DNA of 64,000 nucleotides, taken from the NCBI GenBank assembly GCA_016190755.1, contig JACPPY010000072.1, positions 37,458 to 101,457 on the forward strand, written 5' to 3'. The DNA comes from Chloroflexota bacterium (lineage in GTDB: Bacteria; Chloroflexota; Dehalococcoidia; JACPPY01). The notes below the pieces were generated by a model. That model did no database searches. It had not been told where the DNA came from and saw nothing but the letters and a program-made list of their open reading frames with translations. The position numbers and the translations under genes are program-made. Shown one piece after another: positions 1 to 64,000 of this stretch; within the stretch, counting starts at the first letter, position 1; the number at the start of each line of letters is the position of its first letter.

Positions 1-62
1 AGGCAAACGGGACCAAGTATTTGTACGCGTGACAGGACAAACATCCCGATGATGCAATGGTA

Positions 63-1181
63 TTACGCCCGCCTCTTTCTTCGTCTCAGAACCAGGACGA
101 TGGCCAGAGCGGTGCCCCAGAAAGGCGCCAGGAATAGCACGTAGACGGCGAGGGTGAACAGGGCCTGTGATACGGCCACCAAGGCGTCTTTTGCGTCCTC
201 GAACACACCGGTGGCCTCCCACCCAGGTCCTCTGGTGACGTTGATCAGGGCCTTCTTGGTCTCGATATCGCTGACTCCCCTGGAATCGGTGATCCGGAGC
301 GACACAGTGTATATGCCCGGGTCTGCGTACTCGTGAATCGGGTTCTTCAGCTCACTTGTTTTGCCGTCCCCGAAGGACCACTCATAGGTGTAGGGAGGCT
401 CTCCCCCGGACGTCATGTCGGAGAACCTTATCTCGACGCCGGTTTTCACCTCCGTGGTAGGCGCGGAGAACTCGGCATCAAGAGCAGTCCCCTGCAGGTT
501 CACATTGATAAGCGAAGTACTGGAGCTGCGTTCCAGGAACTGCATGCGCCCGCGGGTCTGCTCGATATCGCCCCGCACCCTGGTCAGCTCGCGCTGGACG
601 TTTAAGGTCTCGTCTACTGTCCTGGCCTGCCCCATGAACCTGAGCAACTGTTGTTCCGTAGCCTCAAGGTTGCGCAAGCGGGACTGGAGATCGACATACT
701 CGTCGGAGACATCCTTAGAGGATATATCCTCCGAGGTCACCTTCGTGACCATTCCCCGGAGCGACCTCATCGTGGCGTCGAACTGCTCCGCCGGGACACG
801 TATGCTTATTGCGCCTGACTGCCGCTTGCCCTGTCCCCACGTCTTGGACGACACGACGTATCCACCCATCTGTGCGGCAAGCTGCGAGACACGCTCCACG
901 GCTCCGACCACGTCATCCGCCGTGGCTTCCACAGTAGCGGTGCGGATTATGAGGCGGTCGCCGGTGGAGGGTTGCTCGGGGGCTTTGGGCCCGCCTACGG
1001 CCGTCGTGGTGGTGGCCGCCGTCTTTGTCATCGTGCTCGTTACCGGGCGCGGCGGGGCCGGCGCGGCGCCGGACTTGCCGCCGTCGAAGGAGTCGGACCT
1101 TTCAGGGGATGACTTGGAGCACCCGATGGCAAAGATAGCAAAAAACAGGATAATCGCAAGTCCGAGAGTCAGCCTTTTCAT
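63..1181 (-). CDS. Membrane-anchored lipoprotein with DUF4349-like coiled-coil region and a PKD domain
   Basis: 372-aa ORF. Signal peptide ends in a lipobox-like FAIGC. Central coiled-coil-like segment (YVDLQSRLRNLEATEQQLLRFM...). PKD-like block (PPYTYEWSFGDGKTS...GIYTVSLRITDSRG). C-terminal hydrophobic helix followed by RRRKRRA. Confidence 0.7.
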   Translation of the reverse strand: MKRLTLGLAIILFFAIFAIGCSKSSPERSDSFDGGKSGAAPAPPRPVTSTMTKTAATTTTAVGGPKAPEQPSTGDRLIIRTATVEATADDVVGAVERVSQLAAQMGGYVVSSKTWGQGKRQSGAISIRVPAEQFDATMRSLRGMVTKVTSEDISSKDVSDEYVDLQSRLRNLEATEQQLLRFMGQARTVDETLNVQRELTRVRGDIEQTRGRMQFLERSSSTSLINVNLQGTALDAEFSAPTTEVKTGVEIRFSDMTSGGEPPYTYEWSFGDGKTSELKNPIHEYADPGIYTVSLRITDSRGVSDIETKKALINVTRGPGWEATGVFEDAKDALVAVSQALFTLAVYVLFLAPFWGTALAIVLVLRRRKRRA

Positions 1182-1302
1182 TCTCCGTTTCCTTCCCGCA
1201 GCGACAGCTTCCTTGGCGCCGATTATACCTCATATGCGCACAAGCTGAAATGAGGATTTCAGTACCGCCAAGGTATCGCACGATATGAGGAACCGCCGTC
1301 CG

Positions 1303-1947
1303 TCAGACGCCGTACTTGCCGGCTTTCTTGAGGAGTGACTCGCCTAGATATATCCCCAGGAAGGCCAGGTCTTCGGCGCAGAGGTACTGCGGGGCCGCGG
1401 CGTCGAAGAGTATACTGGCTGAGGCCTGCATCTCCTCGTCTGCCAGGTACAACACCACCCCCATAGGTATCTGGGGCAGCATGATGAACCTGTAGGCAGA
1501 GTCACCCATGCGGCTCATGAAGGTGCCGCCGAGCGATTCCGCCGCGCGGCGGAAGGACTCCTTGTCCGAGCCGAAGGCGCGCAGGAGCGGCTGCACCGCC
1601 ATGGCATCGAACCTGCGCTCGAACAGCATGGCGTCGGGCGCATACCGATAGGTTATCCAGATGCCCGCGGGCGGCGTGCCGTCGGCGTTGGTCAGGTAGT
1701 GCAGCAGGACCAGCTCAACCTCCGGAGGCGCCGGGTGCGATGTCTTCTCGTCCGTAACCAGCACCTCGGGCAGCTTCACCAAATAGATGTGGTCAAGGAA
1801 AGGTGCTTTGATGATATTGCCATCGTAATCGCAGCCCGCCTTGGCCGCCGTGGCGCTGGGCACGATCCTGGCAGCCGCCTCTCGCGCCTGGCGTAGCGCA
1901 GGCTTGGGAGAGACACCTTTGGGCCAGATCGGCCCAGGGTCTTTCAT
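1303..1947 (-). CDS. Hypothetical protein, DUF3786-like
   Basis: 214-aa ORF. Its start overlaps the ftsK stop (ATGA at 1944-1947), suggesting translational coupling. The pattern LLHYL...GIWITYR...LPQIPMGVVLYLADEEM.ASASILFD...YLCAEDL matches my recollection of DUF3786. I cannot verify this here. Confidence 0.5.
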   Translation of the reverse strand: MKDPGPIWPKGVSPKPALRQAREAAARIVPSATAAKAGCDYDGNIIKAPFLDHIYLVKLPEVLVTDEKTSHPAPPEVELVLLHYLTNADGTPPAGIWITYRYAPDAMLFERRFDAMAVQPLLRAFGSDKESFRRAAESLGGTFMSRMGDSAYRFIMLPQIPMGVVLYLADEEMQASASILFDAAAPQYLCAEDLAFLGIYLGESLLKKAGKYGV

Positions 1948-4193
1948 CCGGCCTCCGTGCCTTCCGCCTCGCCATCATCGTCATCTTTGCCCTTCTCTTT
2001 TTCCAGCAGGTCCATCAGGTGCGCGGCACGGGCATAGCCCACGCCGAGCCTCCGCTGGAGGAAGGAGGCCGAGATATGCCGGTGCTCCTGGGCCAGTCGT
2101 CGCGCCGCGGCAAGCATCGGGTCTTCCGGGCCGCCCTCAGCCCCGGGGTTGGCCGCAGTGAAGTCCTTGACCTTTATCGGCGTCACCAGGCCCTGTTGAC
2201 TGTTCCAGAAGAATACCACCTTTTCTATCTCCTGGTCGGAGATGAAGCAGCCCTGTACACGCCTCGGCTTGGCGGCATCAGTAGGCATGAATAGCATATC
2301 GCCCCTGCCCAGCAGTTTCTCCGCGCCTACCGAGTCCAGTATCGTGCGCGAGTCCACCTGCGAGGTCACGGCGAAGGAGATCCGTGTGGGGAAGTTGGCC
2401 TTGATGAGGCCTGTGATGACATCCACTGACGGCCTTTGCGTGGCTACGACTAGGTGTATGCCGGTGGCACGGGCAAGCTGGGCCAGCCGGCACAGCAAGC
2501 GCTCTACCTCGTCGGATGCCGTCATCATCAGATCGGCCAGTTCGTCCACTACCAGTACAAGGTACGGCATGGCCATGCCCGGCTGCTTCTCATGGAAGCC
2601 CTCGATGTTTCGTACGGACACCTTGCCGAAGATCTCATAGCGGCGATCCATCTCCCCGATGAGCCAGTGCAGCACGTCCACGGATTTCTCCGACTCTACC
2701 ACCACGGGAGCCACCAGGTGCGGTATGGAGTTGAATGCCACAAGCTCGACGCGCTTGGGGTCCACCATCAGGAATTGGACATCCTGTGGCGTGTTATACA
2801 TCAGTATGCTGGCTATTATGGTGTTCAGGCACACCGTCTTGCCGCTGCCGGTGGCGCCAGCTATGAGCAGGTGCGGCATCTTGGCCAGGTCGGCGGCCAC
2901 GGCCTCACCACCCGCCGCCTTCCCCAGCGCAAGGGCCAATCTGGAACGCGCCTTGACCTTCTGAAAAGCGGAGCTCTCCACAACGCTGCGCAGTGTGACG
3001 ACACCGCTGACGGTGTTCGGCACCTCGATGCCTACTACGGACTTTCCGGGTATAGGCGCCTCAATGCGCAAGGTCGACGCGCCAAGGTTCAGCGCCAGAT
3101 CGTTTGCCAGGGAGGCGATGCGTTCAACTTTAACCCTGGTGCGGGAGACCTCTTCATGCCGCACGGTAACATTGCCGTCGCCGTCTTTTTCTTTTATCTC
3201 CTTGAATTTGCGGTCCCATCCCGGCTCGACGCCGAACTGGGTGACGGCCGGCCCGACGTTTATCTCGACGACCTTGGCTTCAACTCCGTAGCTGGACAGC
3301 GCCTCTTCTATGAGTTTCGCCCGCTTGTTGTTGTCCGCATGGGCGACAACCTTCTCGGAGCCTTTCTCCAGCGTATCCGGCGCAGGCAGTTGCCAGCCGC
3401 TGGGTGTGAGCACAGACTTCGAGGCCAGCTTGCGCCATATCGTTTCCGCGGGTGCGGAGGCAGCAGGCTTGGCCTCCGCCTTTGGCTCGGCCTTAGCTGC
3501 TTTCGGGGGCTGATTTACAGGCTGTGCCTCGGCCCCGGCCTGAAGCGGCTCCGGCGCCTCAGGTGTGGCCGCTTCTTCCACCTGCCTTACATCAACCGGT
3601 ACGGTGTGCCGGCCGCGAAGCATTCGCCAGGCGCCGCGCAGGGCCAGGAAAAGGCCTTTGCCCCCGGCTTTGAATGCTCTTACCGTGCCTCGTGGCGTAA
3701 CCAGCAGAAAGCCGAGCAGCGCAAATCCGGCGACTCGCAGAGCGCCGATAATATCCGGGCTGTGCAGGAGACCCTGGCCTGCATATCCGCCCAGGCTGGC
3801 CTCGCTCCATATACCTTCGGAAGTGTAGAAGAAGGCCAGCAAGGCCCAGACCGCCGTGAGGAAAGCGGCTGCGCCCAGCCAGTGGTTCCAGTGCCGCAGG
3901 AAAGGCTTGAAGCCTCGCCATATGAGGAACACCACGCCGCCCACGGCTATCGCCGTTATGATAATGCCGTAGCCCAGGCTGCGCAGTGTGGTCGTTGCGA
4001 CGCCTTGGCTCCACAGGTATGCGTGGGGGGATGCCCAGTAGATGCCGTAGCCCAATCCGGCAACGATCAGGAAGCGCCACAGTACGGGCGAAGCGAAGAA
4101 CCTCCGCAGGTCGAACGAAGAAGAGCTGCCGCGGGACTTGCCTGAGGGCTTCTTTGCGGCATGGGCCGCTTTCTTCTTTGCCAGCCTCGCCAC
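1944..4193 (-). CDS. ftsK: DNA translocase FtsK/SpoIIIE
   Basis: 749 aa. N-terminal TM helices and an Ala/Pro/Lys-rich linker. Walker A GATGSGKT and Walker B-like VVDELADLMM. C-terminal gamma winged helix (SASFLQRRLGVGYARAAHLMDLLE). Confidence 0.9.
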   Translation of the reverse strand: MARLAKKKAAHAAKKPSGKSRGSSSSFDLRRFFASPVLWRFLIVAGLGYGIYWASPHAYLWSQGVATTTLRSLGYGIIITAIAVGGVVFLIWRGFKPFLRHWNHWLGAAAFLTAVWALLAFFYTSEGIWSEASLGGYAGQGLLHSPDIIGALRVAGFALLGFLLVTPRGTVRAFKAGGKGLFLALRGAWRMLRGRHTVPVDVRQVEEAATPEAPEPLQAGAEAQPVNQPPKAAKAEPKAEAKPAASAPAETIWRKLASKSVLTPSGWQLPAPDTLEKGSEKVVAHADNNKRAKLIEEALSSYGVEAKVVEINVGPAVTQFGVEPGWDRKFKEIKEKDGDGNVTVRHEEVSRTRVKVERIASLANDLALNLGASTLRIEAPIPGKSVVGIEVPNTVSGVVTLRSVVESSAFQKVKARSRLALALGKAAGGEAVAADLAKMPHLLIAGATGSGKTVCLNTIIASILMYNTPQDVQFLMVDPKRVELVAFNSIPHLVAPVVVESEKSVDVLHWLIGEMDRRYEIFGKVSVRNIEGFHEKQPGMAMPYLVLVVDELADLMMTASDEVERLLCRLAQLARATGIHLVVATQRPSVDVITGLIKANFPTRISFAVTSQVDSRTILDSVGAEKLLGRGDMLFMPTDAAKPRRVQGCFISDQEIEKVVFFWNSQQGLVTPIKVKDFTAANPGAEGGPEDPMLAAARRLAQEHRHISASFLQRRLGVGYARAAHLMDLLEKEKGKDDDDGEAEGTEAG

Positions 4194-4196
4194 CCG

Positions 4197-5861
4197 CTAC
4201 ACCTCGACCAGTACAGGCAAAATCATCGGGCGCAGCCTGGTCCGCTCGTAGAAAAAGCGGGCAAGGACCTCTTTAACCCGGGCATTCACGTAGGCCCACT
4301 CCGCCTTGCCAGGGCTATCCGGGCTGAGGGCCTTAGCCACAACATCGCGAGCCTGGTCCAGCATCTCGCGGTTCTCGTGTTCCTGCTCATCCACGAAGCC
4401 ACGCGAGGCGATATCCGGACGCCCGACTAGTGCGCCATGCTGCTTGTCCATGGCAAGCATCACTACCACTATGCCGTCCTGAGATAACTGCTTCCGGTCA
4501 CGCAGCACAACGTCGCGCACGCCGCGTACGCCCACGCCGTTCACATACACCGGTGCGGCGGTGGCTTTGCCGACCACCTTGCCGGAGTCGGGCCCAAGCT
4601 CGAGTACGTCGCCATCCTCAATTATGAAAATATGGTCGTCGGGTATGCCCATGGAGCGCGCCAGGTCGGCGTGCATGCTCAGGTGACGGTACTCGCCGTG
4701 TACGGGCACAAAGAACTGCGGGCGTACCAGGTTCATCAGCAGCTTCAACTCCTCCTGGCTGCCGTGGCCGTGCACATGGACCATCGCCACCCGGTCCCAC
4801 AGCACCTTCGCTCCCTGCCGGAAGAGGCTGTCTATCGTGCTGTTCACCAGCGCTTCGTTGCCCGGCACGGGCGTGGCAGACATGACCACAGTATCGCCGG
4901 GTATGATATGTAACTGCTTGTGGTCCCGGTTGGCTATGCGTACCAGCGCGGAGGTGGGCTCTCCCTGGGAGCCCGTGGTGACCAGTGCCACCTTTTCGTG
5001 TGGCAGGCCGCGTATCTGGTCTAGCGTGCGCAGCACATTCTGCGGGTCTTGCAAGTATCCCAGGTCCCGCGCCATACGCACAGTTTCGGTCATGCTCCGG
5101 CCCACTATGGACACATACCTCCCGTGGCGCGCTGCCCCATCTATGACCTGCTGCACGCGCGATACCAGGGAAGAGAAGGTCGTTACGATAACTCTGCCCG
5201 GGGCCTGGCCCAGGACGTTGTCCAGCGTTTCACCTACGATCTTCTCCGACGGCGTATAGCCCGGCAGGTCCGCGTAGGTCGAGTCAGACAGAAGCAGCAG
5301 CGGGCCTTGAGCCCCCAGTTCAGCCAGCTTGGCGAACTCGCTCGGATGGCCGAATACGGGCGTATATTCCACCTTGAAGTCGCCGCTATGCACCACGACA
5401 CCGACTGGAGTTCGTATGATCAGGCCGGCGGCGTCCGGAATACTGTGGCAGACGGAGAAAAATTGCACCTTGAACTTTCCCAGGTCTACCGTCTGTCCCG
5501 GCGCCACCTCTCTCAGCTTGGCTTCGTGCTTCATCCGGCTCTCTTTCAGCTTGACGGACACCAGGCCAAGTGTTAGGCGTGTAGCGTAAACGGGTACCTT
5601 CAGCTCATGCAGCACGTACGGGAGCGCACCCGTGTGGTCCTCGTGCCCGTGGGTGATGAGTATGCCGCGGACCTTGTTTCGTCGCTCCCTGAGGTAGGAA
5701 ATATCGGGTATTACTAGGTCGACGCCAAACATCTCTTGCTTGGGAAACGACAGGCCGGCGTCGATAACGATGATATCGTCGGGCAGTTCCAGGACGAGCA
5801 TATTCCTGCCTATCTCGCCCACACCGCCGAGAGGGATTATGCGGAGCTTTTGCCTGGGCAT
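4197..5861 (-). CDS. rnj: Ribonuclease J
   Basis: 554 aa. N-terminus RIIPLGGVGEIGRNM. Metallo-beta-lactamase motif HGHEDHTGALPYV. Length and beta-CASP-type architecture fit RNase J. The gene ends 3 nt before the ftsK start. Confidence 0.9.
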   Translation of the reverse strand: MPRQKLRIIPLGGVGEIGRNMLVLELPDDIIVIDAGLSFPKQEMFGVDLVIPDISYLRERRNKVRGILITHGHEDHTGALPYVLHELKVPVYATRLTLGLVSVKLKESRMKHEAKLREVAPGQTVDLGKFKVQFFSVCHSIPDAAGLIIRTPVGVVVHSGDFKVEYTPVFGHPSEFAKLAELGAQGPLLLLSDSTYADLPGYTPSEKIVGETLDNVLGQAPGRVIVTTFSSLVSRVQQVIDGAARHGRYVSIVGRSMTETVRMARDLGYLQDPQNVLRTLDQIRGLPHEKVALVTTGSQGEPTSALVRIANRDHKQLHIIPGDTVVMSATPVPGNEALVNSTIDSLFRQGAKVLWDRVAMVHVHGHGSQEELKLLMNLVRPQFFVPVHGEYRHLSMHADLARSMGIPDDHIFIIEDGDVLELGPDSGKVVGKATAAPVYVNGVGVRGVRDVVLRDRKQLSQDGIVVVMLAMDKQHGALVGRPDIASRGFVDEQEHENREMLDQARDVVAKALSPDSPGKAEWAYVNARVKEVLARFFYERTRLRPMILPVLVEV

Positions 5862-5899
5862 CGGATAACCTCGCCGCAGTTATTCAGGACTGTTCCTGG

Positions 5900-6586
5900 C
5901 TAGAACATCCCGAGCTGCTTTGCCTGCGTGCCTCCGTCGCCCTTGCCCATTTGCGCCAGAAGCTCTGGTACCTTCAGCATGTCAGCCTTAAGTGTTTGAC
6001 GCAGGCTTCCCTGATGCAGGGCGGCAGCCGGGTGATACATAGGGAAGTATATGATGCTGTCCCGTTTCCTGGCCTTGCCGTGGATCTTGCCTATGCTTTC
6101 GCCGGGAAAGAACCTTACCATGGAGTAACGCCCCAGCGTCACGATCATTTTAGGCTTGATCACCTCAATCTGCTTATCGAGCCACTTGCGGCAAGACTGT
6201 ATCTCGCCGGGCAGAGGGTCGCGGTTGTTCGGCGGACGGCACTTCACCACATTGGCGATGAATACCTGGTCGCGCCGGAGGTTTATCGAGGCCAGAAGCT
6301 GCTCCAGGAAACGTCCGGCCGCGCCTACAAAAGGCCGTCCTTCCTGGTCTTCATGGAATCCCGGCGCCTCGCCGATGAACAATATGCTGGAGTGCTCCGG
6401 ACCTTCTCCGGGGACCACCCTGGTACGCTGACTGGCAAGCTCGCAGTCGGTACAGCTCTCGATCTCGTGGTTAAGACTGTCGAGCGTTGACATTTCGTCG
6501 GTATGATAACATCCGACCAGAGAGGCGTCAATGAACCGACGACTCGGGGTCATCTTGTTGTGTGCCTCCGGGCTATCTGCTACCAT
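5900..6586 (-). CDS. Uracil-DNA glycosylase, family 4
   Basis: Motifs CTDCELAS, PGEGP, LFIGEAPG..EDQEGRPFVGAAGRFL and NVVKCRPPNNRDP. Start is uncertain: in-frame ATGs at 6586, 6553 and 6493. Confidence 0.85.
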   Translation of the reverse strand: MVADSPEAHNKMTPSRRFIDASLVGCYHTDEMSTLDSLNHEIESCTDCELASQRTRVVPGEGPEHSSILFIGEAPGFHEDQEGRPFVGAAGRFLEQLLASINLRRDQVFIANVVKCRPPNNRDPLPGEIQSCRKWLDKQIEVIKPKMIVTLGRYSMVRFFPGESIGKIHGKARKRDSIIYFPMYHPAAALHQGSLRQTLKADMLKVPELLAQMGKGDGGTQAKQLGMF

Positions 6587-6655
6587 AACATAGCAGTTTG
6601 TCCAGATCGAACACGGCCCGTAGCTCTCGGACTAACAACTGCAGGAAGAAAAGCT

Positions 6656-7189
6656 ATGTCCTTCAAGAGTGTGTCATTCATAGTGATCGCCATCGCCGTC
6701 GCGGGGTTTCTCGGCCTGATGGCGTACGGATTGGCCACTAAGACGGCGCCTACCGCCGGGAGCGGCCAGGCCAGGCTGAACAAGCCAGCGACCGATTTCC
6801 AGCTCCAGCTTTTCGATGGCGGGCAACTGAAGCTCTCGGAGTTCAAGGGGCGACCGGTCGTGGTTAACTTCTGGGCCTCATGGTGTCCGCCCTGTCGGGA
6901 GGAAGCTCAACTTCTGGAAAGCACATGGCGCGCCTACCGTGACAGAGGTGTGGCCTTCGTCGGGGTGGATATCCAGGACAGGGAGGCGGACGCCAGGGCG
7001 TACATCAAAGAGTTCGGTATAACCTATCCAAACGGTCCGGATCCGGGGAGTGAGATCGCCATCGACTATGGTGTTTCCGGGATACCCGTCACTTTCTTCA
7101 TCTCCAGGGATGGCTACATAGTCAACCGGTGGGTGGGTGCCATCAATAAGAAGGTCCTTGTTGCCTATATCGAGGAATTGATGCGATGA
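6656..7189 (+). CDS. TlpA/ResA/CcmG-family thiol:disulfide oxidoreductase (membrane anchored)
   Basis: Track ORF 6503-7189 trimmed to ATG 6656 (MSFKSVSFIVIAIAVAGFLGL signal anchor). Thioredoxin active site WASWCPPCREE. Confidence 0.85.
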   Translation: MSFKSVSFIVIAIAVAGFLGLMAYGLATKTAPTAGSGQARLNKPATDFQLQLFDGGQLKLSEFKGRPVVVNFWASWCPPCREEAQLLESTWRAYRDRGVAFVGVDIQDREADARAYIKEFGITYPNGPDPGSEIAIDYGVSGIPVTFFISRDGYIVNRWVGAINKKVLVAYIEELMR

Positions 7190-7920
7190 GCGACCTGGTA
7201 CCCCAAGTCGGCTGGCTCGTCGCTTTCACCGCAGGGGTATTCTCTTTCGTATCTCCTTGCGTCCTGCCGCTGGTCCCAGGATACCTATCCTATGTCTCGG
7301 GGGTGTCATTGGATGCCACCACCCAGAGGAACAGGGGCGAGACGGTCCGGATCCTAAAGTCGAGCCTCCTTTTTGTGTCGGGTTTCTCCATGGTCTTCAT
7401 TGTGCTGGGCGCGTCCTTCTCGTTGGTAGGGTCTTTCTTCGAGACTTACAGGAAGCCTCTAACCATCGCCGCCGGTGCGGTCATGGTGGGCATGGGCCTG
7501 GTCGTCTCGGGGCTCTTAAGTCCTACGTTCCTCAACCGGGAACTCAAGTTCCACCCCAGAAATGGCTCCCCCAGCCATGGCGGGACCCTCCTCCTCGGCA
7601 TGGCGTTTGCCTTTGGCTGGACTCCGTGCATAGGCCCTGTACTTGCTTCCATACTCTTCTATGCGGCTGCCGCGACCACGATGGCCCAAGGGACGGCCCT
7701 GCTATCGCTTTACTCGTTGGGCCTGGCCATACCCTTTGTCGCCACCGGGATTTTCTTCAGCAGGGCGCTGGGCGCCTTCTCATGGGTAAGACGTCACTAC
7801 AACTGGATCAGGCTGGTCAACGGAGGCCTCCTTGTGGGCGTCGGCGTTCTCTTTCTGACCGGCAAGGTCTTCTATTTCAGCCTAATGTTCCAGAAGCTGT
7901 ACTACAAGTGGTTCTATTGA
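7186..7920 (+). CDS. ccdA: Cytochrome c biogenesis thiol-reductant transporter CcdA (DsbD-like)
   Basis: 244 aa, polytopic. Conserved Cys motifs SPCVLPLVPGYLSYVSG and WTPCIGPVL. Start overlaps the upstream stop (ATGA). Confidence 0.85.
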   Translation: MSDLVPQVGWLVAFTAGVFSFVSPCVLPLVPGYLSYVSGVSLDATTQRNRGETVRILKSSLLFVSGFSMVFIVLGASFSLVGSFFETYRKPLTIAAGAVMVGMGLVVSGLLSPTFLNRELKFHPRNGSPSHGGTLLLGMAFAFGWTPCIGPVLASILFYAAAATTMAQGTALLSLYSLGLAIPFVATGIFFSRALGAFSWVRRHYNWIRLVNGGLLVGVGVLFLTGKVFYFSLMFQKLYYKWFY

Positions 7921-7942
7921 TGGGAGAAAGGCCGTAGAAGCT

Positions 7943-8422
7943 ATGGGGACCGTTGATATCTTTCTGCTCGTGATACGGTGGCTTCATGTACTGGCGGCAG
8001 CGGCGTTGGTCGGGGGAGGCATATTCTACGTGCTCGGCCTTCGCCTGGCGGGAGCAAAGGTCCTGGCCCAGGGTGATGCAGACCGGTCCCGTCAGGTCAA
8101 GTCCGAAAGGTCAAAGCTGGCAGGGGGATTTTTGGCCATTATCGTGGCCAGCGGGCTGGTGCTCGGGCTTGACCGGCTGTCGCGGCCGGAGGTGAACGGT
8201 GTCTATCTCGCTCTGCTCGTATTGAAGTTGCTATTGGCTGGCAGCACACTGTCTCTGGTGCGCAGGCTGGCGTGGCGGCCTGGGGCTGAAGGACGGGCGC
8301 ATCTCCCGGGACGATGGGGGTCCATGACTGTCTCGAACCTTATGCTCGCGCTGGGTGCGGCCACCTTCCTGGTTTCAGTATTCTTGAGGGCGGTATTCGA
8401 GGTCGCCCTGAGGCAGGGATGA
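7943..8422 (+). CDS. Integral membrane protein, unknown function
   Basis: 159 aa with about 4 hydrophobic helices and no motif I recognise. Embedded between ccdA and the ccmH-like gene. Its stop overlaps the next start (ATGA at 8419-8422). Confidence 0.5.
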   Translation: MGTVDIFLLVIRWLHVLAAAALVGGGIFYVLGLRLAGAKVLAQGDADRSRQVKSERSKLAGGFLAIIVASGLVLGLDRLSRPEVNGVYLALLVLKLLLAGSTLSLVRRLAWRPGAEGRAHLPGRWGSMTVSNLMLALGAATFLVSVFLRAVFEVALRQG

Positions 8423-8928
8423 GAGGAGTGGAGTTGCTGGTGAAGCGAGGGCCGCTGCTACTCCTTGGCTGCCTCGCACTCCTTCTCTTGCTGGCAGCAT
8501 CGTGCGCTGCCAGGCCGGCGCCCAACCTTGAGGAGCAAGCTCGTGATATCGAGCGGAGCCTGATCTGTCCTATCTGCCCCACTGACACGCTCGACGTGGC
8601 GGATAACCAACTGTCCAGGGACATGAAAGCGGTCATCCGGAAGAAACTGGCCCAGGGAGAGTCAAAGGAGCAAATCATCCAGTACTTCGTGGATCGATAT
8701 GGAGAGGGCATACTGACCGCCCCGCCAAGGCGGGGGTTCAACCTCCTACTTTACGCTCTGCCTTTCGCCGCGGTAGGAGCAGGGGCCTACCTCACCTGGA
8801 GATTAGTCCACCGGGCCAGCGCCCGCCGGCTGAATGCCACACCCGCCCAACAGTCGGGCGAAGACGCCGCAAAACTGGCGCAATACCAGGATCGTGTCCG
8901 CAAGGAGCTCGAAGACTACCGGAGATAG
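8419..8928 (+). CDS. ccmH: Cytochrome c-type biogenesis protein CcmH/NrfF-like
   Basis: Track ORF 8314-8928 trimmed to ATG 8419. Signal peptide, CxxC heme-handling motif LICPICPTDTLDVADNQLSRDMK, and a C-terminal TM helix. Confidence 0.75.
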   Translation: MRGVELLVKRGPLLLLGCLALLLLLAASCAARPAPNLEEQARDIERSLICPICPTDTLDVADNQLSRDMKAVIRKKLAQGESKEQIIQYFVDRYGEGILTAPPRRGFNLLLYALPFAAVGAGAYLTWRLVHRASARRLNATPAQQSGEDAAKLAQYQDRVRKELEDYRR

Positions 8929-9025
8929 TCCTCCGCGGCCGATATTGGCAGCCTGCAGGTCGATGCCCCTTGCGTCAAATAAGGATGAAGTTTCCTCGCG
9001 TGCTGGCCGTGGGCCTGTACTTAGC

Positions 9026-9055
9026 TTGACATAGCCTGCGGAAAACTGCTAGCTT
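9026..9055 (+). promoter_or_regulatory. Putative sigma70-type promoter of the AOR gene
   Basis: TTGACA (9026-9031), 18-nt spacer, TAGCTT (9050-9055). It lies about 27 nt upstream of the GGGAGG RBS and ATG 9083. Pattern match only. Confidence 0.3.
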
Positions 9056-9082
9056 AGGAACAATTATCGGGAGGTTAAGAAC

Positions 9083-10927
9083 ATGATCGATTCCAAGCTG
9101 AACGGAGGGTACACGGGGCGGGTGCTTTGGGTAAATCTGACGAAAGGTCAGACTGCTGCAGAGGCCCTGGACGCGGATGTTGCCCGGAAGTTCATCGGTG
9201 GGGCAGGGCTGGCATCCAGGATCATATGGGACAAGACGGATAAGGACACTGAGGCCCTTTCACCGGAGAACCTACTGATTTTCGCCGTCGGCCCTCTCAC
9301 CGGGACCAGCGTTCCGATGAACAGCCATTACACAGTTGCCGCTATCTCTCCCCTGACAGGGATCTGGGGTGAGGGACACTCGGGCGGCACATGGGCCTAT
9401 CAGCTCAAGCATGCCGGCTTCGATGCCGTAGTTTTTAGCGGCAAGGCGTCGAAGCCGGTCTATCTGTTCATAAATAACGGCAAGACCGAGATAAGGGATG
9501 CGGGCCGTGTCTGGGGCAAGGGCGTTTTCGATACCAGCGATATGCTCCAGGCCGAAACCGACCCGAAGGCCAGCGTGGCCTGTATCGGCCCGGCTGGAGA
9601 AAAGCTGGCACGTATTGCCTGCATCATTAACGAGGGCAGGATAGGCCGCGCCGCTGCCCGTTGCGGGCTGGGCGCTGTCATGGGCTCGAAGAACCTGAAG
9701 GCTGTGGTCGTGCGCGGGACAGACCCCCTCAAAGTTTATGACCGGGAAGGTTTGCACGACAGCGCGGCAAGGTTCAACCAGCGCTCGGCGGAGCAGCTCA
9801 AGGATTGGAAGTCCACTGCCAGGAGGCGGAGCTCCCTTGCAGCTTCGTGGCAGAAGGGCAGGCTGAATTTCCAGAACTACCTGGGCAATGACCTGCCGGG
9901 TTTTAAGGACAGTTTCATCGAGACCCTGCAGCAGGGCGAAGAGTACTATTGCACCACCTGTCCCAGAAGCCATGCCGAATGCAGGTTGGTAAACGGGCGC
10001 CGCCGTGTTCTCTGGGAAGCCATGGGACCTCTGGGTGCGCAGTGCTGCATAGCCGATGTCAAGGCACTTCAGGAAGCCCAGGACCTTTGCCAGGACTACG
10101 GAGTCGATACGATATCCGCGGGTGGCGTCATGTCTTTCGCTATCGAGGTGTTTGAGAAAGGCCTGATAACCCGGGCGGACACGGATGGCGTCGTCCTCGG
10201 ATGGGGCAATGCCCCGGGGATGCTCCAGATGCTGAAGAAAACGCTTTGCCGGGAGGGTTTCGGCTCGGTGCTGGCGGAGGGTGTGCGCAGGGCTGCTGAG
10301 CAGATTGCCCCCGTCGCAATGGAATATGCCGTGCATGTCAAAGGCATGGAGCTCGCTGCCCATAATCCGAGGGGCAGCAACGCCATCGCCCTGGAAAACG
10401 CCACCGCCAACCGCGGAGCGGACCATCTTTCCGCCAACGCATGCATGGACACGGTTGACTATCCCGAATTGGGTATTTCAGCGAAGGAACACCTCATCGG
10501 GAGTCGGTTCAAGGTGGAAGGCCAGGGGCAGATGGTGGCCCGGCTCCAGGACTTTTCGTGCCTCATCGATTCGGTGGTCATCTGCAAACTCATCATCCAG
10601 CCGGGACCGATGGGGCTGCAGCCCGGCGACCTGGTTGAATGGATGAACCTGGCGACGGGCTGGGATATGGACCTCAAAGAGCTGATGACCGCTGGCGAAA
10701 GGATATTCAACCAGCAGCGCCTGATCAACACGAGGAAAGGCATCAGCCGCAAGGACGATTTCCTGCATCCCAGGCTACTCACGCATAAGCTGGGCGGCAC
10801 TATTGACTGCGCACAGCACCTGCCCCCGATAGGTGAACTGTTGAACCAGTATTACGCCAACCGCGGTTGGAGTGAAGAGGGCCTGCCTACTAATGACAAA
10901 CTGGCAAGCCTTGGCCTCAGAGCCTAG
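9083..10927 (+). CDS. aor: Aldehyde:ferredoxin oxidoreductase family protein (tungsten/molybdopterin)
   Basis: 614 aa. AOR N-terminal domain signature (GGYTGRVLWVNLTKG...FIGGAGLASRIIWD...FAVGPLTGT). Length and C-terminal domains fit AOR-family enzymes. Good RBS. Confidence 0.9.
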   Translation: MIDSKLNGGYTGRVLWVNLTKGQTAAEALDADVARKFIGGAGLASRIIWDKTDKDTEALSPENLLIFAVGPLTGTSVPMNSHYTVAAISPLTGIWGEGHSGGTWAYQLKHAGFDAVVFSGKASKPVYLFINNGKTEIRDAGRVWGKGVFDTSDMLQAETDPKASVACIGPAGEKLARIACIINEGRIGRAAARCGLGAVMGSKNLKAVVVRGTDPLKVYDREGLHDSAARFNQRSAEQLKDWKSTARRRSSLAASWQKGRLNFQNYLGNDLPGFKDSFIETLQQGEEYYCTTCPRSHAECRLVNGRRRVLWEAMGPLGAQCCIADVKALQEAQDLCQDYGVDTISAGGVMSFAIEVFEKGLITRADTDGVVLGWGNAPGMLQMLKKTLCREGFGSVLAEGVRRAAEQIAPVAMEYAVHVKGMELAAHNPRGSNAIALENATANRGADHLSANACMDTVDYPELGISAKEHLIGSRFKVEGQGQMVARLQDFSCLIDSVVICKLIIQPGPMGLQPGDLVEWMNLATGWDMDLKELMTAGERIFNQQRLINTRKGISRKDDFLHPRLLTHKLGGTIDCAQHLPPIGELLNQYYANRGWSEEGLPTNDKLASLGLRA

Positions 10928-11002
10928 AGGCGGGATTTGGGGCAGTCGGAATCTGCCGTCGGGCCTTCGAACTAGCGCAAAAAAGCGATCATTTCGTCGG
11001 GG

Positions 11003-12991
11003 GTGAAGTCATTGAATGGTCCTGGAACATTCAATAAGTACCCTGCCCTCTTCTCGCCTATCAAAATCGGTGGTCTGGAGCTCAAAAACCGCATCGTGAT
11101 GCCCCCGATAACCACTAACTTTCCAGACAAGGGCTTTGTCACCGACCGCCTCATAAGCTACTATGCCCGCCGGGCAGAGGGCGGAGCCGGGCTCATTATC
11201 ATCGAGGACGCCATCATCGACCCGCCTCGCGGCTGCTATCACTATGAGGACATTCATATCGACAACGATGTCTATTTGCCCGGACTCAGAGCTCTGGCCA
11301 GCGCCGTGAAATCCGCTGGGGCCAGTGTGGCGGCGAACCTCAGCCACGGTGGGAGAAAATCGGGTGTGGTGGAAGACGGACAGCTCATACGCAGCCACGG
11401 GACCATTCCAGTGGCTCCCTCCGCAATCGCGGACCCTTTTCCCGGTTACATCGTCCCATCAGAGTTGACCATTGATGAGATAGAAGAGTTGGAGGAGAAG
11501 TTCGTCTCGGCTGCGGCGAGGGCATGCGAGGCAGGCTTCGACGTTATCTCCCTTCACGCCGCCCATATGTACCTCATCGATCAGTTCCTTTCGCCAATAT
11601 CGAATCACAGGGACGACCTCTACGGCGGAGACCTGGATGGCAGGATGCGGTTCCTTCTCGAAATCATAGCTAAGGTACGCGCCAGGGCAGGAAGCGTGCC
11701 CCTCATGGTGCGTATTGACGGGCAGCAGTATATGCCCGGGGGCATAACGGTCGAAGAGGCCTCGGAGATCGCGCGAAGGTTGGAAGCGGCTGGAGTGGAC
11801 TGCCTTAGCGTTTCCATCGACCCTACCGGCCTCGGCTTCCTGCCCCTCGACCCGAGTGTCCCGCAGGCGGCCTCAAGCTGGCGGGGACCATGGGCCGCCA
11901 TGGTACATCTTGCCGAGGCAGTGAAGCGGGCAGTATCTATCCCCATGATGACGGCCAATCGTATCGTTACGCCCGCGCTGGCCGAGGAGATACTCGTCCA
12001 CGGCAAGGCCGACCTCATAGGCATCGGCAGGGGGCTTATCGCCGATCCGGACTGGCCCGCGAAAGCGCTTGAGGGGAGGGAGACCTCTATCCGGCACTGC
12101 ATAGGTTGCCTGCGCTGCCTGGATGTGACCAGGGACAGGGAAGCGTTAAGGTGCACCGTTAACCCGGCAGCCGGACGGGAGAATGATTCCCAGATAAATC
12201 CCTCCAGCCGTCGGCGGAAGGTCTTCGTCGCCGGCGCCGGGCCCGCAGGAATGGAGGCAGCGCGGGTAGCAGCCTCACGCGGACATGAAGTCCGCCTTTT
12301 TGAGAAAGACACTCTCGGCGGTCAGCTAAAACTGGCCAGCATCCCGCCCGGGAAAAAAGACCTGGGCCTGCTGCTGGACTATGAGATGGGGCAGCTTGCC
12401 TGCCTCGGTGTAAACATAGAGATGCATGAGCTAACGGCTGAAACCATAGTACAGGGAAGGCCGGATGCGGTGGTGGTGGCGGTCGGGTCGCTGTCCGGCA
12501 GGTTAATGGTCCCGGGTTCGGAATCCGGGAACGTATTTGATATCAGGCAGGTGCTGAAAGGAGAAGTTGAGCCAGGTAAGAGGGTGGTGATCATCGGCGG
12601 AGACCAGGCAGGGGCGGAAACCGCCGAATACCTCGCGCAAAAAGGCAGGATAGTGACTATCGTCCATGAAGGTAGACAGATTGCTGGCGACATGTCCGGT
12701 GTCTGCCGGTTAGAGCTACTGGAGCGCCTGAGGCGCCTGGGGGTCAGGACGATGGTCAAGACCAAGGTCAATATGGTATCTCCGGAAGGGGTCATCGTCG
12801 AAACGAGAGGAGAAAGGCGAACGCTCTCGGCGGATACGGTGGTGACAGCTCTGCCACCCGAGCCTGAAGGAGCCCTTGCCGGACAGCTCCGGGGAATGAA
12901 CGTCAAAGTCCATGTTATCGGCGATTGCTCGAAGATAGCCGGGCTGGCCGGCGCCATCGAGGACGGATTCAGGGCAGGCTTGAAGGTCTAG
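11003..12991 (+). CDS. OYE-like FMN / 4Fe-4S / FAD-NAD(P) oxidoreductase (2,4-dienoyl-CoA reductase / enoate reductase family)
   Basis: 662 aa. OYE TIM-barrel motifs (LKNRIVMPPITTNF, HAAHMYLIDQFLSP). Cys cluster HCIGCLRC-x11-C. Two dinucleotide-binding motifs (GAGPAGMEAA, GGDQAGAETAE). GTG start at 11003; TTG 11012 is an alternative. Confidence 0.85.
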   Translation: MKSLNGPGTFNKYPALFSPIKIGGLELKNRIVMPPITTNFPDKGFVTDRLISYYARRAEGGAGLIIIEDAIIDPPRGCYHYEDIHIDNDVYLPGLRALASAVKSAGASVAANLSHGGRKSGVVEDGQLIRSHGTIPVAPSAIADPFPGYIVPSELTIDEIEELEEKFVSAAARACEAGFDVISLHAAHMYLIDQFLSPISNHRDDLYGGDLDGRMRFLLEIIAKVRARAGSVPLMVRIDGQQYMPGGITVEEASEIARRLEAAGVDCLSVSIDPTGLGFLPLDPSVPQAASSWRGPWAAMVHLAEAVKRAVSIPMMTANRIVTPALAEEILVHGKADLIGIGRGLIADPDWPAKALEGRETSIRHCIGCLRCLDVTRDREALRCTVNPAAGRENDSQINPSSRRRKVFVAGAGPAGMEAARVAASRGHEVRLFEKDTLGGQLKLASIPPGKKDLGLLLDYEMGQLACLGVNIEMHELTAETIVQGRPDAVVVAVGSLSGRLMVPGSESGNVFDIRQVLKGEVEPGKRVVIIGGDQAGAETAEYLAQKGRIVTIVHEGRQIAGDMSGVCRLELLERLRRLGVRTMVKTKVNMVSPEGVIVETRGERRTLSADTVVTALPPEPEGALAGQLRGMNVKVHVIGDCSKIAGLAGAIEDGFRAGLKV

Positions 12992-12998
12992 TTTAAAG

Positions 12999-14390
12999 GT
13001 GAAGGCAATGAGTGTACTGGACGATATCATAAGCAATATACTCGAAACCCCGTTTGAGAAATTCGCCACTGCGACTGTCGAAAACGCCAAAAAGCGCATC
13101 ATAGATGTTGTCGGCTGTTCCGTTGCAGGGGCAAAGGTGGAGGCCTTTCCCGTAATCCTTGACCTCGTCAGGGACTGGGGTGGGAGGGCGGAAAGCGTGC
13201 TGCTGGCCTGCCCGGGAGTGCGTGTCCCGGCCCAAAACGCGGCCTTCGCCAACAGCATTCTGGCCAGCGCATTCGACTACGATCCTCTCCATCCGCTGGT
13301 CGAGAACAGAGTCTATGTCGGGCATATCAGCGGGACAACAATACCCGCAGCCCTGGCAGTCGCCGAGCAGCAGGCGTTGAGTGGCGAAGAACTGCTGGTG
13401 GCGCTGATAGTCGGGGAAGACCTCGTCGCGAGGACCATAGATGCCCTGGACTACAAGTCTTCCCGGGGAGCGACCACGGGATGGAGCGCTGAGAACAGCA
13501 TAGCTATTCTCGGGACGGCCGCCAGCGCGGGGAGGATGTACTCTCTCAATGCGGCCCAGATGCGGAACGCTCTGGGCATCGCGGTAAACCAGGCCGGGGG
13601 GAGCGTGCAGACCCTGCACGAAAAGTCGCACTGTTACAAGCTGAACCAGGGTTTCGGGGCGAAAAACGGTATTGTGTCAGCACAGTTGGGACGGCAGGGA
13701 TTCGCGGGCCTCGAAGACCCCCTCTTCGGTGCGTATAGCTATTTTGCTTTGTTTTCAAGGGAGTACCGTGCAGAGTCGTTGACCAGGGACCTTGGCAAGA
13801 AGTTCTATGCCGATTCTGTTATTAAGCGTTACCCTTCATGCCTGGGAAACAGCGCCGCCATAAGCTGTGCTCTGGAGTTGGTGCAAAAACACGCCTTCGA
13901 GCCAGCCGACATCGATAGTGCGACCGTGAGGGTATTCGTGAAATCAGGTCATGATGTGCTCTTCAAGCCCTTTGAGGTGGGCGATGACCCCCACATGGAC
14001 GCCAACTGGAACATGGCCTATAACATCGCCAACGTGTTGCTCCGAAAGTGCGTCAAAATCGAGCATGTGACGCCCGATTTCGTCCGCGATCCTCAGGCCC
14101 TGGACCTGGCCGGAAGGGTGGAGGCTGTAAAGGTATCCTCCCCCGAATACCCGAAGGTCGAACTGATCGTCAGGCTCAGGAACGGGCAGGAGTTGGTTAA
14201 CCGCTCCGATGAAAGTGATGAAGACCTACCGTTCCGCCCTCTGAGCATGGAGGCCGTCAAGGAGAAATGTCGCAGCAACATCGCCTTCGGGAGAGGAAAG
14301 GTAAGCCCAGGGGTTGAGCAGGCCTTGCGCATGCTCGAAAACCTGGAGGATGTGCGGGATATCCGCGTGGTTACGGGTCTATTGGGCTGA
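12999..14390 (+). CDS. MmgE/PrpD family protein (2-methylcitrate dehydratase-like)
   Basis: 463 aa. The N-terminal helical domain pattern (FEKFATATVENAKKRIIDVVGCSVAG) and the length are typical of MmgE/PrpD. Starts 8 nt after the upstream gene. Confidence 0.8.
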   Translation: MKAMSVLDDIISNILETPFEKFATATVENAKKRIIDVVGCSVAGAKVEAFPVILDLVRDWGGRAESVLLACPGVRVPAQNAAFANSILASAFDYDPLHPLVENRVYVGHISGTTIPAALAVAEQQALSGEELLVALIVGEDLVARTIDALDYKSSRGATTGWSAENSIAILGTAASAGRMYSLNAAQMRNALGIAVNQAGGSVQTLHEKSHCYKLNQGFGAKNGIVSAQLGRQGFAGLEDPLFGAYSYFALFSREYRAESLTRDLGKKFYADSVIKRYPSCLGNSAAISCALELVQKHAFEPADIDSATVRVFVKSGHDVLFKPFEVGDDPHMDANWNMAYNIANVLLRKCVKIEHVTPDFVRDPQALDLAGRVEAVKVSSPEYPKVELIVRLRNGQELVNRSDESDEDLPFRPLSMEAVKEKCRSNIAFGRGKVSPGVEQALRMLENLEDVRDIRVVTGLLG

Positions 14391-14400
14391 AGCCCTGACT

Positions 14401-15795
14401 CTAGCCCACGCCGAGATTTTTCTTGTAGTCCGGGTCATATTCGTTGATTATGCCCAGCTCTATTTGCTTGGCGGGGGGCACGACGCCCCAGCCGGATGAA
14501 GCCATACGGTCGGCCTCGGTAGGCTTTGTGCCGATAACCCCTTCCTTAGCAAGCTTTTCGACCTCATCTTCCGAAAGGCCCAGAAGATTGACCAGGATAT
14601 CACGGTTATCCTGACCAAGGCGCGGGGCGGCACTTAGCTCTTGGGGTTCGGCTCCAGGCGTCTTCCAGGCCGCTCCGGGATAGATTCGGGTTCCCATGTC
14701 CTCGTTTCCGGCCGCCTGAGGATGCCGGACCTTGTGGAAGTAGCCTCGTTGGTTCAGGTGCGTATCAAGATGTAGGTCCCGTGAATTGAGAACGGCGGCT
14801 GCGGGCACGCCGGCTTTTTGCAGGAGCTCCATTACCTCGCGGTTCTCATGTTCCATGGTCCAGCCCTCGATATGGGCGTCAAGCTCGTCCTGGTTATGCC
14901 ATCGCGATGGCCCGGATGAGAATTTCTCGTCTTTGGTCCAGGCAGGGCTGCCAAGCGCCCGGGACAGGGCATCCCACTCTTTGTCTGAGGTTACTGCGAT
15001 AGTCACCCATCTGTCATTACCCTTGCATCGGTAGCACCCGTGTGGCGCCATGAACTGGTGGCGGTTTCCCATGCGCATGGGCTCTTTGCCGTTGACCGAG
15101 TGCTCCACGATCGCTTCCCCCAGATGCATGGCGGCCGCTTCCATCTCCGAGATATCTATCCACTGCCCTTTGCCGGTGTGGTGGCGATACTCCAGGGCCA
15201 TGAGGATGCTCAGGGTAACGTACTCGGCCCCAATCCAGTCCGACACCGGGGCTATCATTTTCACCGGCGGCCCACCCCTGTACCCGGTAACATGCGCGAG
15301 GCCGGTCATCGCATCCACCGCCAGGCCCCAGGCTGCCCAGTCGGCCCATGGGCCGCTGTCGCCGTAGCCGCTGGCGGAGACCATGATGATATCAGGTTTG
15401 ATTTTTGCCAGGGACTCCCAGTCCAGCCCCAGATTCCGCTTGACCCGCGGAGACCAGTTCTCCGCGACAACATCGCTTTTTTTGACCAGCTCCTTGAAAA
15501 TCTCAATACCCCGGGGTTTGGAAAGATCCAGCGCGAGGGACTTCTTATTGGTATTGATGGAATTGAATCGCGCTGACTTGTTCCAGAACTCGCCGGACAT
15601 CTTATTATCGGCATAGCTGCCGAAACGGGTTACGTCCGGCCGGCCGGCTGACTCGATACGGATGACCTCCGCACCGAAGAGCGCCAGGTTGCGGGTGGCA
15701 ACGGGCACGGCCACCGCGACGCCCAGGTCCAGAATCCTGATTCCCTTGAGCGCGGGTTTTTTCAATTCAGTACCCCCAGCTCCCTTGATACTCAT
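14401..15795 (-). CDS. Family III CoA-transferase (CaiB/BaiF/Frc type), paralog 2
   Basis: 464 aa. N-terminal signature LKGIRILDLGVAVAVPVATRNLALFGAEVIRIES. Convergent with the PrpD-like gene; only 10 bp separate the stops. Confidence 0.85.
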   Translation of the reverse strand: MSIKGAGGTELKKPALKGIRILDLGVAVAVPVATRNLALFGAEVIRIESAGRPDVTRFGSYADNKMSGEFWNKSARFNSINTNKKSLALDLSKPRGIEIFKELVKKSDVVAENWSPRVKRNLGLDWESLAKIKPDIIMVSASGYGDSGPWADWAAWGLAVDAMTGLAHVTGYRGGPPVKMIAPVSDWIGAEYVTLSILMALEYRHHTGKGQWIDISEMEAAAMHLGEAIVEHSVNGKEPMRMGNRHQFMAPHGCYRCKGNDRWVTIAVTSDKEWDALSRALGSPAWTKDEKFSSGPSRWHNQDELDAHIEGWTMEHENREVMELLQKAGVPAAAVLNSRDLHLDTHLNQRGYFHKVRHPQAAGNEDMGTRIYPGAAWKTPGAEPQELSAAPRLGQDNRDILVNLLGLSEDEVEKLAKEGVIGTKPTEADRMASSGWGVVPPAKQIELGIINEYDPDYKKNLGVG

Positions 15796-15817
15796 TCACC
15801 AATCCAAGACAGCCTGG

Positions 15818-17026
15818 CTAAATAGCCCCCAGGTTGCGCAGCCGAACGATGTCCTCGCCGGAGAATCCGAGAAGCCCGGAATAGACCACAGCGTTATGCT
15901 GCCCCAGCAGCGGCGCCGGGGACTCGATCCGGGCGGGTGATGCCGCCATTTTGAAAGGCGCTCTAGGCATGGTGATCTTCCCGGCGTGCGGGTGCGTCAG
16001 AGTAGCAAAGTATTCCCGTGCCAGCAACTGCTCGCAGGTGCTCAGGTCTTGTATCGTCTGCACCATACCGAAAGGGAACCGCCAGGCCTGCGCTGTGGAG
16101 ACCAGTTCCCGTGTTTTCCACTTGGCGAACTCACGGTTGAGAATATCGAGAAGCTCCTGCGCGTTTACATCCCGCCCGGTTGGGTTGTCGAACTTGGGCA
16201 CATCGAGCTCGGGGCAGTTCATCATCGTTGAGAAGGACTTCCAGTCGGTGTACCCGTAGAACACCGGAGCCAGATAACCATCGGCGGTCTTCATGAGGAC
16301 TTCGTAGAGCCGGGGGCTCTTCGGGAGCCGCCTCATCACTGCGCCGGCATACGGGTAAAGCGCAGCCAGGAAATTAGTTATAGGCATCATGCTTTCCATG
16401 ATCGAGACATCGACAAACTGGCCCGAATTATCCTCATGGTTGGCATATACTGCGGCGACGGTCGCCGAAGCGGCATACCCGCCGGCGAAATACTGCCCCT
16501 GAAGCAGGCCGTGCTTCAAAGGGGAGCCTTCGTAGGTACCCAGCATGTACATGATGCCGCTTAATGCGTACTCTATGAGCTCGGTGGCGCGGTAATCACG
16601 ATACGGTCCCGTGGCGCCGAAATTGGAGATGGAGACCATGATGAGTCGCGGATTGAGCTTTTTCAGGTACTCATAGCCCAGGCCGAGCTTCTGGAGGTAG
16701 CCCGGCCTGAAGCTTTCGACGAGAACATCCGCCCAACCGACCAGCCGCTTCAGTATCTCTTTGCTATCGCTGCTCTTCAGGTCAAGCGTGACGCTTTTCT
16801 TGTCCGTGTTCAAATACAGGAAGAGCGCGCTGGCTTCGGGATCGGGCTGTCCGTTAACAGGTGCGCCTATCAGCCGTGCGCCGTCACCGGTGCCCGGTTT
16901 CTCGACCTTGATAACGTCTGCGCCGTATGTGGCGAGGAGCTTCGTGCAGTAGGGCCCAGCAACGTAATGCGTGAGATCCAGGACCTTCAGCCCGGATAGG
17001 GCGCCTTTTTCAGAGATCAACAACAC
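15818..17026 (-). CDS. Family III CoA-transferase (CaiB/BaiF/Frc type), paralog 1
   Basis: 402 aa. N-terminal signature LSGLKVLDLTHYVAGPYCTKLLATYGADVIKVEKPGTGD. GTG start. Lies 22 bp upstream of the second transferase. Confidence 0.85.
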   Translation of the reverse strand: MLLISEKGALSGLKVLDLTHYVAGPYCTKLLATYGADVIKVEKPGTGDGARLIGAPVNGQPDPEASALFLYLNTDKKSVTLDLKSSDSKEILKRLVGWADVLVESFRPGYLQKLGLGYEYLKKLNPRLIMVSISNFGATGPYRDYRATELIEYALSGIMYMLGTYEGSPLKHGLLQGQYFAGGYAASATVAAVYANHEDNSGQFVDVSIMESMMPITNFLAALYPYAGAVMRRLPKSPRLYEVLMKTADGYLAPVFYGYTDWKSFSTMMNCPELDVPKFDNPTGRDVNAQELLDILNREFAKWKTRELVSTAQAWRFPFGMVQTIQDLSTCEQLLAREYFATLTHPHAGKITMPRAPFKMAASPARIESPAPLLGQHNAVVYSGLLGFSGEDIVRLRNLGAI

Positions 17027-17165
17027 CCCTTTCGGAGGCCAATATTCGTAGATCCCATATGGGGTTGGTAGCCGGCGTCATACTCGCACAGCCTCAATGG
17101 AGGCTGATCCCAATACCTTCAGCAGCGACGTAGTTTAACACAATGGCCTTGGCCGGTCTTGTTTC

Positions 17166-19613
17166 TTAGACTTTCGCTACGGCCTCTTCGAGGGCCTTCT
17201 CCATCATCCCAGTCCCCCAGGACAGATGCTGGGTGCGCATGATGATCTGGTTCTGCAAATCGGTCGGAAGCTCCACGAAATAAGCGCTGTACCCTGCGAT
17301 GCGGACAATGACATTCTTGTAGTTTTCGGGGTGCTTCTGAGCTTCGAGCAATGTCTTGCGGTCCCAGATGTTGAACTGGATATGGAAGTGGCCCAGGTCT
17401 GCCCAAGTCTTGAGATAGGCCATGAATATTTCTTTATTCGGACCTCTCAGCAGGTCTGCGCTGAATTTCTGGTTGAACAAATGGTTATGGCTGCGCAGCG
17501 GGTCTATCTTGGAGGTAGACTTGAGCACAGCGGTCGGGCCGAGCATATCCTGGCCGGCAACCGGGGATATGCTGCCGTCATTGAAGGGCTGGCGGGCTTT
17601 GCGTCCATCAGGGGTGGCCGCCGTCTGGTCCCCATAGCCGATGTAGCCGGCCCCCGCGCTGCCGTCGAATGTGATTGGGCCGCCCCAGTAGTTCTTGACC
17701 TTCTTCAGGCGGCTGTTCAGGCGGTAGTGGATATCCCTGGCGATAAGGTCCACATAGTCATTGTCGTTGCCGAACTTGGGGGCTTTGAGGCAAAGCTGCC
17801 GCAGGTCTTCGTAACCTTCCCAATTCGCCTTAAGCGCCTTGACCATATCCGGCAGGATGAGCCTTTTCTCGTCGAAGACGAGCTTTCTGATGGCCGCCAG
17901 AGAGTCGGCGACCGTCGTCCCGCCCAGGTTGCCCATCGTCTCCTTTGGTATGTAGCTCCAACCCTTGCAGTCGCGTGCCTGCTCGATGCAACCGTCCAGC
18001 ATGGCTGAGAAGAATGGTCGCGGCAGGTACTCTTCGTAGAGCGCATTGCCGACCTCGTTTATCTGCGCCAGCTTTTCGGCGAAGAACCCTGCCTGGGTGA
18101 TAAAAGCGTCGATTATCTCATCGACATTGCGGAAGGTAGCCGGGTCGGGCGTGGGATAGCCTATCATCTCTCCGGTGAGCATGCATTTGCCCTGGTTGAG
18201 CGCCAGCTCAAAGCACTTTGCCAGCACCAGGTGACCGACATGGGCGCGGTCTGAGAGGTTCTTACCCGGCAGCGTCCAGCGTACGCATCCTTCCATCGCG
18301 TAGTCACGGGCGACGTTCAGGGGCACGCCGAACTCCAGCAAGTATGGGACCATCATCTCATCGTTGAACAAGGCCGGGTAGCCGACGCCGGTCGCGATTA
18401 CATCGACGGCCTTGGAGACAAGCTCAGGGTCTATCTTGGGATGATATCTAAGGCAGAGAGATGGCTGAAGTGTCTGCATTTCTTTCGAGGCATCCAAGAC
18501 GATGAAAGACACCTCGTTAGTGACGTCATCGCCTTCCGGCGTGACTCCGCCGATGGTCAGGTTCTGCCACAGACTGCTGGCGCCTATCTGTGAGCCCCAC
18601 ATCGGCGGGTAAAGGTCGCCGCGCTCTTCGAGCTTTATCCACAAGCACTCGACCAACTCCTGCGCCTCTTCCCGGGTTATCCGCCCTTCGCGCTTGTCCT
18701 TCTCGTAGAAAGGATAGAAATCACGGTCGAACCGCCCGGCGCAGCCGTTCATCTGCATCTCGATCGATCGGCTTATTACCGTCACGAGCCAGAAGAACTG
18801 TACCGCTTCATAGAATGTGCGAGGTGGGTTTTCAGGCACCCATTCGCAGATTTCGGCAAGTCGTTCAAGCTCGGCCTTGCGGGACAGGTCGGGATGGGCA
18901 CTGGCCTGCTCACGCGCCAGCTTAGCGAAGCGGTGTGAGAACTTGATCGCCGCCTGGAGCGATATGACGACGGCATCAAGGAAGTTCTTTTTATTCAGGT
19001 ATTCCTTGCCAGGCATCTTCTTATCGGCCTGAACTTCCTTGAGCTTGTCCTGCGCCTCCTGGATAAGGCCTTTGAAGCCCACCTGGAAAAGCTTGCGGAA
19101 GTTGGGTATGCCGGAGCTTGTGCCGTATGACCAGACATGCGCTCCCTTGTAAGCCCAGTAGGGTTTCAGGTCGTCGGGGATAAGGTCTCGTTCCTTTCCT
19201 TGGACCGACTTGTCCTTCCAATACTTGTTAAGCTCGTGGACTTCCTGTCTCTCCGCCTCGGAGAGCATGCCCTTGTACTCGCGGTCGACGGACTTGTCCA
19301 GCCAGCGCCAGTAGCATTCAGGGTAATATGGCAGAGAGGCGGTAGTGGAGGCGTAGTTCCCCGCCAGGAGCTGCCCTTCATCGATGTAAATGGTCATTTT
19401 CCCCAGGATTTTTTCGAGGGCGCGGGCACGGCGCAGCACCATAGGCTGACCTTCGGTCTCTTTGTAGGACTCCGTTACGAGGCGCGCCCGCTCGAGACAG
19501 ATTTTGACGTCCGGGCCATAGGCCACATCGCTCATCTTGGTGTAGCCCTTGGCCACTGAGTGGTAGATTTTGTCTACCATGTTTCGTTTCAGTCCCTGTG
19601 TCCTCTCACTCAT
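17166..19613 (-). CDS. Glycyl radical enzyme (PFL2/glycerol-dehydratase-like superfamily), substrate unknown
   Basis: 815 aa. C-terminal glycyl-radical fingerprint VIVRIAGYSAYFVEL...QNQIIMRTQH (Gly774 codon at 17292-17294). Cys loop GYPALFNDE...VARDYAMEGCVRW (Cys443 codon at 18285-18287). Confidence 0.9.
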   Translation of the reverse strand: MSERTQGLKRNMVDKIYHSVAKGYTKMSDVAYGPDVKICLERARLVTESYKETEGQPMVLRRARALEKILGKMTIYIDEGQLLAGNYASTTASLPYYPECYWRWLDKSVDREYKGMLSEAERQEVHELNKYWKDKSVQGKERDLIPDDLKPYWAYKGAHVWSYGTSSGIPNFRKLFQVGFKGLIQEAQDKLKEVQADKKMPGKEYLNKKNFLDAVVISLQAAIKFSHRFAKLAREQASAHPDLSRKAELERLAEICEWVPENPPRTFYEAVQFFWLVTVISRSIEMQMNGCAGRFDRDFYPFYEKDKREGRITREEAQELVECLWIKLEERGDLYPPMWGSQIGASSLWQNLTIGGVTPEGDDVTNEVSFIVLDASKEMQTLQPSLCLRYHPKIDPELVSKAVDVIATGVGYPALFNDEMMVPYLLEFGVPLNVARDYAMEGCVRWTLPGKNLSDRAHVGHLVLAKCFELALNQGKCMLTGEMIGYPTPDPATFRNVDEIIDAFITQAGFFAEKLAQINEVGNALYEEYLPRPFFSAMLDGCIEQARDCKGWSYIPKETMGNLGGTTVADSLAAIRKLVFDEKRLILPDMVKALKANWEGYEDLRQLCLKAPKFGNDNDYVDLIARDIHYRLNSRLKKVKNYWGGPITFDGSAGAGYIGYGDQTAATPDGRKARQPFNDGSISPVAGQDMLGPTAVLKSTSKIDPLRSHNHLFNQKFSADLLRGPNKEIFMAYLKTWADLGHFHIQFNIWDRKTLLEAQKHPENYKNVIVRIAGYSAYFVELPTDLQNQIIMRTQHLSWGTGMMEKALEEAVAKV

Positions 19614-19652
19614 CTCTTGCCTCCTGAAAGTGATTCCTGACGACTCTCCCAG

Positions 19653-20501
19653 CTAAAGCTTGAACACTTTTACCGCATTATCATGGAGCAGTTTCTTTTT
19701 GACGTCTTCCTTAAGGCCAAGGTCATCAATCTGCTGTAGCATCTTGTCCCAGGGAAGTCCGTTGCTGCCCCAAATGACCTTATCCTGACCCCGGGTGTTG
19801 ATAAACTTAACGACGTTCGGCTCGAGGTATTTCGGCATATGGGCGTCGACGCCGAAATAGATATTGTCGTACTTATAGCATATCGCAATAAGCTCCTCGC
19901 ACCAAGGATAACCGGTATGCGCGCCGATTATCTTGAGGCTGGGGAAATCGAGCGCAATGCGGTCCAGGTAGATGGGCCGGCCGTATTCGCTGTACATAGC
20001 CTCAAGCACGTACCCGACCTGTAGCGCCACCGGAACACCAAGCTCCTGGCACTTGGCATAAAGGGGATACATTGTCCTGTCATCTATGGCTGTATCGAAA
20101 CCGTAGACATGGACATATACTCCCTTAAAGCCATGGTCTTTCACCAGCCATTCGATTTCCTCAAGGCTTTCTTTGATCCTGAAGGGATTATAAGAAGCCA
20201 GGCCGGCAAAGCGGTCGGGATGTTTTTCCGTGTACTGAAGCACCTCTTCCGCCTTGGTATCGACATACCAGCGCTTGTTCCAGTGAGAGAACATCCTGAA
20301 CTCGCTGATAAGGACCTTCTCCACGTTTGCCTTGTCCATGGCCTCGATCATCTTTTCGATGCTGGGGTATGACGGCGGTTTGCCTCCAAGCGAGGCTTGC
20401 ATCCGGCAGATAATCTCCTGCTTGCCGGCCACATCCACCCTATCAACCCACTCCGGCGTTGTGACCGAGTTAAGAAAATCGATGGCCTTTATCTGTGGCA
20501 T
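19653..20501 (-). CDS. Amidohydrolase-2 family TIM-barrel protein (ACMSD/LigW/LigI-like)
   Basis: 282 aa. Family-like blocks GAHTGYPW and VIWGSNGLPW. The N-terminal strand reads AIDFLNS rather than the usual D-x-H-x-H, so the metal site may be atypical. Confidence 0.7.
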   Translation of the reverse strand: MPQIKAIDFLNSVTTPEWVDRVDVAGKQEIICRMQASLGGKPPSYPSIEKMIEAMDKANVEKVLISEFRMFSHWNKRWYVDTKAEEVLQYTEKHPDRFAGLASYNPFRIKESLEEIEWLVKDHGFKGVYVHVYGFDTAIDDRTMYPLYAKCQELGVPVALQVGYVLEAMYSEYGRPIYLDRIALDFPSLKIIGAHTGYPWCEELIAICYKYDNIYFGVDAHMPKYLEPNVVKFINTRGQDKVIWGSNGLPWDKMLQQIDDLGLKEDVKKKLLHDNAVKVFKL

Positions 20502-20555
20502 TCGCTATCCCTTCTATGCAGTTTTCGCAATCTGTTCTCAGGCCTTGGGCGGTGC

Positions 20556-21341
20556 CTATACCATAGCGTATCCGCCGTCGACGCTCAGAGTCTGCCCGGT
20601 AATAATGCCTGCGGCGGTGTCCGAGGCCAGGAAGACCACCGCGCTGGCGATATCCTTGGGCGCGGCCCCTTTACGCAGCGGATAGGCTTTCAGGGCTTTT
20701 TCGAGTACCTCGGGCGGCACAGGTGGTTCCTTCCAGGCGCTCTTGGCGCCCACCTCCTCCGGTTTTTCAGGTGCTACCAGGGAGGGGCAGACAACGTTCA
20801 CGCGTATATTGAACCTGCCGGCCTCTCGGGCGATTGCTTTCGAAAAGGCGATGACCGCCCCCTTACAGCCGGAGTAGACTGCTTCGCGGGCTTCGCCGAG
20901 CCTCCCGGCATCAGAACCGATATTAACGATCGCCCCACCGCCGTTCTGGGACATGTGCGGGAGAACAGCGCTTATCCAGTTCAGGTCCGTCTTGAAGTTG
21001 ATGGTAAGAAGCCTGTCCCACAGCTCCGGGTTAGTCTCAGTGAAAAAGGCTATCCGGTCCCAACCGACGTTGTTCACCAGGACATCCACCTTGCCGAACT
21101 CACCGAGGACCTTTTTAAGGGCAGCAGCTACGGCGTCATGGCTGGTGGCATCCGCGAGCACCACCATGGCCTTGACCCCCAGGCTGCGCGCCTTCTCGGC
21201 GGCGCGGTTCGCCTGTTCTTCGTCGATATCGGCTATGGCTACGTTAGCGCCCTCTTTTGCGAAGGCCAGCGTGATACCGTAGCCAATGTTTGAAGCCCCG
21301 CCGCTGATGATGACGTTCTTGCCTTTTAGTCCCAGGTCCAT
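20556..21341 (-). CDS. Short-chain dehydrogenase/reductase (SDR)
   Basis: 261 aa. Cofactor motif ISGGASNIGYG, NNVG, and catalytic YSGCKGA (YxxxK). Confidence 0.9.
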   Translation of the reverse strand: MDLGLKGKNVIISGGASNIGYGITLAFAKEGANVAIADIDEEQANRAAEKARSLGVKAMVVLADATSHDAVAAALKKVLGEFGKVDVLVNNVGWDRIAFFTETNPELWDRLLTINFKTDLNWISAVLPHMSQNGGGAIVNIGSDAGRLGEAREAVYSGCKGAVIAFSKAIAREAGRFNIRVNVVCPSLVAPEKPEEVGAKSAWKEPPVPPEVLEKALKAYPLRKGAAPKDIASAVVFLASDTAAGIITGQTLSVDGGYAMV

Positions 21342-21368
21342 TCTTCCTCCTAGTCTGTGACTAACGTG

Positions 21369-23429
21369 CTAATTGGCTCGTGCGATACGGCACGGCACTC
21401 CTTTTAGCCTGGGGAACCCGGAAATAGGATCCACTGGAGCATTGTCAGTCAAGAGATTGATGTTGGCATCCGCCCATCCGTGAGTGGCACTGAGCACGCC
21501 CGGCAGAATGTCTTCGGTGACCAGGGCTTTAACCGTGATTCTGCCGTTTTTGGTTTCGAGGATAGCGGACTTGCCGTTCTCAATGTTGTACTTGCTGGCG
21601 GTTTCGGGATGAATTTCTACCGCGTGCTCAGGGAGAATCTTGCGCAGCCTGGCAACCTGGCGCAACTGAGAGTGACAGAAAGGAAGTTTACGCGAGCCGG
21701 TCACCATGATCAACGGATAGGAGCCTCCGTTGCCGCCCGCGGCTGGCTGAGGCTCGCGGTAGGTTGGCAGCGGGTCATGCCCCAACTCTTCGAGGGTCTT
21801 GGAATATACCTCCATCTTGCCGGAAGGCGTGGGGAATCCACGGGTTTCATACTCCCTGAGCTTGACCGTGCCGTAGGTTACGCCGCCTGGGTCCTGTTTC
21901 GATAGCTTCTCTATTGACAGTCCCGAAGGCTCGAAAATATAGTCGATAGCCTCGTCAGCGGTTTGCCATGGGAAGTACTCTCCATAGCCCATACGCTTGG
22001 CGAGTTCGAGGTAGAAGGTCATGTCCGAGCGGCTTTCCTCATAAGTCACTATCTTTTTCTGCAACATAACGAACGGAAGTCCGTGCAGCATACGATAAAA
22101 GTCAAAGATGACGTTTCTCTCGAAGCAGCTGGCGGCGGGCAGCACAATGTGCGCCATCTCCGTGGTCCGGGTTGGGAAGAGGTCCATGGCCACAAGGAAG
22201 TCTAGGCTTTGCAGTGCTTCAGTCACTTTCCTGGAGTTGGGCCATGTCAACGCCAGGTTGGAGCCGGAAACAATGGCCGCCCTCACAGGGTAAGGCTTGC
22301 CATGGAGTATTGCATCCGGGAGGAGCATTGATTGCCCTTCACCCTCACCGATAAGCTTTCCCCAGACACCGTAGAATAGCGGGTACTTGTCTACGCCCAG
22401 AGGCTTGTGCTTCAAGAGATTTTCAAGCCTTACAGGCTTATGCCTGATGCTGGAAGTGGTGATGAATCCTCCCGGTACCTCGAAATTACCCGTGATAGCC
22501 TGTAGAATACAGCGCGCCCGGGAGAGCTGGACTCCCGAGCCTTGCTCCTCGAGAGTGTTGCTATAGGTGGCGATACACGCGGGCTTGATAGTGGCGAAGT
22601 CGCGGGCAATCTGTCGAATTTGTTGGGCGGGCACCCCAGTGAGCTCTTCAACCTTCTCCGGTGCGTAAGCCTTGATGTGTTCGGTGAGCTTGTCGAAGCC
22701 CAGCGCCCATTTGACGACGAAGTCCTTATCGTAGAGTCCTTCGCTGATAATGACGTTGAGCAACCCGAGCATAAGGGCGAGGTCGGTGCCCGGGCGTGGG
22801 GCGACATAGATGTCCGCTTTCTTCGCCAGGGCGGTGCGTCGCGGGTCGATGACAATCAGCCTGGTGCCTTTTTGCTTTAGCTGCAAGATGTCTCTAGCGA
22901 GGAACGGTTGTGAGTCGGAAGGGTTGGTCCCCCAGACCAGGATGCAGCGTGCGTTCTTCGGGTCGGGCAGCCCGTACTTCCCGAGAGTCAAGATATCCCC
23001 GATGATGAACGCGCGCCAGCACATGCTGTCAACCGAGAAGACACTTGGGGTACCATAGGCATCGCAAAAGCGGCGCACAAAAGTGATCGTGGCGCTGCCC
23101 TGCGTCAGAATGGGTTGTCCGAAACACACAGCCAGCGCGGTGGGGCCGTATTTTTCTTTAACCTTGCTAAGGTTGGCGGCGACGGTATCCAACGCCTCGT
23201 CCCAGGAGATCCTCTTGAAACCGTTGCCTTCCTTGCGCAAAGGAGATTTTATACGGTCCGGGTGGTAGATCATGCTCGCGGCATTGCGGGCACGGGCGCA
23301 TATCATACCCTTGTTTAAGGGATGCTCGGTCATCCCTTCCACTTTTTCTATTCGTCCGTCTGGACCAACAATAACGTTGAGACCACAACCAAGTCCACAG
23401 ATGCCGCAGGCTGTCTTGATCGTTTCCAA
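21369..23429 (-). CDS. Molybdopterin oxidoreductase (MopB superfamily), cytoplasmic, single subunit
   Basis: 686 aa with a TTG start. N-terminal FeS motif C-x2-C-x3-C-x28-C (ACGICGLGCG...GMICARA). No twin-arginine signal. C-terminal molydopterin dinucleotide-binding beta-barrel-like end (ILPGVLSATHGW). Confidence 0.85.
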   Translation of the reverse strand: METIKTACGICGLGCGLNVIVGPDGRIEKVEGMTEHPLNKGMICARARNAASMIYHPDRIKSPLRKEGNGFKRISWDEALDTVAANLSKVKEKYGPTALAVCFGQPILTQGSATITFVRRFCDAYGTPSVFSVDSMCWRAFIIGDILTLGKYGLPDPKNARCILVWGTNPSDSQPFLARDILQLKQKGTRLIVIDPRRTALAKKADIYVAPRPGTDLALMLGLLNVIISEGLYDKDFVVKWALGFDKLTEHIKAYAPEKVEELTGVPAQQIRQIARDFATIKPACIATYSNTLEEQGSGVQLSRARCILQAITGNFEVPGGFITTSSIRHKPVRLENLLKHKPLGVDKYPLFYGVWGKLIGEGEGQSMLLPDAILHGKPYPVRAAIVSGSNLALTWPNSRKVTEALQSLDFLVAMDLFPTRTTEMAHIVLPAASCFERNVIFDFYRMLHGLPFVMLQKKIVTYEESRSDMTFYLELAKRMGYGEYFPWQTADEAIDYIFEPSGLSIEKLSKQDPGGVTYGTVKLREYETRGFPTPSGKMEVYSKTLEELGHDPLPTYREPQPAAGGNGGSYPLIMVTGSRKLPFCHSQLRQVARLRKILPEHAVEIHPETASKYNIENGKSAILETKNGRITVKALVTEDILPGVLSATHGWADANINLLTDNAPVDPISGFPRLKGVPCRIARAN

Positions 23430-23688
23430 GGGAAGTACCTCCGCGTCCTGCTGAAATGGGCAAGACAGGGCCTAATAGGCGAAGTTCATATTCTGAACAA
23501 TCCTCAGCCCAATATACAAAACCAAGCGATCTCTTGTCAAAAGAGGTCAGTAACCCCAACAAAGCAGCGTTTCCGGGTATGTGCAACCTCCGGATGCACA
23601 TTCTTGCACTGGGCCTCCCGAGCCCAGAATAATACCGTTCAGTCCACGGTGAAAACGACTTTAGTCTCATACAAAGAGATTGCACGGT

Positions 23689-23883
23689 ATAGTACACCAG
23701 CTTGTCCACGTTGTACCTCGTGGCAAAGCCTGGGGAAGTCCTGTCCTTGTACTGCTGCACCCGCTGCACCAGATTGGTGGTGACTCCGGTGTAGAGTACT
23801 CTGTTGGTCTTGTTGGTCACGATGTAGACATAGGAGTGGCAGTAAACAGAGTATATTAGAGCACTGCCCGGTGAGGGATAGCA
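23689..23883 (-). pseudogene. Truncated GIY-YIG nuclease family gene (N-terminal half only)
   Basis: The frame is open from TTG 23883. It encodes ...YCHSYVYIVTNKTNRVLYTGVTTNLVQRVQQYKDRTSPGFATRYNVDKLVYY, which covers the GIY and YIG strands. After LVYY the expected AI.REK catalytic half is absent in all frames. The 217-aa track ORF (23167-23820) is read-through into non-coding DNA and the MopB gene. Confidence 0.55.
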
Positions 23884-23889
23884 ATATGG

Positions 23890-23940
23890 TCAGATAAAGG
23901 TGGAGGCAGAGATTGCCGCGTCGCTCCGCTCCTTTGAATG
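23890..23940 (-). repeat. Palindromic repeat family, copy A
   Basis: The minus strand reads TCATTCAAAGGAGCGGAGCGACGCGGCAATCTCTGCCTCCACCTTTATCTG. Its right part matches copy B at 33039-33068, apart from a 2-nt indel and 1 mismatch. Lies 7 nt upstream of the GIY-YIG remnant. Confidence 0.65.
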
Positions 23941-24259
23941 AACCCGTATCTGGGGGCTATTGAGTTAGGGAGAGTTTGGAGGCTAAGCTGCCACCTTAAC
24001 CAACTCGTAGCCCAGTTCCCTGGCCCTACGGGACATGCTCTTGACCACCTTTGATATCATCATTCATTCCTCAAGACCAAGCTCGCAAACGGGCAGCAAG
24101 GCACCAATGGACAAACGGCCTTCTTCCTCGGGAATGTCGCCAGAGAGCATAACCCACCACCCCGGTGGTCGTCACCCCGGTTCATTTGTGTCATAGAGTA
24201 GGGGAATCCCCCTACTTGTTATGCTCGCAAGGACGATATGCAGCTATCCTGGTAATAAT

Positions 24260-24309
24260 TGACACACCCCGAACCTCCCGGCTGCTCCGGCATAATTCGG
24301 GGTGTGTCA
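24260..24309 (-). terminator. Stem-loop downstream of the cytochrome c gene
   Basis: Perfect 14-bp inverted repeat TGACACACCCCGAA / TTCGGGGTGTGTCA with a 22-nt loop. It sits 28 nt past the stop at 24338. The trailing minus-strand sequence is ATTATTACC, so there is no clean U-tract. Confidence 0.5.
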
Positions 24310-24337
24310 TGTTCACAAGAGGCGGTGGTGAAAGGGG

Positions 24338-25288
24338 CTACTTAGTGGGTAGCGTCTGAGCGTGGGTCAGCACATCTACGACGTCCTGGAGGCTCCACCC
24401 GGTTACCAATCCTGATGGCATGGCCGTGCCAGGCTGTCCGCTACGTACCTTGTGTATGAATTCCCACGGGTTGTCGAGAGCCAACGTGCCCACGTACTCC
24501 GGCTCTTCCGCCGAGCCGAAGTTCAACTGCTTCCCGTCCGAGCCATGGCAGGCAGCACAGACGCTGCTGAAGAGCTGCGACCCACGGGCCGCGTTGCCCC
24601 CAATGGGCTTCTTGGTAGCGTAGTCTATGTACGGGTTCACATTCACCAGGCTCTGGCTGAGAAAGGCGGCCAGGTCAGTTTGGGATTGCCCATCGAGCAG
24701 CTTAGAGAAGTCGTGGCGGTAATCGGTGCTCCCCTTCAGTATCTGGACAAGCTGTTCTTTAGACTTGGAAACGCCGGCGTCGTAGACCCCCACAAACCCG
24801 GTGTAGTGTGAGCCCTTGCTATAGGCGCCACCCTTGCCCTTATAATCCCAACCATGGCATTCTTTACAGCGCCAGGTGTCTGTACCCTTCCGAGTGTTGG
24901 TGGTCTGAAGTGCCCATAGCGCTTGATCTGCCGCTGGCGTGGCGGCCTTGGTCTCCTTTATCCAGTTGTCGTACAGCCGGCCTCCACGAGCGACGCTCGC
25001 GGCAGGTGCCGGTGTTCCTTGCAACGCCTCCGAGATGAGAGACTTGATCTCTTGAGTTGAGGGCTTAGGCCCTGCTGGACCTTGCTGACCCTGTGGTCCT
25101 TGGGCTCCTGCTGGCCCCACCTGTCCTTGTAGGCCTGCCGCCCCCGCTGGCCCGACGGATCCCGCCTGTCCTGCTGGCCCCGCTTGTCCGGTTGGACCTT
25201 GTGGGCCGGTGCAAGCGGCCGCGGCCAACCCTAAGGCGAGCAAGCCACCCAGTGCTGAGAGCAGGAATAACTTGCCTCTCTTTCCCAT
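24338..25288 (-). CDS. Diheme c-type cytochrome lipoprotein with N-terminal collagen-like (G-X-Y)16 repeat
   Basis: Track ORF trimmed to the second ATG (25288), which is preceded by AAGGAGG. Signal peptide with lipobox LAAAAC. Sixteen uninterrupted GXY triplets (GPQGPTGQAGPAGQAGSVGPAGAAGLQGQVGPAGAQGPQGQQGPAGPK, 25064-25207). Two CxxCH motifs (CKECH, CAACH). Confidence 0.8.
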   Translation of the reverse strand: MGKRGKLFLLSALGGLLALGLAAAACTGPQGPTGQAGPAGQAGSVGPAGAAGLQGQVGPAGAQGPQGQQGPAGPKPSTQEIKSLISEALQGTPAPAASVARGGRLYDNWIKETKAATPAADQALWALQTTNTRKGTDTWRCKECHGWDYKGKGGAYSKGSHYTGFVGVYDAGVSKSKEQLVQILKGSTDYRHDFSKLLDGQSQTDLAAFLSQSLVNVNPYIDYATKKPIGGNAARGSQLFSSVCAACHGSDGKQLNFGSAEEPEYVGTLALDNPWEFIHKVRSGQPGTAMPSGLVTGWSLQDVVDVLTHAQTLPTK

Positions 25289-25387
25289 ATTGATAGCCTC
25301 CTTCATTCACGGGAATGACCGCTGTTGCGGCCGGGTAATATCCTAATTACCTGAGGCAAGTTCGGGAATAGGTAGTCGTTGGGGATA

Positions 25388-25424
25388 AGCAAAGCAAAAA
25401 CGCCCTAATTGCCGGTAGGGCGTT
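25388..25424 (-). terminator. Intrinsic terminator after the response-regulator gene
   Basis: On the minus strand: stem AACGCCCT, 10-nt loop, AGGGCGTT, followed by TTTTGCTTTGC. Lies 26 nt downstream of the stop at 25450. Confidence 0.7.
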
Positions 25425-25449
25425 CGGGGGATGTCGCCACGAGGCTGGC

Positions 25450-26109
25450 CTACGAGTCCAGGGGTATAAGGCCTTTCCGTATGGCGTACTTGACTAGTTG
25501 CGCGCGATTGTGCATGCCCAGCTTGCCCATGATATTGTCACGATGGCTCTGCACGGTATGCAGGCTGATGCACAATGTCTCGGCGATCTGCGCAGTGGTT
25601 TTGCCCTCGGCGATCAACTGTAGGACCTCTCTCTCACGCTCCGTCAGGCCATCGCAACCGCCCGAGTCCTCGCCATTATCAACACGACGCAAATAGTCTA
25701 CCAGGAGCTTTTTGGCGACGGGAGGAAAAAGGTACACTTCGCCTCTATATACCGACCGCACCGCCGTGAGCAAGTCTTGAATATCCGCTCCTTTCAGAAC
25801 GTATCCCGATGCGCCCACCCGAACAGCCTGGAACAGATAGTCCTCCCTATCGTGCATGGTCAGTATCAGCACCTGTACACCGGGAACCTGTTTCTTGATT
25901 GCCTGCGTAGCCTCCAGGCCACCAAGCCCGGGCATGCCGATGTCCATCAGCACAACATCGAACGAGCCCGTCCCTGCTTTTGCGACGGCCTCGTCACCTG
26001 TTCCCGCCTCATCGACAACCTGCATGTCAGGCTGGGCGTTCAGCAGGCCTACTATTCCCCGGCGAATTAGTGTGTGGTCATCAGCCACTAGGATGCGAAT
26101 CTTTTCCAA
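25450..26109 (-). CDS. NarL/LuxR-family response regulator
   Basis: 219 aa. Receiver domain (ILVADDH...VLMDIGMPG). LuxR-type HTH (LTEREREVLQLIAEGKTTAQIAETLCISLHTVQSHR). Confidence 0.9.
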   Translation of the reverse strand: MEKIRILVADDHTLIRRGIVGLLNAQPDMQVVDEAGTGDEAVAKAGTGSFDVVLMDIGMPGLGGLEATQAIKKQVPGVQVLILTMHDREDYLFQAVRVGASGYVLKGADIQDLLTAVRSVYRGEVYLFPPVAKKLLVDYLRRVDNGEDSGGCDGLTEREREVLQLIAEGKTTAQIAETLCISLHTVQSHRDNIMGKLGMHNRAQLVKYAIRKGLIPLDS

Positions 26110-26126
26110 CTGCCTCTGCTCCTCTC

Positions 26127-27995
26127 TTATGGGAATGGGACTTCCACAACGACTTGAGTACCTTTTCCTTGCTCAGAGCGGATGTCCAGGCGACCATTGA
26201 GCAGGCGTGTACGCTCCTGCATACCCAACAGGCCGAAGCTCAAGTCGGACGAGCCAGTACCAGTACCAAAGACCCGGTCAACATTGAAGCCCTTCCCATC
26301 GTCGGCAACCAGCACGGATGCCACGGAGTCGTGGAAGGAAAGCTCAATACGTGCATGCCGCGCCTCGGCATGCCGGACGATGTTGTTGATAGCTTCCTGG
26401 ACAATGCGAAACAGCGCTACCTCCAAATGTGGAGGTAGCCTAACTTCCTGGTGGTTCACTTCGACCGTCGTCCTCACGCCTTGTTCTTCAAGGTGTGTTT
26501 CAGCGTACCAGCGAATAGCCGGCACCAGGCCGAGGTCCTCCAGGGCCAGAGGGCGAAGGTCCAATATGAGACGGCGCGTCTCTTCCAGCAAGCGCCTGAC
26601 GATACCCTGCGCCTCGTGGATTTGGTTAACAGTCTCCCCTTCGGAATCCTTCAGGCCATAGCGGGCACGGTCAAGTGCGATGGACAGGGCTCCGATAGTC
26701 TGGGCTGTTTCATCATGTAGTTCTCGCGCAAGTCTCCGCCGCTCTTGTTCCTGGGCAGAGATGATCTTGCTCAGGGCCTCCGTCAGGCGGGCTGTTCGCT
26801 GCTTCACCTGCGTCTCAGCCTCTCCCTTTGCCCGGCTGATTGCCTGGTAGGCGTCCCTCAACTGCATTCGCATGGCCTCCAGGCTTGCGGCCAGTGTCTC
26901 CACCTCGTCCTGAGCACTCACATTGATGGGTGTTTCCAGGTCGCCCTTGGCCATGCGCCGCGCTGCTTCAGTCAACTGTTCCGTAGGCTTGACCACCTGC
27001 CTCCTCGTGATCCACCAGGCGACCAGAAGGGTTGCTCCAAACCCCAGCGTAGTCGCCAGCAGTATCCTTCTCCTCAACTCACCGGGCAAAGCCAGGGCTA
27101 CATCCACCGGCTGCTCAAGCAGGACGTAAAAAGGAGAAGGATCCAACGGTACGATCGCCATCACATGCGCCGAAAAGGCATCGCCGGAAGACGGTTCGTG
27201 TGCCACGGCGGCAGCCTGCCGCTGAGCGGCGAACTCTGTGATCATGGGGAAGTGCGGGCTTGTTTCCCCGGGCTTCACCCCCTCCCCGATACCCAGCACC
27301 GTGAGCCCGTTTGCGTCCACAACTTCCAGATGGTACTCCGGCTCAGGTGTGTCCTTTTGAGCTACCGTCGTTGCTATGCCCGACACTGCCCGCCAGTAGG
27401 CTTCAGGCTTGTATGCGGCCGAGCTGTTGACTGAAACGGTGTGGACAGCCACCAGGAACGCGGGTGAGGCTCCGGTGTTGCCCAATCGCACCAGCATCGT
27501 CGCGAAGGGAAAAGCATCCGGTATGGGGCTCACAGCCGGCAGTGACAAGAACGGAGCTTGATCCATTTTGGCCATCCAGGACGACACCTGCGCGACTTGT
27601 CCTCCCGGGGAAACCTCTGGTTCTCCCGCAGCTGTCTCTATTCGGCCATCACGAGCTACAACCCAAACGCCCGTGATTCGGAAGAAGGGGAACGGGTCGG
27701 TTTCAGAGAGGTGACTCAGCAACTCCTGTGCTGCTGTCCCGGAGGGCTCTCTGCCTCGCGCAAGCATCGGGTCGAAAACCTCGTGAACATCTCGTGCAAC
27801 ATGGAGGAAATCTCTCTCCATGATGCCGGCCACCGTGTAGGCTGTGGCAAGGCGCTCTTCGTACACTAGCTGCGTCGCCTCTCGAACAGAAAGGAAGCCC
27901 ACGACGGCGAATGCGCCAAACAAGACGACAAGCCCCGCGGCAACATAGAGCATCATACGCTTCTGCATACCCAGCCGCTTGAACCGCCACACCAT
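26127..27995 (-). CDS. Sensor histidine kinase (HisKA_3/NarX-DegS type) with large extracytoplasmic domain and HAMP
   Basis: 622 aa. TM1, an extracytoplasmic segment of about 270 aa, TM2, and a HAMP-like linker. H-box RRLARELHDETAQ. ATPase blocks (DDGKGF, GLLGMQER). Confidence 0.85.
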   Translation of the reverse strand: MVWRFKRLGMQKRMMLYVAAGLVVLFGAFAVVGFLSVREATQLVYEERLATAYTVAGIMERDFLHVARDVHEVFDPMLARGREPSGTAAQELLSHLSETDPFPFFRITGVWVVARDGRIETAAGEPEVSPGGQVAQVSSWMAKMDQAPFLSLPAVSPIPDAFPFATMLVRLGNTGASPAFLVAVHTVSVNSSAAYKPEAYWRAVSGIATTVAQKDTPEPEYHLEVVDANGLTVLGIGEGVKPGETSPHFPMITEFAAQRQAAAVAHEPSSGDAFSAHVMAIVPLDPSPFYVLLEQPVDVALALPGELRRRILLATTLGFGATLLVAWWITRRQVVKPTEQLTEAARRMAKGDLETPINVSAQDEVETLAASLEAMRMQLRDAYQAISRAKGEAETQVKQRTARLTEALSKIISAQEQERRRLARELHDETAQTIGALSIALDRARYGLKDSEGETVNQIHEAQGIVRRLLEETRRLILDLRPLALEDLGLVPAIRWYAETHLEEQGVRTTVEVNHQEVRLPPHLEVALFRIVQEAINNIVRHAEARHARIELSFHDSVASVLVADDGKGFNVDRVFGTGTGSSDLSFGLLGMQERTRLLNGRLDIRSEQGKGTQVVVEVPFP

Positions 27996-28111
27996 GTCGA
28001 TCTCTCTCCGTGACCGTTGAATGCCCGCTTTGGTTAGAGCATTCTACCACCGGCGTGGCTAGCGTGAAAATCGCTTCGTCAAGAGGTTGTTTCGAGATAT
28101 GCAGATCGGGC

Positions 28112-29377
28112 TTGACAACGCTCAGGTATGTACTCTATCTTCGAATAAGGGGGCTCAAAATTATCAGAGCGACCGTATTTATCGTAGCAATCATTTCGCT
28201 GTTCCTTTCTTGGGCATGTTCTGGGCGGCCAGCGGGGACGACTGCATCCCCTTCGGCAGCGCTCACCACAACCGCACGCTCCACGACTGCGCCCATTACA
28301 ACCTCGCCCTCTGCGATTGCGCGCCCTACAACCGTGTCCCCTACTGCAGTGCCGGCGGTTAGTACACTGGCTGGGGGCCTCGTCACTCCCTGGGCAATAG
28401 ACTTCGCTCCGGACGGCCGAATCTTTCTGACCGAAAGGCCGGGGCGCATCCGCGTTATCAAGGGCGGATCACTCCAGCCAGACCCCTGGTTCACACTGGA
28501 GGTGGTGGAAGCAGGCGAGTCGGGACTGCTGGGCCTGGCCCTGGACCCTCAGTTTACACAAAGCCGCTTCATCTACGTGGCCTATACTTACCGCACCACT
28601 GACGGCAAGCTACAGAACAGACTGGTCCGGTTGCGCGATGAACCCGCTTCCGCGCGGGGCGCCCTGGACAGGGTACTCCTCAACGGAGTTGCCGGGGCGG
28701 GTGGCCACGACGGCGGACGGGTCAAGTTCGGCCCTGATGGCAAGCTGTACTGGACCATAGGGGAAGTCGGGAGCCCGGCCCTGGCGCAAAACATATCTTC
28801 TCTCAATGGCAAGATATTACGACTCAACCCTGACGGAACTGTCCCCGCGGACAACCCCTTCCCCAACTCTCCCGTGTACTCCTATGGACACCGCAACCCC
28901 CAGGGCCTTGCCTGGCAGCCGGGCACCGGCAGGTTGTACGAGACGGAACATGGCCCCAGCGGCGTACCCGGTGGGCGCGACGAGGTCAACTATATCGAAG
29001 CAGGAAAGAACTATGGATGGCCGGTGATAAGCGGAGACGAGACAAGCACGGGCATGGTTCCACCCGTACTTCAGAGCGGAACTTCAACCACCTGGGCTCC
29101 CGCCGGTGCTGCTTTCGTGGCACAGGGACCATGGTCGGGTTCTTTGCTCTTTGGCGGGCTCCGCGGTGAAGCCCTCTACCGGCTTATTCTCGACCCTTTG
29201 GATCCCCGCAATGTCTTGTCCTTCGAACCGATGTTTTCCGGCAAATACGGACGCCTGCGTGATGTGGCCCAGGGGCCTGACGGGGCCATTTACGTCCTGA
29301 CCAGCAATCGCGATGGTCGCGGAAACCCTGCCGCCGGAGACGACAGGATACTGAAGTTAACCTTCGGCACGAGGTGA
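28112..29377 (+). CDS. PQQ-dependent sugar (glucose/sorbosone) dehydrogenase-like beta-propeller lipoprotein
   Basis: Motifs GLVTPWAIDFAPDGRIFLTERPGRIRVI, GLLGLALDP, YSYGHRNPQGLAW and NYGWP. Lipobox LSWAC followed by a Thr/Ser/Pro/Ala linker. Start is uncertain. The track gives GTG 28010, but an in-frame TTG at 28112 leaves a 116-bp divergent region with the kinase gene. No in-frame ATG exists. Confidence 0.8.
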   Translation: MTTLRYVLYLRIRGLKIIRATVFIVAIISLFLSWACSGRPAGTTASPSAALTTTARSTTAPITTSPSAIARPTTVSPTAVPAVSTLAGGLVTPWAIDFAPDGRIFLTERPGRIRVIKGGSLQPDPWFTLEVVEAGESGLLGLALDPQFTQSRFIYVAYTYRTTDGKLQNRLVRLRDEPASARGALDRVLLNGVAGAGGHDGGRVKFGPDGKLYWTIGEVGSPALAQNISSLNGKILRLNPDGTVPADNPFPNSPVYSYGHRNPQGLAWQPGTGRLYETEHGPSGVPGGRDEVNYIEAGKNYGWPVISGDETSTGMVPPVLQSGTSTTWAPAGAAFVAQGPWSGSLLFGGLRGEALYRLILDPLDPRNVLSFEPMFSGKYGRLRDVAQGPDGAIYVLTSNRDGRGNPAAGDDRILKLTFGTR

Positions 29378-29473
29378 TTCCCCACAGCAGAGTTTTGTTT
29401 ACAACGCCCTGGCCTGCCTGGCCAATGCCCGACCGCCATGTAGGAAGGAAGGCGGACTCGAAAGGAGACTATT

Positions 29474-29787
29474 ATGCCTCTCATTTACCGAAGGGTTTTG
29501 TACGGCAAACCGGGCACTGCCGACCAGATTGTCCAACTCTTGAGGGAGAGCGGCACTCTTGCGCGCCGCTATGCCCCTAATACCAAGATGCGCATCCTGG
29601 TAGACCACTTTAGCGGGCGCTCGGATAGAGTAGTCGCCGAAGTGGAAATAAAAGATACCGCGGAGTTTATGCCTTTATGGGGCAGGTCATGTCGAAACCT
29701 GAAGCCGCGGCCGAATACAAGGCATTGGAAGAAAGAGGGTTCCAACTCACAGATTATTCCGAAGCCGAATGGTGGCGGGTGGTTTAA
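29474..29787 (+). pseudogene. Small alpha/beta protein gene interrupted by an apparent frameshift
   Basis: Frame 1 (ATG 29474, RBS AAAGGAG) is protein-like up to ...EVEIKDTAEF. It then turns into R/K/P/N/W-rich sequence that runs to 29866. A second frame from about 29677 reads MGQVMSKPEAAAEYKALEERGFQLTDYSEAEWWRVV with a stop at 29785-29787. Confidence 0.5.
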
Positions 29788-29869
29788 CCCATGGCTGCGC
29801 CGCTATGCCCGTAATATGCGAAAACTGCCAAACAATGGTAAAATCTTGCCTAAATGTGGGAGGTGAGCG

Positions 29870-30283
29870 ATGTCTGCTGAACAGAATGTGGCAATAGTCA
29901 GGCGTATGGTTGACGCGGTGAACGCGCGAGATTTTGTCGCCCTTCGGGATGGGGCCCATGCCGAATTCAAGCGGCACGACCTGGCCGGAGCACTGCCTGA
30001 AGTCTCGGGTGCCACGGGTCCGGCCGACCTGATCCAACTCTTGCTCCGGGCAGTGCCCGACATGCGCATAGATATCAAGCAGATCTTTGCCACCGAGGAT
30101 CGCGTGGCGCTCCACATGGCTTCCACAGGCACACACCAGGGCGAGTTGTTTGGAGTTCCTGGCACCGGCAAACGTGTTGAAGTCAACGCCGTGAACCTGT
30201 ATCGGATTAAGGACGGCAAGATAGCAGAGACCTGGCAGTTGCTTGACGTCTGGGGTCTGATGCGTCAGCTTGGAAAGGTGTAA
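29870..30283 (+). CDS. SnoaL-like / ester cyclase (NTF2 fold) protein
   Basis: 137 aa. Pattern NVAIVRRMVDAVNARDF...IFATEDRVALHMASTGTHQGELFGVPGTGKRVEVNAVNLYRIKDGKIAETW is typical of predicted ester cyclases. Confidence 0.75.
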   Translation: MSAEQNVAIVRRMVDAVNARDFVALRDGAHAEFKRHDLAGALPEVSGATGPADLIQLLLRAVPDMRIDIKQIFATEDRVALHMASTGTHQGELFGVPGTGKRVEVNAVNLYRIKDGKIAETWQLLDVWGLMRQLGKV

Positions 30284-30346
30284 CGAAGCGGCAGAGCCTG
30301 ACAAACCGCGTCTTGACATGGGTATTCGCTCAACCTAGCTTCGCTA

Positions 30347-30404
30347 CTGTAATAGGACTGTGCTCCTGTCTCTACACAAAGACAGGAGCACAGTCCTATT
30401 ACAG
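30347..30404. terminator. Long perfect hairpin between convergent genes (bidirectional terminator candidate)
   Basis: 25-bp perfect stem (30347-30371 pairs with 30380-30404; core GTAATAGGACTGTGCTCCTGTCT) and an 8-nt loop CTACACAA. There is no obvious U-tract on either side. Confidence 0.55.
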
Positions 30405-30415
30405 GTCTTCAATTG

Positions 30416-32500
30416 TCAGGGGGTTACCACAAATGTACCCGTCATTAACAGAGGGTGTACGTCACAGCGGAAGAAGTAGTTCCCGGGTTGGGATGGCGCG
30501 GTGAACCGATATGCGGTGGTCGATGGGCCGGTGATCGTCTCGCCCAGGAAGATCGAAGTAGCGGCACTGGAGCTGGTATAGACGGCGAAGTTATGGGGAA
30601 TGGCGGAGTCGGCGTTGTTGAAGTTCACCGTCACTTGCGCTCCTGCGGGAACGGTCACGGTATTTGTGTTAAAGGCCAGGTTCTGCGCACTGAGGTTGAC
30701 CGTAGCCGTCCTGCCGCTGGGAGTCGGAGTAGGAGTCGCAGTTGGTCTGGGCGTCGCCGCCGGAGTTGCTGTCGGCGTAGGTGTAGGTATGGCTGTACGG
30801 CCCGGTATGGGTGTGGGAGTACGGAACGGTGCGGGCGACACTGTGGGCCTAGGCGTGGGAGAAGGAGTTGGCGTTGGAGGGGCTATACCCAGCTTGAAGG
30901 CCAACACGACAGGGGTACCAACAGCCGGAGTACCCGTCGCACCTGCCGCCCCGGCTGGCCATATGATCATGTCTCCGGAAACCGCAGGGAATGCATTGAT
31001 GCCCGCGGGCGCCCTGTAGCGCCATACTATTTCGCCCGTATCGCGCTTTAGAGCGTAGATGTTGCCCTTCAGGTCTGCGGTGAATACGAGGTCGTTGACT
31101 ACCGTGGCAGCACCTAGCGCCATGTAGTCGAATTTCTGAATCCACAGCGTTCTTCCGGTACTCACCTCGATGGCGACCAACTCCCCGGAACCTTTCAAGG
31201 CATCGAATGTACCCACTCTTCTAGATGGTGTCCAGTCGGTCGCATAGTCGATGACCGGGACGTACACGACTCCATCAGCGTAAGCCATTGGGGTTTCAAC
31301 GCCGCCGATAACGCCCGGGATCACTCTCGTGGTTCCAGGAGGCAGTTCCCTCAGCTCGGCTGCCGGGTTATGCTCACCGACGTTTGCTACCCAAAGCAAA
31401 GCGCCAGTGTCACGGTTCATGGCGTATACCTTGCCCATCTTCCCGGCTGTTATCACGATATCTTGTTCTTTATCGTTGATCTTGGCCCGAGTCAGTATCG
31501 GTGAGATCTGAAGGTCATGGTCGAAGATATCAAAGGGCAGAACTTGATTGAACCATTTCAGCTCTCCTGTGGCGTGGTTCATCGACAGCAAGGAGTCGGT
31601 GTAGAGCGTGTCGCCTATGAAGCTTGAACCGCTGGGGAAGTCGGCAGTGCCCGGGAACGGGGCGGGGTTAGCGATAGACCAGAACATCTGGCCGGTGTTG
31701 GTATCTATTGCCGGCGGGTACCAGGCGCCGCCGCCGCTGTTGATCTCGGGATGCCCGAAGAGGTCGGGAGACTTAATGGTGTCGAACAACCACTTGACCT
31801 GCCCGGTCTGCTGGTCTATGGCATATAGTATGCCCCTGCCGCCCGGAGCGTAGAAGATATCCCCGGTGCCGGGAACAGTGGAGACATAGATCAGGTTATC
31901 GAATGGAGTAGGCTGGATATCAAGGCCTGTAGTAGGAATGTCCGAAAGCTTGATCGCCCACAGCTCATTGCCGTTGTTGACATCCAATGCCACCAGGGTA
32001 TAAGGGTCAGACAAGGCAAACAGCTTCCCATATGCAACCACGGGACCATTGGGGCCCTCTGACCCGGCGGTATTGTAGTCTTTGCGCCATTTTATCTGTC
32101 CCGTCGCTTTATCCAGCGCAAAGACGTTTGATTTGAGGTCTTGGAAGTACACTGTGTCGCCCAGGATGATGGGGTTGCTACCTGCTGCTCCACCGAACAG
32201 CCCAATTCCTGGAATGCTGAACTGCCAGGCAACGCCGAGGGTGTTTACGTTGGAAGAGTTGATGGGAGAGTCTGTAGTCGCCCTTGTATTGGAATAGTCT
32301 CTGTTGGTTAATGGCCAGTCTCTGGCGTTCTGGACTATCTCCGCAGGGACACCGGGGGCCGCCGTCGTTACAGGCACGGGCGTTGGCGTTGGCCCTCCTT
32401 GTGCGGCAACGAAATTGACCGTTGCCATCGCCATGATCGTGATGATGGCTGCCGCCAGGACTACTACTTGTTTTTTGATAGAAGATCGATTCCGGTTCAT
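30416..32500 (-). CDS. Secreted PQQ-like beta-propeller protein fused via PT linker to a C-terminal type-1 copper (cupredoxin) domain
   Basis: Track ORF trimmed to ATG 32500 (RBS GGAGG 5 nt upstream). Signal anchor, then a repeated propeller region of about 500 aa. PT-rich linker (PPTPTPSPTPRPT...TPTPTPS). Cupredoxin domain at about 30419-30709 with ligand pattern H(IPHNF)...C-x2-H-x3-M (FRCDVHPLLM). Confidence 0.8.
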   Translation of the reverse strand: MNRNRSSIKKQVVVLAAAIITIMAMATVNFVAAQGGPTPTPVPVTTAAPGVPAEIVQNARDWPLTNRDYSNTRATTDSPINSSNVNTLGVAWQFSIPGIGLFGGAAGSNPIILGDTVYFQDLKSNVFALDKATGQIKWRKDYNTAGSEGPNGPVVAYGKLFALSDPYTLVALDVNNGNELWAIKLSDIPTTGLDIQPTPFDNLIYVSTVPGTGDIFYAPGGRGILYAIDQQTGQVKWLFDTIKSPDLFGHPEINSGGGAWYPPAIDTNTGQMFWSIANPAPFPGTADFPSGSSFIGDTLYTDSLLSMNHATGELKWFNQVLPFDIFDHDLQISPILTRAKINDKEQDIVITAGKMGKVYAMNRDTGALLWVANVGEHNPAAELRELPPGTTRVIPGVIGGVETPMAYADGVVYVPVIDYATDWTPSRRVGTFDALKGSGELVAIEVSTGRTLWIQKFDYMALGAATVVNDLVFTADLKGNIYALKRDTGEIVWRYRAPAGINAFPAVSGDMIIWPAGAAGATGTPAVGTPVVLAFKLGIAPPTPTPSPTPRPTVSPAPFRTPTPIPGRTAIPTPTPTATPAATPRPTATPTPTPSGRTATVNLSAQNLAFNTNTVTVPAGAQVTVNFNNADSAIPHNFAVYTSSSAATSIFLGETITGPSTTAYRFTAPSQPGNYFFRCDVHPLLMTGTFVVTP

Positions 32501-32868
32501 TGATACCTCCCGTATTACCTCACAGTATTTAGTTCGACGCCGAAGTGAAAGCGAATAGTATATTGGGAATCCGATGTTCTGTACTAGCGGAGCGATCCCT
32601 GTGAGGCCTGAATGGATGGCACACGCCAGACGGTCCGTCCAGACACACGGTCCCTTGATACTATCCCAAACATACTGCAAAGCAGGGCGGAAGGTAATTG
32701 TTGGTCACGCGTATCTTATGGGGAAAACCAGCGTTAGCGACTACTTATGCGCGTCGCGCATCAGGGTCTCGACAAATCGACCGATCCGCAGGCCTCTCTA
32801 TCATCAGGGCCTTTCCGCTCTCCTTGAGCCAACTGCCAGCCCAGATGCAGTAGATGGCTCCCCCTCTA

Positions 32869-32921
32869 CGTCTTTGCGAGATCGTCCCGATGAGAGGAAA
32901 TCGGGACGACGAAGCAATCTC
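32869..32921 (+). repeat. Palindromic repeat family, copy C
   Basis: CGTCTTTGCGAGATCGTCCCGATGAGAGGAAATCGGGACGACGAAGCAATCTC. The conserved flanks (CGTC.TTGCGAG ... GACGACG..GCAA.CTC) are shared with copy B on the opposite strand. The internal 10-bp hairpin (32882-32891 / 32900-32909) has a different sequence. Confidence 0.6.
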
Positions 32922-33038
32922 AGCTTCCAGTATAGTAAGTAGTCAGTGCTGTCCCTACCAGGCAAGAGGTACATATCACCGGTGAGGTAGCCCTCTTGGA
33001 TTTGAGCTATGTGTCCTTAAGGTACCGAGTTGTGCCTG

Positions 33039-33101
33039 CAGATAGGTGGAGGCAGAGGTTGCCGCGTCGTCCTTCAGCTGAAGGACTCCTCGCAATGACG
33101 G
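33039..33101 (-). repeat. Palindromic repeat family, copy B
   Basis: The minus strand reads CCGTCATTGCGAGGAGTCCTTCAGCTGAAGGACGACGCGGCAACCTCTGCCTCCACCTATCTG. It contains an 18-nt perfect palindrome (33069-33086). It is inverted relative to copy C, 117 bp away. Confidence 0.65.
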
Positions 33102-33263
33102 ATTATGTCTAGTTCTCCAGAGGAACTTGGCTCTACTGTCCAGGGGGAGCGCACCTCTATTCATTTGGGAACGGAAAGACTTTGCCATGCGTCTGCGACG
33201 CACCACTGAGTGATGAAAATGCGTCTATTTTCAGAGCACCCTGCCTCCGTCATGCCAACGTGT

Positions 33264-33311
33264 GACATGCTCTCCTCTCCCCTGCATATTGTCAGGAGAG
33301 GAGAGCATGTC
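33264..33311 (-). terminator. Hairpin downstream of the 33360-34493 gene
   Basis: Perfect 17-bp stem GACATGCTCTCCTCTCC / GGAGAGGAGAGCATGTC with a 14-nt loop. Lies 49 nt past the stop codon. No clear U-tract. Confidence 0.5.
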
Positions 33312-33359
33312 TGTTTAACTGGTAGCGCCAGCAGTTCTGGCTGCTGTGTGGCCCTCGGA

Positions 33360-34493
33360 TTATCTCCTCGGATTATCTTCTCCAGGACTTGGATTATCGT
33401 CCGGCCTGCCCCTCGGTGTGGCGGTAGGTGTCGTCGCTGGCGTCAGGCTCGGAGTGGTAGTTGGTGTGGCCCTGGGTGTGGCCGCCGGCGTAGCTGTGGC
33501 TCTCGGAGTGGGAGTTGGTGTTAACGCTGGCGTGGCTCTCGGTGTGGCTGTCGGCGTAGCCGCCGGTGTGGCCCTTGGCGTGGGGGTTGGTGTTAACGCT
33601 GGCGTCACGGGAGGGCAGGGCACCGGAATGGGCGTCGCCGAGGGTGTCGCTTTCGGCGTAGCTGTAGGCGTTGGCCTTGGTTTGGGCGCCGGTTTGGCAT
33701 GTGGGCAAGCTCTGGCATGTGGGCAAGCTTTGGCATGCGGACAGTCCTTGGTCATGGCGCCGGTACCAGGGCGGCCTGTTATATTAAACTTACCGGGGAA
33801 TTGAGCTATGATGCCCTGACTGAGGATGTCAGCCATCCTCAACGCCTGCACATGGACTTTGTCGAAGGTCGCTACGTCAGTATCAAAAGCTCCTTTAAGG
33901 CGAGCAGTGGCTTCGAGGAACGTAAGGTTAAGGTGCTCCCTAAGCATAATTTTCATTGCGGCCGGTGGCCAGTTCTTCGGGTTTGCGTTGCTCAGGAACG
34001 TGGCGATCTTATTGCCATTGTCGTACCAGTCTTCCAATGCGGCGTCAAGCCTGGCGGCGTTGCCCGATTTTGCCCCTCTCAAGACGGCCACCGCACCGTT
34101 TATATGGTCCTTCAACAGCGCCGTCAGCCTCTCTCCAGCGGCATTACCGTAGAATGGCTTTATTGCGTTGCCGATATCTACCTGGTTCTTCAGCAGGCGA
34201 TCTATCGCGAAGTTAAGGTCCGGCAAACCACCCACGAAACTAATGATGACTACCCTTGTCCAGATAATATGGTCCTCCCATAGTTTCCTCATCCCATCGT
34301 GAAGCGCCCTCCTCTGTGCCGCACCCGAGGCCACGGCGGCGCCATCCATCATCCCTGATGAGTCCATGCCGGAGGACCCCGGCGTGGGAGTGTTATTTGG
34401 TGAGTCCGCCGAGGCAACGGTGGCGACCGCCGACAGGGCAATCGTCACAATCATGATCACCAGAACTATCTTGAATAAAATCCTTTTCATCAT
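33360..34493 (-). CDS. Secreted helical-domain protein with (A)CPHA(K/R) triple repeat and 110-aa Pro/Thr/Ala-rich C-terminal tail
   Basis: 377 aa. Sec signal (…ATVASA/D). Helical domain of about 190 aa (WEDHIIWTRVVIISF...NQVDIGNAIKPFYG...WYDNGNKIATFLSNANP...ADILSQGIIAQFPGKF). DCPHAKACPHARACPHAK at 33693-33743. PT-rich tail to the stop, with no TM or sorting motif seen. Confidence 0.7.
   Translation of the reverse strand: MMKRILFKIVLVIMIVTIALSAVATVASADSPNNTPTPGSSGMDSSGMMDGAAVASGAAQRRALHDGMRKLWEDHIIWTRVVIISFVGGLPDLNFAIDRLLKNQVDIGNAIKPFYGNAAGERLTALLKDHINGAVAVLRGAKSGNAARLDAALEDWYDNGNKIATFLSNANPKNWPPAAMKIMLREHLNLTFLEATARLKGAFDTDVATFDKVHVQALRMADILSQGIIAQFPGKFNITGRPGTGAMTKDCPHAKACPHARACPHAKPAPKPRPTPTATPKATPSATPIPVPCPPVTPALTPTPTPRATPAATPTATPRATPALTPTPTPRATATPAATPRATPTTTPSLTPATTPTATPRGRPDDNPSPGEDNPRR
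33460..33606. repeat. Tandem 72-bp coding repeat (about 2 copies) in the PT tail
   Basis: AGTTGGTGTTAACGCTGGCGT at 33513-33533 recurs as GGTTGGTGTTAACGCTGGCGT at 33585-33605, an offset of 72 bp, with similar flanks. It encodes TPALTPTPTPRATPA(A)TP... units. Confidence 0.6.
33693..33746. repeat. Tandem 18-bp coding repeat x3
   Basis: TTTGGCATGTGGGCAAGC / TCTGGCATGTGGGCAAGC / TTTGGCATGCGGACAGTC. On the minus strand this encodes the ACPHA(K/R) hexapeptide repeats. Confidence 0.75.
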
Positions 34494-35005
34494 AAACTCC
34501 TCTTGTCTTTAGTGACTTTCCAGTCGGGTTTGCAATTGGATCGTTAGATATTGACCTACATACCGTGACCCCTCTTTCTTCAGTGTGTATTCGCACCGCG
34601 CACGTAGTGGAATGGAAAGAAATGCTCGATAAGCTCATCTAACGGAATCCAGTCTGAAGAAGGGCTTAACCGAAGGATACCGGTGTTTCAGCTGTCTTGT
34701 GCTCGGGGAAAAAGGCCTCGAGATTCCAGGAAAGCTGCCAGGCAAAGTCCGGCCTGTGCGGTATGGTCCTTTTCTTCTTGGTCTCGATTATCGAGCGATG
34801 TGCCCTATTCTGTTTCTGATATCCCCCATTTCATTCTGCATTGCGCCGCTTGGATGCGCTATCCGTATCAGCACCTAATGGTGGTGCTGAGGGACGCTAT
34901 GCCTGAGCAGCGGCTCTTTCGCTCGAACGTATACTGGTCAGGGCAGCACACTTACGTATTCGGCATGGGCGACCCTTAACCGGGAAACAGATTTATCAAC
35001 GAGGC

Positions 35006-35042
35006 CATTTTTCCCAGAACACTTAACCAGTGACGGAATCAT
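35006..35042 (+). promoter_or_regulatory. Conserved 37-nt upstream box, copy 1
   Basis: CATTTTTCCCAGAACACTTAACCAGTGACGGAATCAT. It is 35/37 identical to 41084-41120 and ends 18 nt upstream of a -35 hexamer. It contains the small inverted repeat CACT-N5-AGTG. Confidence 0.5.
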
Positions 35043-35060
35043 GTAGTTGTAACGAGTGAC

Positions 35061-35090
35061 TTGACATTGATGTTTTGGCGTTGTTACAAT
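35061..35090 (+). promoter_or_regulatory. Putative sigma70-type promoter of the SBP/amidohydrolase operon
   Basis: TTGACA (35061-35066), 18-nt spacer, TACAAT (35085-35090). This would give a leader of about 225 nt before ATG 35321. Confidence 0.5.
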
Positions 35091-35320
35091 AGTCGTCATG
35101 GTAACTGCTCCCTTTGAAAGACTGTATTTCTCATGGCGTCTAGCTATGTCGAAAACAAGTCAGGGGGGCAGTTGTTCAGACCTGCAATCTGACGAACGAG
35201 CGATAGACCTTCGTTAAAAATGGGCACCTGCACCGACGCATGGTGGTGACAGATGTGATAACAGATGATGAGTGCACGAGGTGAGCTGGGGGAACATCCT
35301 ATTCTATCTGGGAGGTTTTT

Positions 35321-37021
35321 ATGCACAGGAGATGCCCGTTGAAGTCGCTTGTAAGTATCAGCCTAGTCCTGGTATTGGTGCTGTCGTTCGCAGCGGCTTG
35401 CGCCCGCCCCACTTCCACATCGACCCAGAAGCCGGCTACAACAACGAGTCCGGCGGTTACCACGCCCAAATCGAGCCCGGCGATTACTTCCACAACGAGT
35501 CCTACAGCTACTACGACCAAACCAAGCTCGGCGGTTACCACGCCAAAACCGAGTCCGACAGTCACGCCCAGATACGGTGGAACGCTAAAAATGAGCGTCA
35601 CCTTCATCGCGAAAAATATTGGGTACCCACCGAAAATGATCCCCGGAAACGACTCCGCCTGGGCGATACCTGCTGTCGAGACACTGCTTCGCTGGGATGA
35701 GCAGGGCCGCCCGACTCCGCACCTGGCCACGGATTGGAAAGTAAGCCCGGACGGGAAATCTATCACGATGAGCCTGAGAAAAGGAGTGAAATTCCACGAT
35801 GGTACAGACTTCAACGCAGAGGCAGTTAAGTTCAACCTCGAGGCATACCGCAAGGTTGGGCAATTTGCCTACCTGACGCAACTGACCTCGGTGGATGTTA
35901 TTGACGAGTACACGGTGCGGCTTAATCTTTCGCAATATGCCAATACGGTTTTTACCGACCTGGGGCAGTGGTCTGGCTACATAGTATCGCCCACCGCAGT
36001 CAAGACCAGGGGTGAAGAGTGGGTTACAACCCACCCCGTCGGGACCGGTCCGTTCAAATTCAAGAGCTTCACACCCGATGTATCCGTTGTGTATGAGAAG
36101 TTCGATGGATACTGGCAAAAAGGCAAGCCCTATCTTGATGGGGTACAAATCGACTACGCCAAGGACTCCATGACAGCCTCGGCAGCCTTGAAGGCGGGGC
36201 AACTCCAGATGGTGCGTGACTCCACGGCCAGAAGCGCTACAAACGCCAATGATTTCAAAGCCTCGGGCCTTGAGGTGGTCGGCTATCCGGCGGCAATCGT
36301 AGGCCTGGCGGGTGACAGCAAGAACTCCAACTCGCCCTTCGCCAACAAGAAGGTGCGCGAGGCAGTTGAGCATGCTATCGACAAACAGGCGATAAATAAA
36401 GCATTGGGGTATGGTTTCTGGATACCTATTGACCAATGGGCTCCTCCCGGCAGTATCGGTGAAAACCCGGGCTATAAGGGCCGCCAGTACGATCCTCAGA
36501 AGGCAAAACAGTTGCTGGCTGAAGCTGGCTATGCCAGCGGTTTCAAGACCAAGCTTATCCTGGCCATCTTCATAGGCAAAGACCCGATGGTCGCCGTGCA
36601 ACGCTATCTCAGTGACGTAGGGATACAGGCTGACATAGATACGCCCGACCCGGGCAAATACGCTGCCCACAGAAGAACGGAGGGCTGGAGCAACTCCCTG
36701 TTCAGCTTCTTGTTTGGAGTGTACCCCAACTATACTGCTGGCCTGGCCGGACAGTTGCCACCCGATAACACAGACCTGATCAGCGTGGCCAGGCCAGCCG
36801 GATGGGGAGACCTGATGTCGCGGGCCATTGGCGCAACCGACTTTGAGACGCATAAGAAGCTCACGGCTGAACTGGTGAAGAACCTGGCTGACGAAGCGCT
36901 GGTACTGCCGCTTTTCGTAGCCCAGTCGTACGTCGCCAAGCCAAAATATGTCCGCGACGATAACCAGATGAAGGTAGACTACTACATCTGGACTCCGGAG
37001 AGCGCCTGGTTTGACAAATAG
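35321..37021 (+). CDS. ABC transporter substrate-binding lipoprotein, family 5 (peptide/nickel/opine type)
   Basis: 566 aa. Lipobox SFAAAC and an ST/P-rich linker. SBP_bac_5-like core (RYGGTLKM...LLRWDEQGRPTPHLATDWKVSPDGKSITMSLRKGVKFHDGTDFNAEAVKFN). RBS GGGAGG. Confidence 0.9.
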   Translation: MHRRCPLKSLVSISLVLVLVLSFAAACARPTSTSTQKPATTTSPAVTTPKSSPAITSTTSPTATTTKPSSAVTTPKPSPTVTPRYGGTLKMSVTFIAKNIGYPPKMIPGNDSAWAIPAVETLLRWDEQGRPTPHLATDWKVSPDGKSITMSLRKGVKFHDGTDFNAEAVKFNLEAYRKVGQFAYLTQLTSVDVIDEYTVRLNLSQYANTVFTDLGQWSGYIVSPTAVKTRGEEWVTTHPVGTGPFKFKSFTPDVSVVYEKFDGYWQKGKPYLDGVQIDYAKDSMTASAALKAGQLQMVRDSTARSATNANDFKASGLEVVGYPAAIVGLAGDSKNSNSPFANKKVREAVEHAIDKQAINKALGYGFWIPIDQWAPPGSIGENPGYKGRQYDPQKAKQLLAEAGYASGFKTKLILAIFIGKDPMVAVQRYLSDVGIQADIDTPDPGKYAAHRRTEGWSNSLFSFLFGVYPNYTAGLAGQLPPDNTDLISVARPAGWGDLMSRAIGATDFETHKKLTAELVKNLADEALVLPLFVAQSYVAKPKYVRDDNQMKVDYYIWTPESAWFDK

Positions 37022-37159
37022 ATAATCATATAGACGCTGTCCGCGGCACGGAATCTCAATGGCCTGTATTTGTCGGATTCCGTGCCGCGGTTTGATATCC
37101 GCATTCAGGGGACCCCTGGCAAGACACCGAACAAAGGTTATATTTCGCGAGAGAAAAGC

Positions 37160-38680
37160 GTGCCTTCGAGCATCATTAGAGGAAAGTACCTGCTCTGCAA
37201 AGCGAACGATCGCGACGTGGTCGAGTTGATTGAGGATGGCGCTGTTCTCCAGAGAAACGGCGAGATAATAGATGTCGGCAAATACAGCAGCGTTGCGAGC
37301 GAACATGCCGCCGATGAAGTTATCGGATCAGACCGGCACATTGTGCTCCCCGGCCTGGTGAACGCCCACCAGCACGGCAAGGGCGTTTCGTTTGTCCTGA
37401 TGGGCACTGTTGACGACGGCTTTGAATTCTGGGAACCCCGTTTGATGAAGCGCCGGCCGGTTGATCCCTATTTCGATACCATGTATTGCATCGCCAGGTC
37501 GATAGAGTCGGGAGTGACCACGGTGATGCATAGTCATCCACCAAGAAGCCGTCAGTCTGACCAGACCTATGAAGAAGAGGTGATGAGCACTCTACGAGCC
37601 TATGCTGATGGTGGCATCAGGGTCGCCTTTGCTCTAGGAATCAGGGATAAGTACAGCTTCGTTTACCCGGATAATCAGGAATTCCTCGACTCACTGCCCT
37701 CTCCGTTGGCTGATCGAAGCCGTGGATACCTCGCAGGTATCATGCCGTCAGAAGATGACTATTTCGCGCTTTTTGAGAAACTGCACAGGGAGTATGAGGC
37801 TGACCCCAAAGTAAGCATACTGCACGGGCCCAGCGCCTTACACTGGTGTTCTGACAAGCTGCTTGCTCGCGTCAAACAGTCGGCAGACGAGCACCGGGCC
37901 GGAATACACACTCATATGTTAGAGACGCCCTATCAAAAGCTTTACGGGCTTACGAAGTTCGGCAAAACCTTTCCGCAACACCTTAGCGAAATAGGGTTTT
38001 TTGGCCCCAGGGTATCCCTTGCCCATTGCGGTTGGGTAACCGAGGATGACATCGAACTGCTGGCCCGAAGCGGCGCTTCAGTTTGCCATAACCCCAGCTC
38101 CAACCTGCGTCTCAAGAATGGCATCGCCCCGATTAACCGGATGCTGGAAAGAGGAGTTAATGTTGCCCTGGGAACGGACAACCTTGCCTTAAATGATGAC
38201 GATGACATCATACAGGACCTGAGGCTCTGCGCGAACCTTCATCGCATCTCCGGCATGGGAAGGCCCAGTCCGACATCTGGCCAACTCCTGAAGATGGTAA
38301 CGACCAACGGAGCGAAGACAACCCTTTTCGGAAATGAGATTGGAGCATTGGAGAAAGGCAAAAGGGCCGATATCATCCTCATCGACCTCCAGAATATTCT
38401 TGAGCCCTACTGTGACGCCGGAACAAGCATTGCGGATGTTTTGTGGACACGAGCGAAAAGCACTGATGTGGATACTGTCATGATTAACGGGGAGATCGTA
38501 TTCCGCGAAAGGAAGCATACCAGGATAAATAAAGAGAAAATTGTGGCGGGCTTAAGAGAGTCGCTCGCCAGAGGCCTTAACAAGGGCGATCTTGAAAGGA
38601 TGAAACTGACTGACGAGCTTTCCCCCTATATTCGGAAGTACTGGCAGGGGCGGCTCGATAAAGAGGGCGCACGCTTTTAG
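37160..38680 (+). CDS. Amidohydrolase superfamily aminohydrolase/deaminase (chlorohydrolase / SsnA / guanine-deaminase-like)
   Basis: Metal-ligand blocks LPGLVNAHQHG, GIHTHMLET, SLAHC and ALGTDN. Start is uncertain: the track gives TTG 37070, whereas GTG 37160 gives the family-typical N-terminus (IIRGKYLLCK...). Confidence 0.8.
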   Translation: MPSSIIRGKYLLCKANDRDVVELIEDGAVLQRNGEIIDVGKYSSVASEHAADEVIGSDRHIVLPGLVNAHQHGKGVSFVLMGTVDDGFEFWEPRLMKRRPVDPYFDTMYCIARSIESGVTTVMHSHPPRSRQSDQTYEEEVMSTLRAYADGGIRVAFALGIRDKYSFVYPDNQEFLDSLPSPLADRSRGYLAGIMPSEDDYFALFEKLHREYEADPKVSILHGPSALHWCSDKLLARVKQSADEHRAGIHTHMLETPYQKLYGLTKFGKTFPQHLSEIGFFGPRVSLAHCGWVTEDDIELLARSGASVCHNPSSNLRLKNGIAPINRMLERGVNVALGTDNLALNDDDDIIQDLRLCANLHRISGMGRPSPTSGQLLKMVTTNGAKTTLFGNEIGALEKGKRADIILIDLQNILEPYCDAGTSIADVLWTRAKSTDVDTVMINGEIVFRERKHTRINKEKIVAGLRESLARGLNKGDLERMKLTDELSPYIRKYWQGRLDKEGARF

Positions 38681-38707
38681 CAGTTTTTGAAATTGGAAGG
38701 AGGCAAG

Positions 38708-40075
38708 ATGGAAGACCTGGCTATCAAAAACGGCCTGGTGGTGACCCCCTCCGGTGTATTGATGGGCGGCCTCACGGCCAAGAACGGCAGGATAACCTGC
38801 GTCGGTGATGACGCATCGCTGGCCCAGGCCAAGACTACGGTGGACGCCGCCGGGAAATATATCCTGCCCGGCCTCATCGACACCCATGCCCACCTTGGGC
38901 TCAACGAATATTTGGGTCCTTCCGGCGCCTTTGGGCCTGAGATAAGGTCGGAATCGGCGGCTGCGGCTATCTCAGGCATCACCACGCTGGTCACCACCAG
39001 CTCTTCTTCTCACTTCAACCCGAAGCTTTCCCGGCTTGAGATACAGAAGAGGGACAAGCTGGTCGGGGCGCAGAACTCCTTCATCGACTTCAAGATCACA
39101 CACGTCATGGTTACGGAAGGCCATCTTAATGAGATCCCTGCACTTTTCAAGGAGGGTTGCACCTCCTTCAAGTTCCATCCTTCATTCGCAACGGACTGGG
39201 CGTTCATCTACAGAGGGTATCAGACGATAGGGAGCCTTGGGAGGCAGGCCCTGGCCTGCCAGCATGCCGAGCAGGCGCAGATCATCAATATGCTCACCGA
39301 CAGGGCCAGGGCTAAAGGCGGTAGCGACCTTAAGGCCTTCTTCGACGCCAGGCCTCCCCTCACCGAAGCCATGGATGTAGCCATGGTGGGCCTCATCGGC
39401 CTGGATGTGGGCTGCACCACCTATATCGTCCACATCAGCGCCAAGCAGACCATGGATGTGATCAAGTTCCTCAGGCAGATGGGCTCCAGGGTCTATGCCG
39501 AGACCTGCCCCCACTACCTGGCCAGGACGGACGACGAACCCCTGGGCATTGAAGCCAAGCTGATGCCTCCCATACGGGAGAAGTCACACCCCGAGCGGCT
39601 CTGGCAGGCGGTGGCCGAGGGCACCATCGACACCATTGGCCAGGACTCCGGGCTTTCGGACCTGCACCGGGACAAGCGGGACAGGGGAATATGGGACGCG
39701 CGGCCAAGCTGGCCAGGAATGGGGGCGATGCTGCCGGTGATGATGACCTATGGGGTGCACAAGGGGAAGATCTCTATGGAGCAGCTGGTCAAGATAACCT
39801 CGGAGAACAGCGCCAGGGCCTTCTCCATCTACCCCAAGAAGGGTGTGCTGAGCCCTGGCTCTGACGCCGACATTGTCATCGTTGACCCTGACCTTGAATG
39901 GAAGCTGGGTGTTGAGAGCTTGAAGGGAGGCATGAGCTGGACGCCGTGGGAAGGGATACCGGTGAAGGGCAAGGCGGTCAAGACCTTTGTTCGTGGGAGG
40001 CTGGTGGCGGAAGAGGGGCATCTGGTTTCGGAAGCCCCAAGGGGGGAGTTTATCGAGCCGATACTGCTTTACTAG
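38708..40075 (+). CDS. Cyclic amidohydrolase (D-hydantoinase / dihydropyrimidinase-like)
   Basis: Track ORF trimmed to ATG 38708 (RBS GGAGG). N-terminus LAIKNGLVVTP...GKYILPGLIDTHAHLG. Candidate carbamylated Lys context TSFKFH. About 455 aa. Confidence 0.85.
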   Translation: MEDLAIKNGLVVTPSGVLMGGLTAKNGRITCVGDDASLAQAKTTVDAAGKYILPGLIDTHAHLGLNEYLGPSGAFGPEIRSESAAAAISGITTLVTTSSSSHFNPKLSRLEIQKRDKLVGAQNSFIDFKITHVMVTEGHLNEIPALFKEGCTSFKFHPSFATDWAFIYRGYQTIGSLGRQALACQHAEQAQIINMLTDRARAKGGSDLKAFFDARPPLTEAMDVAMVGLIGLDVGCTTYIVHISAKQTMDVIKFLRQMGSRVYAETCPHYLARTDDEPLGIEAKLMPPIREKSHPERLWQAVAEGTIDTIGQDSGLSDLHRDKRDRGIWDARPSWPGMGAMLPVMMTYGVHKGKISMEQLVKITSENSARAFSIYPKKGVLSPGSDADIVIVDPDLEWKLGVESLKGGMSWTPWEGIPVKGKAVKTFVRGRLVAEEGHLVSEAPRGEFIEPILLY

Positions 40076-40095
40076 TATCAAAGAGGAGAACAGAG

Positions 40096-41007
40096 ATGGG
40101 ACGTTACCTGACCGTAGCGGCTGCCCAGATGGGGCCTGGCTCGGAGAACAAGGCTGAAAATGTAAAGAGGATGCTGGTGCTCATCAAGGAGGCGGCACAG
40201 CAGAAGGTAGATTTCATCGGTTTTGTGGAGCTGGCGCTGACACCCTTCTTCGCCATGGAGGTGATAGCGGACTACGACCACTACTACGAAGAGCAGATGC
40301 CCTCGCCACTGACGGAGCCTTTGTTTAAAGCGGCCAGAGAGGCGAACATGGGCATGGTATTGCCGTATGCTGAGAAAGACCCTCTATACGGCCGCTATTA
40401 TAACTCGTCTATCATTGTCGATTGCGATGGGACAATACTGGGCAAATACCGCAAGACCCATGTACCAGGCGCTATGTTTCTCATGGAAAACAAGCAAGGG
40501 CCCGGCGGTACAGCGCAGAAAACATACTATTTCATGGAGAAGAGGTATTTTGCGCCTGGGGACCTTGGTTTTCCGGTGTTCCAGTCCAAGAAAGAAGGGG
40601 CCAAGATCGGAGTGCTCATATGTTTTGACCGGCGCTTTCCCGAGGCTTGCCGTTGCCTGGCTCTTTCAGGCGCTGAGGTGGTCTTCATACCCTACAATAC
40701 TCCGGGCGACGCTCTTTTGGCCGGGATGTCTCCAAATATGAACGAGATCGTATTGAGGACAAGAGCATATGAGGACTTCTTCTATGTGGTAGGTGTAGGC
40801 AGGGCCGGGATCGCCTATGGCAGGCAGTTCAACGCCGGCAGCCTGATCGCTGAAGCAGGCACTGGCGACGTCAAGGCCATGGTCTCAACGGACGGGGATG
40901 AGCTCGTCAGCGCTACCATTGACTTGGACAAAGTGACTGCAGGTCGCTACGGGTACCATGGTTTTTGTGAACGAAGGCCAGAGCTTTATAGGCCAGTAGT
41001 ACTTTAG
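40096..41007 (+). CDS. Carbon-nitrogen hydrolase (N-carbamoyl-amino-acid amidohydrolase / beta-ureidopropionase-like)
   Basis: Track ORF trimmed to ATG 40096 (RBS AGAGGAG). Nitrilase-superfamily triad contexts FVELALT (Glu), YRKTHVPG (Lys) and GVLICFDRRFPE (Cys). Confidence 0.85.
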   Translation: MGRYLTVAAAQMGPGSENKAENVKRMLVLIKEAAQQKVDFIGFVELALTPFFAMEVIADYDHYYEEQMPSPLTEPLFKAAREANMGMVLPYAEKDPLYGRYYNSSIIVDCDGTILGKYRKTHVPGAMFLMENKQGPGGTAQKTYYFMEKRYFAPGDLGFPVFQSKKEGAKIGVLICFDRRFPEACRCLALSGAEVVFIPYNTPGDALLAGMSPNMNEIVLRTRAYEDFFYVVGVGRAGIAYGRQFNAGSLIAEAGTGDVKAMVSTDGDELVSATIDLDKVTAGRYGYHGFCERRPELYRPVVL

Positions 41008-41031
41008 AGATATTCGCGCCTCATCCATTGC

Positions 41032-41063
41032 CGTTGAACTTGTGCTTTCCCCTTTGTTCAACG
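41032..41063 (+). terminator. Weak stem-loop after the carbamoylase gene
   Basis: 8-bp stem CGTTGAAC / GTTCAACG with a 16-nt loop, followed by TCACCTTCTTTAT. Confidence 0.3.
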
Positions 41064-41083
41064 TCACCTTCTTTATGGAGTGA

Positions 41084-41120
41084 CATTTTCCCCAGAACAC
41101 TTAGCCAGTGACGGAATCAT
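41084..41120 (+). promoter_or_regulatory. Conserved 37-nt upstream box, copy 2
   Basis: CATTTTCCCCAGAACACTTAGCCAGTGACGGAATCAT. It is 35/37 identical to 35006-35042 and ends 20 nt upstream of a -35 hexamer. Confidence 0.5.
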
Positions 41121-41140
41121 AAAAACTCGAACGGATTTCC

Positions 41141-41169
41141 TTGACCGTCCTCAGTCACCTTGATACAAT
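41141..41169 (+). promoter_or_regulatory. Putative sigma70-type promoter of the crotonase-hbd-thiolase operon
   Basis: TTGACC (41141-41146), 17-nt spacer, TACAAT (41164-41169). Lies 87 nt upstream of GTG 41257, which has RBS AAGGAGG. Confidence 0.55.
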
Positions 41170-41256
41170 TGCCATTTGGTCGTGAAGAAAACGCCTCCAA
41201 CGACCCAGCTTCCGGGGACGCTCAATGCTATTTCCGAGAGCTAAGGAGGGTAATCC

Positions 41257-42027
41257 GTGCCACTGCAGTACGCCAAAGAAGGCAAGATAGCGATCTTCAC
41301 ACTGAATCGCCCCGAGGCCATGAACTCTATGGACCCCGACACTCTTAAGGAGTACCACGAGGCCCTCGTCGATTTTCGGGACGATGACAACCTGTGGGTA
41401 GGCGTCGTTACCGGTTCCGGCAACAAGGCCTTCTGCGCCGGGGCCGATGTCAAGAAAACACTCCCCTGGATGAAGGAATTAGTTGACCGCCCATGGTCGT
41501 ACCCGCAAACCACTATGCGCGGCCTTGAGCTGTGGAAGCCGCTTATTGCCGCCGTTAACGGGTTAGCCCTGGGCGGCGGATTTGAGATAGCGCTTTCCTG
41601 CGACATACGCATTGCCTCGGAGAACGCAATGTTTGGCGTACCTGAGGTCAGGCTCGGCCTTATACCGGGCTGGGGCGGCACAGCCAGGCTGTCGCAGATG
41701 CTGCCGGCTTCCATGGCCGCCGAGATGCTGTTTACAGGCAAGCCCATAAACGCGCAGGAGGCCTACCGCCTGGGGCTGGTGAACAGGGTGGTGTCACTAT
41801 CGGAGCTCATGAACTCCGCCCGCCAGACAGCCGCCAGCATATGCGAGTGCGCCCCCCTGGCGGTGAGGGATGCCAAGAGGGTCATGCAGGCTTCAAGGCA
41901 GGCCGTACTTGATGGAGCGCTGAGGTTGGAAGCTCAGTTCTTCGACCAGTTGCTCCAGACCGAGGACTTTGAAGAGGGCACGGCAGCCTTCGTGGGCAAG
42001 AGGCCGGCGAACTTCAGGGGCAAATAA
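41257..42027 (+). CDS. Enoyl-CoA hydratase/isomerase (crotonase) family protein
   Basis: 256 aa. Motifs IAIFTLNRPEAMNSM, FCAGADV and AAVNGLALGGGFEIALSCDIRIA. Confidence 0.9.
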   Translation: MPLQYAKEGKIAIFTLNRPEAMNSMDPDTLKEYHEALVDFRDDDNLWVGVVTGSGNKAFCAGADVKKTLPWMKELVDRPWSYPQTTMRGLELWKPLIAAVNGLALGGGFEIALSCDIRIASENAMFGVPEVRLGLIPGWGGTARLSQMLPASMAAEMLFTGKPINAQEAYRLGLVNRVVSLSELMNSARQTAASICECAPLAVRDAKRVMQASRQAVLDGALRLEAQFFDQLLQTEDFEEGTAAFVGKRPANFRGK

Positions 42028-42078
42028 AGCCAATAGTTCGATACACTGCCAAAAACACGCTTCAGGAGAGATACGATC

Positions 42079-42933
42079 ATGCCAGTAATGAATATCGGCG
42101 TGGTGGGATGCGGCCAGATGGGCTCGGGCATAGCCGAGGTATGCGCACGGGCCGGCTATCAGGTAACCGTGTCCGAGGTAAACCAGCAGTTCCTGGACAG
42201 GGGCCTCGCGTCCATTAAGGCCTCTCTCAGCAGGGCGGTGGACAAAGGGAAGATGTCGGCAACCGATAAGGACGCCGCTCTGGGCAGGCTGAAAGGTGTG
42301 GTGGGGTTGGAGGCCTTTACCGACCGCGACCTGATTATAGAGGCGGTCGTCGAGAATATGCAGGAGAAAAAACGGGTCTTCGGCGCACTGGATAAGATAT
42401 GCCCGCCCGGCGCCATACTGGCTTCCAACACCTCCTGCCTTTCGGTAACCGAAATGGCTATGGCAACCAGGCGACCGGACAAGGTACTGGGCATGCACTT
42501 CTTCAATCCGGTGCCAATAATGAAGCCGGTGGAGATCGTAGGGACCATACTCACCAGCGAAGAGACGCTTGCCACGGCAAAGGAAGTAGCCAGGACGATA
42601 GGCAAAGAGGTCATCGTGGCCAAGGATACCCCGGGGTTTATCGTCAACCGGCTCCTCATCCCGTACCTGCTCGACGCCGTTCGCCTGTACGAGTCAGGGG
42701 TCGCCACCAAAGAAGATATCGATGCAGCCATCGTCCTGGGGGCCAATCACCCGATGGGGCCTCTCACGCTGGCCGACTTCATCGGCCTGGATACGATTCT
42801 CTTCATCGCCGATGCCATGTATAACGAGTTCAAAAACCCAACACTGGTCGCACCGCCGCTGCTGCGGAAGATGATCCTCGCCGGGTGGCACGGCCGGAAG
42901 TCCGGCAAGGGCTTCTACGATTACCGTAAATAG
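42079..42933 (+). CDS. hbd: 3-hydroxybutyryl-CoA / 3-hydroxyacyl-CoA dehydrogenase
   Basis: 284 aa. Rossmann motif IGVVGCGQMGSGIA. Motifs NTSCLS, PGFIVNRLL and GANHPMGPLTLADFIGLD. Confidence 0.9.
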   Translation: MPVMNIGVVGCGQMGSGIAEVCARAGYQVTVSEVNQQFLDRGLASIKASLSRAVDKGKMSATDKDAALGRLKGVVGLEAFTDRDLIIEAVVENMQEKKRVFGALDKICPPGAILASNTSCLSVTEMAMATRRPDKVLGMHFFNPVPIMKPVEIVGTILTSEETLATAKEVARTIGKEVIVAKDTPGFIVNRLLIPYLLDAVRLYESGVATKEDIDAAIVLGANHPMGPLTLADFIGLDTILFIADAMYNEFKNPTLVAPPLLRKMILAGWHGRKSGKGFYDYRK

Positions 42934-43021
42934 AGCCCAGATTGTATACTTTAGTGAAACCGCGATCGACCCGGGCCGCAAGTAGTGTAGGGCCTAGGTT
43001 TTTCGGATTAGGGGGTAGTTA

Positions 43022-44290
43022 ATGGCCAAAACAGGCAAACTGGGCAGGGGAGTGGCTTTGGTAGGCGCGGGCGTGTCGAAGTTTGGTTCTTTCAAAGACA
43101 AGACTTCCCGTGACCTGTACGTAGAGGCTTTCCTGGACATGAAGGCCTCGGTCGATAAGGGGTTCGACCCCAGGGATATCCAGACTATTTACGTAGGCTG
43201 CTTCTCCGGCGACCTGTTCGAATCGCAGGGCCACCTAGCGCCGATCGTTACCGATTGGGTAGGCCTGGTGCCGAGGCCGGCCACCAGGGTGGAGGATGCC
43301 TGCGCCTCAGGCGGCGTAGCCCTCCGGCAGGGAGTGCTGGCCATCGCCTCGGGGCTTTACGACGTGGCGCTGGTGAGCGGCGTGGAAAAGATGACGAATT
43401 TGCCCACGGAGAGGGTCACAGATACGTTGGCCGCGGCCAGCGATGTGCTGTATGAAGCCTCGGCCGGGTTTACCTTCCCCGGGCTGTACGCGGCTATCGC
43501 TACGGCTCACATGGCCAAGTACGGCACGAAGGTCGAGCACTTCATGCAGGTAGGCATAAAGAACCACAATAACGGCGCCCTTAATCCCAAGGGGCAGTTT
43601 AATCGCTCCATCAAGGACATCATGCTGGCACGCCAGAAGAAGTGCCAGGACCAGGGCCAGCCCGTTCCGGACTACAAGAGCGAGATGGACTTCCTGAAAG
43701 ACGCGGCAGCCAACCCGGTTGTCGCCTGGCCCATGAGGCTGTTCGACTGCTCGCCCATAACCGACGGCGCGGCATGCGCATTGCTCGTTGCCGAGGACAT
43801 CGCCCGGTCGTTCACCGACAGGCCTTTGTACATCATCGGCTCCGGCCAGGCAAGCGACTACGCCCTGCACGGCAGGCCGGACATCACCTGCATCAAGGCC
43901 TCACAGATCGCTTCGAAAGAGGCGTACCAGATGGCCGGCGTAACGCCCAAGGACATACAACTGGCGGAGGTACATGACTGCTTCACTATAGCTGAGATCG
44001 TAGCTACCGAAGACCTCGGTTTCTTCGCTCCCGGCGTTGGGCCGAAGGCAGTTGCTGAAGGGGTGACGGCCCGCGACGGCGCTAAGCCTATCAACACCTC
44101 CGGCGGCCTCAAATCCAAGGGGCACCCAGTAGGCGCCTCTGGCGTGGCGCAGGCCGTTGAGATTTTCAAGCAACTCAGGGGGGAGGCCGGCCCGCGACAG
44201 GTGCCGAACAAGAACCTGCGCCTGGGTCTCACCCACAACGTTGGAGCTACCGGCGGCACTTCGGTTATCCACGTCTATGAAAGGCGGTAA
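43022..44290 (+). CDS. Thiolase-domain protein (SCP-x/archaeal-type acetyl-CoA C-acyltransferase-like)
   Basis: 422 aa. Nucleophile context RVEDACASGGVAL. C-terminal blocks EVHDCFTI and NTSGGLKSKGHPVGASG. Confidence 0.85.
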   Translation: MAKTGKLGRGVALVGAGVSKFGSFKDKTSRDLYVEAFLDMKASVDKGFDPRDIQTIYVGCFSGDLFESQGHLAPIVTDWVGLVPRPATRVEDACASGGVALRQGVLAIASGLYDVALVSGVEKMTNLPTERVTDTLAAASDVLYEASAGFTFPGLYAAIATAHMAKYGTKVEHFMQVGIKNHNNGALNPKGQFNRSIKDIMLARQKKCQDQGQPVPDYKSEMDFLKDAAANPVVAWPMRLFDCSPITDGAACALLVAEDIARSFTDRPLYIIGSGQASDYALHGRPDITCIKASQIASKEAYQMAGVTPKDIQLAEVHDCFTIAEIVATEDLGFFAPGVGPKAVAEGVTARDGAKPINTSGGLKSKGHPVGASGVAQAVEIFKQLRGEAGPRQVPNKNLRLGLTHNVGATGGTSVIHVYERR

Positions 44291-44293
44291 CCA

Positions 44294-44710
44294 GTGATGG
44301 AGCAGAGAGATTTCACTGTGGCATCCTTCAACAAGTTCCTTGGCGAAAAAAGGCTGATGGGCTCGAAGTGTAAGAAGTGCGGATCGCTGCACCTGCCTCC
44401 ACGCCCGTTATGCCCTCACTGCCATGAGGCGGTAATGGAGTGGACGGAACTTAGCGGCAAGGGCAAGCTTGTGGCCTATACCGCCATCTCCGTGGCCCCC
44501 ACTGTGATGGTCAACCAGGGCCTGGGCAAGAACAACCCTTACTGCTCCGGCGTAGTGGAACTGGCTGAGGGGCCGAAGATATGCGCCCGCGTACTGGGCG
44601 TGGACACAAGGAACCCCGAGAGGATCGAGGTCGGCACACCGGTCAAACTCGAGGTGCTGGAGCGCGCCGAGGGCCAGGAAAAGGTCTTTACACTGGCATT
44701 CAAAGCGTAG
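44294..44710 (+). CDS. Zn-ribbon + OB-fold protein (DUF35), thiolase partner
   Basis: 138 aa. Cys4 ribbon CKKCGSLHLPPRPLCPHC followed by an OB-fold-like region. Starts 4 nt after the thiolase stop. Confidence 0.85.
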   Translation: MMEQRDFTVASFNKFLGEKRLMGSKCKKCGSLHLPPRPLCPHCHEAVMEWTELSGKGKLVAYTAISVAPTVMVNQGLGKNNPYCSGVVELAEGPKICARVLGVDTRNPERIEVGTPVKLEVLERAEGQEKVFTLAFKA

Positions 44711-44788
44711 CAGGCTGCTCAACGCCATGACTGGTGGGGGGACATGGCTAAACCGGAGCCAGGGTCAGGGCTGCATTGCTGTCGTTGA

Positions 44789-45484
44789 TTAGCCCGGGCA
44801 AAGGATCCGGCCGCAGCTACTGCACTGGACGAGGGCGCCTGAGCGAACGCGCTGCCATGTACCTGTCGGCAATATAAGCCGGCACCCCTGGCACATGCCA
44901 CGCTCAACACGTGCTACCGCCTGACCGCGCGACGATTTCACTGTCTCGTACATCTCCAGGGTTGTCCGACTGATCAGGCCCGCAACTTCCTGCCGTTGCT
45001 TCTTGAGTGCGGCGATAGCAGAATTCAATTCGTCGCGCTGCCGGACAAGCTGCTCTTTCTGTACCTGCCACTCCTTTTCGAGCTCGGCTACGGAGCTTGA
45101 GGCCGTCTTCACAGTTATCTGTGCAGACTCAAGTTCTTCCATGGTTTGGAGGAGCTTGTCGTCGGATGCTTTTCGCCTGGACTGCAAGGAGTCAAGCTCC
45201 TTTTGCATAGCTATAAGCTCCTTGGGGTTGCTCGTCTTGCCAGCAAAGAGCTGAGACTCCTGTTGTTTGACCTTTTGCGCCAAGTCGCCCACTTCCCATT
45301 CAAGCGACTTTTGCGCCTTCTCTAGCTCGGCCAGCTTCTGCTGTTCCTCCGCAAGAGCGCGCCGAGAGGTTTCCAACTTCTCGTTATCATTGAGCTGAGC
45401 CTCCACCTGGACTAGAGTCTGTTCCTTTTCGGATATCTCGCGGTCGACCTGCTGAAGATCAAGCAACTGTCTACATTCGCTCAT
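44789..45484 (-). CDS. Coiled-coil protein with C-terminal C4 zinc ribbon (COG1579-like)
   Basis: 231 aa. Long heptad-rich region, then CQGCRLILP...CSSCGRILC. Confidence 0.7.
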   Translation of the reverse strand: MSECRQLLDLQQVDREISEKEQTLVQVEAQLNDNEKLETSRRALAEEQQKLAELEKAQKSLEWEVGDLAQKVKQQESQLFAGKTSNPKELIAMQKELDSLQSRRKASDDKLLQTMEELESAQITVKTASSSVAELEKEWQVQKEQLVRQRDELNSAIAALKKQRQEVAGLISRTTLEMYETVKSSRGQAVARVERGMCQGCRLILPTGTWQRVRSGALVQCSSCGRILCPG

Positions 45485-45560
45485 ATCAAGACCTCAGCCA
45501 TAGAGTGAAGCAAGCAGGGCCATTCGGGCTGCCTCCAGGTAGTGGAGTATGACAGACGGC

Positions 45561-46217
45561 CTACGACGCCTGCACCTTGCTGCCCGGATATTCCAGCACA
45601 GTAACCTGGAGCGCTGCCGGCAGGTTAATGCCACTCACCGATAACCTGGGCTGCGGCGCAACCTCTTTCACCACGACCTCTTTGAGGAACTTGTCGACAC
45701 CGTTAAGCTCTGCTCGGCTGACAGCGGTCTTGTAATGCATTGGCACGACTATTCTGGGCTCAAGGCGGCGCATGACCTCCGCTGCCCCGGTGGCGTCTAT
45801 GGTAGTCACGCCTCCGACTGGCAGGAGGAGCACATCCACTCTTCCAAGCTCGCCTGCTGTCTTTGAGCTCAATACGTGCCCGAGGTCGCCCATGTGGCAT
45901 AAGGAAAGTCCGTCGATTTCAATCCGGTAAACGGTGTTCTTGCCGCGCAGTTGTCCACCCTTGTCATCATGGAACGAAGCTACACCTGTGATGAAGACTC
46001 CTGATGTTTCGTACTCACCGGGGCCGGTCACGACCTTCGGTTCGCCAGAAACGGCACCGACGTTGCTATGCCCGGGATGTTGATGGGTCACGATCACCAG
46101 GTTGGCTTCCAACTTCGGCAGGTTGTACCCAGTCTCCGGCCCGTATGGGTCGATGACGATTGTGACGCTCTTGCCCTTGATTCGAAAACAGGAATGTCCG
46201 AGCCAGTATATATCCAT
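45561..46217 (-). CDS. MBL-fold metallo-hydrolase (UPF0173-like), paralog 1
   Basis: 218 aa. N-terminus MDIYWLGHSCFRIKG. The His motif reads THQHPGH, so the Asp of HxHxDH is replaced by Gly. Motifs LCHMGDLGH and VVPMHYKT. Confidence 0.8.
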   Translation of the reverse strand: MDIYWLGHSCFRIKGKSVTIVIDPYGPETGYNLPKLEANLVIVTHQHPGHSNVGAVSGEPKVVTGPGEYETSGVFITGVASFHDDKGGQLRGKNTVYRIEIDGLSLCHMGDLGHVLSSKTAGELGRVDVLLLPVGGVTTIDATGAAEVMRRLEPRIVVPMHYKTAVSRAELNGVDKFLKEVVVKEVAPQPRLSVSGINLPAALQVTVLEYPGSKVQAS

Positions 46218-46324
46218 GGTTACACCGTTAATACAAACAAATCAACCAGTTCCAACGCGTTCGGAGCCCGTGCCCGCTTTCCGGGCAAACAAGCCATATC
46301 ATACCTCATATAGTAGGTTCGACG

Positions 46325-47020
46325 CTATGCCTCGCGATCCAAATGGGTCTGGTGACCCTCAGACGGCGTGTTTTGCCTCCTCCGTATCCACATATCAAGG
46401 GAATCGATCCGGTCCACTCCCTTGAGCGAAGAGACCATGCCCTGGACAGTCTTGGCCATTATCTCCTGGACGAAATCGCCAGCCTCGACCGGCAAGCCGT
46501 TTACGAAGAGCCCGATATCCAGGTCACCACGGTTGGACACGAGCTTTCGCTCAATCAGGTCGGCGACACCTTTCACGTCGTCCCAAGCGAACTGCGGGAC
46601 CTTGACATCCAGGGATTCGTCGGTCACAACGCCCAACAGTCCCTGGCGCGTCGAGATCAGCTCCTGTCCAATTTCCCGGCGATGCACCTCGATCTTCGGG
46701 GCGATATCCCTGTGAAAGCCTTCCACGAGCAGGATATCGTAGTCGCCGCCGACATGCGCCAAGACCTCGTCCAGGCTGAGGTCTTTTTTCAGGCGTGTGC
46801 TCGAGAATGCGCGGCCTGGAGAAAACAGCAGCACCCTGTCGCTCCCGGCCTGAACCAGCCGCCAGCTATCTTTGCCGGGCCGGTCGAACACCCCCTCATC
46901 CTTGGAATGCTTGACGACCGCTACCCTGTAGCCGCGGGATTTAAACTCCGGTATGAGCTTCTCCATGAATGTGGTCTTGCCTGTCCCGGACTTACCTACG
47001 ATACAAACGAGAGGTATCAT
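46325..47020 (-). CDS. mobB: Molybdopterin-guanine dinucleotide biosynthesis adapter MobB with C-terminal extension
   Basis: 231 aa. P-loop IVGKSGTGKTTFMEKL and the motif VAVVKH. An extra C-terminal 60 aa or so relative to typical MobB. Confidence 0.8.
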   Translation of the reverse strand: MIPLVCIVGKSGTGKTTFMEKLIPEFKSRGYRVAVVKHSKDEGVFDRPGKDSWRLVQAGSDRVLLFSPGRAFSSTRLKKDLSLDEVLAHVGGDYDILLVEGFHRDIAPKIEVHRREIGQELISTRQGLLGVVTDESLDVKVPQFAWDDVKGVADLIERKLVSNRGDLDIGLFVNGLPVEAGDFVQEIMAKTVQGMVSSLKGVDRIDSLDMWIRRRQNTPSEGHQTHLDREA

Positions 47021-47032
47021 GCATGTCCCCTG

Positions 47033-48346
47033 CTAGAATTGCTCTTCATTCCAATCAGGCACGAGGACTTCGACCAGGTCTCCGGCGTTGACCTGCATGA
47101 CGTCCTCGGGCACCACAGCCAGGCCGTTGGCGTCGGCCATGGAGGTAAGTATGCCGGACCCTTGCGGCCCCGTGAGGCGTGCCACCCACTCGCCGTGTTC
47201 CTTTGCCAGCTTCACACGTGCAAAGATGCGGCGGCCATCAGTATTCTTGACCGCATCCATAATGCGCGCAACTACCGACGACATTGTCAGGTGTTTCTTC
47301 CCCATCATCTTGAGTATCGCTGGCCGGGCAAACATCTCGAAGGTTATCATGGACGACGCGGGGTTGCCGGGCAACCCCAGGTGCGGAACAGCCTTCCTGC
47401 GCGCGCGCAGGACACCGAAGGCTATAGGTTTGCCAGGCTTCATTCGCACCGTCCAGAACTGGATCTCGCCTTCTGTCGCCAGAACGTTTTTGACCACATC
47501 GTAGTCGCCCACCGACACTCCCCCGGACGTGATAAGCAGGTCCGACTTGAGCCCTTCGCGTATCGCGCCCACCAGCGCTTCCTTCTGGTCCGGCGCTACA
47601 CCGAGTATATTCGGGATGCCTCCGTAGCGGATGACCTGTGCGGCGATGCTGTAGGTGTTGCTGTTATATATCTTGCCGGGCGGCAGAGGCTCGGAAATAT
47701 CTACGACCTCATCCCCCGTGGCCAGTACGGCTACCGATGGGCGTCTTATGACCGGGACCCTGCTGCGCCCCAGTGAAGCCAGCACGCCGATTTCGGCAGA
47801 GCGGAGGACGGTATCTTTTTTGAGTACAAGGCTGCCGCGGCGGACGTCCTCCCCCGCGCGGCGTATGTTGGCGTCGGCAGGCAACTCCTGCATCACCATC
47901 ACCTGGCTGGAATCGGCGGAACCCCGCGTCCTCCGGGCAATATCGTCGGTCATTTCGAATGGCACGACCGTGTCGGCGCCTCTGGGCACCGGCGCTCCGG
48001 TCATTATCCTGATCGCCGTATCAGGCGCGACCTCCTTGTCCGATGAATGCCCGGCAGCTACCTCAGCAATTACACGGAGGAGCTTCGGGGAAGAAGGGGA
48101 CGCACCAGCAATGCTCTCGGCCCTCACGGCAAACCCGTCCATGGCCGAGTTGTCCGAAGGAGGTACGTCGATGGAGGCAAACACGTTCTCCGCCAGCACC
48201 TGCCCGAGGCATTCGAGCAGCGGCCTCTCCTCCTTTTCGAGCACCCTGACATTCGAGAGCACTTTCTCCTGTGCCTCCTCGACGGAGAGCATGCCCACAT
48301 TCGTAGCTACCATTTCGCCCCTTCTATTTATTCCTTCATTTGTCAT
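47033..48346 (-). CDS. moeA: Molybdopterin molybdotransferase MoeA
   Basis: 437 aa with MoeA domain order. Motifs SDNSAMDGFAV, LLITSGGVSVGDYD and GLPGNPASS. Start is ambiguous (ATG 48346, or 48292 giving MLSVEEAQ...). Confidence 0.9.
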   Translation of the reverse strand: MTNEGINRRGEMVATNVGMLSVEEAQEKVLSNVRVLEKEERPLLECLGQVLAENVFASIDVPPSDNSAMDGFAVRAESIAGASPSSPKLLRVIAEVAAGHSSDKEVAPDTAIRIMTGAPVPRGADTVVPFEMTDDIARRTRGSADSSQVMVMQELPADANIRRAGEDVRRGSLVLKKDTVLRSAEIGVLASLGRSRVPVIRRPSVAVLATGDEVVDISEPLPPGKIYNSNTYSIAAQVIRYGGIPNILGVAPDQKEALVGAIREGLKSDLLITSGGVSVGDYDVVKNVLATEGEIQFWTVRMKPGKPIAFGVLRARRKAVPHLGLPGNPASSMITFEMFARPAILKMMGKKHLTMSSVVARIMDAVKNTDGRRIFARVKLAKEHGEWVARLTGPQGSGILTSMADANGLAVVPEDVMQVNAGDLVEVLVPDWNEEQF

Positions 48347-48818
48347 GGACTGCCAGTTTTCTGGCCCTGTCTATATCCGCCGGGGTATTCACATTGAAGA
48401 ACGACAGGTGTTGCGGATCGAATTTTTCTATCTCGTGCTGTTCCACGTATCGAACACGTACAGCCCGGAGCATCAGCGACACCTGAGATTTCCCCCCGGA
48501 CAGCACAGCCTCGGTTGCCGGTAGACAGCTCTTGGAATATACGGAGTGCAACGCCTCCGGGAATCCCAAGAGCCGCGGCACAACAGCGTCGAAGCCGAGA
48601 CGAAGCCCGATCTCATATTTGAGCAGGTTCCAGTTAAGGAAGGGCATATCGCAGGCGACGACCAAAATGTACTGGGTCGTCGCGGCCTTCAATGCCGAGT
48701 GTATGCCCCCAAGAGGGCCCATGCCCGGCCAAATATCCTCCGCTACTCTGGCGCCCAGGTCCTGGTCTTGCAGCGAGAGGGCAAACTGGTGGTTCGTCAC
48801 CACCAGCACCTCGCCCAA
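48336..48818 (-). CDS. mobA: Molybdenum cofactor guanylyltransferase MobA (annotated from first canonical start; true N-terminus lies upstream)
   Basis: The C-terminal part has GPLGGIHSAL and LVVACDMPF. The in-frame upstream sequence (48819-48980) encodes the essential N-terminal motif DVTGVVLAGGKSSRLGRNKA. It contains no ATG, GTG or TTG. Confidence 0.8.
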   Translation of the reverse strand: MGEVLVVTNHQFALSLQDQDLGARVAEDIWPGMGPLGGIHSALKAATTQYILVVACDMPFLNWNLLKYEIGLRLGFDAVVPRLLGFPEALHSVYSKSCLPATEAVLSGGKSQVSLMLRAVRVRYVEQHEIEKFDPQHLSFFNVNTPADIDRARKLAVHDK

Positions 48819-49098
48819 CGCTGAGAGCCGCCTTGTTGTCCTCTTCAGGAGGCTCTCTTCGCCAACAACCTCAAAGGCCTTGTTCCGGCCCAGGCGGCTG
48901 CTTTTGCCTCCAGCCAGAACAACTCCGGTAACATCTGAGAATTCGCCGAGTTGGATGTCCGCTACCTCGCGATGGTTCAGTCAGACCCGGGATCGTGTCT
49001 ACAGTCGTCTGCAACCGGTCTGCCGACTCACATGAACTAGTTGAAATTATACTTCTCGCTTCTTGCTAACTCCAGTCCGCCGGGCCGCACCCTCGGGC

Positions 49099-49746
49099 TT
49101 ATCCCAGAAAGGGTTCAAGCACGGCTATCTCACTCCTGGGCAGCCTTTGGGCGTCCAGCATAATCTCGCTGCCGTCGACCTTCCGGACGCCGTTCTTGCC
49201 CCCGAGGAAGTCATCGACACCCGCGATGGGAAAATCCACTTTAGGGGTTTTATAGTGCATGGGAACAGTCACGTTGGGGTTCAGCGCTTTCCAGACAGAC
49301 GTAGCCATTCCGGCATCAAGGGCATATGTGCCGCCTACTGGCACCAACAGGACGTTAACTGTCCCGATATCCGTCACCTGCCTCTGGCTCAATTCATGTC
49401 CAAGATCCCCCAGATGACAAAGCCGAATGCCGTCTACTGTGAAGCAGAAGACGATATTGTTGCCACGCTGCTTGCCCTGAGACTGGTCGTGGTAGGTTTG
49501 TATTCCCATGAACTGGATACCTTTGACCTCAGTGGCTCCACTGGATTGCACAACCACCGGACTGCCCTTTACTCCAGAGACTGAATTGTGGTCACGATGG
49601 CCGTGACTTACCGTTACGGCATCGGCGGACTCAGAAATCCGGGCATATTTTATACCCCCGCCCACTTCGTACGGGTCCGTAATGATTTTCAGGCCAGAGT
49701 CCGAGGTGATGAGGAAGCTGGCATGTGCCAGGTACTTCAGTTTCAT
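49099..49746 (-). CDS. MBL-fold metallo-hydrolase (UPF0173-like), paralog 2
   Basis: Track ORF trimmed to ATG 49746 (RBS GGAGG). N-terminus MKLKYLAHASFLITS. Canonical SHGHRDH motif, plus LCHLGDLGH and TVPMHYKT. Confidence 0.8.
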   Translation of the reverse strand: MKLKYLAHASFLITSDSGLKIITDPYEVGGGIKYARISESADAVTVSHGHRDHNSVSGVKGSPVVVQSSGATEVKGIQFMGIQTYHDQSQGKQRGNNIVFCFTVDGIRLCHLGDLGHELSQRQVTDIGTVNVLLVPVGGTYALDAGMATSVWKALNPNVTVPMHYKTPKVDFPIAGVDDFLGGKNGVRKVDGSEIMLDAQRLPRSEIAVLEPFLG

Positions 49747-49820
49747 AGAAGCTCCTCCCTTTCCAAATGCTTGCGCTGACGGCAGGCAGAGCTGCCGATT
49801 ATAGCCTGCCAGGCTGAGTG

Positions 49821-51317
49821 TTAAGCCGCCAAAGATTCCACCAGGTTCACCAGAGTCCGCACAGCCACGCCAGTAGCCCCTTTTACGTTGTAACCTGACA
49901 CCTTCTCCGTGAATGCTGTGCCAGCAATGTCCAGGTGGACCCATGGCGTAACCCCGACGAACTCCGAGAGGAATTGCGCCGCCGTTATCGCGCCTCCATA
50001 TCTACCTCCGCTGTTCTTCATGTCCGCGATATCGCTCTTGTTCTGCTCCTTATACTCCTCGAACATCGGCATTTGCCACATCTTCTCACCCGCCTTTGCC
50101 GCAGCTTCGAGTACCTTATTGGCAAGCTCCTGATTGTTGGTAAATAGCCCCGTTGCTACCTGGCCCAGCGCCACACGACATGCACCGGTGAGAGTAGCCA
50201 CGTCAACGATGGGCGAAAAACCTTCCCTGACGGCATATGAAAGGACGTCCGCGAGCGTGAGCCGCCCTTCGGCGTCAGTGCTGATAACCTCGATGGTCTT
50301 GCCGTTCAACGCCTTGAGTACGTCGCCCGGTTTGAGCGCAGTGCCGCTGGGAAGGTTCTCCGTTGCGCCGCACATGGCTATGACGTTGGCTTTCAGCCTC
50401 AGGCGGCTGATGGCAGCTATGGCGTTCATAACAATGGCGCCACCGGACATATCGTCCTTCATCTCCTCCATTCCTTCGGAAGGTTTCAGCGAGATGCCAC
50501 CCGAGTCGAAGGTTATGCCCTTCCCGACCAAAGCCAGGACCTCGCTTGATTGAGGATTCCCGTTGTAGCGCAGTAGAATGAAGGCCGGCGGCTGGGCAGC
50601 GCCTTGGGCCACACCGAGTAGCGCTCCCATGCCCTTGGCACGCATTTGCTCGCGGTGCAGCACGCGGACCTGCAGACCGTAGCTGCGGGCCAGGTCATGT
50701 GCTATCTCAGCCATCTCCGCAGGAGTCATCCGATTCGATGGTTCATTGATCATGCTCCGGGCGAGGTTGGTAGCCTCCGCGATTATGGATCCCCTCTCAC
50801 AAGCGCGTTCCAGGGCAGAGGCATCAGCCTCGGTGCTCACGATATGCACTTCCTCGACCTGCGGTTCCTCTGGAGCCTTGGTACAGTACTTGCGGAATGT
50901 ATATAGGCCGAGGATACATCCCTCGGCGGTGGCTTGTACTGCCTCCGACACCGGCAGTGCGCCATCCTTTGTGCCATGGATTACAGAGGCGATCTTCTGG
51001 GCTCCGGCACGCCGTAAAACACGGCAGCATTCAGCCATCGCGCGGCGCACTTTGTCCGTGTTTAGCTCAGCTTGCTTTCCCAACCCGAGAACGGCGACTC
51101 GCGCTGCAGGCAATTTGCCCAATGTATGGATCAGGGTGACTTCGCCAACCTTTCCCTTGACCTCATTCTGCGAGATCATCTGTGCTATGGCGCCCTTGAG
51201 CAATTCATCCACGGCTATTGTCGCGCCAGATGGGTGGGCCGCTCCTTCAAAGACATCTACGATGATCGCGTCGGCTGAGTATCGGGCTATGTCACCCGTG
51301 ACAACACTAACCTTCAC
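49821..51317 (-). CDS. pepA: Leucyl aminopeptidase (M17)
   Basis: 498 aa. M17 signature VISTDAEGRLTLADVL, plus GKGITFDSGG and MKDDMSGGA. GTG start with RBS GGAGG. Confidence 0.9.
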   Translation of the reverse strand: MKVSVVTGDIARYSADAIIVDVFEGAAHPSGATIAVDELLKGAIAQMISQNEVKGKVGEVTLIHTLGKLPAARVAVLGLGKQAELNTDKVRRAMAECCRVLRRAGAQKIASVIHGTKDGALPVSEAVQATAEGCILGLYTFRKYCTKAPEEPQVEEVHIVSTEADASALERACERGSIIAEATNLARSMINEPSNRMTPAEMAEIAHDLARSYGLQVRVLHREQMRAKGMGALLGVAQGAAQPPAFILLRYNGNPQSSEVLALVGKGITFDSGGISLKPSEGMEEMKDDMSGGAIVMNAIAAISRLRLKANVIAMCGATENLPSGTALKPGDVLKALNGKTIEVISTDAEGRLTLADVLSYAVREGFSPIVDVATLTGACRVALGQVATGLFTNNQELANKVLEAAAKAGEKMWQMPMFEEYKEQNKSDIADMKNSGGRYGGAITAAQFLSEFVGVTPWVHLDIAGTAFTEKVSGYNVKGATGVAVRTLVNLVESLAA

Positions 51318-51394
51318 CGGGACCTCCTTCGAAATACCTTGTTGTACACCATATGTAAGGACCTGGAACCGGCAATACTGCGAGGGATCGGGCC

Positions 51395-51976
51395 TCAGTC
51401 ACGCGATATCGCGCGAAGCACCTTGTCCAGGGCAGGACGGATATCACGCGACGTGTCCACTGCGATGTGCTGTCTCCGGATCACATCCACACTTGGCTTC
51501 ATCCTGCTGTAGACGTTAATGCCTGCTTTGGATTTATCGAGACCAGCCCCCCTCGTGCGATCCTCAAGCCTCTGGCGCATTATGTCGTCGGGGGCTTCCA
51601 CCCTCACGAGCACTAGCCTGGCGCCAGTTGAGTCGGCGATATGGTAAAGTCGCTCACGGTGGTGCTCCGACAGGTTGGTCGAGTCCAGTATCACTGGCAC
51701 CCCCTGCCTCAACAGCTCATCTATCACCCACCTGATGGCTCGAAACAGTCTGAAACTCTCACCACTTGTGTACTGAGGCACAGAAAACAGGACATGACGC
51801 AAGGCTTCGCTTTCCAACAGAGCAAAGGGTGTGCGCAAGGCTAGCTGCTGACAGAAGTATGACTTGCCACTACCCGGCAACCCACTCACCACCAGTAGAG
51901 ATGGTCTGACTACTGGCTCGGGTATGTGCCCCAGACTCTTCCGCAGGCGCTTGGCGTCATCCAGGATCCGGCCCAT
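51395..51976 (-). CDS. P-loop kinase-like ATPase (AAA_33/zeta-toxin-like fold)
   Basis: 193 aa. Walker A SGLPGSGKSY and Walker B-like VPVILDSTN. Confidence 0.6.
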   Translation of the reverse strand: MGRILDDAKRLRKSLGHIPEPVVRPSLLVVSGLPGSGKSYFCQQLALRTPFALLESEALRHVLFSVPQYTSGESFRLFRAIRWVIDELLRQGVPVILDSTNLSEHHRERLYHIADSTGARLVLVRVEAPDDIMRQRLEDRTRGAGLDKSKAGINVYSRMKPSVDVIRRQHIAVDTSRDIRPALDKVLRAISRD

Positions 51977-52072
51977 AGTTACGCTTGATTATATGATAAT
52001 CAGGACTGGCGTGGCTAGAGCAGTTGTTGGGACCTGTACGCCATAGAGTCGGCACCAGTGTCCTAAGAACCC

Positions 52073-54499
52073 TTATTCCGCCTTCACTCTGAGCTTATCG
52101 CCCAGCGACCGGAACAGGTCGACCCAGGTAGCTGCTTCCTTGTTGCCCTCGGATGCCCTGGCACGCATGATGGGGTAATGGGAGTGCATCAACCCGTAGT
52201 AGATGTTCTGCGGCTTCCAGAAGTCGACCTCGAAAGGCAACTGGCGGGCCATCCCTGCTGCCGCCTCCAACTCCGTCAGCAGGCGCAGGTCTTCGGGTGA
52301 GGCCTGGAACTCATCTGCCATATGCTCCAAGGTCAACCCTGCTGCATAGCCCAGGCCGGCGGCATCGAGCTTGGCTCTCCACGTCTTCGCTTCTTCGAGC
52401 AGATCGTGTATCTTGGCTTGGTCTGTGAGGTCGTTCTGCAGTGCGCGGCGCAGGTCTACACCCAGTATGTACTCACCTGCAAGGTGCAACGCGGCCGGAG
52501 GTGGGGACCCCAGGTGTGATAAGAACCGCATGAGAGGTATGTGGTCCTGGTAGACACGCCGGTAAGCTGCCTCTGCATCGTCGGTATGAGGCCGTATCAA
52601 GCGCCGCACGATCTCATTCTGGTCGTCCTTGAACAGCGAAGCCAGGGAGTAATCCGCCCCGGAAAAGTGCGTATCCATTGCCCTTACAACTCCGCTGAAG
52701 TCCGCCTTGGAGAAGGCCTCACTCAACTCGGCCACAGCCGAGCGGTAAGGCCCCTCGCCAGGTAAGGGTATCACGCCGCCGTTAATATTATGGTCTCCCA
52801 GGTAGGCGGCGGCAAAGGCGAGGTTGGCCGATTCCAGCGTGATATCAGACGTCACCTTGATCTTGCCTGCGACCATAACCGCCTGGCCGATCTGAAGGTG
52901 ATGAGGATCATCGCGATCAACCCGATAACAATAGACTTTCTCTCGTTCCGGGTAAGCCTTGAATATGGAGGTAAAAGCGTAGTGGGCCCCAACCTTGCTC
53001 AAGTTCACTGCGGCCGGTTTGACCCATTTCTCAAAGATGCGGCGCCCGTTCTCGTGTTCGGGTAGGTTGCTTTTCGCCCGCTCCAGTATTCTCAGGTAAC
53101 CCGCCTCAAGGCGGTCGCCGAACAGGTCAACGCCCAGTTGCAGTGCACGCTCGGCGTACTGCATGACCTGAGTCGCTTCGGTGCCGGACACATCGTTGAA
53201 GAACCAGCCACATGAGGTGAACATGAGCATGGCGTTGCGTTGTAGCTCCATGAGCTTCAAGATGCTGGTCTTGTCCGGCTCGTTGAGGGCGCGAGCGGAG
53301 TGACGCCCCAGGAAGCGCTTGAGGGACTGCGTAGAGCGGTCGTTTATCACCGCCACGTAGTCGTTACGGGCAGCCCACGGGTCAGCCAGGAACTCCAGGC
53401 CTTTCTTTTCGAAACGTAGTGCTAGCTCATCCCTGAGCCAATCCATAGCCTGCCTTAGTGGAGCCCGCCATTCCTGGTTCCAACCTGGACCTGCTCCGAC
53501 GTTGCAGCCACAGTTGCTGCGCCATCGTTCGACTCCATGTGCGCAGCTCCAGGATGTATTCGAAAGTATTTCCACTTCATGTGTCGGCGGATGCTTCTCC
53601 AGGTATTCGCCGTAGTTAGTCAATCTTGCGAGTTTACTGGACTCTATGTGATGCAGCGCATAAGCGAGAGCCATATCACCGTGCCTGTGGTGGTGACCGT
53701 AAGTCTCGCCGTCTGTAGCTATATGCACCAGTTGCGGCCAGTCGCGGGTGCCGGAGAACGCATTCATCAATCTGGCCGCAAAACGCTCCCCATTCGCCAG
53801 CAGACGCTCGAAGGCTACGGCGAAGGATACCGGCCCATCATAAAAGAAAAGGTCTAGCTTACGGCCAGACGGCAGTCTCAGCTCGTAGGCCATGGTCGGG
53901 TCTATCCGGCCGTTCTGTACGTCTCGCCATGGCCCGTCGCCCTTTGTTCGGATGCGGCTGGCCTGGTATGGAGATAGTATGGTGTACCGGAGGCCGTTCT
54001 CGGCCATGATATCCAACGTCTCCAGGTCCACAGCCGTTTCGGGAAGCCACATTGCCTCAGCAGGCCTTTGAAAACGGCTCTCGAAGTCTTTCAAACCCCA
54101 GACTATCTGTGTTATTTTGTCACGCCGGTTGGCCAAGGGCATGATCATGTGGTTGTATGCCTGAGCTATGGCCGAGCCATGGCCAGAGAACCGCTTACGG
54201 CTGTCCTTGTCGGCTTCCAGTATCGCCCGGTATACTGCCGGGGAGTTCTTTTCCAGCCAGTAGAGTATGGTTGGACCGAAATTGAACGAGATCTTCAAGT
54301 AGTTGTTTACTATCTGCTCTATCCGGTCGTCGCTGCCAAGTATGCGCGCCGCGGAGTTGGGTGCGTAGCATTCCGCCGTTACGCGTTTGTTCCAGTCATG
54401 GTAGGGGTACGCGGAGTCCTGGGCCTCAACCGCATCGAGCCACGGATTCTCCCGTGGCGGCTGGTAAAAGTGACCGTGGATACAAATGTATTTCTCCAT
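52073..54499 (-). CDS. Glycoside hydrolase family 57 protein with C-terminal DUF3536-like domain
   Basis: 808 aa. The N-terminus YICIHGHFYQPPRENPW is typical of GH57. Motifs TDGETYGHH and WSCAHGVERW. Confidence 0.85.
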   Translation of the reverse strand: MEKYICIHGHFYQPPRENPWLDAVEAQDSAYPYHDWNKRVTAECYAPNSAARILGSDDRIEQIVNNYLKISFNFGPTILYWLEKNSPAVYRAILEADKDSRKRFSGHGSAIAQAYNHMIMPLANRRDKITQIVWGLKDFESRFQRPAEAMWLPETAVDLETLDIMAENGLRYTILSPYQASRIRTKGDGPWRDVQNGRIDPTMAYELRLPSGRKLDLFFYDGPVSFAVAFERLLANGERFAARLMNAFSGTRDWPQLVHIATDGETYGHHHRHGDMALAYALHHIESSKLARLTNYGEYLEKHPPTHEVEILSNTSWSCAHGVERWRSNCGCNVGAGPGWNQEWRAPLRQAMDWLRDELALRFEKKGLEFLADPWAARNDYVAVINDRSTQSLKRFLGRHSARALNEPDKTSILKLMELQRNAMLMFTSCGWFFNDVSGTEATQVMQYAERALQLGVDLFGDRLEAGYLRILERAKSNLPEHENGRRIFEKWVKPAAVNLSKVGAHYAFTSIFKAYPEREKVYCYRVDRDDPHHLQIGQAVMVAGKIKVTSDITLESANLAFAAAYLGDHNINGGVIPLPGEGPYRSAVAELSEAFSKADFSGVVRAMDTHFSGADYSLASLFKDDQNEIVRRLIRPHTDDAEAAYRRVYQDHIPLMRFLSHLGSPPPAALHLAGEYILGVDLRRALQNDLTDQAKIHDLLEEAKTWRAKLDAAGLGYAAGLTLEHMADEFQASPEDLRLLTELEAAAGMARQLPFEVDFWKPQNIYYGLMHSHYPIMRARASEGNKEAATWVDLFRSLGDKLRVKAE

Positions 54500-54511
54500 G
54501 CGCGGTTCGAG

Positions 54512-55303
54512 CTATCCAGGTTGCCCTTCCTCTGTTGAACCATTACCTGTGGAGTTCGGGCCTCCACGGGGCATTCTCATCAGCGGCAGGACGTCCGCAG
54601 CCTCTCCGGTGCCAGCCAGGAAGCTGGCCAACCTGTTTTCCAGTTCCCGGTTTTGCAGCGCCAGTGTGAGATCGCCGCGGGTCTTTTCGAGGACCCCCCG
54701 GACCATGTCCGTGGTACGACGGAGGCCACCTGTGATGGCGTCGGGAAAGTCCATGGTCACGAGCACTGCATATATGTCATCCATCATGGCCAGCACACGC
54801 TCACACTTCGCCACGTCACCCCTCCTCAAGTGGTCAAGCAGGTATCTCCTAAGTTCTCCCACTGCCTCTCCGAGCCCATTCAGGTAAGCTGGAAGCTGGA
54901 CGTTGAGCGCAGCCGGATCGGGTACCTTCTTTCCGGTTACCATCGCCAGCGTGATGGTGCCCTCCGCATATTCCTTCATTGCGTCATGTACCAGGCCACT
55001 GCAAAAGAGGTCTTCGTGCCCGTCAAGCGTCCGGCGTACCTCCTCGAGCAGGTCGCGGGCGCTGCGCAGGAGTTGTTCCGCCTGCTTCATTTCCTGCCTG
55101 TGCAATGCCCTTATGCCGTTGGCGCTGTGCCTTATGGTCTCACGGCATAGCCGCAAGGTCTTTTCCCGCGCTGCATCTTTGGACTGGAAAGTATGCCTTA
55201 TGTCCTCGGATACCTGGTCGAGGTTAGCTGTGGGTAGCTTCTTCCTGGATACTCTCGATGTGCCCACAAGCCTATGTGCGCCTCTGGTCCCGGCTCTCTT
55301 CAA
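54512..55303 (-). CDS. Translin-family (COG2178-like) protein
   Basis: 263 aa. Pattern AMKEYAEG...PAYLNGLGEAVGELRRYLLDHLRRGD...DFPDAITGGLRRTTDMVRGVLEKTRGDL. The N-terminal 30 aa overlap the thiE end, so the true start may be internal. Confidence 0.6.
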   Translation of the reverse strand: MKRAGTRGAHRLVGTSRVSRKKLPTANLDQVSEDIRHTFQSKDAAREKTLRLCRETIRHSANGIRALHRQEMKQAEQLLRSARDLLEEVRRTLDGHEDLFCSGLVHDAMKEYAEGTITLAMVTGKKVPDPAALNVQLPAYLNGLGEAVGELRRYLLDHLRRGDVAKCERVLAMMDDIYAVLVTMDFPDAITGGLRRTTDMVRGVLEKTRGDLTLALQNRELENRLASFLAGTGEAADVLPLMRMPRGGPNSTGNGSTEEGQPG

Positions 55304-56324
55304 TTGCCCTTACCAACTCTCTAGCCGCCGATTCAATATCGCCGGCGGACATTATGGCGCTTATCACTGCGATGGCGTCGGCGCCTGCCGCTGTGACAGC
55401 CGCCACGTTGTCCTTATTGATTCCGCCTATAGCTACCAACGGCAGACTGACCTTTGCCCTTACCTTCGCGAGCATCTCAGGCCCGACCACGCGTGTGTCG
55501 TGCTTGGACTTCGTCGGATACATTGAGCCAACAGCGACGTAATCGGCCCCCTGCGCCTCCACCTCAATGGCCCTCTCGACTGTGCGAGTGGTGCCGCCGA
55601 GCAGCATGCCCTGCGGGATCAGCCTCCGCGCTGCGTCCAGGGGCAAGTCTTCCTGTCCCAGGTGGACACACTCGGCGTCCATCGCCATGGCCACATCCAC
55701 ATAGTCGTTGACTACGAACAATACTCCCTCTTCACGGCACATATGCTGTAGCTCTCGCGACGATGCCAGCAGCTCCTTGCCGCGTCGCCCCTTGTCTCGA
55801 AGCTGCAGCATAGTAACGCCTCCGCGTATCGCTTGCCGTGCCACATCGGTCTCTTTTCTGCCGTTCAGCGCCGCAGTGTCCAGCACGAGGTATAACCCCC
55901 GTATCCGAGACCTGCCTTCGGAGCGTTTCAGGCTGGAAACTAGGCGCTTTTCCAGGTCGTACAGGGCGAACCGTGCCCTCTGGAAAGTCCTCCAGTCGAA
56001 CTCCGGGAGGCCGGGCAGTCGAGTAGTCTCCTCCAGCACGCGGAGGGACTCTTCCACGCGCCGGGCATTGGCGGTGGAGAGCGCAATGAGGTCCGGCCGG
56101 CCCAGGTCTTCAGCAGGCCTTGCTTCAGCCCCGACATCGTGCGACGAGTCACGGTCCGATAGCAGGTGAAGGCCGAGGGTTGCGGTCGCCGCCGATATCT
56201 GGTGGCGAAGGTCTTTGAACTGTTTGCTGAGCGCGGCATCATTAAGGGTGAAGCGGGCTATATCCTCCAGTACCCGCATCCCTTCTCTGGCACGGTTGAG
56301 GTTGGCATCAATGGTACGCAGCAT
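55272..56324 (-). CDS. thiE: Thiamine-phosphate synthase with about 140-aa N-terminal extension
   Basis: 350 aa. The C-terminal ThiE barrel has LYLVLD, MLQLRDK, GADYVAVGSMYPTKSK and LVAIGGI. The N-terminal helical region (LRTIDANLNRAREGMRVLEDIARF...) has a function unknown to me. Confidence 0.85.
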   Translation of the reverse strand: MLRTIDANLNRAREGMRVLEDIARFTLNDAALSKQFKDLRHQISAATATLGLHLLSDRDSSHDVGAEARPAEDLGRPDLIALSTANARRVEESLRVLEETTRLPGLPEFDWRTFQRARFALYDLEKRLVSSLKRSEGRSRIRGLYLVLDTAALNGRKETDVARQAIRGGVTMLQLRDKGRRGKELLASSRELQHMCREEGVLFVVNDYVDVAMAMDAECVHLGQEDLPLDAARRLIPQGMLLGGTTRTVERAIEVEAQGADYVAVGSMYPTKSKHDTRVVGPEMLAKVRAKVSLPLVAIGGINKDNVAAVTAAGADAIAVISAIMSAGDIESAARELVRAIEESRDQRRT

Positions 56325-56682
56325 CGGGTGAGCTTGTTTGCAGGTCCTTCACAGGACCCGGCATCTCTCCTTCCCTGGCCACCTGGATCATTGTCTTGAT
56401 GCTGTCGGGCATTTCGTGGCCCATCTCTTTGAAGCGTTTCTCCGTCCAACGGCCAATGTTGCGGGGGTCCTTGTAGTACTCGGGGCCCGCGTTCATTGTG
56501 GGCTCTCCGGACTCTTCGTGAATAGTTTGCATCGATTTATGATAGGCAAAAGAGCCGATCAAGCGTTCCATGTCCGAGCCGTCACAATAAGAACACACGG
56601 GCCGCAAAGGCTGGTTAACGCTCCTGGTCAAGAAGGTGGATTTCTTCCCGCAGGCGCGACAGCGGAATTCATATATGGGCAT
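56308..56682 (-). CDS. FmdB-family zinc-ribbon protein
   Basis: Track ORF trimmed to ATG 56682. The N-terminus MPIYEFRCRACGKKSTF...CSYCDGS is typical of the family. Confidence 0.7.
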   Translation of the reverse strand: MPIYEFRCRACGKKSTFLTRSVNQPLRPVCSYCDGSDMERLIGSFAYHKSMQTIHEESGEPTMNAGPEYYKDPRNIGRWTEKRFKEMGHEMPDSIKTMIQVAREGEMPGPVKDLQTSSPDAAYH

Positions 56683-56815
56683 GGAAGCAACTCCAATATC
56701 AGAGCAGATTGCTGCCGTATTATATTGAATTGTAGCATAGTCTCTTTCACGGACAAAAATCGGAACGCTTGTAGCAGCACGAAATCGCCTAGCCCGCGAG
56801 GCGACGTAGCCGTCC

Positions 56816-58234
56816 TCAGGCTTGAGGCGCGTGTTTTGGATGGGCCTGGCCAGCATTTAAAGAGTCCTCGGACTCGAGGGCAACCCCGGAAGGCTTGTGG
56901 TAGTGGACATGCGCCTGCTGCTTGTGGCTTATCCTGCGGTTCACCGGCCGGCCGCCCAACAGCATGTGAAAAAGCTCAGCGGCGGGCATGTTACTGACCT
57001 TGCGGACTTCCTTGATGCGCGGCGCAAAGGCTGCTGCCACCGCTCCTCTGAGTACACCGGAGATCAGGAACAAAGTCAGTACAGGGTAGCCATTAAGCGC
57101 GGGAATGCGTGGAGCCAGGAATCCGCCTGTGAGTGCTCCCATGCCGGCGGAAATGCCATTGCCGGCGTTGAAATACGCCAGGTATCGAGTGCGGTTCTCG
57201 GGGGTAGTTGCATCATACAGGTAGTTTACCGTGCACAGGTTGTACCCGGCCCAGGCCAGGCCGGAAAATACCTGCACGAGCCCCAGGTAGGCCACGTTCG
57301 TTGACAGTATCCACAAAAGTGGCACCAGGGGCACCAGCGCCGCCGTCATGCGGACGATGCGCGAGTTGCCGACACGGTCGGCTGCCTGGCCCCAGTGTGT
57401 GACCGAAAAGATTGTGACTACCGACGAAACGGCCTCCAGCCCAGCATAGGTCAGGTATGAGAACTTCAGATCCCGAAGCTCGTACACAGTGAAGTAGGGA
57501 CCGGCGATATTCACGGCGAAGCTCATGGCGAACAGGAACAGCATATATTTGCCGAGATCGGTAGTAAGCAAGCCCCGCGAGAACTGGCTGGCATTGACCG
57601 ACTGCTCGCAACTGACAGTCTGCGGGACCTCGTATAGACGCGTGAGGAGAAGCCAGGATGCCAGCCGGCATACGACAGCGGCCCCGAAAAGCACGGCAAA
57701 GCCCCACAGTGACCGCTGCACCAGCAAATTCAGGAAGACGCCACCTGCCATGAAAGTGAATATGCTTGCCACGGTGGAAAACATGCCCCTGCGGGAAAAG
57801 TACTTGCCGCGCAGCCCTTGCGGCACAACTTCCGCCATGAGGCTACCCCAGGCCGGGGACGTCAGTGCACCGAAGATGGAGTATAAGGTGGCGAAGAGAA
57901 TCATCCACCACCCCTGGTTGGAGCGGGCAAGGATAGATAGTGACAGTATTGGTAAGAATATGAGTCCCTGGAGCAACGCGAAGATGAGTATGGTGGCCTT
58001 GCGGCCTCTCATCAGGCGCACGATCTCGCAGTCGAAGAGTTGTAATAACGAGGCGATGAAGCCCGGCAGCGAGCACAACATGCCGATCTGAAGGCTGTTG
58101 GTTTGAAGAGCTACTGCGTAGGCTACCAGGTAGTGCTCGCCGAAGCCTGTGAAGGCACCGTAGGCAACGCCTTCCGCTGTGGAGTACCTCAGGGCTCCCT
58201 TGACCCTATTCGTTATCGGCCTGCTCAGGTGCAA
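56816..58234 (-). CDS. MFS transporter
   Basis: 472 aa with about 12 hydrophobic segments. Loop motif RLMRGRKA between TM2 and TM3. Confidence 0.8.
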   Translation of the reverse strand: MHLSRPITNRVKGALRYSTAEGVAYGAFTGFGEHYLVAYAVALQTNSLQIGMLCSLPGFIASLLQLFDCEIVRLMRGRKATILIFALLQGLIFLPILSLSILARSNQGWWMILFATLYSIFGALTSPAWGSLMAEVVPQGLRGKYFSRRGMFSTVASIFTFMAGGVFLNLLVQRSLWGFAVLFGAAVVCRLASWLLLTRLYEVPQTVSCEQSVNASQFSRGLLTTDLGKYMLFLFAMSFAVNIAGPYFTVYELRDLKFSYLTYAGLEAVSSVVTIFSVTHWGQAADRVGNSRIVRMTAALVPLVPLLWILSTNVAYLGLVQVFSGLAWAGYNLCTVNYLYDATTPENRTRYLAYFNAGNGISAGMGALTGGFLAPRIPALNGYPVLTLFLISGVLRGAVAAAFAPRIKEVRKVSNMPAAELFHMLLGGRPVNRRISHKQQAHVHYHKPSGVALESEDSLNAGQAHPKHAPQA

Positions 58235-58435
58235 TTACTGTTCTCTCCAAAGGCGACAATGATAATACCTGAGCTATGCCCTAATCAAATGCCCATCATT
58301 TCCCCACGATCGCCATAGGTTGTCAAAAGAGGAGCCGGTGTCGAAATCTCTGCGCGCCAGACGCCGACGGGACCAGCAGCGTCTGTCACGTAACGCAAAA
58401 CCCGGGCCTCAAGAAACGACCCGCGGAGCGAGGGG

Positions 58436-58732
58436 CTAGGGTTGCATCTGCGATAATCCGAAAAAGACCAGGGATATATTCCAATACACGATTCCCGTGT
58501 ACAGGGCAACGAATGTCATGGTCAATCGCATGGCCGCTCTCGGACGTCTCCAATAGATATGCGAGAGCAGTATCACGCAAAGAAACGCGGCCACTATCTT
58601 GGTCGGTAGGAACCGGTTTCCGGTTACCAGGTCCTGCAGTAACGGGTTTCCTTCAGTCGCCAGCCCGTAGTCGAGGAGGAAGCGGGTAACAACGCCGTCA
58701 GCAACCACGAGCGCAAACAGCACGACGAGCAT
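58436..58732 (-). CDS. Small membrane protein (DUF5658-like)
   Basis: 98 aa with 3-4 TM helices. The N-terminal pattern VVADGVVTRFLLDYGLATEGNPLL matches my recollection of DUF5658. Confidence 0.5.
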   Translation of the reverse strand: MLVVLFALVVADGVVTRFLLDYGLATEGNPLLQDLVTGNRFLPTKIVAAFLCVILLSHIYWRRPRAAMRLTMTFVALYTGIVYWNISLVFFGLSQMQP

Positions 58733-59037
58733 ATACTTGAACCGTGTTCCATATAAGGATGAGGCGGTATTCGTTGAAGTTTTCCTCCTGAAAACGTCAC
58801 ACTTTGCCGTCCGAGGGCCAACAACGAGCTACATAGTTGGCCATCGGTTGTGGTCCGGTTTGCATACGGTGTGATTATAACGCGTGGCGAGCGCGATGTG
58901 AATGCTGGTATCCCGGGAATTCCAATTGCTTGTCGTGCTTGCTGGCTGCGGTCCTCGTGGCGCGGATTATGCCTGCACGACCGAAGCAGGGTTAGAAGGG
59001 TTGCATGCGGGTGCGCGGCGGCTATCGCGAAGGCATT

Positions 59038-59712
59038 CTACGTGCCCGTCTCCTTTTCCTGATAGCCGAGACCGCGCCTGGCGGCATAGGCGGTAACCTG
59101 GGCCCGATTTTCCAGGTGTAACTTGTCCAGTATGTTCCTGAGGTGATACTTGACAGTCCTCTCGGAGATAATGAGCAAGGCGGCGATCTCTTTATTGGTC
59201 TTGCCCTGGGCCACTAGCTTCAATACATCTTGCTCACGCTCGCTGAGGCCGTCCCATTGTTGTTCCGATGGCCTTCTGCCCTGGCTGCGGGCTGAGAACT
59301 CTTCAACCATTTTGGCCGCCATCCTGGGCGATATAGGAGCCTCGCCATCCACGACGCCTGAGATAAGATCGAAGAACACTGAAGCCTTTAGCTTCTTCAG
59401 GAGATAGCCTTGCGCGCCGCTCTTGATGGCTTCGAACAGGTCTTCTTCCTCATCAGACACAGTGAGCATAATAATCTTGGTGTCCGGCAGCTCCGACCTT
59501 ATGAGCCGCGTAGCCTCCAACCCGCCCATGGTGGGCATGCGTATGTCCATGAGAATGATGTCCGGTTTGAGTTCGCGGGCTCTCACTACCGCCTCCAGCC
59601 CATTGCTGGCCTCGCCTACCACCTGGTAGTCCCGGGCCTGCAACAGGCTGGCGATGCCATCCCTGAAGAGGTCATGGTCGTCCACGATTAGAACAGTTTT
59701 CCGGTCTGTCAT
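59038..59712 (-). CDS. NarL/LuxR-family response regulator
   Basis: Track ORF trimmed to ATG 59712, which overlaps the kinase stop (ATGA). Receiver domain (VLIVDDHDLF...ILMDIRMPT). HTH (LSEREQDVLKLVAQGKTNKEIAALLIISERTVKYH). Confidence 0.9.
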   Translation of the reverse strand: MTDRKTVLIVDDHDLFRDGIASLLQARDYQVVGEASNGLEAVVRARELKPDIILMDIRMPTMGGLEATRLIRSELPDTKIIMLTVSDEEEDLFEAIKSGAQGYLLKKLKASVFFDLISGVVDGEAPISPRMAAKMVEEFSARSQGRRPSEQQWDGLSEREQDVLKLVAQGKTNKEIAALLIISERTVKYHLRNILDKLHLENRAQVTAYAARRGLGYQEKETGT

Positions 59713-61205
59713 CTCGCCGGCCCCGCCAGGTTTACGATAACCCTGCTCCCTTTTCCCACGGCAGACTCCAGCGCGAACCGCGCGCCGATCGCGGCCGCCC
59801 TCTCCTGCATGGAGTAAAGCCCGAAGTGAGGCCATCGGCCACGCGCCAGCCTGGCCGGGTCGAATCCGTGCCCATCGTCCTCTACCATCAGACAACAGCC
59901 GGCAGAGTCATAAGACAGGCGAACCTTGATCCGTTTGGCCTGGGCGTGCTTCCTCGCGTTGGACAGGGCCTCTTGTACGATCCTGAGGAGTTGCAACTCG
60001 ACACCCGGATTAAATGTCCACGGAGTGCCGTTGGCAACCAACTCCGTCGGAATACCGGACATCTCGGCAAATCTTTCCACGTAGACCTTCAAGCTCTTGT
60101 CCAGGGACCGCCGCTTCTCATTCGTTCCCAGTGCCAAGATGGCCTCTCGTACATCGTCATAGGTCCGCTGAGCAGCGCTCTCGAGCTGTTCCATGTGAGT
60201 TGCCGCTGCCTGGATCTGTCCCGTATCCAACAGCTCCTTCACTGCCTGTGCCTTGGTATTCACATACCCCAGAACCTGGGCCAGCCCGTCGTGCATCTCT
60301 CGGGCTATCCGCTCTCGCTCCGTGAGAGCGGCCAGTGTTTGTACTTCCTCGTGCAACAAGGCGTTTTCCACCGCCGCCGCAATCCTGTCAGCCATGATCT
60401 GGAGGAGACCGAGTTCGTCTTCCGTTGTCAGAGCTTTTGAATCCCGGGCGGCCACGCCAAGCACACCAGTGACCTCGCCGGAGACACGCCGCAGGGGAAG
60501 GCCGTAGTATGTATAGAAGCCGGCAGCCTTAATTCCCTGTCGCGCGAACTGCGGGTCGTTGGGCAGGTCGTGTACCAGGATCGATCGGCCCGTCTTGGCC
60601 ACGATGCCCGGGTAACCTTCTCCCAACCGGAACCGGGTAACCTCCCGGAAAGCCTCGACATTCACTCCTCGGAGACAGCGCAAAGAAATAGCCTTGTCCA
60701 AGGGGTTAAGGAGCCATACTTCTCCGACCTCTGCGTTGGTGGCCTGCAAGATTGCCTCGAGAGCCGCGGGCAACATCATGTCCATGTCCAGGCAGCCCTC
60801 AACCGCACGTCCTACCTTGAGCAGTGCCTCCATCTCTTCCGTCCGTCGCGATAACTCCTGGTTCTGCACCTCCATCCGTCTCGCCATGCCTCGGAAAACA
60901 CGGAACACCATGAAAGAAAATGGAAAGATGCCAAGCAGTATGGCGACAGCCATTAAGATGTGTTCTTGCCAGTGTCCGATCCACAACTTGTCGTGGACCA
61001 GGAAGCTTCCTGCTACTACCGCCACAACGAAAATGGCCGGCGCCAACGTCGCCAAAAGCGACAGCCGGTTCAGGTTCATTAGCCGCCTCTTCTCCTTATG
61101 TGGTGTTATTATAGCAACAATGAATGCCACCGTCAGTATTACAACTACTTTCAGTTGCCTTTGGCAAGACTTGGTGTACGCTATCCCTCTTGACGAGTTC
61201 ATCAC
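59709..61205 (-). CDS. GAF-domain sensor histidine kinase (HisKA_3 type)
   Basis: 498 aa. 2-3 N-terminal TM helices and a GAF-like region (VGEVWLL...GEGYPGIV...). H-box ERERIAREMHDGLAQ and ATPase block VEDDGHGF. The start GTGATGA overlaps the upstream stop. Confidence 0.85.
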   Translation of the reverse strand: MMNSSRGIAYTKSCQRQLKVVVILTVAFIVAIITPHKEKRRLMNLNRLSLLATLAPAIFVVAVVAGSFLVHDKLWIGHWQEHILMAVAILLGIFPFSFMVFRVFRGMARRMEVQNQELSRRTEEMEALLKVGRAVEGCLDMDMMLPAALEAILQATNAEVGEVWLLNPLDKAISLRCLRGVNVEAFREVTRFRLGEGYPGIVAKTGRSILVHDLPNDPQFARQGIKAAGFYTYYGLPLRRVSGEVTGVLGVAARDSKALTTEDELGLLQIMADRIAAAVENALLHEEVQTLAALTERERIAREMHDGLAQVLGYVNTKAQAVKELLDTGQIQAAATHMEQLESAAQRTYDDVREAILALGTNEKRRSLDKSLKVYVERFAEMSGIPTELVANGTPWTFNPGVELQLLRIVQEALSNARKHAQAKRIKVRLSYDSAGCCLMVEDDGHGFDPARLARGRWPHFGLYSMQERAAAIGARFALESAVGKGSRVIVNLAGPAR

Positions 61206-62302
61206 ACGAGGTTGCCGACGCTTATCAGGTAGACCGTGGATTCCTCTTTGCCGTCGACTCCCACTATTCGGTTCATCTCTTCATCAAAGAAGGCACCGAT
61301 GCCGCATGGACCCAGCCCCAGCGAGGTGGCCGCAAGGTACAGGTTTTCTCCCAGGTGCCCCGCGTCGAGAAGTATGTAGCGATAGGCACGGTCCTGGTAT
61401 TTCCAACGCGTACGCTGGAAGATGGCAGTTATTACAAACAAGACACCAGCCTTGAGCACCATGTCCTGCCCTCCGGTGCCGCCGAGCAGCGACGAGCGGT
61501 GGTCCCCTTCCTTGATCAGGTCGAGCGCATGGTCTTTGGGCTGGTAGTGGTAGACGCCGCTGGACAAGCCGGTCACCTCGTTCACGACAGGGTATATCTC
61601 CAAGGGATATAACCCTCCTGCGGAAGGGCTCGCCCGCAGTGGGTACGTCCGCTCGGTGATACCGTAGGCCGAGTGCAAAAGTACGGAAAGCTGTTCCAAG
61701 GTCAGGGGCTTGCCCGCGTACTCTCGGAGTGAACGTCTGCGCTGTACTGTCTCCCCGAAAGGCAACCCTTTGTAGTCTGTGATAGCTGGAAGGGGCATAC
61801 GTGGTGCAGAGGGGTAGTCTTTATACTGCGGCGGCTGTAGCCCCCATTGCAGGGGCTTCCGCAGGAAGGCTGTCACGCTTGGCTTGCTCCACTCGTGATA
61901 GGCCAGGCCCAGGTCTGCTCCCTCCAGCTCCGCAGGCAGGCCCCCCTGCACGAACCAACGCCCGAGGAAGAAACCGGCTATTCCGGTAACCCCCGAGATA
62001 AGGAAACTCCGGCGCGAAAGCGCTGACCGTCGCAGCTGGGAAGCCGGCATGGCGCTGTCCGGGAGGTAACGATGCCCGCTCCGCTCGCGCCTGCCCAACG
62101 CCGCCTTGATTCGCCCACGAAGTTGCTGCCGCCGAACAACGACGTGCCATAAAGCCAATGCCGCCAGAGAATATGCGCTGAGGCGATGGTACAGGCTGCG
62201 CGGAATTCCCAGATAGTCGGCCAGGAGCCCGGTTGTCGCGGTGACGGCAAATGCGAGCAGGAGTATAAGGAGCACGGCCAAATCGAACCTTTTACCCAAC
62301 AT
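61202..62302 (-). CDS. SagB/ThcOx-type nitroreductase-fold dehydrogenase with N-terminal membrane domain
   Basis: 366 aa. Two TM helices, then an SRRSFLISGVTGIAGFFLG segment. SagB-like core (RRRSLREY...LRASPSAGGLYPLEIY...GVYHY...AGHLGENLYLAA..LGLG.CGIGAFFD). Confidence 0.75.
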   Translation of the reverse strand: MLGKRFDLAVLLILLLAFAVTATTGLLADYLGIPRSLYHRLSAYSLAALALWHVVVRRQQLRGRIKAALGRRERSGHRYLPDSAMPASQLRRSALSRRSFLISGVTGIAGFFLGRWFVQGGLPAELEGADLGLAYHEWSKPSVTAFLRKPLQWGLQPPQYKDYPSAPRMPLPAITDYKGLPFGETVQRRRSLREYAGKPLTLEQLSVLLHSAYGITERTYPLRASPSAGGLYPLEIYPVVNEVTGLSSGVYHYQPKDHALDLIKEGDHRSSLLGGTGGQDMVLKAGVLFVITAIFQRTRWKYQDRAYRYILLDAGHLGENLYLAATSLGLGPCGIGAFFDEEMNRIVGVDGKEESTVYLISVGNLV

Positions 62303-62780
62303 TGGATAGCCTCCCCCCTTTGTATCACGGCAACGTATGATCCTATAGGCACGCCGGGGTTTATTGGTGGTCTAATATCGGGTTAGCAGTTAGCTGGTCG
62401 GAGTTATCAAACGATGTGAGGGCTGATATTAACCGCTGAAAGGCAAGCCAAATTGTGCCTTCACTAGGGATGCGGCGCTGAAGAGGAAGAGAAGGTTGGC
62501 AGCTATCAAGGTGGCACAAGTTCTCGCAGCGAGTGAACACCATATCTTGCCAACTCCGGAGACATATCGACATGAGGACGCTACTGCCACTGCTCACGGT
62601 AACTGCATGACTCCCGCCGCGCTACTCCCGCGACGCAGGCGCAGCGCGGCGACACCACAATGCTATCTGCGCGAATGGCGGACAGCCAAAAAGGCTAAGC
62701 GATGCATGACGAAAAGGGGTCAAGGCCATATGACGAAATCGGCCGTGGCCGGACCGCCCATTGGGCCAATTAGTGCTGAA

Positions 62781-63197
62781 TTAGCCGCTCTGGCCATACC
62801 GCGTGCCCCTGCCAGCCGAAGTCTTACTCAATAATCCTCTATCAATCAGTTTCCTGAGGCCGATCCTGATAGTCTGCGGTGAATAGCTTCGCCCCTTTTC
62901 CGCCAGATGCTGGTTGATCTCTCTGGCCGATTTCGCCTGGCTAAGGAAACCGGCATTCAGCGCAGCCTGAATAGCGCCAACAGAGGAAACACGTCTCCTC
63001 CGCCTATATGCCCGGCGCACTGCTTTTCCGGTGTCCTTTGTCACCCCCTTTGCGGGGATGATTTGCAACTCTTGTGGCACACTTTGCAACCCTTTGGCCG
63101 CCGCAAAGCGTTCCAGGTATTCCCTGACAAAGTCTACCGGACCTTCTAGTTGAAAGTTGCCCTCTTTCAGGTTTATGACAGCTTTGGCCTGATCCAT
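62781..63197 (-). CDS. Hypothetical protein with basic linker and winged-helix-like C-terminus
   Basis: Track ORF trimmed to ATG 63197 (RBS GGAGGTGA). 138 aa with an RRAYRRRRR stretch. The C-terminus (SAREINQHLAEKGRSYSPQTIRIGLRKLIDRGLL) looks like a DNA-binding wHTH. Confidence 0.45.
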   Translation of the reverse strand: MDQAKAVINLKEGNFQLEGPVDFVREYLERFAAAKGLQSVPQELQIIPAKGVTKDTGKAVRRAYRRRRRVSSVGAIQAALNAGFLSQAKSAREINQHLAEKGRSYSPQTIRIGLRKLIDRGLLSKTSAGRGTRYGQSG

Positions 63198-63483
63198 AAT
63201 CAGCATCACCTCCAAGGGAAATTTGATTGCATATAATAATAACACCTTATCATATTGTTGAAAAGACCCCTAGACGGCACAAGGCAGGGCATATTCATGT
63301 ATCCCTTTTGACTCCCAAAACTGAACACTCCATCGGGATGGGGTAACTACTTGATCAAAGGCATCTCACCTGTCACGCCCATCGTCGTCAACTAGAGAAC
63401 CAGGTTCAAGACGCCGCAAGGCTACAATATGAATATTGCGTTGAAAACATTATCGCTAACTACTTTGTTGCTATGTATTCTTT

Positions 63484-63846
63484 TCACCCTTCAACGGCGT
63501 TTTCGATGATTTCAATGCGCGTCGGTTTTCCCTTGCTGTCCAATTCTACGGCCACCACGTCTATGCGCCAGTCTTCCGGCAGGCTGTTGTGCGAACCCAG
63601 GTACAAGAGAGCTGCCTTAATCATTCTGCCACGCTTAGCGGTGGTGATGGACTCCTCCGGTGTGCCGAAGGCATCGCTCGTCTTGGTGCGCACCTCGACA
63701 AAGACCATGCAATCGCCCTGCCGGGCCACGATATCCACCTCACCTTCCCGGCAGCGGTAGTTGCGCTCCACCAGCCGGTAGCCGCGCTTCTTCAGATGGT
63801 CGGCGGCCAGTTTTTCACCCAGCGCGCCGAGTCGCTGACGTTCCAT
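63484..63846 (-). CDS. yraN: YraN-family (UPF0102) endonuclease-like protein
   Basis: 120 aa. Pattern GEKLAADHLKKRGYRLVERNYRCREGEVDIVARQGDCMVFVEVRTKT. Confidence 0.8.
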   Translation of the reverse strand: MERQRLGALGEKLAADHLKKRGYRLVERNYRCREGEVDIVARQGDCMVFVEVRTKTSDAFGTPEESITTAKRGRMIKAALLYLGSHNSLPEDWRIDVVAVELDSKGKPTRIEIIENAVEG

Positions 63847-64000
63847 TTAGATAAGAGCTGCCCGCACCGGCGCAAAGGACTGGCGGTGGATCGGGCTTGG
63901 GCCGAGCTTGTGCAGACACTCCAGGTGGTCCACCGTGCCGTAGCCTTTGTGTCTTGCCAACCCGTAGCCGGGGTATTTCTCATCCAATGTGACCATCAGG
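63847..64000 (-). CDS. rnhB: Ribonuclease HII, C-terminal fragment (gene continues beyond window)
   Basis: My own translation of the minus strand gives ...[45 protein letters not shown]. The stop at 63847-63849 abuts the yraN ATG. This frame is not in the ORF track. Confidence 0.75.

Follow-up and report, generated by a model that had tools for sequence, protein, structure and literature searches.

What does a glycyl radical enzyme (GRE) do beside two family III CoA-transferases, in an island that encodes no activase? We address this question for an island (locus tag HYX87_07650) of a groundwater- or sediment-type Chloroflexota genome, lying in a 64-kb stretch of DNA that was analysed as a whole (the window). 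The best overall explanation, to which we assign a probability of roughly 0.35, is that a six-gene operon encodes an uncharacterised GRE that would carry out chemistry like that of the X-succinate synthases (XSS), followed by CoA transfer.

Organization of the island

The island is a genuine gene cluster of the Chloroflexota MAG and comprises nine open reading frames (ORFs), six on the minus strand (14401-23429) and three on the plus strand (9083-14390). The coordinates, strands, lengths, order and gaps given in an earlier sequence-only reading match exactly on re-checking, and each of its domain assignments is confirmed by Pfam, with E-values of 1e-34 to 1e-176 for the nine ORFs. The same holds for the convergence of the minus-strand genes on the plus-strand trio, at a junction of 10 bp (14391-14400), and for the lack of a regulator, transporter or activase inside the island. 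In 5' to 3' order, the minus-strand genes encode a MopB protein, an SDR, an atypical Amidohydro_2 protein, the GRE and the CoA-transferases CoAT_b and CoAT_a, with intergenic gaps of 27, 54, 39, 139 and 22 bp. These six genes look like a single operon because the gaps are tight and a sigma-70-like promoter (23511..23540, minus strand; TTGACA, 18 nt, TATATT; 11/12 consensus matches) is predicted some 80 bp ahead of the MopB gene. This candidate is likely the start of the operon; its position is the sole argument for it, as sigma-70-like sites are no more numerous in the region than expected from shuffling. The trio is a separate unit that is transcribed convergently.

Both flanks are unrelated to the island: cytochrome c biogenesis genes (DsbD/CcmH) lie upstream, and a GIY-YIG remnant, a cytochrome c and a LuxR response regulator with a histidine kinase (25450-27995) lie downstream. 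The GC content of the island (0.54-0.60), compared with that of the upstream (0.57-0.62) and downstream (0.58-0.59) flanks, gives no foreign-island signature. Outside the island, the window also encodes MoeA and a set of ECH, 3HCDH, thiolase and DUF35 proteins.

The first operon gene (21369..23429, minus strand) encodes a MopB-type Mo/W-bisPGD enzyme of 686 residues with the Pfam domains Molybdop_Fe4S4 (residues 1-56), Molybdopterin and Molydop_binding. The Fe4S4 domain starts at residue 1; the protein therefore lacks a signal peptide and is cytoplasmic, as had been proposed. It belongs to the acetylene hydratase/Psr branch, and among solved structures it scores best against acetylene hydratase (2e7z, 318 bits), whose Cys metal ligand (M-C) it keeps. 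The catalytic Asp after the second cluster Cys of acetylene hydratase (C-Q-S-C-D-I-N-C), however, is a Gly in MopB (C-G-I-C-G-L-G-C). The SDR (261 residues; 20556..21341, minus strand; Pfam adh_short and adh_short_C2) is best matched in NCBIfam by a BadH-like model, at 223 bits against a cut-off of 431, and is borderline for the glucose-1-dehydrogenase subfamily model (215.1 versus 215). The Amidohydro_2 protein (282 residues; 19653..20501, minus strand; PF04909, E=2e-34) has no NCBIfam match, and in the PDB it scores highest against BB4693 (3irs, 82 bits), itself an uncharacterised protein. It is atypical in lacking the N-terminal HxH motif, where it reads A-I-D-F-L-N, and in having WGSN-G in place of the family GSD[WY]P.

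The operon closes with CoAT_b (402 residues; 15818..17026, minus strand; CoA_transf_3, E=3.5e-97) and CoAT_a (464 residues; 14401..15795, minus strand; CoA_transf_3, E=6.7e-106), which are only 29% identical to each other; the NCBIfam equivalog scores of CoAT_b are all far below the cut-offs. The plus-strand trio begins with a tungsten-type AOR (614 residues; 9083..10927; AFOR_N and AFOR_C) that scores higher against true AORs (9mqx, 361 bits; 1aor, 329 bits) than against BamB (4z3w, 227 bits). It is followed by a fusion of OYE-type FMN and FAD/NAD(P) domains (662 residues; 11003..12991, plus strand; Oxidored_FMN and Pyr_redox_2) of the 2,4-dienoyl-CoA/enoate reductase type, whose best NCBIfam matches (mycofactocin OYE_2, bilirubin reductase and BaiCD) are all under the cut-offs. 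The last gene encodes an MmgE/PrpD-family protein (463 residues; 12999..14390, plus strand; MmgE_PrpD_N/C) with no NCBIfam match, which is nearer to cis-aconitate decarboxylase (CAD)/IRG1 and IDS-epimerase than to PrpD (95 bits to CAD and 77 to IDS-epimerase in the PDB).

The glycyl radical enzyme and its cysteine loop

The GRE (815 residues; 17166..19613, minus strand) matches the PFL-like (E=9e-176) and Gly_radical Pfam domains. Its translation contains a glycyl radical loop, R771-I-A-G774-Y-S-A-Y-F (17277..17303, minus strand), and a Cys loop, E441-G-C443-V-R445-W-T-L-P-G-K-N-L-S-D-R456 (18246..18293, minus strand). In column counts, R771, G774, Y778 and C443 are conserved in all of the family members compared (120/120). 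The Cys loop has one catalytic Cys (C443), a Glu at Cys-2, an Arg at Cys+2 and an Arg at Cys+13, the last of which is kept in nearly all family members examined. At Cys+2, 83 of the 120 members have Arg, 22 have Ser and the rest Phe, Tyr or Ala, and Glu is absent from the five commonest residues there. The two positions covary: Glu at Cys-2 pairs with Arg at Cys+2, and S-type members have Ser at both. An AF2 model of the enzyme (pLDDT 90.4, pTM 0.91) aligns in Foldseek with all solved PFL-like GREs at TM scores of 0.86-0.91 and identities of 29-34%, and a comparison with 5.8 billion proteins gives a closest match of 56% identity. The enzyme looks intact and catalytically competent because the catalytic motifs are complete, the family-invariant residues are kept, the ORF is full length and the predicted fold is confident.

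The GRE matches no characterised class in sequence, in agreement with the sequence-only reading, which had found no known GRE pathway to fit. All NCBIfam equivalog scores are about half of the cut-offs, the best being HpsG (562 bits, cut-off 1000), and the PFL2-3 subfamily score is also below threshold (571.6 versus 678.2). A 2026 review of GREs assigns each class its own Cys-loop residues (CXE in eliminases and isomerases, in every characterised one of which it is kept, Glu in HPAD and IAD, an essential Gln484 in PAD and CC in PFL) and mentions no Arg at Cys+2 (PMC13450708). A residue comparison found no substrate or catalytic residues of eliminases, PFL or XSS in the present enzyme. It has C443-V-R445, with Arg in place of the Glu of CXE (C433-V-E435 in GDH; IseG was also compared), a single Cys443 instead of the CC of PFL, and C-V-R-W instead of the C-M-S-P-G of XSS. 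GDH residues H164, H281/S282 and D447 are all replaced.

Placement against known clades likewise nests the GRE in none that is characterised. In a neighbor-joining (NJ) tree of 52 GREs (100 bootstraps), it falls in an environmental superclade with 100/100 support, which is apart from all CXE clades (100/100) and pairs in 69/100 replicates with L065, a genuine homologue of BSS (966 bits against TutD) and the single sequence that represents XSS. Members of the superclade have in common the Cys-loop pattern x-x-C-[MV]-x-[WP]-x-[IL]-P-G-K…R and occur in Chloroflexota, Thermodesulfobacteriota and Asgard archaea. The window enzyme is the deepest branch of its 'C-M/V-R-W' subclade, in which Cys-2 is Glu and Cys+2 is Arg.

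Gene neighbourhoods of related enzymes

The related loci number 83, and of the 84 Cys loops that could be recognised, 76 belong to the R type. The sequence-only reading had taken the nine genes for a self-contained pathway, a view that does not survive the search for the same set in these loci: it is not conserved as a unit, and only sub-modules recur. AOR and MopB genes are each found in 1 of the 83 loci, a PrpD-like gene in none, OYE/FAD in 5, family III CoA-transferases in 3, SDR in 4 and Amidohydro_2 in 5. AOR, MopB and the PrpD-like gene are thus essentially not co-conserved with the GRE, and any AOR-GRE link is putative (the one family locus is L140; AOR also occurs near a GRE in L009 and L012).

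Three modules recur: Amidohydro_2 without HxH next to GRE; SDR-Amidohydro_2-GRE; and GRE-CoAT_b-CoAT_a. The most consistently GRE-linked neighbour is Amidohydro_2, which is 36-42% identical to the GRE-adjoining genes of L085, L168, L172 and L135 and perhaps serves the GRE as an accessory or non-canonical partner. SDR homologues (53% identity) lie upstream of Amidohydro_2-GRE in L084 and L102. The CoA-transferase pair has counterparts in the BSS locus L065, in the bbsE and bbsF positions, and after the GRE in L008, in the same b-then-a order and with subunit-specific best matches. CoAT_b best matches the first gene of the L008 pair (35%) and the bbsE-position gene (35%), and CoAT_a the second gene of the L008 pair (36%, 257 bits) and the bbsF-position gene (34%, 219 bits), whereas cross-matches reach only 26-28%. 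In XSS pathways, a two-subunit succinyl-CoA:X-succinate CoA-transferase comes after the GRE (PMC12583861; reference list of PMC13450708).

Among the nearest relatives of the GRE, contexts differ widely (HGD/BcrAD; Peripla_BP_6; an isochorismatase with a carboxyl-transferase pair). Across the family, a carboxylate/CoA theme runs through the neighbours: a Pfam census of 261 neighbouring ORFs in 74 loci gives 26 activases, 19 carboxyl-transferases, 11 ECH, at least 9 ACAD, 7 Peripla_BP_6 and 7 family I CoA-transferases, and genes for methylmalonyl-CoA-mutase-like proteins, CoA ligases and TRAP transporters are likewise found repeatedly. The family-typical carboxyl-transferase pair, ACAD, ECH and activase are absent from the window island. 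No conserved small Cys-rich subunit adjoins any family member; the 55-residue ORF of L165 and L166 shows no conservation at other loci.

The GRE had also been called an orphan for want of an activase. The absence is real and extends to the whole 64-kb window, in which no ORF of at least 120 residues has a CxxxCxxC motif and a tblastn search with the activase of a related locus gives nothing at E<=1e-4. As a distinguishing feature, however, it fails: of the 22 related loci whose flanks extend for 3 kb or more in each direction, only 11 have an activase within 3 kb, a fraction that drops to 2 of 6 for the closest relatives. A missing adjacent activase is therefore ordinary in the superclade, being the case in about half of the related loci.

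Candidate reactions

Tentatively, we propose that the GRE acts on a carboxylate by radical C–C chemistry of the XSS type and that CoA transfer comes next. The Gly774 radical would be installed by an activase from another part of the genome, Arg445 and Arg456 would hold the carboxylate group(s), and the enzyme would make or break a C–C bond on a dicarboxylate, the leading candidate being an XSS-like addition to a fumarate-type acceptor. The heteromeric CoA-transferase pair, like BbsEF and LssDE, would turn the acid product into a CoA thioester, which the SDR and other enzymes would then oxidise. The Amidohydro_2 protein would be a dedicated GRE partner. The nine genes would not constitute a conserved pathway, and the trio and MopB would have been added in this lineage or simply be adjacent. 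The proposal draws on the pairing of the superclade with L065, on the order and subunit-specific matches of the CoA-transferases shared with L008 and L065, and on the carboxylate/CoA neighbours, as alkyl- and aryl-succinate processing uses the same toolbox. In addition, the family-consensus C-M start of the Cys loop (C-V in the window enzyme) and the downstream Arg echo C493-M-S-P-G…R508 of BSS, although the equivalence of Arg456 and Arg508 is an approximate, sequence-level match (Cys+13 versus Cys+15; -9 versus -10 from the start of the following A-K helix). Several observations argue against XSS-like chemistry. To our knowledge, beta and gamma subunits are present in every characterised XSS, and no family member adjoins a conserved small Cys-rich subunit; HMM scores are closer to eliminases (GDH 476, IseG 466 bits) than to BSS (387) and MasD (355); and the XSS pairing comes from a distance tree with one XSS sequence and 69% support. 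The TRAP and Peripla_BP_6 transporters near relatives argue for an imported acid over a hydrocarbon, and inference from family context may not transfer to an island that lacks the family-typical partners and whose GRE is at most 56% identical to its relatives.

The higher eliminase scores raise the rather unlikely possibility that the GRE is a radical dehydratase or lyase of a hydroxy-acid with a re-wired active site, in which Arg445 would bind the substrate carboxylate, Glu441 would replace the CXE glutamate as base, and a 2-oxo or deoxy acid would pass to CoA-dependent enzymes. The covariation of Glu at Cys-2 with Arg at Cys+2 is consistent with this, as are the acid transporters near many relatives and the L008 GRE, which separates a D-2-hydroxyacid dehydrogenase and a three-subunit 2-oxoacid:ferredoxin oxidoreductase from the CoA-transferase pair and a TRAP transporter. 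The SDR and Amidohydro_2 genes that immediately precede the GRE in this island, in L084 and in L102 also fit, since the Amidohydro_2 family includes sugar-acid lactonases; but such a lactonase or decarboxylase is expected to have HxH and the beta8 Asp, both of which this protein lacks. Against an eliminase also stand the replaced GDH residues, the separation from all CXE clades in the NJ tree, the carboxyl-transferase pairs and mutases of relatives, which it leaves unexplained, and the conservation of CXE in all characterised GRE eliminases and isomerases (PMC13450708). A single anaerobic pathway, made up of all nine genes and directed at a poorly activated acid or hydrocarbon-derived dicarboxylate, is unlikely: the packing is tight across the 10-bp junction, the enzymes are chemically complementary, L140 (OYE, GRE, activase, AOR) and L009 (OYE, GRE, AOR) hold similar combinations, and MoeA and the ECH/3HCDH/thiolase/DUF35 set lie elsewhere in the window, but the convergent trio is a separate unit, its AOR and PrpD-like genes and MopB are nearly absent from the family loci, and the closest relatives have quite different contexts. 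Distinctly improbable is a Kolbe-type or HAT decarboxylase of an imported aryl-/alkyl-carboxylic or dicarboxylic acid, comparable to HPAD, IAD and PAD, in which Arg445 would hold the carboxylate beside the thiyl radical. Cys+2 varies among these enzymes (Glu in HPAD and IAD, essential Gln in PAD), so that a new residue could mean a new substrate, and the HPAD substrate carboxylate sits beside the catalytic Cys (PMC13450708); relatives also have acid transporters nearby. The IAD and HPAD scores, however, are far below the NCBIfam cut-offs (389 versus 1100 and 301 versus 1150 bits), the small subunit is absent, and terminal decarboxylation fits poorly with the downstream CoA machinery and with the carboxyl-transferase (decarboxylase) genes of relatives. 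A non-functional relic, suggested by the lack of an activase in 64 kb, is very improbable indeed, given the whole catalytic motifs in agreement with family-invariant residues, the full-length ORF in a tight operon with a confident fold, and the relatives that also lack an adjacent activase.

The superclade to which this enzyme belongs is large, environmentally widespread and experimentally untouched. Because the GRE lies on an uncharacterised branch, has Arg in place of the catalytic Glu, and has as operon neighbours two CoA-transferases and an unusual partner of the amidohydrolase fold, it probably performs a chemistry on an organic acid that is as yet undescribed for glycyl radical enzymes.

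The glycyl-radical enzyme and its cysteine loop

The glycyl-radical enzyme (GRE) encoded at 17166-19613 on the minus strand is identical to 'hypothetical protein HYX87_07650' of a Chloroflexi MAG, with its gene carried by sequencing run SRR12113390, and contains a PFL-like barrel (PF02901, E=9e-176) and a carboxy-terminal glycyl-radical domain (PF01228, E=7e-26). The enzyme retains an intact glycine loop (RIAG774YSAYF) and the catalytic Cys443, both columns being invariant in 120 relatives, and an AF2 model based on 37 relatives has a pLDDT of 90.4 and a pTM of 0.91. Judged by these residues, the enzyme appears to be intact, with a single predicted thiyl-forming cysteine. Foldseek comparison with the PDB matches it to every solved PFL-like GRE at TM-scores of 0.86-0.91 and 29-34% identity, with no class favoured. 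Among solved structures the B12-independent glycerol dehydratase (GDH) 1r8w scores highest (476 bits, TM 0.90, 34% identity), and scores of 387 bits (about 30% identity), 355 bits and just 350 bits are obtained against benzylsuccinate synthase (BSS, TutD), MasD and the Archaeoglobus fulgidus PflD (2f3o), respectively. Against the NCBIfam equivalogs the enzyme reaches about half of the cut-off throughout, and the PFL2-3 subfamily model is also missed (571.6 against 678.2); genuine HypD, HpsG and PFL2-3 members, taken as controls, exceed their own cut-offs. The PFL model (TIGR01255) gives 94 bits against a cut-off of 994.

The cysteine loop reads E441-G-C443-V-R445-W-T-L-P-G-K-N-L-S-D-R456, with an arginine at the Cys+2 position. 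Characterised GREs carry C-x-E in the eliminases and isomerases, glutamate in HPAD and IAD, an essential Gln484 in PAD and paired cysteines in PFL (PMC13450708). An arginine at Cys+2 goes unmentioned in that 2026 review of the superfamily, according to which whole GRE clades, above all environmental and archaeal ones, are without any experimental validation (PMC13450708). The paired catalytic cysteines of PFL and TdcE are replaced by G442-C443 in the window GRE, and the C-x-E motif by C443-V-R445, as compared with C433-V-E435 in glycerol dehydratase and C-T-E in IseG. The diol-binding residues of GDH (H164, H281/S282 and D447) are likewise not kept and align to G, M/N and H458. The arylacetate decarboxylases (HPAD, IAD, PAD and AAD) resemble the window GRE and its relatives in that the Cys+2 residue varies among members, and in HPAD the substrate carboxylate lies next to the catalytic cysteine (PMC13450708). 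However, the window GRE scores far under their equivalog cut-offs (HPAD, 301 bits against 1150; IAD, 389 against 1100), has arginine rather than glutamate at Cys+2, lacks the small gamma subunit and sits in a different genomic context.

The X-succinate synthases (XSS: BSS, MASS and limonenylsuccinate synthase) resemble this enzyme in having a single catalytic cysteine, a loop whose first residues are C-M in the consensus of the family though C-V in the window GRE itself, and a conserved arginine some 13-15 residues past the cysteine. Compared residue by residue, the window protein has C-V-R-W, its family has C-M-R-W as consensus and C-M-S-W as a subtype, and the XSS have C-M-S-P-G, so that Cys+2 and Cys+3 are Arg and Trp in the window GRE and Ser and Pro in XSS. 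In sequence alignment the conserved arginine is at Cys+13 in the family and at Cys+15 in BSS, the loops differing in length. A true BSS homologue (locus L065; loop C493-M-S-P-G…R508) scores 966 bits to TutD, as against 387 for the window GRE. The window enzyme appears, as far as alignment can tell, to lack the acid/base and substrate residues of each characterised class, and two conserved arginines (Arg445 and Arg456) lie close to the catalytic cysteine in the sequence. In the literature searched, no characterised GRE is described with this cysteine loop or in this gene context. The sequence-only reading was right to treat the GRE as uncharacterised, and neither score, tree nor cysteine-loop residues assign it to a class.

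A superclade defined by the loop

The closest protein to the window GRE among 5.8 billion is 56% identical. MAGs of Chloroflexi, Dehalococcoidia, Thermodesulfobacteriota, Desulfobacteraceae and Nitrospinae supply about 1300 relatives at E<=1e-50, and among GTDB representatives there are further members in Asgard archaea (Hod-, Thor- and Promethearchaeota), 44-48% identical to the window GRE. These sequences can be grouped into a superclade with the loop x-x-C-[MV]-x-[WP]-x-[IL]-P-G-K…R, in which the Cys+2 residue of 120 relatives is arginine in 83 (R-type) and serine in 22 (S-type), with F, Y and A completing the five commonest residues. The Cys-2 and Cys+2 positions covary (E…C.R, S…C.S and N/T…C.F/Y), and the arginine at Cys+13 and the I-P-G-K turn are retained in nearly all members examined. 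The Asgard MAG members from Hodarchaeota (L005), Promethearchaeota (L007) and Thorarchaeota (L010) have the loop N-N-C-M-V-P-T-I-P-G-K, and their presence implies inter-domain transfer of the enzyme type. A short cysteine-loop profile run against 1.84 billion representatives returned 22 matches, mostly fragments, and is unusable as an estimate of clade size.

In a neighbor-joining tree of 52 GREs (771 columns), all cysteine-loop types of the superclade form one group (bootstrap 100/100) that is separate from every CXE clade, and the window GRE is the deepest branch of the R-type group. The nearest neighbor of the superclade, in 69/100 replicates, is the BSS homologue of L065; the window GRE neighbors the XSS representative and lies outside its clade. 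The tree is built on distances and includes just one XSS sequence, which makes this neighborhood a lead and not a result. Beta, gamma and delta subunits of the XSS type were not found in the clade within 1.5 kb of the GRE or activase at the loci examined. Taken together, the window GRE appears from its sequence to stand for a large, uncharacterised, class-level branch of the superfamily with a diagnostic active-site signature.

Several loci contain more than one member of the superclade: L146 has four paralogues in an uninterrupted tandem array (4166-14041), a Chloroflexia locus (L006, 10001-20600) has four dispersed copies, and L004 and L157 have two each. The presence of several paralogues per locus suggests diversification of substrate specificity within single genomes. 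Members of the superclade also recall the 'Ass/Bss-like' or PflD-like GREs predicted from metagenomes of sediment Asgard archaea and of Chloroflexi, which are environmental, have a single catalytic cysteine and are about 30% identical to AssA/BssA. GREs of Asgard Hermodarchaeota, for instance, were named 'Ass/Bss' from 29-33% identity and a single cysteine alone (Zhang et al. 2021, PMC8163825); they are broadly of the same kind as the superclade and may belong to it.

Gene neighborhood and partner genes

The island consists of two convergent units. On the plus strand are an AOR (9083-10927), an OYE-type FMN domain fused to an FAD/NAD(P) domain (11003-12991) and an MmgE/PrpD protein (12999-14390). 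The minus strand carries MopB (21369-23429), SDR (20556-21341), Amidohydro_2 (19653-20501), the GRE, and the family III CoA-transferases CoAT_b (15818-17026) and CoAT_a (14401-15795), with intergenic gaps of 27, 54, 39, 139 and 22 bp, the 39 and 139 bp gaps being those on either side of the GRE. All nine open reading frames of the sequence-only reading hold in coordinates and strand, and Pfam matches each domain call. A sigma-70-like promoter (11/12) lies on the minus strand about 80 bp upstream of the MopB start; such matches are not enriched across the region, and its position fits a six-gene operon. The PrpD-like and CoAT_a genes end 10 bp apart (14391-14400), where a terminator cannot fit on either strand, so that the transcription of each unit must enter the 3' end of the other. 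The flanks are unrelated to the island: genes for FtsK, RNase J, UDG and cytochrome c maturation lie to one side, and to the other lie a GIY-YIG remnant, a cytochrome c with collagen repeats and a pair of LuxR and histidine-kinase genes. Horizontal acquisition of the island was rejected as a reading, the GC content giving no foreign signal.

Several other genes of the window were noted. The GIY-YIG nuclease-family ORF (23167-23820, minus strand) overlaps the MopB start by 262 bp and is situated between the promoter region of the operon and the gene beyond it; some 46 amino-terminal residues match, chiefly at 23680-23820, with no family match beyond them, and it was rejected as a real gene and is probably a pseudogene. 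At 24338-25306 (minus strand) an amino-terminal collagen-like G-x-y repeat tract is followed by a c-type cytochrome domain, an unusual pairing. Next to SnoaL-like proteins, the region 28010-32680 encodes two periplasmic oxidative enzymes, a soluble glucose/sorbosone dehydrogenase (GSDH) and a PQQ beta-propeller dehydrogenase with a fused cupredoxin domain; the same genome codes for oxygen-sensitive GRE and tungsten enzymes. A beta-oxidation-type cluster (41257-44710, plus strand), 18 kb from the GRE operon, contains enoyl-CoA hydratase, 3-hydroxyacyl-CoA dehydrogenase, an SCP-x-type thiolase and a 138-residue DUF35/zf-ChsH2 OB-fold protein (44294-44710). The thiolase and DUF35 pair resembles BbsAB, and such a pair also occurs in locus L172, about 1.7 kb from a GRE-Amidohydro_2 pair. 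A MoeA molybdopterin-biosynthesis gene (47033-48346, minus strand) is consistent with a genome that makes the Mo/W cofactor needed by MopB and AOR.

The neighborhood of the GRE was compared across 83 loci (768 kb), of which 78 came from a scan of metagenome contigs with an alignment of the cysteine loop only, the remainder being individually fetched contexts; 76 of the 84 recognisable loops are R-type. By tblastn, homologues of AOR and MopB occur at one locus each and of the PrpD-like protein at none, and homologues of the OYE/FAD protein (5/83), the family III CoA-transferases (3/83), SDR (4/83) and Amidohydro_2 (5/83) are also few, so the nine-gene set is not conserved as a unit. What is co-conserved are three sub-modules of the operon: Amidohydro_2 directly adjoining the GRE (the window, L084, L102 and L159); SDR-Amidohydro_2-GRE, kept in order in L084 and L102 with an SDR 53% identical to that of the window; and GRE-CoAT_b-CoAT_a in L008, a Chloroflexota MAG from a tar biofilm. 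The sequence-only proposal of a self-contained nine-gene pathway therefore goes beyond the evidence, and the whole cluster brings together, in a lineage-specific assembly, gene families that are all already known.

At 74 loci, the 261 non-redundant ORFs lying no more than 4 kb from the GRE were classified with Pfam, which identified radical-SAM activases (26), carboxyl-transferases (19, often as tandem pairs), enoyl-CoA hydratases (11), acyl-CoA dehydrogenases (at least 9), Peripla_BP_6 proteins (7), family I CoA-transferases (7) and succinyl-CoA-ligase-like proteins (4), and single loci contain methylmalonyl-CoA-mutase-like genes, CoA ligases, HGD/BcrAD sets and TRAP transporters. Both here and in its relatives, the GRE sits among carboxylic-acid and CoA-thioester enzymes. 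The carboxyl-transferase pairs, of about 510-545 residues each, are the commonest non-activase neighbor of R-type GREs; they lie up- or downstream of the GRE (L087, L097, L113, L123, L134, L140 and L167), often with an enoyl-CoA hydratase and sometimes with an isochorismatase-like hydrolase (L140 and L167). L102, in the arrangement SDR-SDR-Amidohydro_2-GRE, has a formate/nitrite-transporter-family (FNT) gene (11279-12097, minus strand) 3 kb from its 53%-identical GRE. Besides accompanying PFL (FocA), channels of this family transport other small anions.

The Amidohydro_2 protein adjoins the GRE in the S-type Chloroflexi too, at each of the three distinct loci examined (L085, L168-171 and L172). 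Canonical decarboxylases, hydratases and lactonases of this kind (the ACMSD, LigW and LigI families) are marked by an HxH on beta1 and an Asp on beta8. In the window protein these are replaced by A-I-D-F-L-N and W-G-S-N-G, both losses recur in the GRE-adjacent homologues of L085, L168 and L172, and the window and S-type proteins have WG[ST]N-G in place of the GSD[WY]P usual in the family. The GRE-linked proteins are 36-42% identical to the window protein and none has the amino-terminal HxH; the best solved relative of the window protein is an uncharacterised structural-genomics protein. We read the Amidohydro_2 protein, apparently without a metal site, as a predicted dedicated partner of the GRE that is possibly non-catalytic. 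The 2026 GRE review makes no mention of amidohydrolases (PMC13450708).

An activase is absent from the 64-kb window, both by motif and by homology, which extends the sequence-only observation that none lies inside the island. Among the family loci a GRE-type activase stands beside the GRE in 32 of 83; where at least 3 kb is available on both sides it is present in 11 of 22, and in two of the six with a GRE at least 50% identical to the window protein. Several loci (L004, L006 and L146) have two to four GRE paralogues, and one activase could plausibly serve several GREs. These counts and multi-paralogue loci make the 'orphan' state ordinary for the clade and no sign of anything unusual, so the weight that had been placed on the missing activase was too great. 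Nor was any small FeS-binding subunit of the XSS type found as a conserved small ORF family within 1.5 kb of the GRE or activase at the loci examined; the search gave just spurious antisense ORF clusters. A 55-residue ORF that precedes the GRE in L165 and L166 has no conserved counterpart at other loci. At a single locus (L001, 12581-12832, minus strand) an 83-residue cysteine-rich ORF (CxxC…CxxC…CxC), recalling the small metal-binding subunits of XSS, lies directly downstream of a 52%-identical GRE.

As for the remaining enzymes, the Fe4S4 domain of MopB begins at residue 1, which leaves no export signal. MopB appears by sequence to belong to the acetylene hydratase branch (best solved relative, 318 bits), with which it shares a cytoplasmic location, an amino-terminal [4Fe-4S] domain and the Cys ligand to W/Mo; it was rejected as an acetylene hydratase because Gly replaces the catalytic Asp13 beside the cluster Cys12. 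The AOR was rejected as a BamB, true AORs scoring 329-361 bits as against 227 bits for 4z3w. The PrpD-family protein is nearest to cis-aconitate decarboxylase and IDS-epimerase, and no NCBIfam model matched it. CoAT_a and CoAT_b are 29% identical to each other, and each has its own best partner in the L008 and L065 pairs (34-36%, against 26-29% for cross-matches). The genes are in the same order in the window, L008 and L065, where they occupy the bbsE/F positions, an identity by position only; the L065 pair scores 149-219 bits, no higher than generic family III models.

Proposed chemistry and its alternatives

The substrate would carry one or more carboxylates, held by Arg445 and Arg456. In PFL, Arg435 and Arg176 bind pyruvate, and in BSS Arg508 binds fumarate. 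On an XSS-like reading, abstraction of a hydrogen atom would be followed by the formation of a C-C bond on, or its cleavage from, an unsaturated dicarboxylate, after which the BbsEF/LssDE-like transferase pair may make a CoA ester of the product for oxidation by the SDR.

Our best single guess for the GRE, a tentative one with the odds against it, is XSS-like radical chemistry. This is favoured by the neighborhood in the tree, by the shape of the cysteine loop, by the divergent CoA-transferase pair downstream, in b-then-a (E-then-F) order, which recalls the succinyl-CoA:X-succinate CoA-transferases (BbsEF, LssDE) of the XSS systems, and by the carboxyl-transferase, mutase, acyl-CoA dehydrogenase, enoyl-CoA hydratase and CoA-ligase genes of the relatives, which make up an alkylsuccinate-processing set. 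It is weakened by the absence of beta and gamma subunits across the clade, by a greater overall similarity to eliminases, by the acid transporters adjoining relatives, and by the family-typical partners missing from the window island, which has no acyl-CoA dehydrogenase, enoyl-CoA hydratase or thiolase. The main rival is a re-wired hydroxy-acid eliminase in which Glu441 would stand in for the CXE base and Arg445 would bind the carboxylate. The eliminases and isomerases (1r8w, propanediol dehydratase, IseG/IslA, HpsG, CutC, HypD and YbiW/PflD) are the best sequence and fold matches, have the same overall size and likewise need no accessory subunit, and the context of L008 (2-oxoacid:ferredoxin oxidoreductase, D-2-hydroxyacid dehydrogenase, TRAP transporter) speaks for this rival. 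We nevertheless consider this doubtful, given an arginine at the CXE glutamate, the replaced GDH substrate residues, the score under the PFL2-3 cut-off and the separate clade. The earlier reading of all nine genes as one pathway has their tight packing in its favour and the 83-locus comparison against it, and is improbable. A decarboxylase is a still weaker reading and decidedly improbable, the variable Cys+2 residue being shared with the arylacetate enzymes and their scores, gamma subunit and context being different. A dead relic, which the missing activase might bring to mind, is unlikely in an enzyme with both radical sites in place.

We put at about 0.35 the probability of the joint reading that the superclade catalyses a reaction new for GREs, that Amidohydro_2 is a new accessory partner, and that the operon is the entry step of an undescribed anaerobic organic-acid pathway. 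If so, the enzyme would be neither a formate lyase, an eliminase, an isomerase, an arylacetate decarboxylase nor a canonical fumarate adder, the window GRE would be the E…C-x-R representative of the superclade, and the hosts of the pathway would be subsurface Chloroflexota, Thermodesulfobacteriota and Asgard archaea. Time and again, newly found GRE reaction classes have proved to underlie whole anaerobic pathways, as with CutC, HypD, IslA, YbiW and the XSSs. The clade now offers three handles: the active-site signature E-x-C-x-R…R, which also has S/S and N/aromatic forms; the Amidohydro_2 gene, an unusual partner that is conserved; and recurrent CoA- and carboxyl-transferase neighbors. Metagenome studies have labelled related proteins alkyl- or benzylsuccinate synthases on about 30% identity alone, and have inferred hydrocarbon degradation in Asgard archaea from them; the true function of the clade would support or overturn these inferences.

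Follow-up and report, generated by a model that had tools for sequence, protein, structure and literature searches.

An arginine-loop clade of glycyl radical enzymes predicted to be a sister group of the X-succinate synthases and lacking small-subunit genes

Introduction

Glycyl radical enzymes (GREs) perform some of the most difficult anaerobic reactions. Among them, the X-succinate synthases (XSS), or "hydroalkylases," are the enzymes with which anaerobes attach hydrocarbons to fumarate, and the alpha subunits of two of them, BSS and MASS, form inclusion bodies when expressed alone. Every characterized XSS also contains [4Fe-4S] subunits, beta and gamma, and turnover by BSS requires BSS-beta (PMC13450708). 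Fumarate is bound by an arginine (R508 in BSS, R492 in MASS) and surrounding contacts (PMC12358834).

Other GREs are distinguished by the residue two positions after the thiyl cysteine (Cys+2). Glu is found there in HPAD and IAD, the former of which also has a gamma subunit, and a C-x-E motif, whose Glu forms a hydrogen bond to the hydroxyl group of the substrate, is kept in all characterized eliminases and isomerases (PMC13450708). The arylacetate-type decarboxylases PAD (PhdB) and AAD (7e7l) are PFL2-type enzymes without C-x-E: the Cys+2 residue is Gln in PAD and Leu in AAD, the latter of which works without an accessory subunit (PMC13450708). Single-Cys GREs lacking C-x-E have also been reported as putative "Ass/Bss" enzymes from metagenome-assembled genomes (MAGs) of sediment Asgard archaea and Chloroflexi (e.g., Hermodarchaeota, PMC8163825); their functions, like that of the PFL2 of Archaeoglobus fulgidus (2f3o), are annotated by homology alone. 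A benzene-activation cluster (PMC13101534) was considered as a related system and set aside, as it encodes type III CoA-transferases but no GRE. According to a 2026 review, whole GRE clades remain untested (PMC13450708). Here, we describe one such clade, starting from a GRE gene in a 64-kb stretch of a Chloroflexota MAG contig, hereafter the window.

Results

The GRE gene at positions 17166..19613 of the window (minus strand, ATG start, NCBI MAG locus tag HYX87_07650) encodes a protein of 815 amino acids that matched the Pfam PFL-like (9.3e-176) and Gly_radical (PF01228; 6.8e-26) domains. The C-terminal RVxG[FWY] motif was found in RIAGYSAYF, where Gly774 (17292-17294, GGG, minus strand) is the glycyl radical site and was invariant in all 120 of the best database homologs. 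The gene lies in a co-oriented row, separated from its upstream and downstream neighbors by 39 bp and 139 bp, respectively, and tRNA and Rfam scans of the 64-kb window gave no matches. AlphaFold2 modeled the protein with a pLDDT of 89.9 and a pTM of 0.91, and the predicted fold was the ten-stranded beta/alpha barrel. A Foldseek comparison of the model with the PDB gave TM scores of 0.90 to 1r8w and 4pkc and of 0.86 to 0.90 to every PFL2-type GRE structure, such that the fold did not discriminate between classes. By phmmer, the best PDB match was the B12-independent glycerol dehydratase (GDH) 1r8w (E value of 1e-141, 476 bits), and lower scores were obtained for BSS (387 bits, ~30% identity) and A. 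fulgidus PFL2 (350 bits). The best NCBIfam model was that of the PFL2/glycerol dehydratase subfamily; eliminase models scored 513 to 562 bits, above the decarboxylase models, and all equivalog models were far below their cutoffs (IAD, 389 bits with a cutoff of 1100; HPAD, 301 with 1150; PFL, 94 with 994). We conclude that HYX87_07650 is, as judged from its sequence, an intact PFL2-type GRE and thus belongs to a class of oxygen-sensitive radical enzymes.

The Cys loop reads E441-G-C443-V-R445 (18279..18293, minus strand), with Cys443 encoded at 18285-18287 (TGC) and Arg445 at 18279-18281 (CGC). In phmmer alignments to PDB chains, YAMEGCVRW matched the glycerol dehydratase segment YGIIGCVEP (C433/E435) without gaps, and MAFFT placed C443 on C493 of BSS. 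These alignments identify C443 as the thiyl cysteine and put Arg445 where eliminases carry their Glu. Cys443 was kept in 120/120 homologs, and residue 442 is Gly, unlike the adjacent Cys-Cys of PFL and TdcE. At Cys+2, 83/120 homologs had Arg and not one had Glu, and among the same homologs a Glu at Cys-2 occurred only together with Arg at Cys+2 (78/78), which makes E441 the covarying partner of Arg445 and argues that Arg445 is not a chance substitution. An earlier note on this DNA had pointed to the canonical glycyl site, the cysteine, and the arginine replacing the eliminase Glu, and had ruled out a PFL-type Cys-Cys pair; its register, codon positions, and gap lengths were all confirmed. Moreover, neither of the two findings that it named as grounds for abandoning its reading was made, as no alternative cysteine with a C-x-E loop exists in the protein and no close homolog with the same loop has an assigned function. 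We conclude that the Glu441/Arg445 pair flanking the cysteine is a clade-specific feature.

Two further conserved residues were found at or near the predicted active site. Arg456 (18246..18248, minus strand; 118/120 homologs) is at Cys+13 and was aligned with BSS R508 at Cys+15, an assignment that rests on the MAFFT alignment and treats the 2-residue offset as an indel. PFL R435, which we take to bind the carboxylate of pyruvate, presumably occupies the equivalent position. Other BSS residues that, with R508, bind fumarate in BSS and MASS (PMC12358834) corresponded to G460 (G512), Ser or Thr at 167 (S199), Gln or Gly (N615), and Ser or Thr at 652 (Q707), and the Ser at Cys+2 of BSS is Arg in the clade loop. 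The BSS pocket positions Y197, Y381, F385, L391, W613, I617, and V709 were small or hydrophobic in the clade and differed among paralogs, such that the residues that hold toluene in BSS were not conserved. Likewise, the substrate residues H164 and D447 of GDH were not conserved, being replaced by Ser167 and Ala457. The second conserved residue, Asp650 (17664..17666, minus strand), was present in 120/120 homologs, whereas the same position, two residues ahead of that of BSS Gln707, is Thr in BSS and Gly in GDH. We conclude that the clade probably keeps a counterpart of the fumarate-binding arginine of XSS in R456, and that the invariance of Asp650, close to the active site, points to acid/base chemistry, for which XSS have no requirement.

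The best 120 database homologs were 47 to 56% identical to the GRE and none was named for function, and a literature search for a characterized member of the clade found none. The clade is large, with at least 112 distinct sequences carrying the Arg loop, and it occurs in MAGs of Chloroflexota, Thermodesulfobacteriota, and Nitrospinota. Sister subclades with S-N-C-M-S-W and N-N-C-M-F/Y-P loops lacked both Glu441 and Arg445 but occurred in the same gene contexts; these subclades were also found in Asgard archaea, with the N-N-C-M-x-P form in MAG loci L009, L011, and L013. Several clade paralogs occurred on one contig, as is the case for assA genes. Neither the E-x-C-M-R-W loop of the clade nor the missing small subunits are defined in reports of the Hermodarchaeota type (PMC8163825).

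To place the clade, a neighbor-joining tree with 100 bootstraps was built from its members, BSS, a true XSS from locus L064, GDH, and 32 other PFL2-type GREs, a set that did not include PAD, IAD, HPAD, or A. fulgidus PFL2. The L064 control and 70 outgroup GREs were among the matches listed by a genome-contig scan with peptides of the clade alignment, which were generic GRE motifs, and the BSS and GDH sequences were rebuilt from PDB alignments via a chimeric query; a tblastn search for XSS reference sequences among plasmids found none. The clade was monophyletic (100/100) and grouped with the two XSS in 97/100 replicates. Consistent with the tree, the median phmmer score of 149 clade members was 379 bits with the BSS query and 422 bits with the L064 query, compared with 274 and 327 bits for the 70 other PFL2 GREs, none of which exceeded the clade median; thus, XSS queries scored ~100 bits higher on the clade than on other PFL2-type GREs. 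XSS (BSS TutD/BssA, MASS MasD) were the nearest characterized relatives by both tree and score, and, like the clade, lack a Glu at Cys+2 and have "C-M" after the cysteine, as do most clade members. The distance was nonetheless large, as BSS and the L064 XSS matched at 964 bits while BSS and the GRE matched at 387, and the XSS loop L-C-M-S-P-G differs from E-x-C-M-R-W (E-G-C-V-R-W in the GRE) and carries the usual Pro at Cys+3 where the clade has Trp. We conclude that the Arg-loop clade is, by tree and score, a sister group of the XSS that falls outside the XSS clade proper.

Neither an activase nor small subunits were encoded in the window, in agreement with the earlier note. No CX3CX2C motif was present in stop-to-stop frames of at least 80 amino acids in the 64-kb window, which covers part of a 106.8-kb contig, apart from one chance motif (44925-45251, plus strand), and six-frame phmmer searches of the window with clade activases and XSS beta and gamma subunits gave no matches (best E values, 0.17 to 0.39). 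Lack of a neighboring activase is usual for the clade: of the 18 loci with at least 6 kb of flank, 6 had an adjacent activase. Cognate TIGR02494-type activases adjoined eight clade GREs, however, which indicates that the clade can be activated. All clade activases were generic TIGR02494 proteins for which BssD was not the best NCBIfam model, and the activase at the control locus L064 also scored below the BssD cutoff, such that this model did not discriminate. Genes for beta or gamma subunits were found at 0/53 clade loci, and neither these loci nor the window had a conserved Cys-rich small open reading frame (ORF), whereas both subunits were present at L064. Small ORFs next to clade GREs (83 amino acids in L001, 84 in L002, and 79 in L004) were rejected as candidate subunits, being mutually unrelated and in one case a fragment of an ABC ATPase. 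The requirement of XSS for small subunits, which the earlier note had stated, agrees with the literature (PMC13450708), and we conclude that the lack of such subunits, and of a delta subunit gene, is clade-wide.

Genes of CoA metabolism surround the GRE. Directly downstream is a family III CoA-transferase of 402 amino acids (15818..17026, minus strand), followed by a paired paralog of 464 amino acids (14401..15795, minus strand), an arrangement like that of the two-subunit CoA-transferase BbsEF; the order of two CoA-transferases and a GRE recurred in L101 and L120. The best PDB matches of the 402-residue protein were SUGCT (188 bits) and the subunits of benzylsuccinate CoA-transferase (153 and 122 bits), and by this measure it is closest to dicarboxylate-specific enzymes, including benzylsuccinate CoA-transferase. 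Directly upstream of the GRE is an Amidohydrolase_2 protein (PF04909; 282 amino acids; 19653..20501, minus strand), the closest structure to which was the uncharacterized protein 3irs and relatives of which adjoined clade GREs in L134, L136, L116, L117, and L002. Next are a short-chain dehydrogenase (SDR; 20556..21341, minus strand) that was BadH-like by NCBIfam, below cutoff, and, at the head of the same-strand row, an Fdh-alpha-like molybdopterin oxidoreductase (21369..23429, minus strand). Convergent with this row is a MmgE/PrpD-family protein (12999..14390, plus strand) whose best PDB matches were cis-aconitate decarboxylase and iminodisuccinate epimerase (~95 bits). Also on the plus strand are an OYE/FadH-type Fe-S flavoenzyme of the enoate or dienoyl-CoA reductase type (11003..12991), with counterparts beside the GRE in L103, L117, L124, L136, and L137, and an aldehyde:ferredoxin oxidoreductase (AFOR; 9083..10927), which accompanied clade GREs in five loci (the window, L086, L087, L101, and L139).

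Similar neighbors were found across the 53 clade loci, including carboxyltransferase pairs (10 loci), acyl-CoA dehydrogenase (9), SDR (7), enoyl-CoA hydratase (6), SCPx-thiolase with DUF35, CoA ligases, and CoA-transferases, and at least one acyl-CoA neighbor was present in 14 of the 18 well-flanked loci. The CoA-transferase pair, acyl-CoA dehydrogenase, hydratase, SDR, thiolase with DUF35, carboxyltransferase, and mutase-type protein are neighbors that the clade shares with XSS. In L004, a CoA-transferase, GRE, activase, methylmalonyl-CoA-mutase-type protein, and carboxyltransferase form a row that we take to match the proposed steps of alkylsuccinate degradation. Other neighbors set the clade apart from XSS, namely AFOR and acid transporters: TRAP or ABC solute-binding proteins adjoined the GRE in several loci, with a TRAP DctPQM transporter directly upstream of the GRE-activase pair in L138 and Peripla_BP_6 binding proteins flanking the GRE in L001, L122, and L131. 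GntR/FCD acid-responsive regulators were present near clade GREs, and PaaK-like aryl-acid CoA ligases were near some of them.

Discussion

The alignments, scores, and tree indicate that HYX87_07650 is not an eliminase, a PFL, or a decarboxylase of known type. They also extend the earlier note, in that the unusual loop marks a large clade that is the nearest relative of XSS and that keeps R456. We favor the reading, at a probability of roughly 40%, that the GRE is a functional, activase-dependent enzyme that works like an XSS but with a single subunit, binding a (di)carboxylate and supplying a CoA pathway. The Gly774 radical would be made by an activase whose gene lies elsewhere in the genome, and it would in turn generate a thiyl radical at Cys443. 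Arg456, the backbone of the Cys loop, and Arg445 as an additional arginine would hold the (di)carboxylate, for which fumarate or a close analogue is the likeliest candidate. A second substrate, bound by pocket residues that differ between paralogs, would lose a hydrogen to the thiyl radical; the resulting carbon radical would add to the enoate, and Cys443 would give the hydrogen back. The adjacent two-subunit family III CoA-transferase would convert the substituted succinate to its CoA ester, which could then be broken down by the SDR, enoate reductase, PrpD-like protein, amidohydrolase, and beta-oxidation enzymes. The second substrate may itself be an organic acid, as suggested by the acid transporters that adjoin relatives, and such a substrate would also explain the second arginine.

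Several observations weaken the XSS-like reading. The beta and gamma subunits are absent from the window and from the 53 clade loci, the loop that forms the fumarate oxyanion hole would, with the E-x-C-M-R-W motif, carry a charged pair as well as a Trp, and Asp650 is invariant although XSS have no need for acid/base chemistry. Moreover, the overall score was higher for glycerol dehydratase than for BSS (476 and 387 bits), and AFOR and the TRAP and ABC binding proteins suit a hydrocarbon no better than they suit an imported acid or an aldehyde product. More tentatively, the E-x-C-M-R-W clade could be a new class of single-subunit GREs with a two-arginine anion site, which would either couple an imported acid to fumarate to give a tricarboxylate or act on a (di)carboxylate in a C-C or C-X reaction found in no known GRE class; a tricarboxylate product would suit the PrpD-like neighbor. 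Were coupling of an imported acid to fumarate true, the enzyme would be the first hydroalkylase free of accessory subunits. Fumarate addition without beta and gamma subunits would clear away the chief practical difficulty with hydroalkylase biocatalysts, since the lone alpha subunits of BSS and MASS form inclusion bodies.

Almost as likely, the enzyme acts on a carboxylic acid by some other reaction. In a tentative version, one imported acid would undergo a reaction new to GREs without fumarate addition, such as radical decarboxylation, C-C or C-X lysis, isomerization, or an aldehyde-forming elimination with Glu441 or Asp650 as the base. Arg456 and Arg445 would anchor one or more carboxylates, much as PFL R435 presumably does, and the product would pass to AFOR, CoA activation, or both. 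Such a reaction would account for the acid/base-capable Glu441 and Asp650, the AFOR genes, the transporters and GntR/FCD regulators, the missing small subunits, and an overall similarity greater to eliminases than to BSS. It fits less well with the sister subclades, which have neither Glu441 nor Arg445 but occur in the same contexts, with the grouping of the clade with XSS rather than with eliminases, and with beta-oxidation, mutase, and carboxyltransferase neighbors that suit a succinate adduct well, and no particular substrate can be named for it. The clade is the closest relative of fumarate-adding enzymes that serve as metagenomic markers of anaerobic hydrocarbon degradation, and if it does other chemistry, "assA/bssA-like" calls in sediments are overinterpreted and a new GRE chemistry is there to be found. 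Under either the XSS-like or the single-acid reading, residues E441, R445, R456, and D650, the candidate activases, and the candidate pathway genes can be tested.

It is improbable that the GRE is an arylacetate-type decarboxylase like PAD or AAD that releases a hydrocarbon or phenol. Those enzymes share with the clade the single subunit and the lack of C-x-E, and PaaK-like aryl-acid CoA ligases lie near some clade GREs, but PAD as described (Trp495, PMC13450708) and AAD have Trp at Cys+13 and Gln or Leu at Cys+2 where the clade has Arg at both. The IAD and HPAD models scored below those of the eliminases, the gene contexts differ, and a volatile end product would leave the conserved CoA and beta-oxidation neighbors unexplained. 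Slightly less probable still is that the GRE is a normal 1,2-eliminase or dehydratase and that some other residue stands in for the Cys+2 Glu. Glycerol dehydratase is the best match by sequence, fold (TM score of 0.90), and NCBIfam subfamily and is of equal length and single subunit, yet C-V-R replaces the C-x-E of all characterized eliminases and isomerases (PMC13450708), the GDH substrate residues are lost, every equivalog model is far below cutoff, and the neighborhood has no genes for a microcompartment or an aldehyde dehydrogenase. Consistent with this, the clade was split from the 32 eliminase-like GREs with 97 to 100% bootstrap support. Least probable is a nonfunctional orphan in a genome without an activase, as might be read from the lack of an activase in 64 kb of the 106.8-kb contig, because the ORF is intact and closely spaced within its co-oriented row, the clade-invariant residues G774, C443, R456, and D650 are all kept, and an adjacent activase, though missing in two thirds of the well-flanked clade loci, is present in the others.

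The Cys loop of the window GRE

The glycyl radical enzyme (GRE) is encoded at 17166-19613 on the reverse strand by an ATG-initiated frame of 815 residues, and matched the Pfam PFL-like (9.3e-176) and Gly_radical (6.8e-26) domains. Databases already list an identical protein from a Chloroflexi MAG, annotated as hypothetical (HYX87_07650), and the function-specific NCBIfam models all scored far below cutoff against it. When all PDB chains were searched with the query, the top match was the B12-independent glycerol dehydratase GDH (1r8w; E = 1.2e-141), with YAMEGCVRW of the query paired gaplessly to YGIIGCVEP of GDH. Therefore, Cys443 (18285-18287) falls on the GDH thiyl residue Cys433, and Arg445 (18279-18281), at Cys+2, falls on the GDH catalytic residue Glu435. 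Cys443 was also paired with Cys493 of benzylsuccinate synthase (BSS) by MAFFT, such that alignment to structurally characterized GREs, the check proposed in the earlier note, supported both its Cys-loop register and the Arg that it had read at Cys+2. The codons that it had assigned to Cys443 and to the glycyl radical site Gly774 (17292-17294) were correct, and the intergenic gaps on either side of the gene again measured 39 and 139 bp. Moreover, the query is not a formate lyase, as the note had also held, because Gly occupies position 442, where a Cys-Cys pair would have its first Cys. An AlphaFold2 model built on the clade alignment (pLDDT 89.9, pTM 0.91) superposed on all PFL2-type GREs, GDH and BSS alike, with TM scores of 0.86 to 0.90, and the prediction confirms the fold and nothing beyond the fold.

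Conservation of the Arg loop

The next-best relatives of the query were 47 to 56% identical, carried generic names only, and came from MAGs of Chloroflexota, Thermodesulfobacteriota, and Nitrospinota and from many metagenomes. Three loop types were found among the best 120 database matches: E-x-C-M-R-W, with Arg at Cys+2 (83/120), S-N-C-M-S-W (22/120), and N-N-C-M-[F/Y/L]-P (7/120). Within the same set, Cys443, Gly774, and Asp650 were invariant, Arg456 was kept in 118, and the usual Pro at Cys+3 was replaced by Trp in 112. Glu at Cys-2 was accompanied by Arg at Cys+2 in 78 of 78 cases and never occurred otherwise, and two further homologs with Arg at Cys+2 had Asp at Cys-2. In two others (P0084 and P0103), the Arg had shifted to Cys-2 and Cys+2 was Val or Ala (I-R-G-C-V-V-W and V-R-A-C-V-A-W), as if the guanidinium could come from either flank of the Cys. 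The acidic residue-Arg pairing and the swapped sequences suggest that Cys-2 and Cys+2 may be neighbors in space. A DNA pattern for E-x-C-M-R-W-x-I-P-G-K recovered 51 additional loci in metagenome contigs. One 40.9-kb contig (Ga0209345_10000770) encoded three Arg-loop paralogs (L091, L113, and L133), which suggests copies diversified for substrate, by analogy with multiple assA genes. We conclude from the loop comparisons that the Arg loop is a clade trait and not a one-off substitution.

Other loops were found nearby in the family. The N-N-C-M-V-P sister subclade was present in Asgard MAGs of Hodarchaeota, Promethearchaeota, and Thorarchaeota (L009, L011, and L013), and these proteins are probably of the kind published as archaeal "Ass/Bss." A Chloroflexia MAG (L010) carried four tandem GRE genes on the forward strand (9878-12307, 13238-15736, 15747-18209, and 18220-20688), of which the first, second, and fourth were read and had G-C-V-Y-L-D, another Cys loop lacking C-x-E. 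Two adjacent GREs were encoded at L008:7369-12400, one with a G-C-V-Y-I-E loop. In a neighbor-joining (NJ) tree, the tandem GREs of both loci were basal branches of the same clade.

Relationship to X-succinate synthases

BSS (TutD) and GDH sequences were reconstructed from PDB alignments and aligned with 149 clade members. One fumarate carboxylate is bound by Arg508 in BSS and Arg492 in MASS, and the backbone NH of BSS Gly512 also touches fumarate (PMC12358834). BSS Arg508 paired with query Arg456 and Gly512 with the conserved Gly460 of the clade; BSS Ser199, Asn615, and Gln707 corresponded to S/T, Q/G, and S/T, and the toluene-pocket positions were small or hydrophobic and varied from one paralog to another. 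When 97 sequences were placed in an NJ tree, the clade was recovered in 100/100 bootstraps and was grouped in 97/100 with two fumarate-adding X-succinate synthases (XSS), BSS and the Desulfobacula XSS of control locus L064, away from GDH and 32 other PFL2-type GREs. In agreement, a separate comparison gave these two XSS median scores of 379 and 422 bits against clade members; against 70 other GREs, the medians were 274 and 327 bits, and none of the 70 exceeded the clade median. The query scored 387 bits against BSS, and the two real XSS scored 964 bits against each other. We conclude that the clade is, as judged by sequence, the sister group of XSS and not part of them.

Beta and gamma [4Fe-4S] subunits are present in all characterized XSS, and BSS turnover depends on its beta subunit (PMC13450708). 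At L064, Cys-rich ORFs of 58 and 68 amino acids lay on either side of the alpha gene, and the activase came next. The search used on L064 found no beta/gamma homologs or conserved Cys-rich small ORFs in the window or in 53 clade loci, and small ORFs near three relatives were rejected as subunits, as they were mutually unrelated. When a clade activase and true-XSS beta/gamma subunits served as phmmer queries against all six frames of the window, no match was better than E = 0.17. Among window frames of at least 80 codons, CX3CX2C occurred only at 44925-45251 (forward strand), where CRTSCSFC lies in a 109-codon frame that runs antisense to the longer ORF at 44789-45484; the frame had no similarity to radical-SAM activases, and the motif is probably due to chance. 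Thus, small subunits and an activase are missing from the window as the earlier note had claimed, and its observation is confirmed in every particular. Generic TIGR02494-type activases with ferredoxin-like inserts adjoin 8 clade GREs, and of the 18 clade loci flanked by 6 kb or more, just 6 had an activase; therefore, its lack in the window is typical of the clade.

We found no characterized member of the Arg-loop clade in the literature, and its relatives bear only generic names, such that same-loop homologs of assigned function, which would have told against the note, were not encountered. Related single-Cys GREs of Chloroflexi and Asgard archaea have been labeled "Ass/Bss" on homology alone in metagenome papers (e.g., PMC8163825), and a 2026 review leaves whole GRE clades and an Archaeoglobus fulgidus enzyme unassigned (PMC13450708). 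From its sequences, the clade is rated as XSS-related GREs that share a conserved catalytic loop of their own and for which accessory subunits were not found. Unannotated GRE clades as such were already known; this one is a well-defined target for enzyme discovery.

Gene context

The GRE gene lies in a co-oriented row encoding a molybdopterin oxidoreductase, an SDR, an amidohydrolase_2, the GRE, and two family III CoA-transferases, convergent with genes for an AFOR, an OYE/FadH-type reductase, and a PrpD-family protein. The first CoA-transferase was closest to dicarboxylate-specific enzymes, namely SUGCT (188 bits) and the two subunits of benzylsuccinate CoA-transferase (153 and 122 bits). The PrpD-like protein showed weak similarity to cis-aconitate decarboxylase and iminodisuccinate epimerase, and the sole structural match of the amidohydrolase was an uncharacterized protein.

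Clustering of neighbors over the 53 clade loci gave carboxyltransferase, usually as a tandem pair abutting the GRE (10 loci), acyl-CoA dehydrogenase and activase (9 each), SDR (7), enoyl-CoA hydratase (6), OYE and amidohydrolase_2 (5 each), and CoA-transferase III, AFOR, SCPx-thiolase with DUF35, and NMO-type flavoenzyme (4 each), as well as AMP- and PaaK-type ligases. Two CoA-transferases followed by the GRE, with AFOR nearby, were common to the window, L101, and L120, and AFOR was immediately downstream of the GRE in L139. L004 encoded a CoA-transferase, GRE, activase, methylmalonyl-CoA-mutase-type protein, and carboxyltransferase; a 107-amino-acid ORF directly upstream of its full-length GRE (L004:9659-9982) repeats the GRE N-terminal part, perhaps through partial duplication or as an assembly artifact. 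Next to the closest relative (L137) are genes for an OYE reductase and for a 2-hydroxyacyl-CoA-dehydratase-like system. L138 has a TRAP DctPQM transporter immediately upstream of GRE-activase, with AtuA, ligases, and beta-oxidation genes, and L001, L122, and L131 encode several Peripla_BP_6 binding proteins. Apart from XSS, we know of no GRE class that sits among beta-oxidation genes. The transporters and AFOR point to an organic acid or aldehyde somewhere in the predicted pathway.

Candidate reactions

The reading that we favor, at a probability of about 0.4, is thiyl-driven addition of a second substrate to an Arg-held (di)carboxylate, followed by CoA esterification and degradation. An activase encoded elsewhere would generate the Gly774 radical, and Cys443 would become a thiyl radical. 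The (di)carboxylate, most plausibly fumarate, would be held by Arg456, the Cys-loop backbone, and the extra Arg445; the second substrate would give a hydrogen to the thiyl radical and then add to the double bond. The paired CoA-transferases would convert the substituted succinate to a CoA ester for degradation. Counting against fumarate addition are the lack of beta/gamma subunits among the genes found, the Trp and charged E/R pair carried by the loop from which XSS form the fumarate oxyanion hole, and the invariant Asp650. The main rival, somewhat less probable, is that a single carboxylic acid is imported and undergoes another reaction, in which Glu441 or Asp650 would serve as acid or base.

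Other readings are much less likely than these two. Among decarboxylases, HPAD and IAD have Glu at Cys+2, PAD combines Gln484 with a Trp at Cys+13 (Trp495) that is essential (PMC13450708), and AAD has a C-V-L loop and Trp at Cys+13. The clade, in contrast to PAD and AAD, has Arg at both Cys+2 and Cys+13, and a decarboxylase of their kind is improbable. Slightly less probable still is a disguised eliminase: all characterized eliminases and isomerases keep C-x-E, whose Glu makes a bond to the hydroxyl of the substrate (PMC13450708), but the query has Arg at that Glu and Ser167 and Ala457 in place of GDH His164 and Asp447, and by defining motif it is neither. A dead orphan is the least likely of all.

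Other genes in the window

About 260 bp are shared by the molybdopterin oxidoreductase ORF, which starts with TTG at 23429, and a 217-amino-acid ORF (23167-23820) with a weak GIY-YIG match (region 21369-23820, reverse strand), and one of the two starts has probably been misassigned. A beta-oxidation trio on the forward strand (41257-44290), about 22 kb from the GRE, comprises an enoyl-CoA hydratase (41257-42027), a 3-hydroxyacyl-CoA dehydrogenase (42079-42933), and an SCPx-type thiolase (43022-44290). On the reverse strand, a 754-amino-acid ORF (30416-32680) encodes a PQQ-type beta-propeller dehydrogenase fused to a C-terminal cupredoxin domain; in its vicinity are a two-component system (25450-27995) and a glucose/sorbosone dehydrogenase-like gene (28010-29377). 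A 322-amino-acid ORF, also on the reverse strand (24338-25306), joins a collagen-like triple-helix repeat to a cytochrome c domain at its C terminus.

Follow-up and report, generated by a model that had tools for sequence, protein, structure and literature searches.

Organization of the locus

The window (the whole stretch of 64,000 nucleotides that was analysed) contains on its minus strand a complete coding sequence (24338..25288; 316 amino acids from the Met at 25288) for a dihaem cytochrome c lipoprotein with a collagen-like stalk. From the N-terminus, the product comprises a lipoprotein signal peptide, MGKRGKLFLLSALGGLLALGLAAAAC (25211..25288, minus strand), with the lipobox cysteine Cys26 (codon 25211-25213), a collagen-like tract in which 16 Gly-X-Y triplets follow each other without a break (residues 28-75; 25064..25207, minus strand), a short 'neck' segment, PSTQEIKSLISEALQG (residues 76-91; 25016..25063, minus strand), and an all-alpha dihaem cytochrome c core (residues 92-316; 24341..25015, minus strand), followed by the stop codon TAG (24338-24340, minus strand). 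The order of lipobox, collagen-like tract and dihaem cytochrome c, which had been proposed in the initial annotation, can be read in the sequence and is supported by Pfam. The stalk had also been said to start directly after the lipobox cysteine; the 16 triplets are indeed present but one threonine intervenes.

The open reading frame extends over 24338..25306 (minus strand), with an upstream ATG at 25306, and the NCBI entry MBI2854780.1 (322 amino acids), which is 100% identical over the searched 243-residue core and also over the full frame, is called from this upstream codon. A Shine-Dalgarno-like GGAGG (25297..25301, minus strand; read in the sequence), located 8 nt upstream of the ATG at 25288, favours the latter, so that this ATG, the start originally assigned to the gene, is likely to be the true one. 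Gene callers sometimes place the start of such genes 3' of the Gly-X-Y region (e.g. P0293), and the architecture goes unnoticed under automated names such as 'thiosulfate dehydrogenase' or plain 'c-type cytochrome'. The signal ends in ...LGLAAAAC, i.e. in a lipobox with its Cys as in bacterial lipoproteins, and conforms to the PROSITE-type lipobox rule. In an alignment of 57 sequences, those homologues that have an N-terminal lipobox align a Cys in the Cys26 column, and lipidation and cleavage would be expected at this residue.

Directly upstream lie the genes for a NarL/LuxR-type response regulator (25450..26109, minus strand; Pfam Response_reg and GerE) and its partner, a HAMP/HisKA_3 sensor histidine kinase (26127..27995, minus strand). 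A terminator-like hairpin with a T-run (25398..25425, minus strand; a consensus match only) between the response regulator and cytochrome genes suggests that transcription of the cytochrome gene starts independently; a scan for sigma-70 promoters upstream of the gene gave no match. Elsewhere in the window, cytochrome c maturation thiol-redox genes (6503..8928, plus strand), namely a ResA-like thioredoxin (6503-7189), CcdA/DsbD_TM (7186-7920) and CcmH (8314-8928), indicate that the organism possesses some, if not all, of the components needed to attach haem covalently.

The collagen-like tract

The triplets are, in order, GPQ GPT GQA GPA GQA GSV GPA GAA GLQ GQV GPA GAQ GPQ GQQ GPA GPK, with PPQPQSPALQPAPQPP at the X positions and QTAAAVAAQVAQQQAK at the Y positions. 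Proline occupies eight of the 16 X positions and none of the Y positions, and charge pairs are absent. The Pfam Collagen profile (PF01391) matches residues 28-74 with 32.3 bits, above its cutoff of 27.2. No other run of at least six triplets occurs when the 64 kb window is read in all six frames; the second-longest run consists of five triplets and lies in a second reading frame inside the 14401-15795 gene span. With glycine assumed to make up roughly 8% of the residues, the chance of 16 in-register glycines is ~1e-17 per position. Tandem Repeats Finder detects no DNA tandem repeat in the tract, which makes repeat collapse unlikely, and all four glycine codons are in use (GGA 6, GGG 5, GGT 3, GGC 2). 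If triple-helical, the tract would be ~13.7 nm long. In the AlphaFold2 model of the monomer, it is extended and devoid of secondary structure (pLDDT 55-75), and is followed in the neck by a predicted helix of ~13 residues, or roughly two heptads (residues 78-90; the 10-residue blocks over it average pLDDT 94 and 89).

The tract in homologues and in other cytochromes

The 120 closest homologues were drawn from four independent data sources (NCBI, JGI, ENA and Logan). A Gly-X-Y tract of at least four triplets is found at the same place in 37 of them, with lengths from 4 to 31 triplets; when shorter tracts are counted, the range is 3-31. Thus, the tract, which had been flagged for a check of its conservation and length, holds its position and varies in length, and its presence in dozens of independent assemblies from all these sources excludes the repeat collapse or chimera that had been named as possible artefacts. 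Its phase is constant, C-x-(GXY)n-PS, and it is kept down to about 55-60% identity of the core. It can be as short as 3-7 triplets in close relatives.

In a neighbour-joining tree, the Gly-X-Y homologues form one large clade, with occasional loss of the tract and one replacement by an SLH domain. The alternatives seen in relatives are a Pro/Thr-rich linker of 23-52 amino acids, an SLH domain or a C-terminal LPXTG signal; SLH variants are found both in the dihaem family (P0081, P0091) and in the MtrC-like family (P0349). Such interchangeable retention devices on one conserved core suggest the role of a tether or spacer in the cell envelope. In the alignment of 57 sequences, the neck is present in the Gly-X-Y clade, in P0024 and P0026, which are recent derivatives of that clade, and in forms with an SLH domain, and is gapped in the Pro/Thr-linker and LPXTG clades.

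The combination of lipobox and Gly-X-Y tract also heads unrelated tri-, penta-, hexa-, octa- and decahaem cytochromes of Chloroflexota, including 47 of the 52 lipobox-bearing homologues of the MtrC/OmcA type. Across 1.17 Mb of related loci, at least five triplets are present in 26 of 75 haem lipoprotein-like ORFs and in none of the 28 real non-haem lipoproteins. Likewise, none of 120 homologues of the window's SBP lipoprotein, which served as a matched control family, carries a Gly-X-Y tract, and the other exported proteins of the window have linkers rich in Pro, Thr and Ser. In these samples, which are modest and enriched for cytochrome neighbourhoods, the tract is restricted to cytochromes. 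As judged from sequence, the stalk is a phylum-wide cassette common to several unrelated cytochrome families.

The cassette is shared between genes at the locus L085, which has a cluster of NapC/cytochrome b, dihaem and MtrC-like genes. The dihaem gene, for P0054, and the decahaem gene next to it, for a 786-aa protein, encode unrelated cytochromes and have the signal-plus-stalk cassette in common: at their 5' ends, ~340 nt align with 88% identity and a single 9-nt indel. Stalk lengths are also matched within genomes (26/25, 8/8, 10/12, 12/13 and 19/22 triplets; permutation test, p ~0.003, for few pairs); one additional pair was assigned to the same MAG via matching contig prefixes (L049 and L090). 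On the stretches examined around P0279, P0350, P0282, P0346, P0274 and P0268, no second Gly-X-Y cytochrome was found. The stalk module is apparently present in some archaea as well, in a form anchored by a TM segment.

Triple helix or extended spacer

The residue preferences of the stalks are those of collagens. In 60 unique tracts (852 triplets), proline accounts for 46.1% of the X positions vs 7.9% of the Y positions and leucine for 4.6% vs 0.2%; the opposite asymmetry is seen for glutamine (3.2% at X vs 25.5% at Y), threonine (2.6% vs 9.5%) and lysine plus arginine (1.3% vs 8.7%), and the same tracts contain charge pairs of the KGD (n=33) and GER (n=22) types. Bacterial collagens have been described as preferring proline at X (PMC8968730); the triple helix gains 15-17 °C in melting temperature from KGD/KGE pairs, and arginine at Y is about as stabilizing as hydroxyproline (PMC7824840). 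The preferences of the family (Pro at X; Gln, Thr, Arg and Lys at Y; KGD/KGE) are therefore compatible with a triple helix, and the stalks may trimerize. For the 48-residue, hydroxyproline-free tract of the window, a triple helix would be marginal by itself: it falls short of the 75 residues of bacterial collagen fragments with a melting temperature of ~23.5 °C (PMC7824840) and has no charged pairs. With 3-7 triplets, some homologous tracts lack the length for a stable free helix. No canonical trimerization domain is recognized in the window protein; the neck helix 78-90 of the structural model, though short, is a candidate trimer nucleator.

Alternatively, the tract could act as a monomeric, extended, polyproline-II-like leash that forms no triple helix and is equivalent to the Pro/Thr linkers of relatives and to the Ala/Pro linkers of cytochrome cy. 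That Pro/Thr linkers fill the same position in related proteins implies that a plain extended spacer is sufficient, and the very short tracts in some close relatives, the lack of charge pairs and of a recognized trimerization domain in the window protein, and the coil conformation in the monomer model all fit this possibility, as does the MAG JACPQC, which combines a dihaem cytochrome on a Pro/Ala linker with a decahaem cytochrome on a Gly-X-Y stalk. A leash, however, leaves unexplained the perfect glycine period of up to 31 triplets without a DNA repeat, the strong X/Y asymmetry with KGD and GER pairs that fit the stability rules (PMC7824840), and the occurrence of Gly-X-Y on cytochromes only, with Pro/Thr/Ser linkers on the other lipoproteins seen. 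We consider such a leash a real possibility, albeit on the unlikely side, and a triple-helical stalk the preferred interpretation.

Genomic context

In about 20 of 81 loci, the gene for a homologous response regulator lies shortly before that of the family member, and the histidine kinase is a conserved neighbour too (cluster c2, 28 loci). The recurrent neighbours are the HisKA_3/NarL pair, BlaI/BlaR1-like regulators, ACIII-like or NrfD/FeS quinol modules and other cytochromes; Rieske genes also adjoin some family members. In about a dozen loci, mainly from Anaerolineales, a family member is located beside ActA, a Mo-like ActB, FeS, NrfD and ActD. No genes of an ActABCDEF operon are present in the 64 kb window, and the window cytochrome does not qualify as an ActE-like accessory protein. 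Nor does the window encode a redox partner in the form of another cytochrome, ACIII or an oxidase. The closest homologue with genomic context (P0009, 81% identical) has the two-component system alone in common with the window, and the contexts of P0009 and P0057 differ, with no conserved operon partner of the window gene.

Redox partners might instead be sought among the neighbouring secreted proteins, as in the initial annotation, which linked the cytochrome functionally to PQQ and cupredoxin proteins. In its strict form, this would make the cytochrome the dedicated acceptor for two secreted PQQ dehydrogenases, a GSDH (28010-29377) and a PQQ propeller with a cupredoxin (30416-32680). Both genes are real, both proteins have N-terminal export signals, the cytochrome is the sole c-type cytochrome of the window, and PQQ dehydrogenases commonly pass electrons to c-type cytochromes or cupredoxins. 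The association, however, lacks recurrence: none of the neighbour clusters that recur around the 81 homologous loci is of the PQQ or GSDH type, and the P0009 locus retains the two-component system only. Moreover, the two-component system separates the genes, which differ in strand or transcription unit. The link is accordingly not upheld, and a dedicated PQQ acceptor appears distinctly unlikely.

The haem domains

The core has 3081 homologues at E<=1e-3 and 431 representatives at E<=1e-30 after clustering at 50%. In domain 1, all residues of the haem motif CKECH (24854..24868, minus strand; C141, K142, E143, C144 and H145) are invariant. The candidate distal ligand of haem 1 is His192 (in RHDF; 24713..24715, minus strand), invariant in the 57 aligned sequences, and no conserved Met or additional Cys is found in this domain of the alignment; haem 1 is thus probably ligated by His/His via His192. 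In domain 2, the motif CAACH (24545..24559, minus strand; C244, C247 and H248 invariant) is followed by Met290 (in AMPS; 24419..24421, minus strand), also invariant in the 57 sequences and the candidate distal ligand of haem 2. Met290 lies 42 residues past H248, the spacing found in class I cytochromes c, and haem 2 is probably of the His/Met, class I type.

The C-terminal domain, with an invariant CxxCH followed by the invariant Met290, is assigned to class I, and Pfam profiles Cytochrome_CBB3 (PF13442; 40.5 bits vs cutoff 27) and Cytochrom_C (PF00034; 37.5 bits, above cutoff) match it over residues 232-292. Its best profile matches are CcoP, cytochrome cy and QcrC, along with c4 and c6. For domain 1, there is a sub-threshold match to DUF1924 (16.5 bits vs 22.5), and the motif CKECHGWDY is unusual. 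When the protein is compared with dihaem c4 and QcrC, domain 2 alone matches clearly. The AlphaFold2 model has a mean pLDDT of 84 and pTM of 0.72; QcrC and TsdA are its top structural neighbours, with low TM-scores. No close solved structure was found by sequence, and Foldseek returned no match at E<=1e-3.

These similarities raise the question of whether the head is not an electron carrier but a TsdA-like enzyme, with the activity of thiosulfate dehydrogenase or of a related oxidoreductase for small molecules. Many homologues are named 'thiosulfate dehydrogenase' by JGI, the top Foldseek match is TsdA (4v2k; E 1.6e-3, probability 0.94), and conservation around haem 1 is very strong. TsdA, however, is defined by a catalytic haem with His/Cys ligation, and such a haem cannot be present here because no Cys is conserved outside the two CxxCH motifs, the expected place of the axial ligand being held by the invariant His192. 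The family profile matches TsdA with E 0.065 and in the CxxCH motif only, and the structures superimpose poorly (TM-scores 0.18-0.25, rmsd ~13 Å). In addition, the module is repeated up to six times in single proteins, in a wire-like manner, and family members adjoin electron-transfer complexes. Membership in the TsdA family is rejected on the missing Cys ligand, the profile E value and the TM-scores, and we regard an enzymatic head of this kind as very improbable.

Proposed role of the stalked cytochrome

The weakest alternative, that the tract is a functionless neutral low-complexity expansion or an assembly artefact, could appeal to the wide length variation among close relatives, as expected of slippage-prone sequence, but is refuted as far as sequence data allow, and retains hardly any credibility, given the dozens of independent assemblies, the retention of the tract to about 55-60% core identity, the lack of a DNA tandem repeat, the invariable C-x-(GXY)n-PS phase and the confinement to cytochromes in the samples taken.

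The product of the gene is, in our assessment, probably an extracytoplasmic electron-carrier cytochrome that is lipid-anchored and held on a Gly-X-Y spacer, most likely a triple-helical one. The architecture itself, the conservation of the tract along with its variable length, the collagen-type preferences and the sharing of the cassette between genes are observed directly; the following scheme is what they suggest. Chloroflexota are generally held to be a single-membrane phylum. The protein would be exported by Sec, lipidated and cleaved at Cys26, which would tether its N-terminus in the cytoplasmic membrane on the outer side, and haems would be covalently attached at CKECH and CAACH. The stalk between the anchor and the haem domain would serve as a spacer that sets the distance and reach of the haems from the membrane. 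Most likely, three parallel chains would form a collagen-type triple helix of ~14 nm, with the lipidated N-termini together in the membrane, and helix 78-90 may help to fix the chain register. The result would be a trimeric 'lollipop' with six haems. Its head would relay electrons between quinol-oxidising modules of the membrane, which in related genomes are ACIII-like, NrfD/FeS or NapC/cytochrome b, and more distal partners, among which related genomes include MtrC/OmcA-type decahaem cytochromes on like stalks. Expression would probably be controlled by the upstream HisKA_3/NarL pair.

A bolder proposal, which we put forward only tentatively and think rather doubtful, is that the cassette is a dedicated, exchangeable stalk that mounts different c-type cytochromes at one height above the membrane, specific to each genome, and that co-resident cytochromes may form mixed triple helices. 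It is prompted by the 88% identical cassettes at L085 and the matched stalk lengths within genomes: near-identical stalks on co-resident cytochromes may co-assemble. If so, one rod would bear a dihaem relay cytochrome and, beside it, a decahaem terminal reductase of the MtrC type, giving an electron conduit on a collagen scaffold through an envelope that has no outer membrane.

Respiratory electron transfer across the thick envelopes of single-membrane bacteria to distant or insoluble acceptors is poorly understood, and the Chloroflexota that bear such genes are mostly uncultured. A rigid, length-tunable rod for haem positioning would be a new structural solution beside flexible leashes, SLH domains and sortase anchoring, and would bring bacterial collagens, with their roles in adhesion and on spore surfaces, into bioenergetics. 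Because the stalks span only 7-31 triplets, contain no hydroxyproline and are linked to a coloured reporter domain, trimerization, heterotrimer selectivity and the relationship between length and function are testable with recombinant proteins. Such stalks might also find use as parts that place redox proteins at set distances.

Comparison with known systems

A full-text literature search found no description of a collagen-like cytochrome c, in line with the original remark that none was known: the cytochrome papers checked contain no collagen and the collagen papers no cytochromes. Cytochromes and lipoproteins are both absent from a review of the collagens of prokaryotes.

Several known systems nonetheless resemble parts of the protein. 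In functional terms, the nearest are the membrane-tethered cytochrome cy of Rhodobacter and, from bacteria with a single membrane, the lipoprotein or TM-anchored cytochromes Bacillus c551/c550 and heliobacterial c553, which carry electrons along the outside of the cytoplasmic membrane and likewise combine an N-terminal anchor, a long linker and a class I head. The window protein differs from all of these in its dihaem head with an unusual first haem domain and from cytochrome cy also in its linker, which is strictly Gly-X-Y, whereas that of cy is a flexible Ala/Pro-rich leash. TsdA (PDB 4V2K, 4WQ7) similarly combines two haem domains resembling class I in a single chain of ~230 residues but is set apart by its His/Cys haem, which is absent from the window family. 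The cell-wall multihaem cytochromes of the single-membrane metal reducers, those of Thermincola and the SLH-anchored OmhA of Carboxydothermus, are comparable in that cytochromes take up positions across a thick cell envelope that has no outer membrane; what differs is the means of positioning, a collagen-like stalk, which was found in no paper in the literature search.

On the collagen side, Scl1/Scl2, BclA, Lcl and Bucl8 share with the window family hydroxyproline-free Gly-X-Y repeats with Pro at X and polar or charged residues at Y, a repeat number that varies widely, and the use of the stalk to display a globular domain at the cell surface (PMC8968730). These proteins, however, are adhesins or spore filaments with recognized trimerization domains and LPXTG or exosporium attachment; the window protein departs from them in its N-terminal lipid anchor and redox head. 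Membership in the Scl, BclA and Lcl families of NCBIfam was rejected, with scores of 28-33 bits vs cutoffs of 325-500 and only the Gly-X-Y region matching.

An analogy in overall design comes from eukaryotes. Membrane collagens, class A scavenger receptors and collectins consist of an anchor or N-terminal bundle, a collagen stalk, a helical neck and a head. There is no homology to the window protein, and the eukaryotic necks are proven trimerizers of 3-4 heptads vs a predicted helix of ~13 residues in the window protein, but the order of the parts is the same, and a parallel triple helix places three N-termini at the membrane.

The dihaem cytochrome gene and its product

The gene occupies an open reading frame spanning 24338..25306 on the reverse strand. 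Its likely start, as in the initial annotation, is the ATG at 25288, because a Shine-Dalgarno-like GGAGG (25297-25301) precedes it by 8 nt; the predicted product has 316 amino acids, numbered here from this Met. The NCBI record (MBI2854780.1, ‘c-type cytochrome [Chloroflexota bacterium]’) places the start at an upstream ATG. A signal peptide with a lipobox (…LGLAAAAC, Cys26) is followed by one Thr, exactly 16 uninterrupted Gly-X-Y triplets (25064..25207), the segment PSTQEIKSLISEALQG and a ~225-residue core bearing the haem motifs CKECH and CAACH. The architecture originally proposed, a lipobox followed by a collagen-like tract and a dihaem cytochrome c, is borne out by this translation and by two Pfam models that pass their curated cutoffs, Collagen (32.3 bits against 27.2) and Cytochrome_CBB3 (40.5 bits against 27). 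In any frame, the tract is the sole run of at least six Gly-X-Y triplets in the 64 kb window; no DNA tandem repeat was found within it, and all four Gly codons are used.

Conservation of the stalk

With only the cytochrome core as query, 3081 relatives were retrieved; clustering at 50% (E<=1e-30) left 431 representatives, many of which contain the dihaem module two to six times. At least four Gly-X-Y triplets are present at the same position in 37 of the 120 closest homologues, always arranged as C-x-(GXY)n-PS and then the same short helix, with n ranging from 3 to 31 once shorter tracts are included. The tract thus keeps its position and varies in length, even among close relatives (e.g. 9, 12, 16 and 18 triplets at 75–81% core identity). 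Because tract-bearing homologues come from NCBI, JGI, ENA and Logan assemblies, repeat collapse or chimerism, a concern raised in the initial annotation, is excluded. In a neighbour-joining tree, nearly all Gly-X-Y forms fall into one large clade, within which a few losses (P0024, P0026 and P0114) and one replacement by an SLH domain are nested.

In the homologue alignment, the conserved core is paired with four different envelope-retention devices: a lipobox with a Gly-X-Y tract and neck helix, a lipobox with a Pro/Thr-rich linker of 23–52 residues, an N-terminal SLH domain, and a Sec signal combined with an LPXTG-like sorting signal at the C-terminus. The interchange of these devices on one core is the main argument for viewing the Gly-X-Y tract as a tether or spacer. 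All four devices make sense in a cell lacking an outer membrane, and the Chloroflexota are commonly regarded as single-membrane bacteria. A Sec signal is accompanied at the C-terminus by an LPxTG-like motif, hydrophobic stretch and basic tail in six homologues (P0075, P0080, P0085, P0096, P0116 and P0118), which would be sortase-anchored c-type cytochromes.

Stalks on unrelated cytochromes

In 1.17 Mb of related loci (L numbers) scanned for Gly-X-Y tracts, all other real ORFs with at least six triplets encode c-type cytochromes, nearly always with a lipobox, whose architectures are unrelated to that of the window's protein: MtrC/OmcA-type decahaems (L010, L021 twice, L054), an octahaem (L030), a hexahaem (L039), trihaems (L014, L027, L037, L042) and pentahaem fusions of a trihaem with a window-type dihaem core (e.g. 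L027, L029, L042). Among 104 lipoprotein-like ORFs, the tract was detected in 26 of the 75 with haem motifs and in one of the 29 without, the latter being an antisense artefact; none was found in 120 homologues of the window's SBP_bac_5 lipoprotein (SBP), the control family. The other exported window proteins (GSDH, SBP, DUF4349-PKD and PQQ-cupredoxin) have Pro/Thr/Ser-rich linkers. Tracts of 4–29 triplets are carried by 53 of 120 homologues of the L010 decahaem, and Gly-X-Y is found in 47 of the 52 with a recognisable lipobox; one homologue has an SLH domain in place of the tract. In L027, L029, L042 and similar loci, the tri- or pentahaem tract is followed by LTEDQ[VL]KAL…, which the dihaem-family neck PSxEE[IL]KAL… resembles; stalk and neck may be transferred as a unit. 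Transmembrane-anchored stalked forms without the Cys (L032:9680-10735, L087:10001-12268 (P0350), P0371 and P0445) have 10–28 triplets. L032 stems from a MAG labelled Thaumarchaeota, and P0350 is an MtrC-like decahaem encoded among archaeal-type genes (Trm112p, ThiN, TRASH and DUF4443); barring misbinned contigs, archaea may also have collagen-stalked cytochromes.

The L085 cluster (GCA_016210605.1) encodes a multihaem protein, cytochrome b, a NapC/NirT-like multihaem protein, the dihaem protein P0054 (26 triplets) and an MtrC-like decahaem. The real ORF of the decahaem (9689..12049) opens with a signal peptide and lipobox, then 25 triplets nearly identical in sequence to those of the adjacent P0054 gene; all of these are lost in the database entry (P0293), where an internal Met (10001) is taken as the start. 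Stalks are probably under-annotated in databases; several other ‘no lipobox’ decahaem matches begin right at the first conserved domain. The 5' ends of the L085 dihaem and decahaem genes are 88% identical in DNA over ~340 nt, with one 9-nt indel, and the genes are unrelated beyond; the signal-plus-stalk module is therefore either exchanged among cytochrome genes or homogenised across them.

Within a genome, different cytochromes have stalks of similar length: 26 and 25 triplets in L085, 8 and 8 in L010, 10 and 12 in L029, 12 and 13 in L021, 19 and 22 in L049 and L090 (same MAG), and 8 and 7 or 7 and 7 in the paralogous pairs of L027 and L042 (permutation tests, p ~0.003, with small n). The MAG JACPQC has mixed linkers, a Pro/Ala-linker dihaem alongside a 12-triplet decahaem. 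The match suggests two hypotheses, namely that stalk length is tuned to an envelope dimension or that the cytochromes are co-assembled on one triple helix.

Triple helix or free leash

Residue use differs sharply between X and Y in the 852 triplets of 60 unique tracts: Pro accounts for 46.1% of X and 7.9% of Y, Leu for 4.6% and 0.2%, Gln for 3.2% and 25.5%, Thr for 2.6% and 9.5%, and Lys plus Arg for 1.3% and 8.7%, respectively; the charge-pair motifs KGD and GER occur 33 and 22 times. A preference for Pro at X has been reported for bacterial collagens (PMC8968730), KGD/KGE pairs raise the melting temperature of the triple helix by 15–17 °C, and Arg at Y is roughly as stabilising as hydroxyproline (PMC7824840). 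Neither adherence to the collagen X/Y rules nor such pairs would be expected of a free leash, so that a real triple helix is, by a modest measure, the more probable state of these tracts. The less favoured leash draws support from the window's own tract, which lacks the charge pairs and has only 48 residues, compared with the 75 residues of hydroxyproline-free Scl2 fragments that melt near 23.5 °C (PMC7824840), and from homologues with only 3–7 triplets. The AlphaFold2 monomer, which as a single chain has no bearing on assembly, renders the tract as coil (pLDDT 55–75) and the neck (residues 78–90) as a confident helix. For a triple helix, which would make the protein trimeric as put forward in the initial annotation, anchoring of three N-termini in the membrane could, together with the neck helix, provide what free peptides lack, namely local concentration and register; 16 triplets would then span a computed length of about 13.7 nm.

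Haem domains and gene neighbourhood

From its alignment and profile matches (CcoP, cytochrome cy, QcrC, c4 and c6), the C-terminal haem domain is classified as a class I cytochrome c, with Cys244, Cys247, His248 and Met290 invariant. The N-terminal haem domain is distinctive, with an invariant CKECHGWDY motif and His192, and its sole match, DUF1924, is sub-threshold. Many homologues bear the JGI label ‘thiosulfate dehydrogenase’, and TsdA is the top Foldseek match (E 1.6e-3; TM-scores 0.18–0.25, rmsd ~13 Å). TsdA is defined by a His/Cys-ligated haem; the homologue alignment contains no conserved Cys able to provide one and the profile comparison (E 0.065) is confined to the CxxCH region, so that, with such TM-scores, TsdA membership is rejected. 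The tandem concatenation of the module and the genomic neighbours accord better with an electron carrier than with a TsdA-type enzyme. Proteins P0361-P0392, which reach ~1500 residues, each contain two to six dihaem modules in tandem and are possibly long haem wires.

Directly upstream of the cytochrome gene, beyond a terminator-like hairpin (25425..25398), lie genes for a NarL-type regulator (25450..26109) and a HAMP/HisKA_3 kinase (26127..27995), all on the reverse strand. Neighbours were clustered in 81 related loci (contigs of one genome per species), mostly from Chloroflexota, with some from Rokubacteria, Methylomirabilis, Binatia and Acidimicrobiia. A kinase/regulator pair of this type is found just upstream of family members in ~20 of the 81 loci, ACIII-like operons (pentahaem ActA, Mo-like ActB, FeS, NrfD and ActD) adjoin the family in ~12, mainly Anaerolineales, loci, and FeS/NrfD pairs and Rieske proteins also recur. 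In eight loci of the Gly-X-Y clade, BlaI/BlaR1-like regulators are the neighbours, with a BlaI-type repressor and a BlaR1/M56 membrane protease immediately upstream of the Gly-X-Y dihaem gene (L002, L005, L006, L009, L012, L014, L015 and L022), an unusual regulator pairing for a cytochrome.

The window encodes two exported redox enzymes with non-collagen linkers, a GSDH-family lipoprotein (28010-29377, forward strand; Thr/Ser/Pro-rich linker of ~55 residues) and a PQQ beta-propeller dehydrogenase with a Pro/Thr linker and a C-terminal cupredoxin domain (30416-32680, reverse strand). The PQQ/cupredoxin genes suggested as possible partners in the initial annotation are real; a specific partnership with the cytochrome is unsupported because PQQ-type genes are not recurrent neighbours in the 81 loci. 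No second c-type cytochrome was found in the window. Thiol-redox components of cytochrome c maturation (ResA-like, CcdA/DsbD_TM and CcmH) are encoded at 6503..8928 on the forward strand, with a 159-aa ORF without a Pfam match between them (7943-8422). An anaerobic-type catabolic cluster (9083-23429) encompasses an aldehyde:ferredoxin oxidoreductase (9083-10927), an OYE-type flavin reductase (11003-12991), MmgE/PrpD (12999-14390), two family III CoA-transferases (14401-17026), a glycyl-radical enzyme (17166-19613), an amidohydrolase, an SDR and a cytoplasmic molybdopterin oxidoreductase (21369-23429). Between the last gene and the cytochrome gene lies a GIY-YIG nuclease domain fragment (23580-23820, reverse strand; E 1e-6 over ~46 residues), possibly a decayed mobile-element remnant. 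On the reverse strand, 33360-34493 encodes a 377-aa secreted protein without a Pfam match that has a Pro/Thr/Ala-rich C-terminal tail of ~100 residues (…TPTPTPRATPAATPTATPRATP…), and 59038-61205 encodes a second sensor kinase and NarL-type regulator, judging by the domains in their translations, adjoined by a nitroreductase-family protein with an N-terminal membrane segment (61202-62302).

Comparison with known systems

The window protein is best described as a respiratory cytochrome c that is tethered to the membrane and has a collagen-like stalk; it is one instance of an undescribed module that is widespread in Chloroflexota and apparently cytochrome-specific. The apparent novelty noted initially holds for the open-access literature searched, in which neither papers nor relevant reviews were found to describe a cytochrome c of any kind with a collagen-like region. 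The sequences are already public, with precomputed Pfam Collagen matches; the novelty lies in recognising and interpreting the stalk. Comparison with NCBIfam rejects membership in the Scl, BclA or Lcl families. In function, the protein comes closest to tethered cytochromes (cytochrome cy or Gram-positive lipoprotein cytochromes, for example) and, in structure, to bacterial collagen-like surface proteins; eukaryotic membrane collagens and collectins are alike in layout only.
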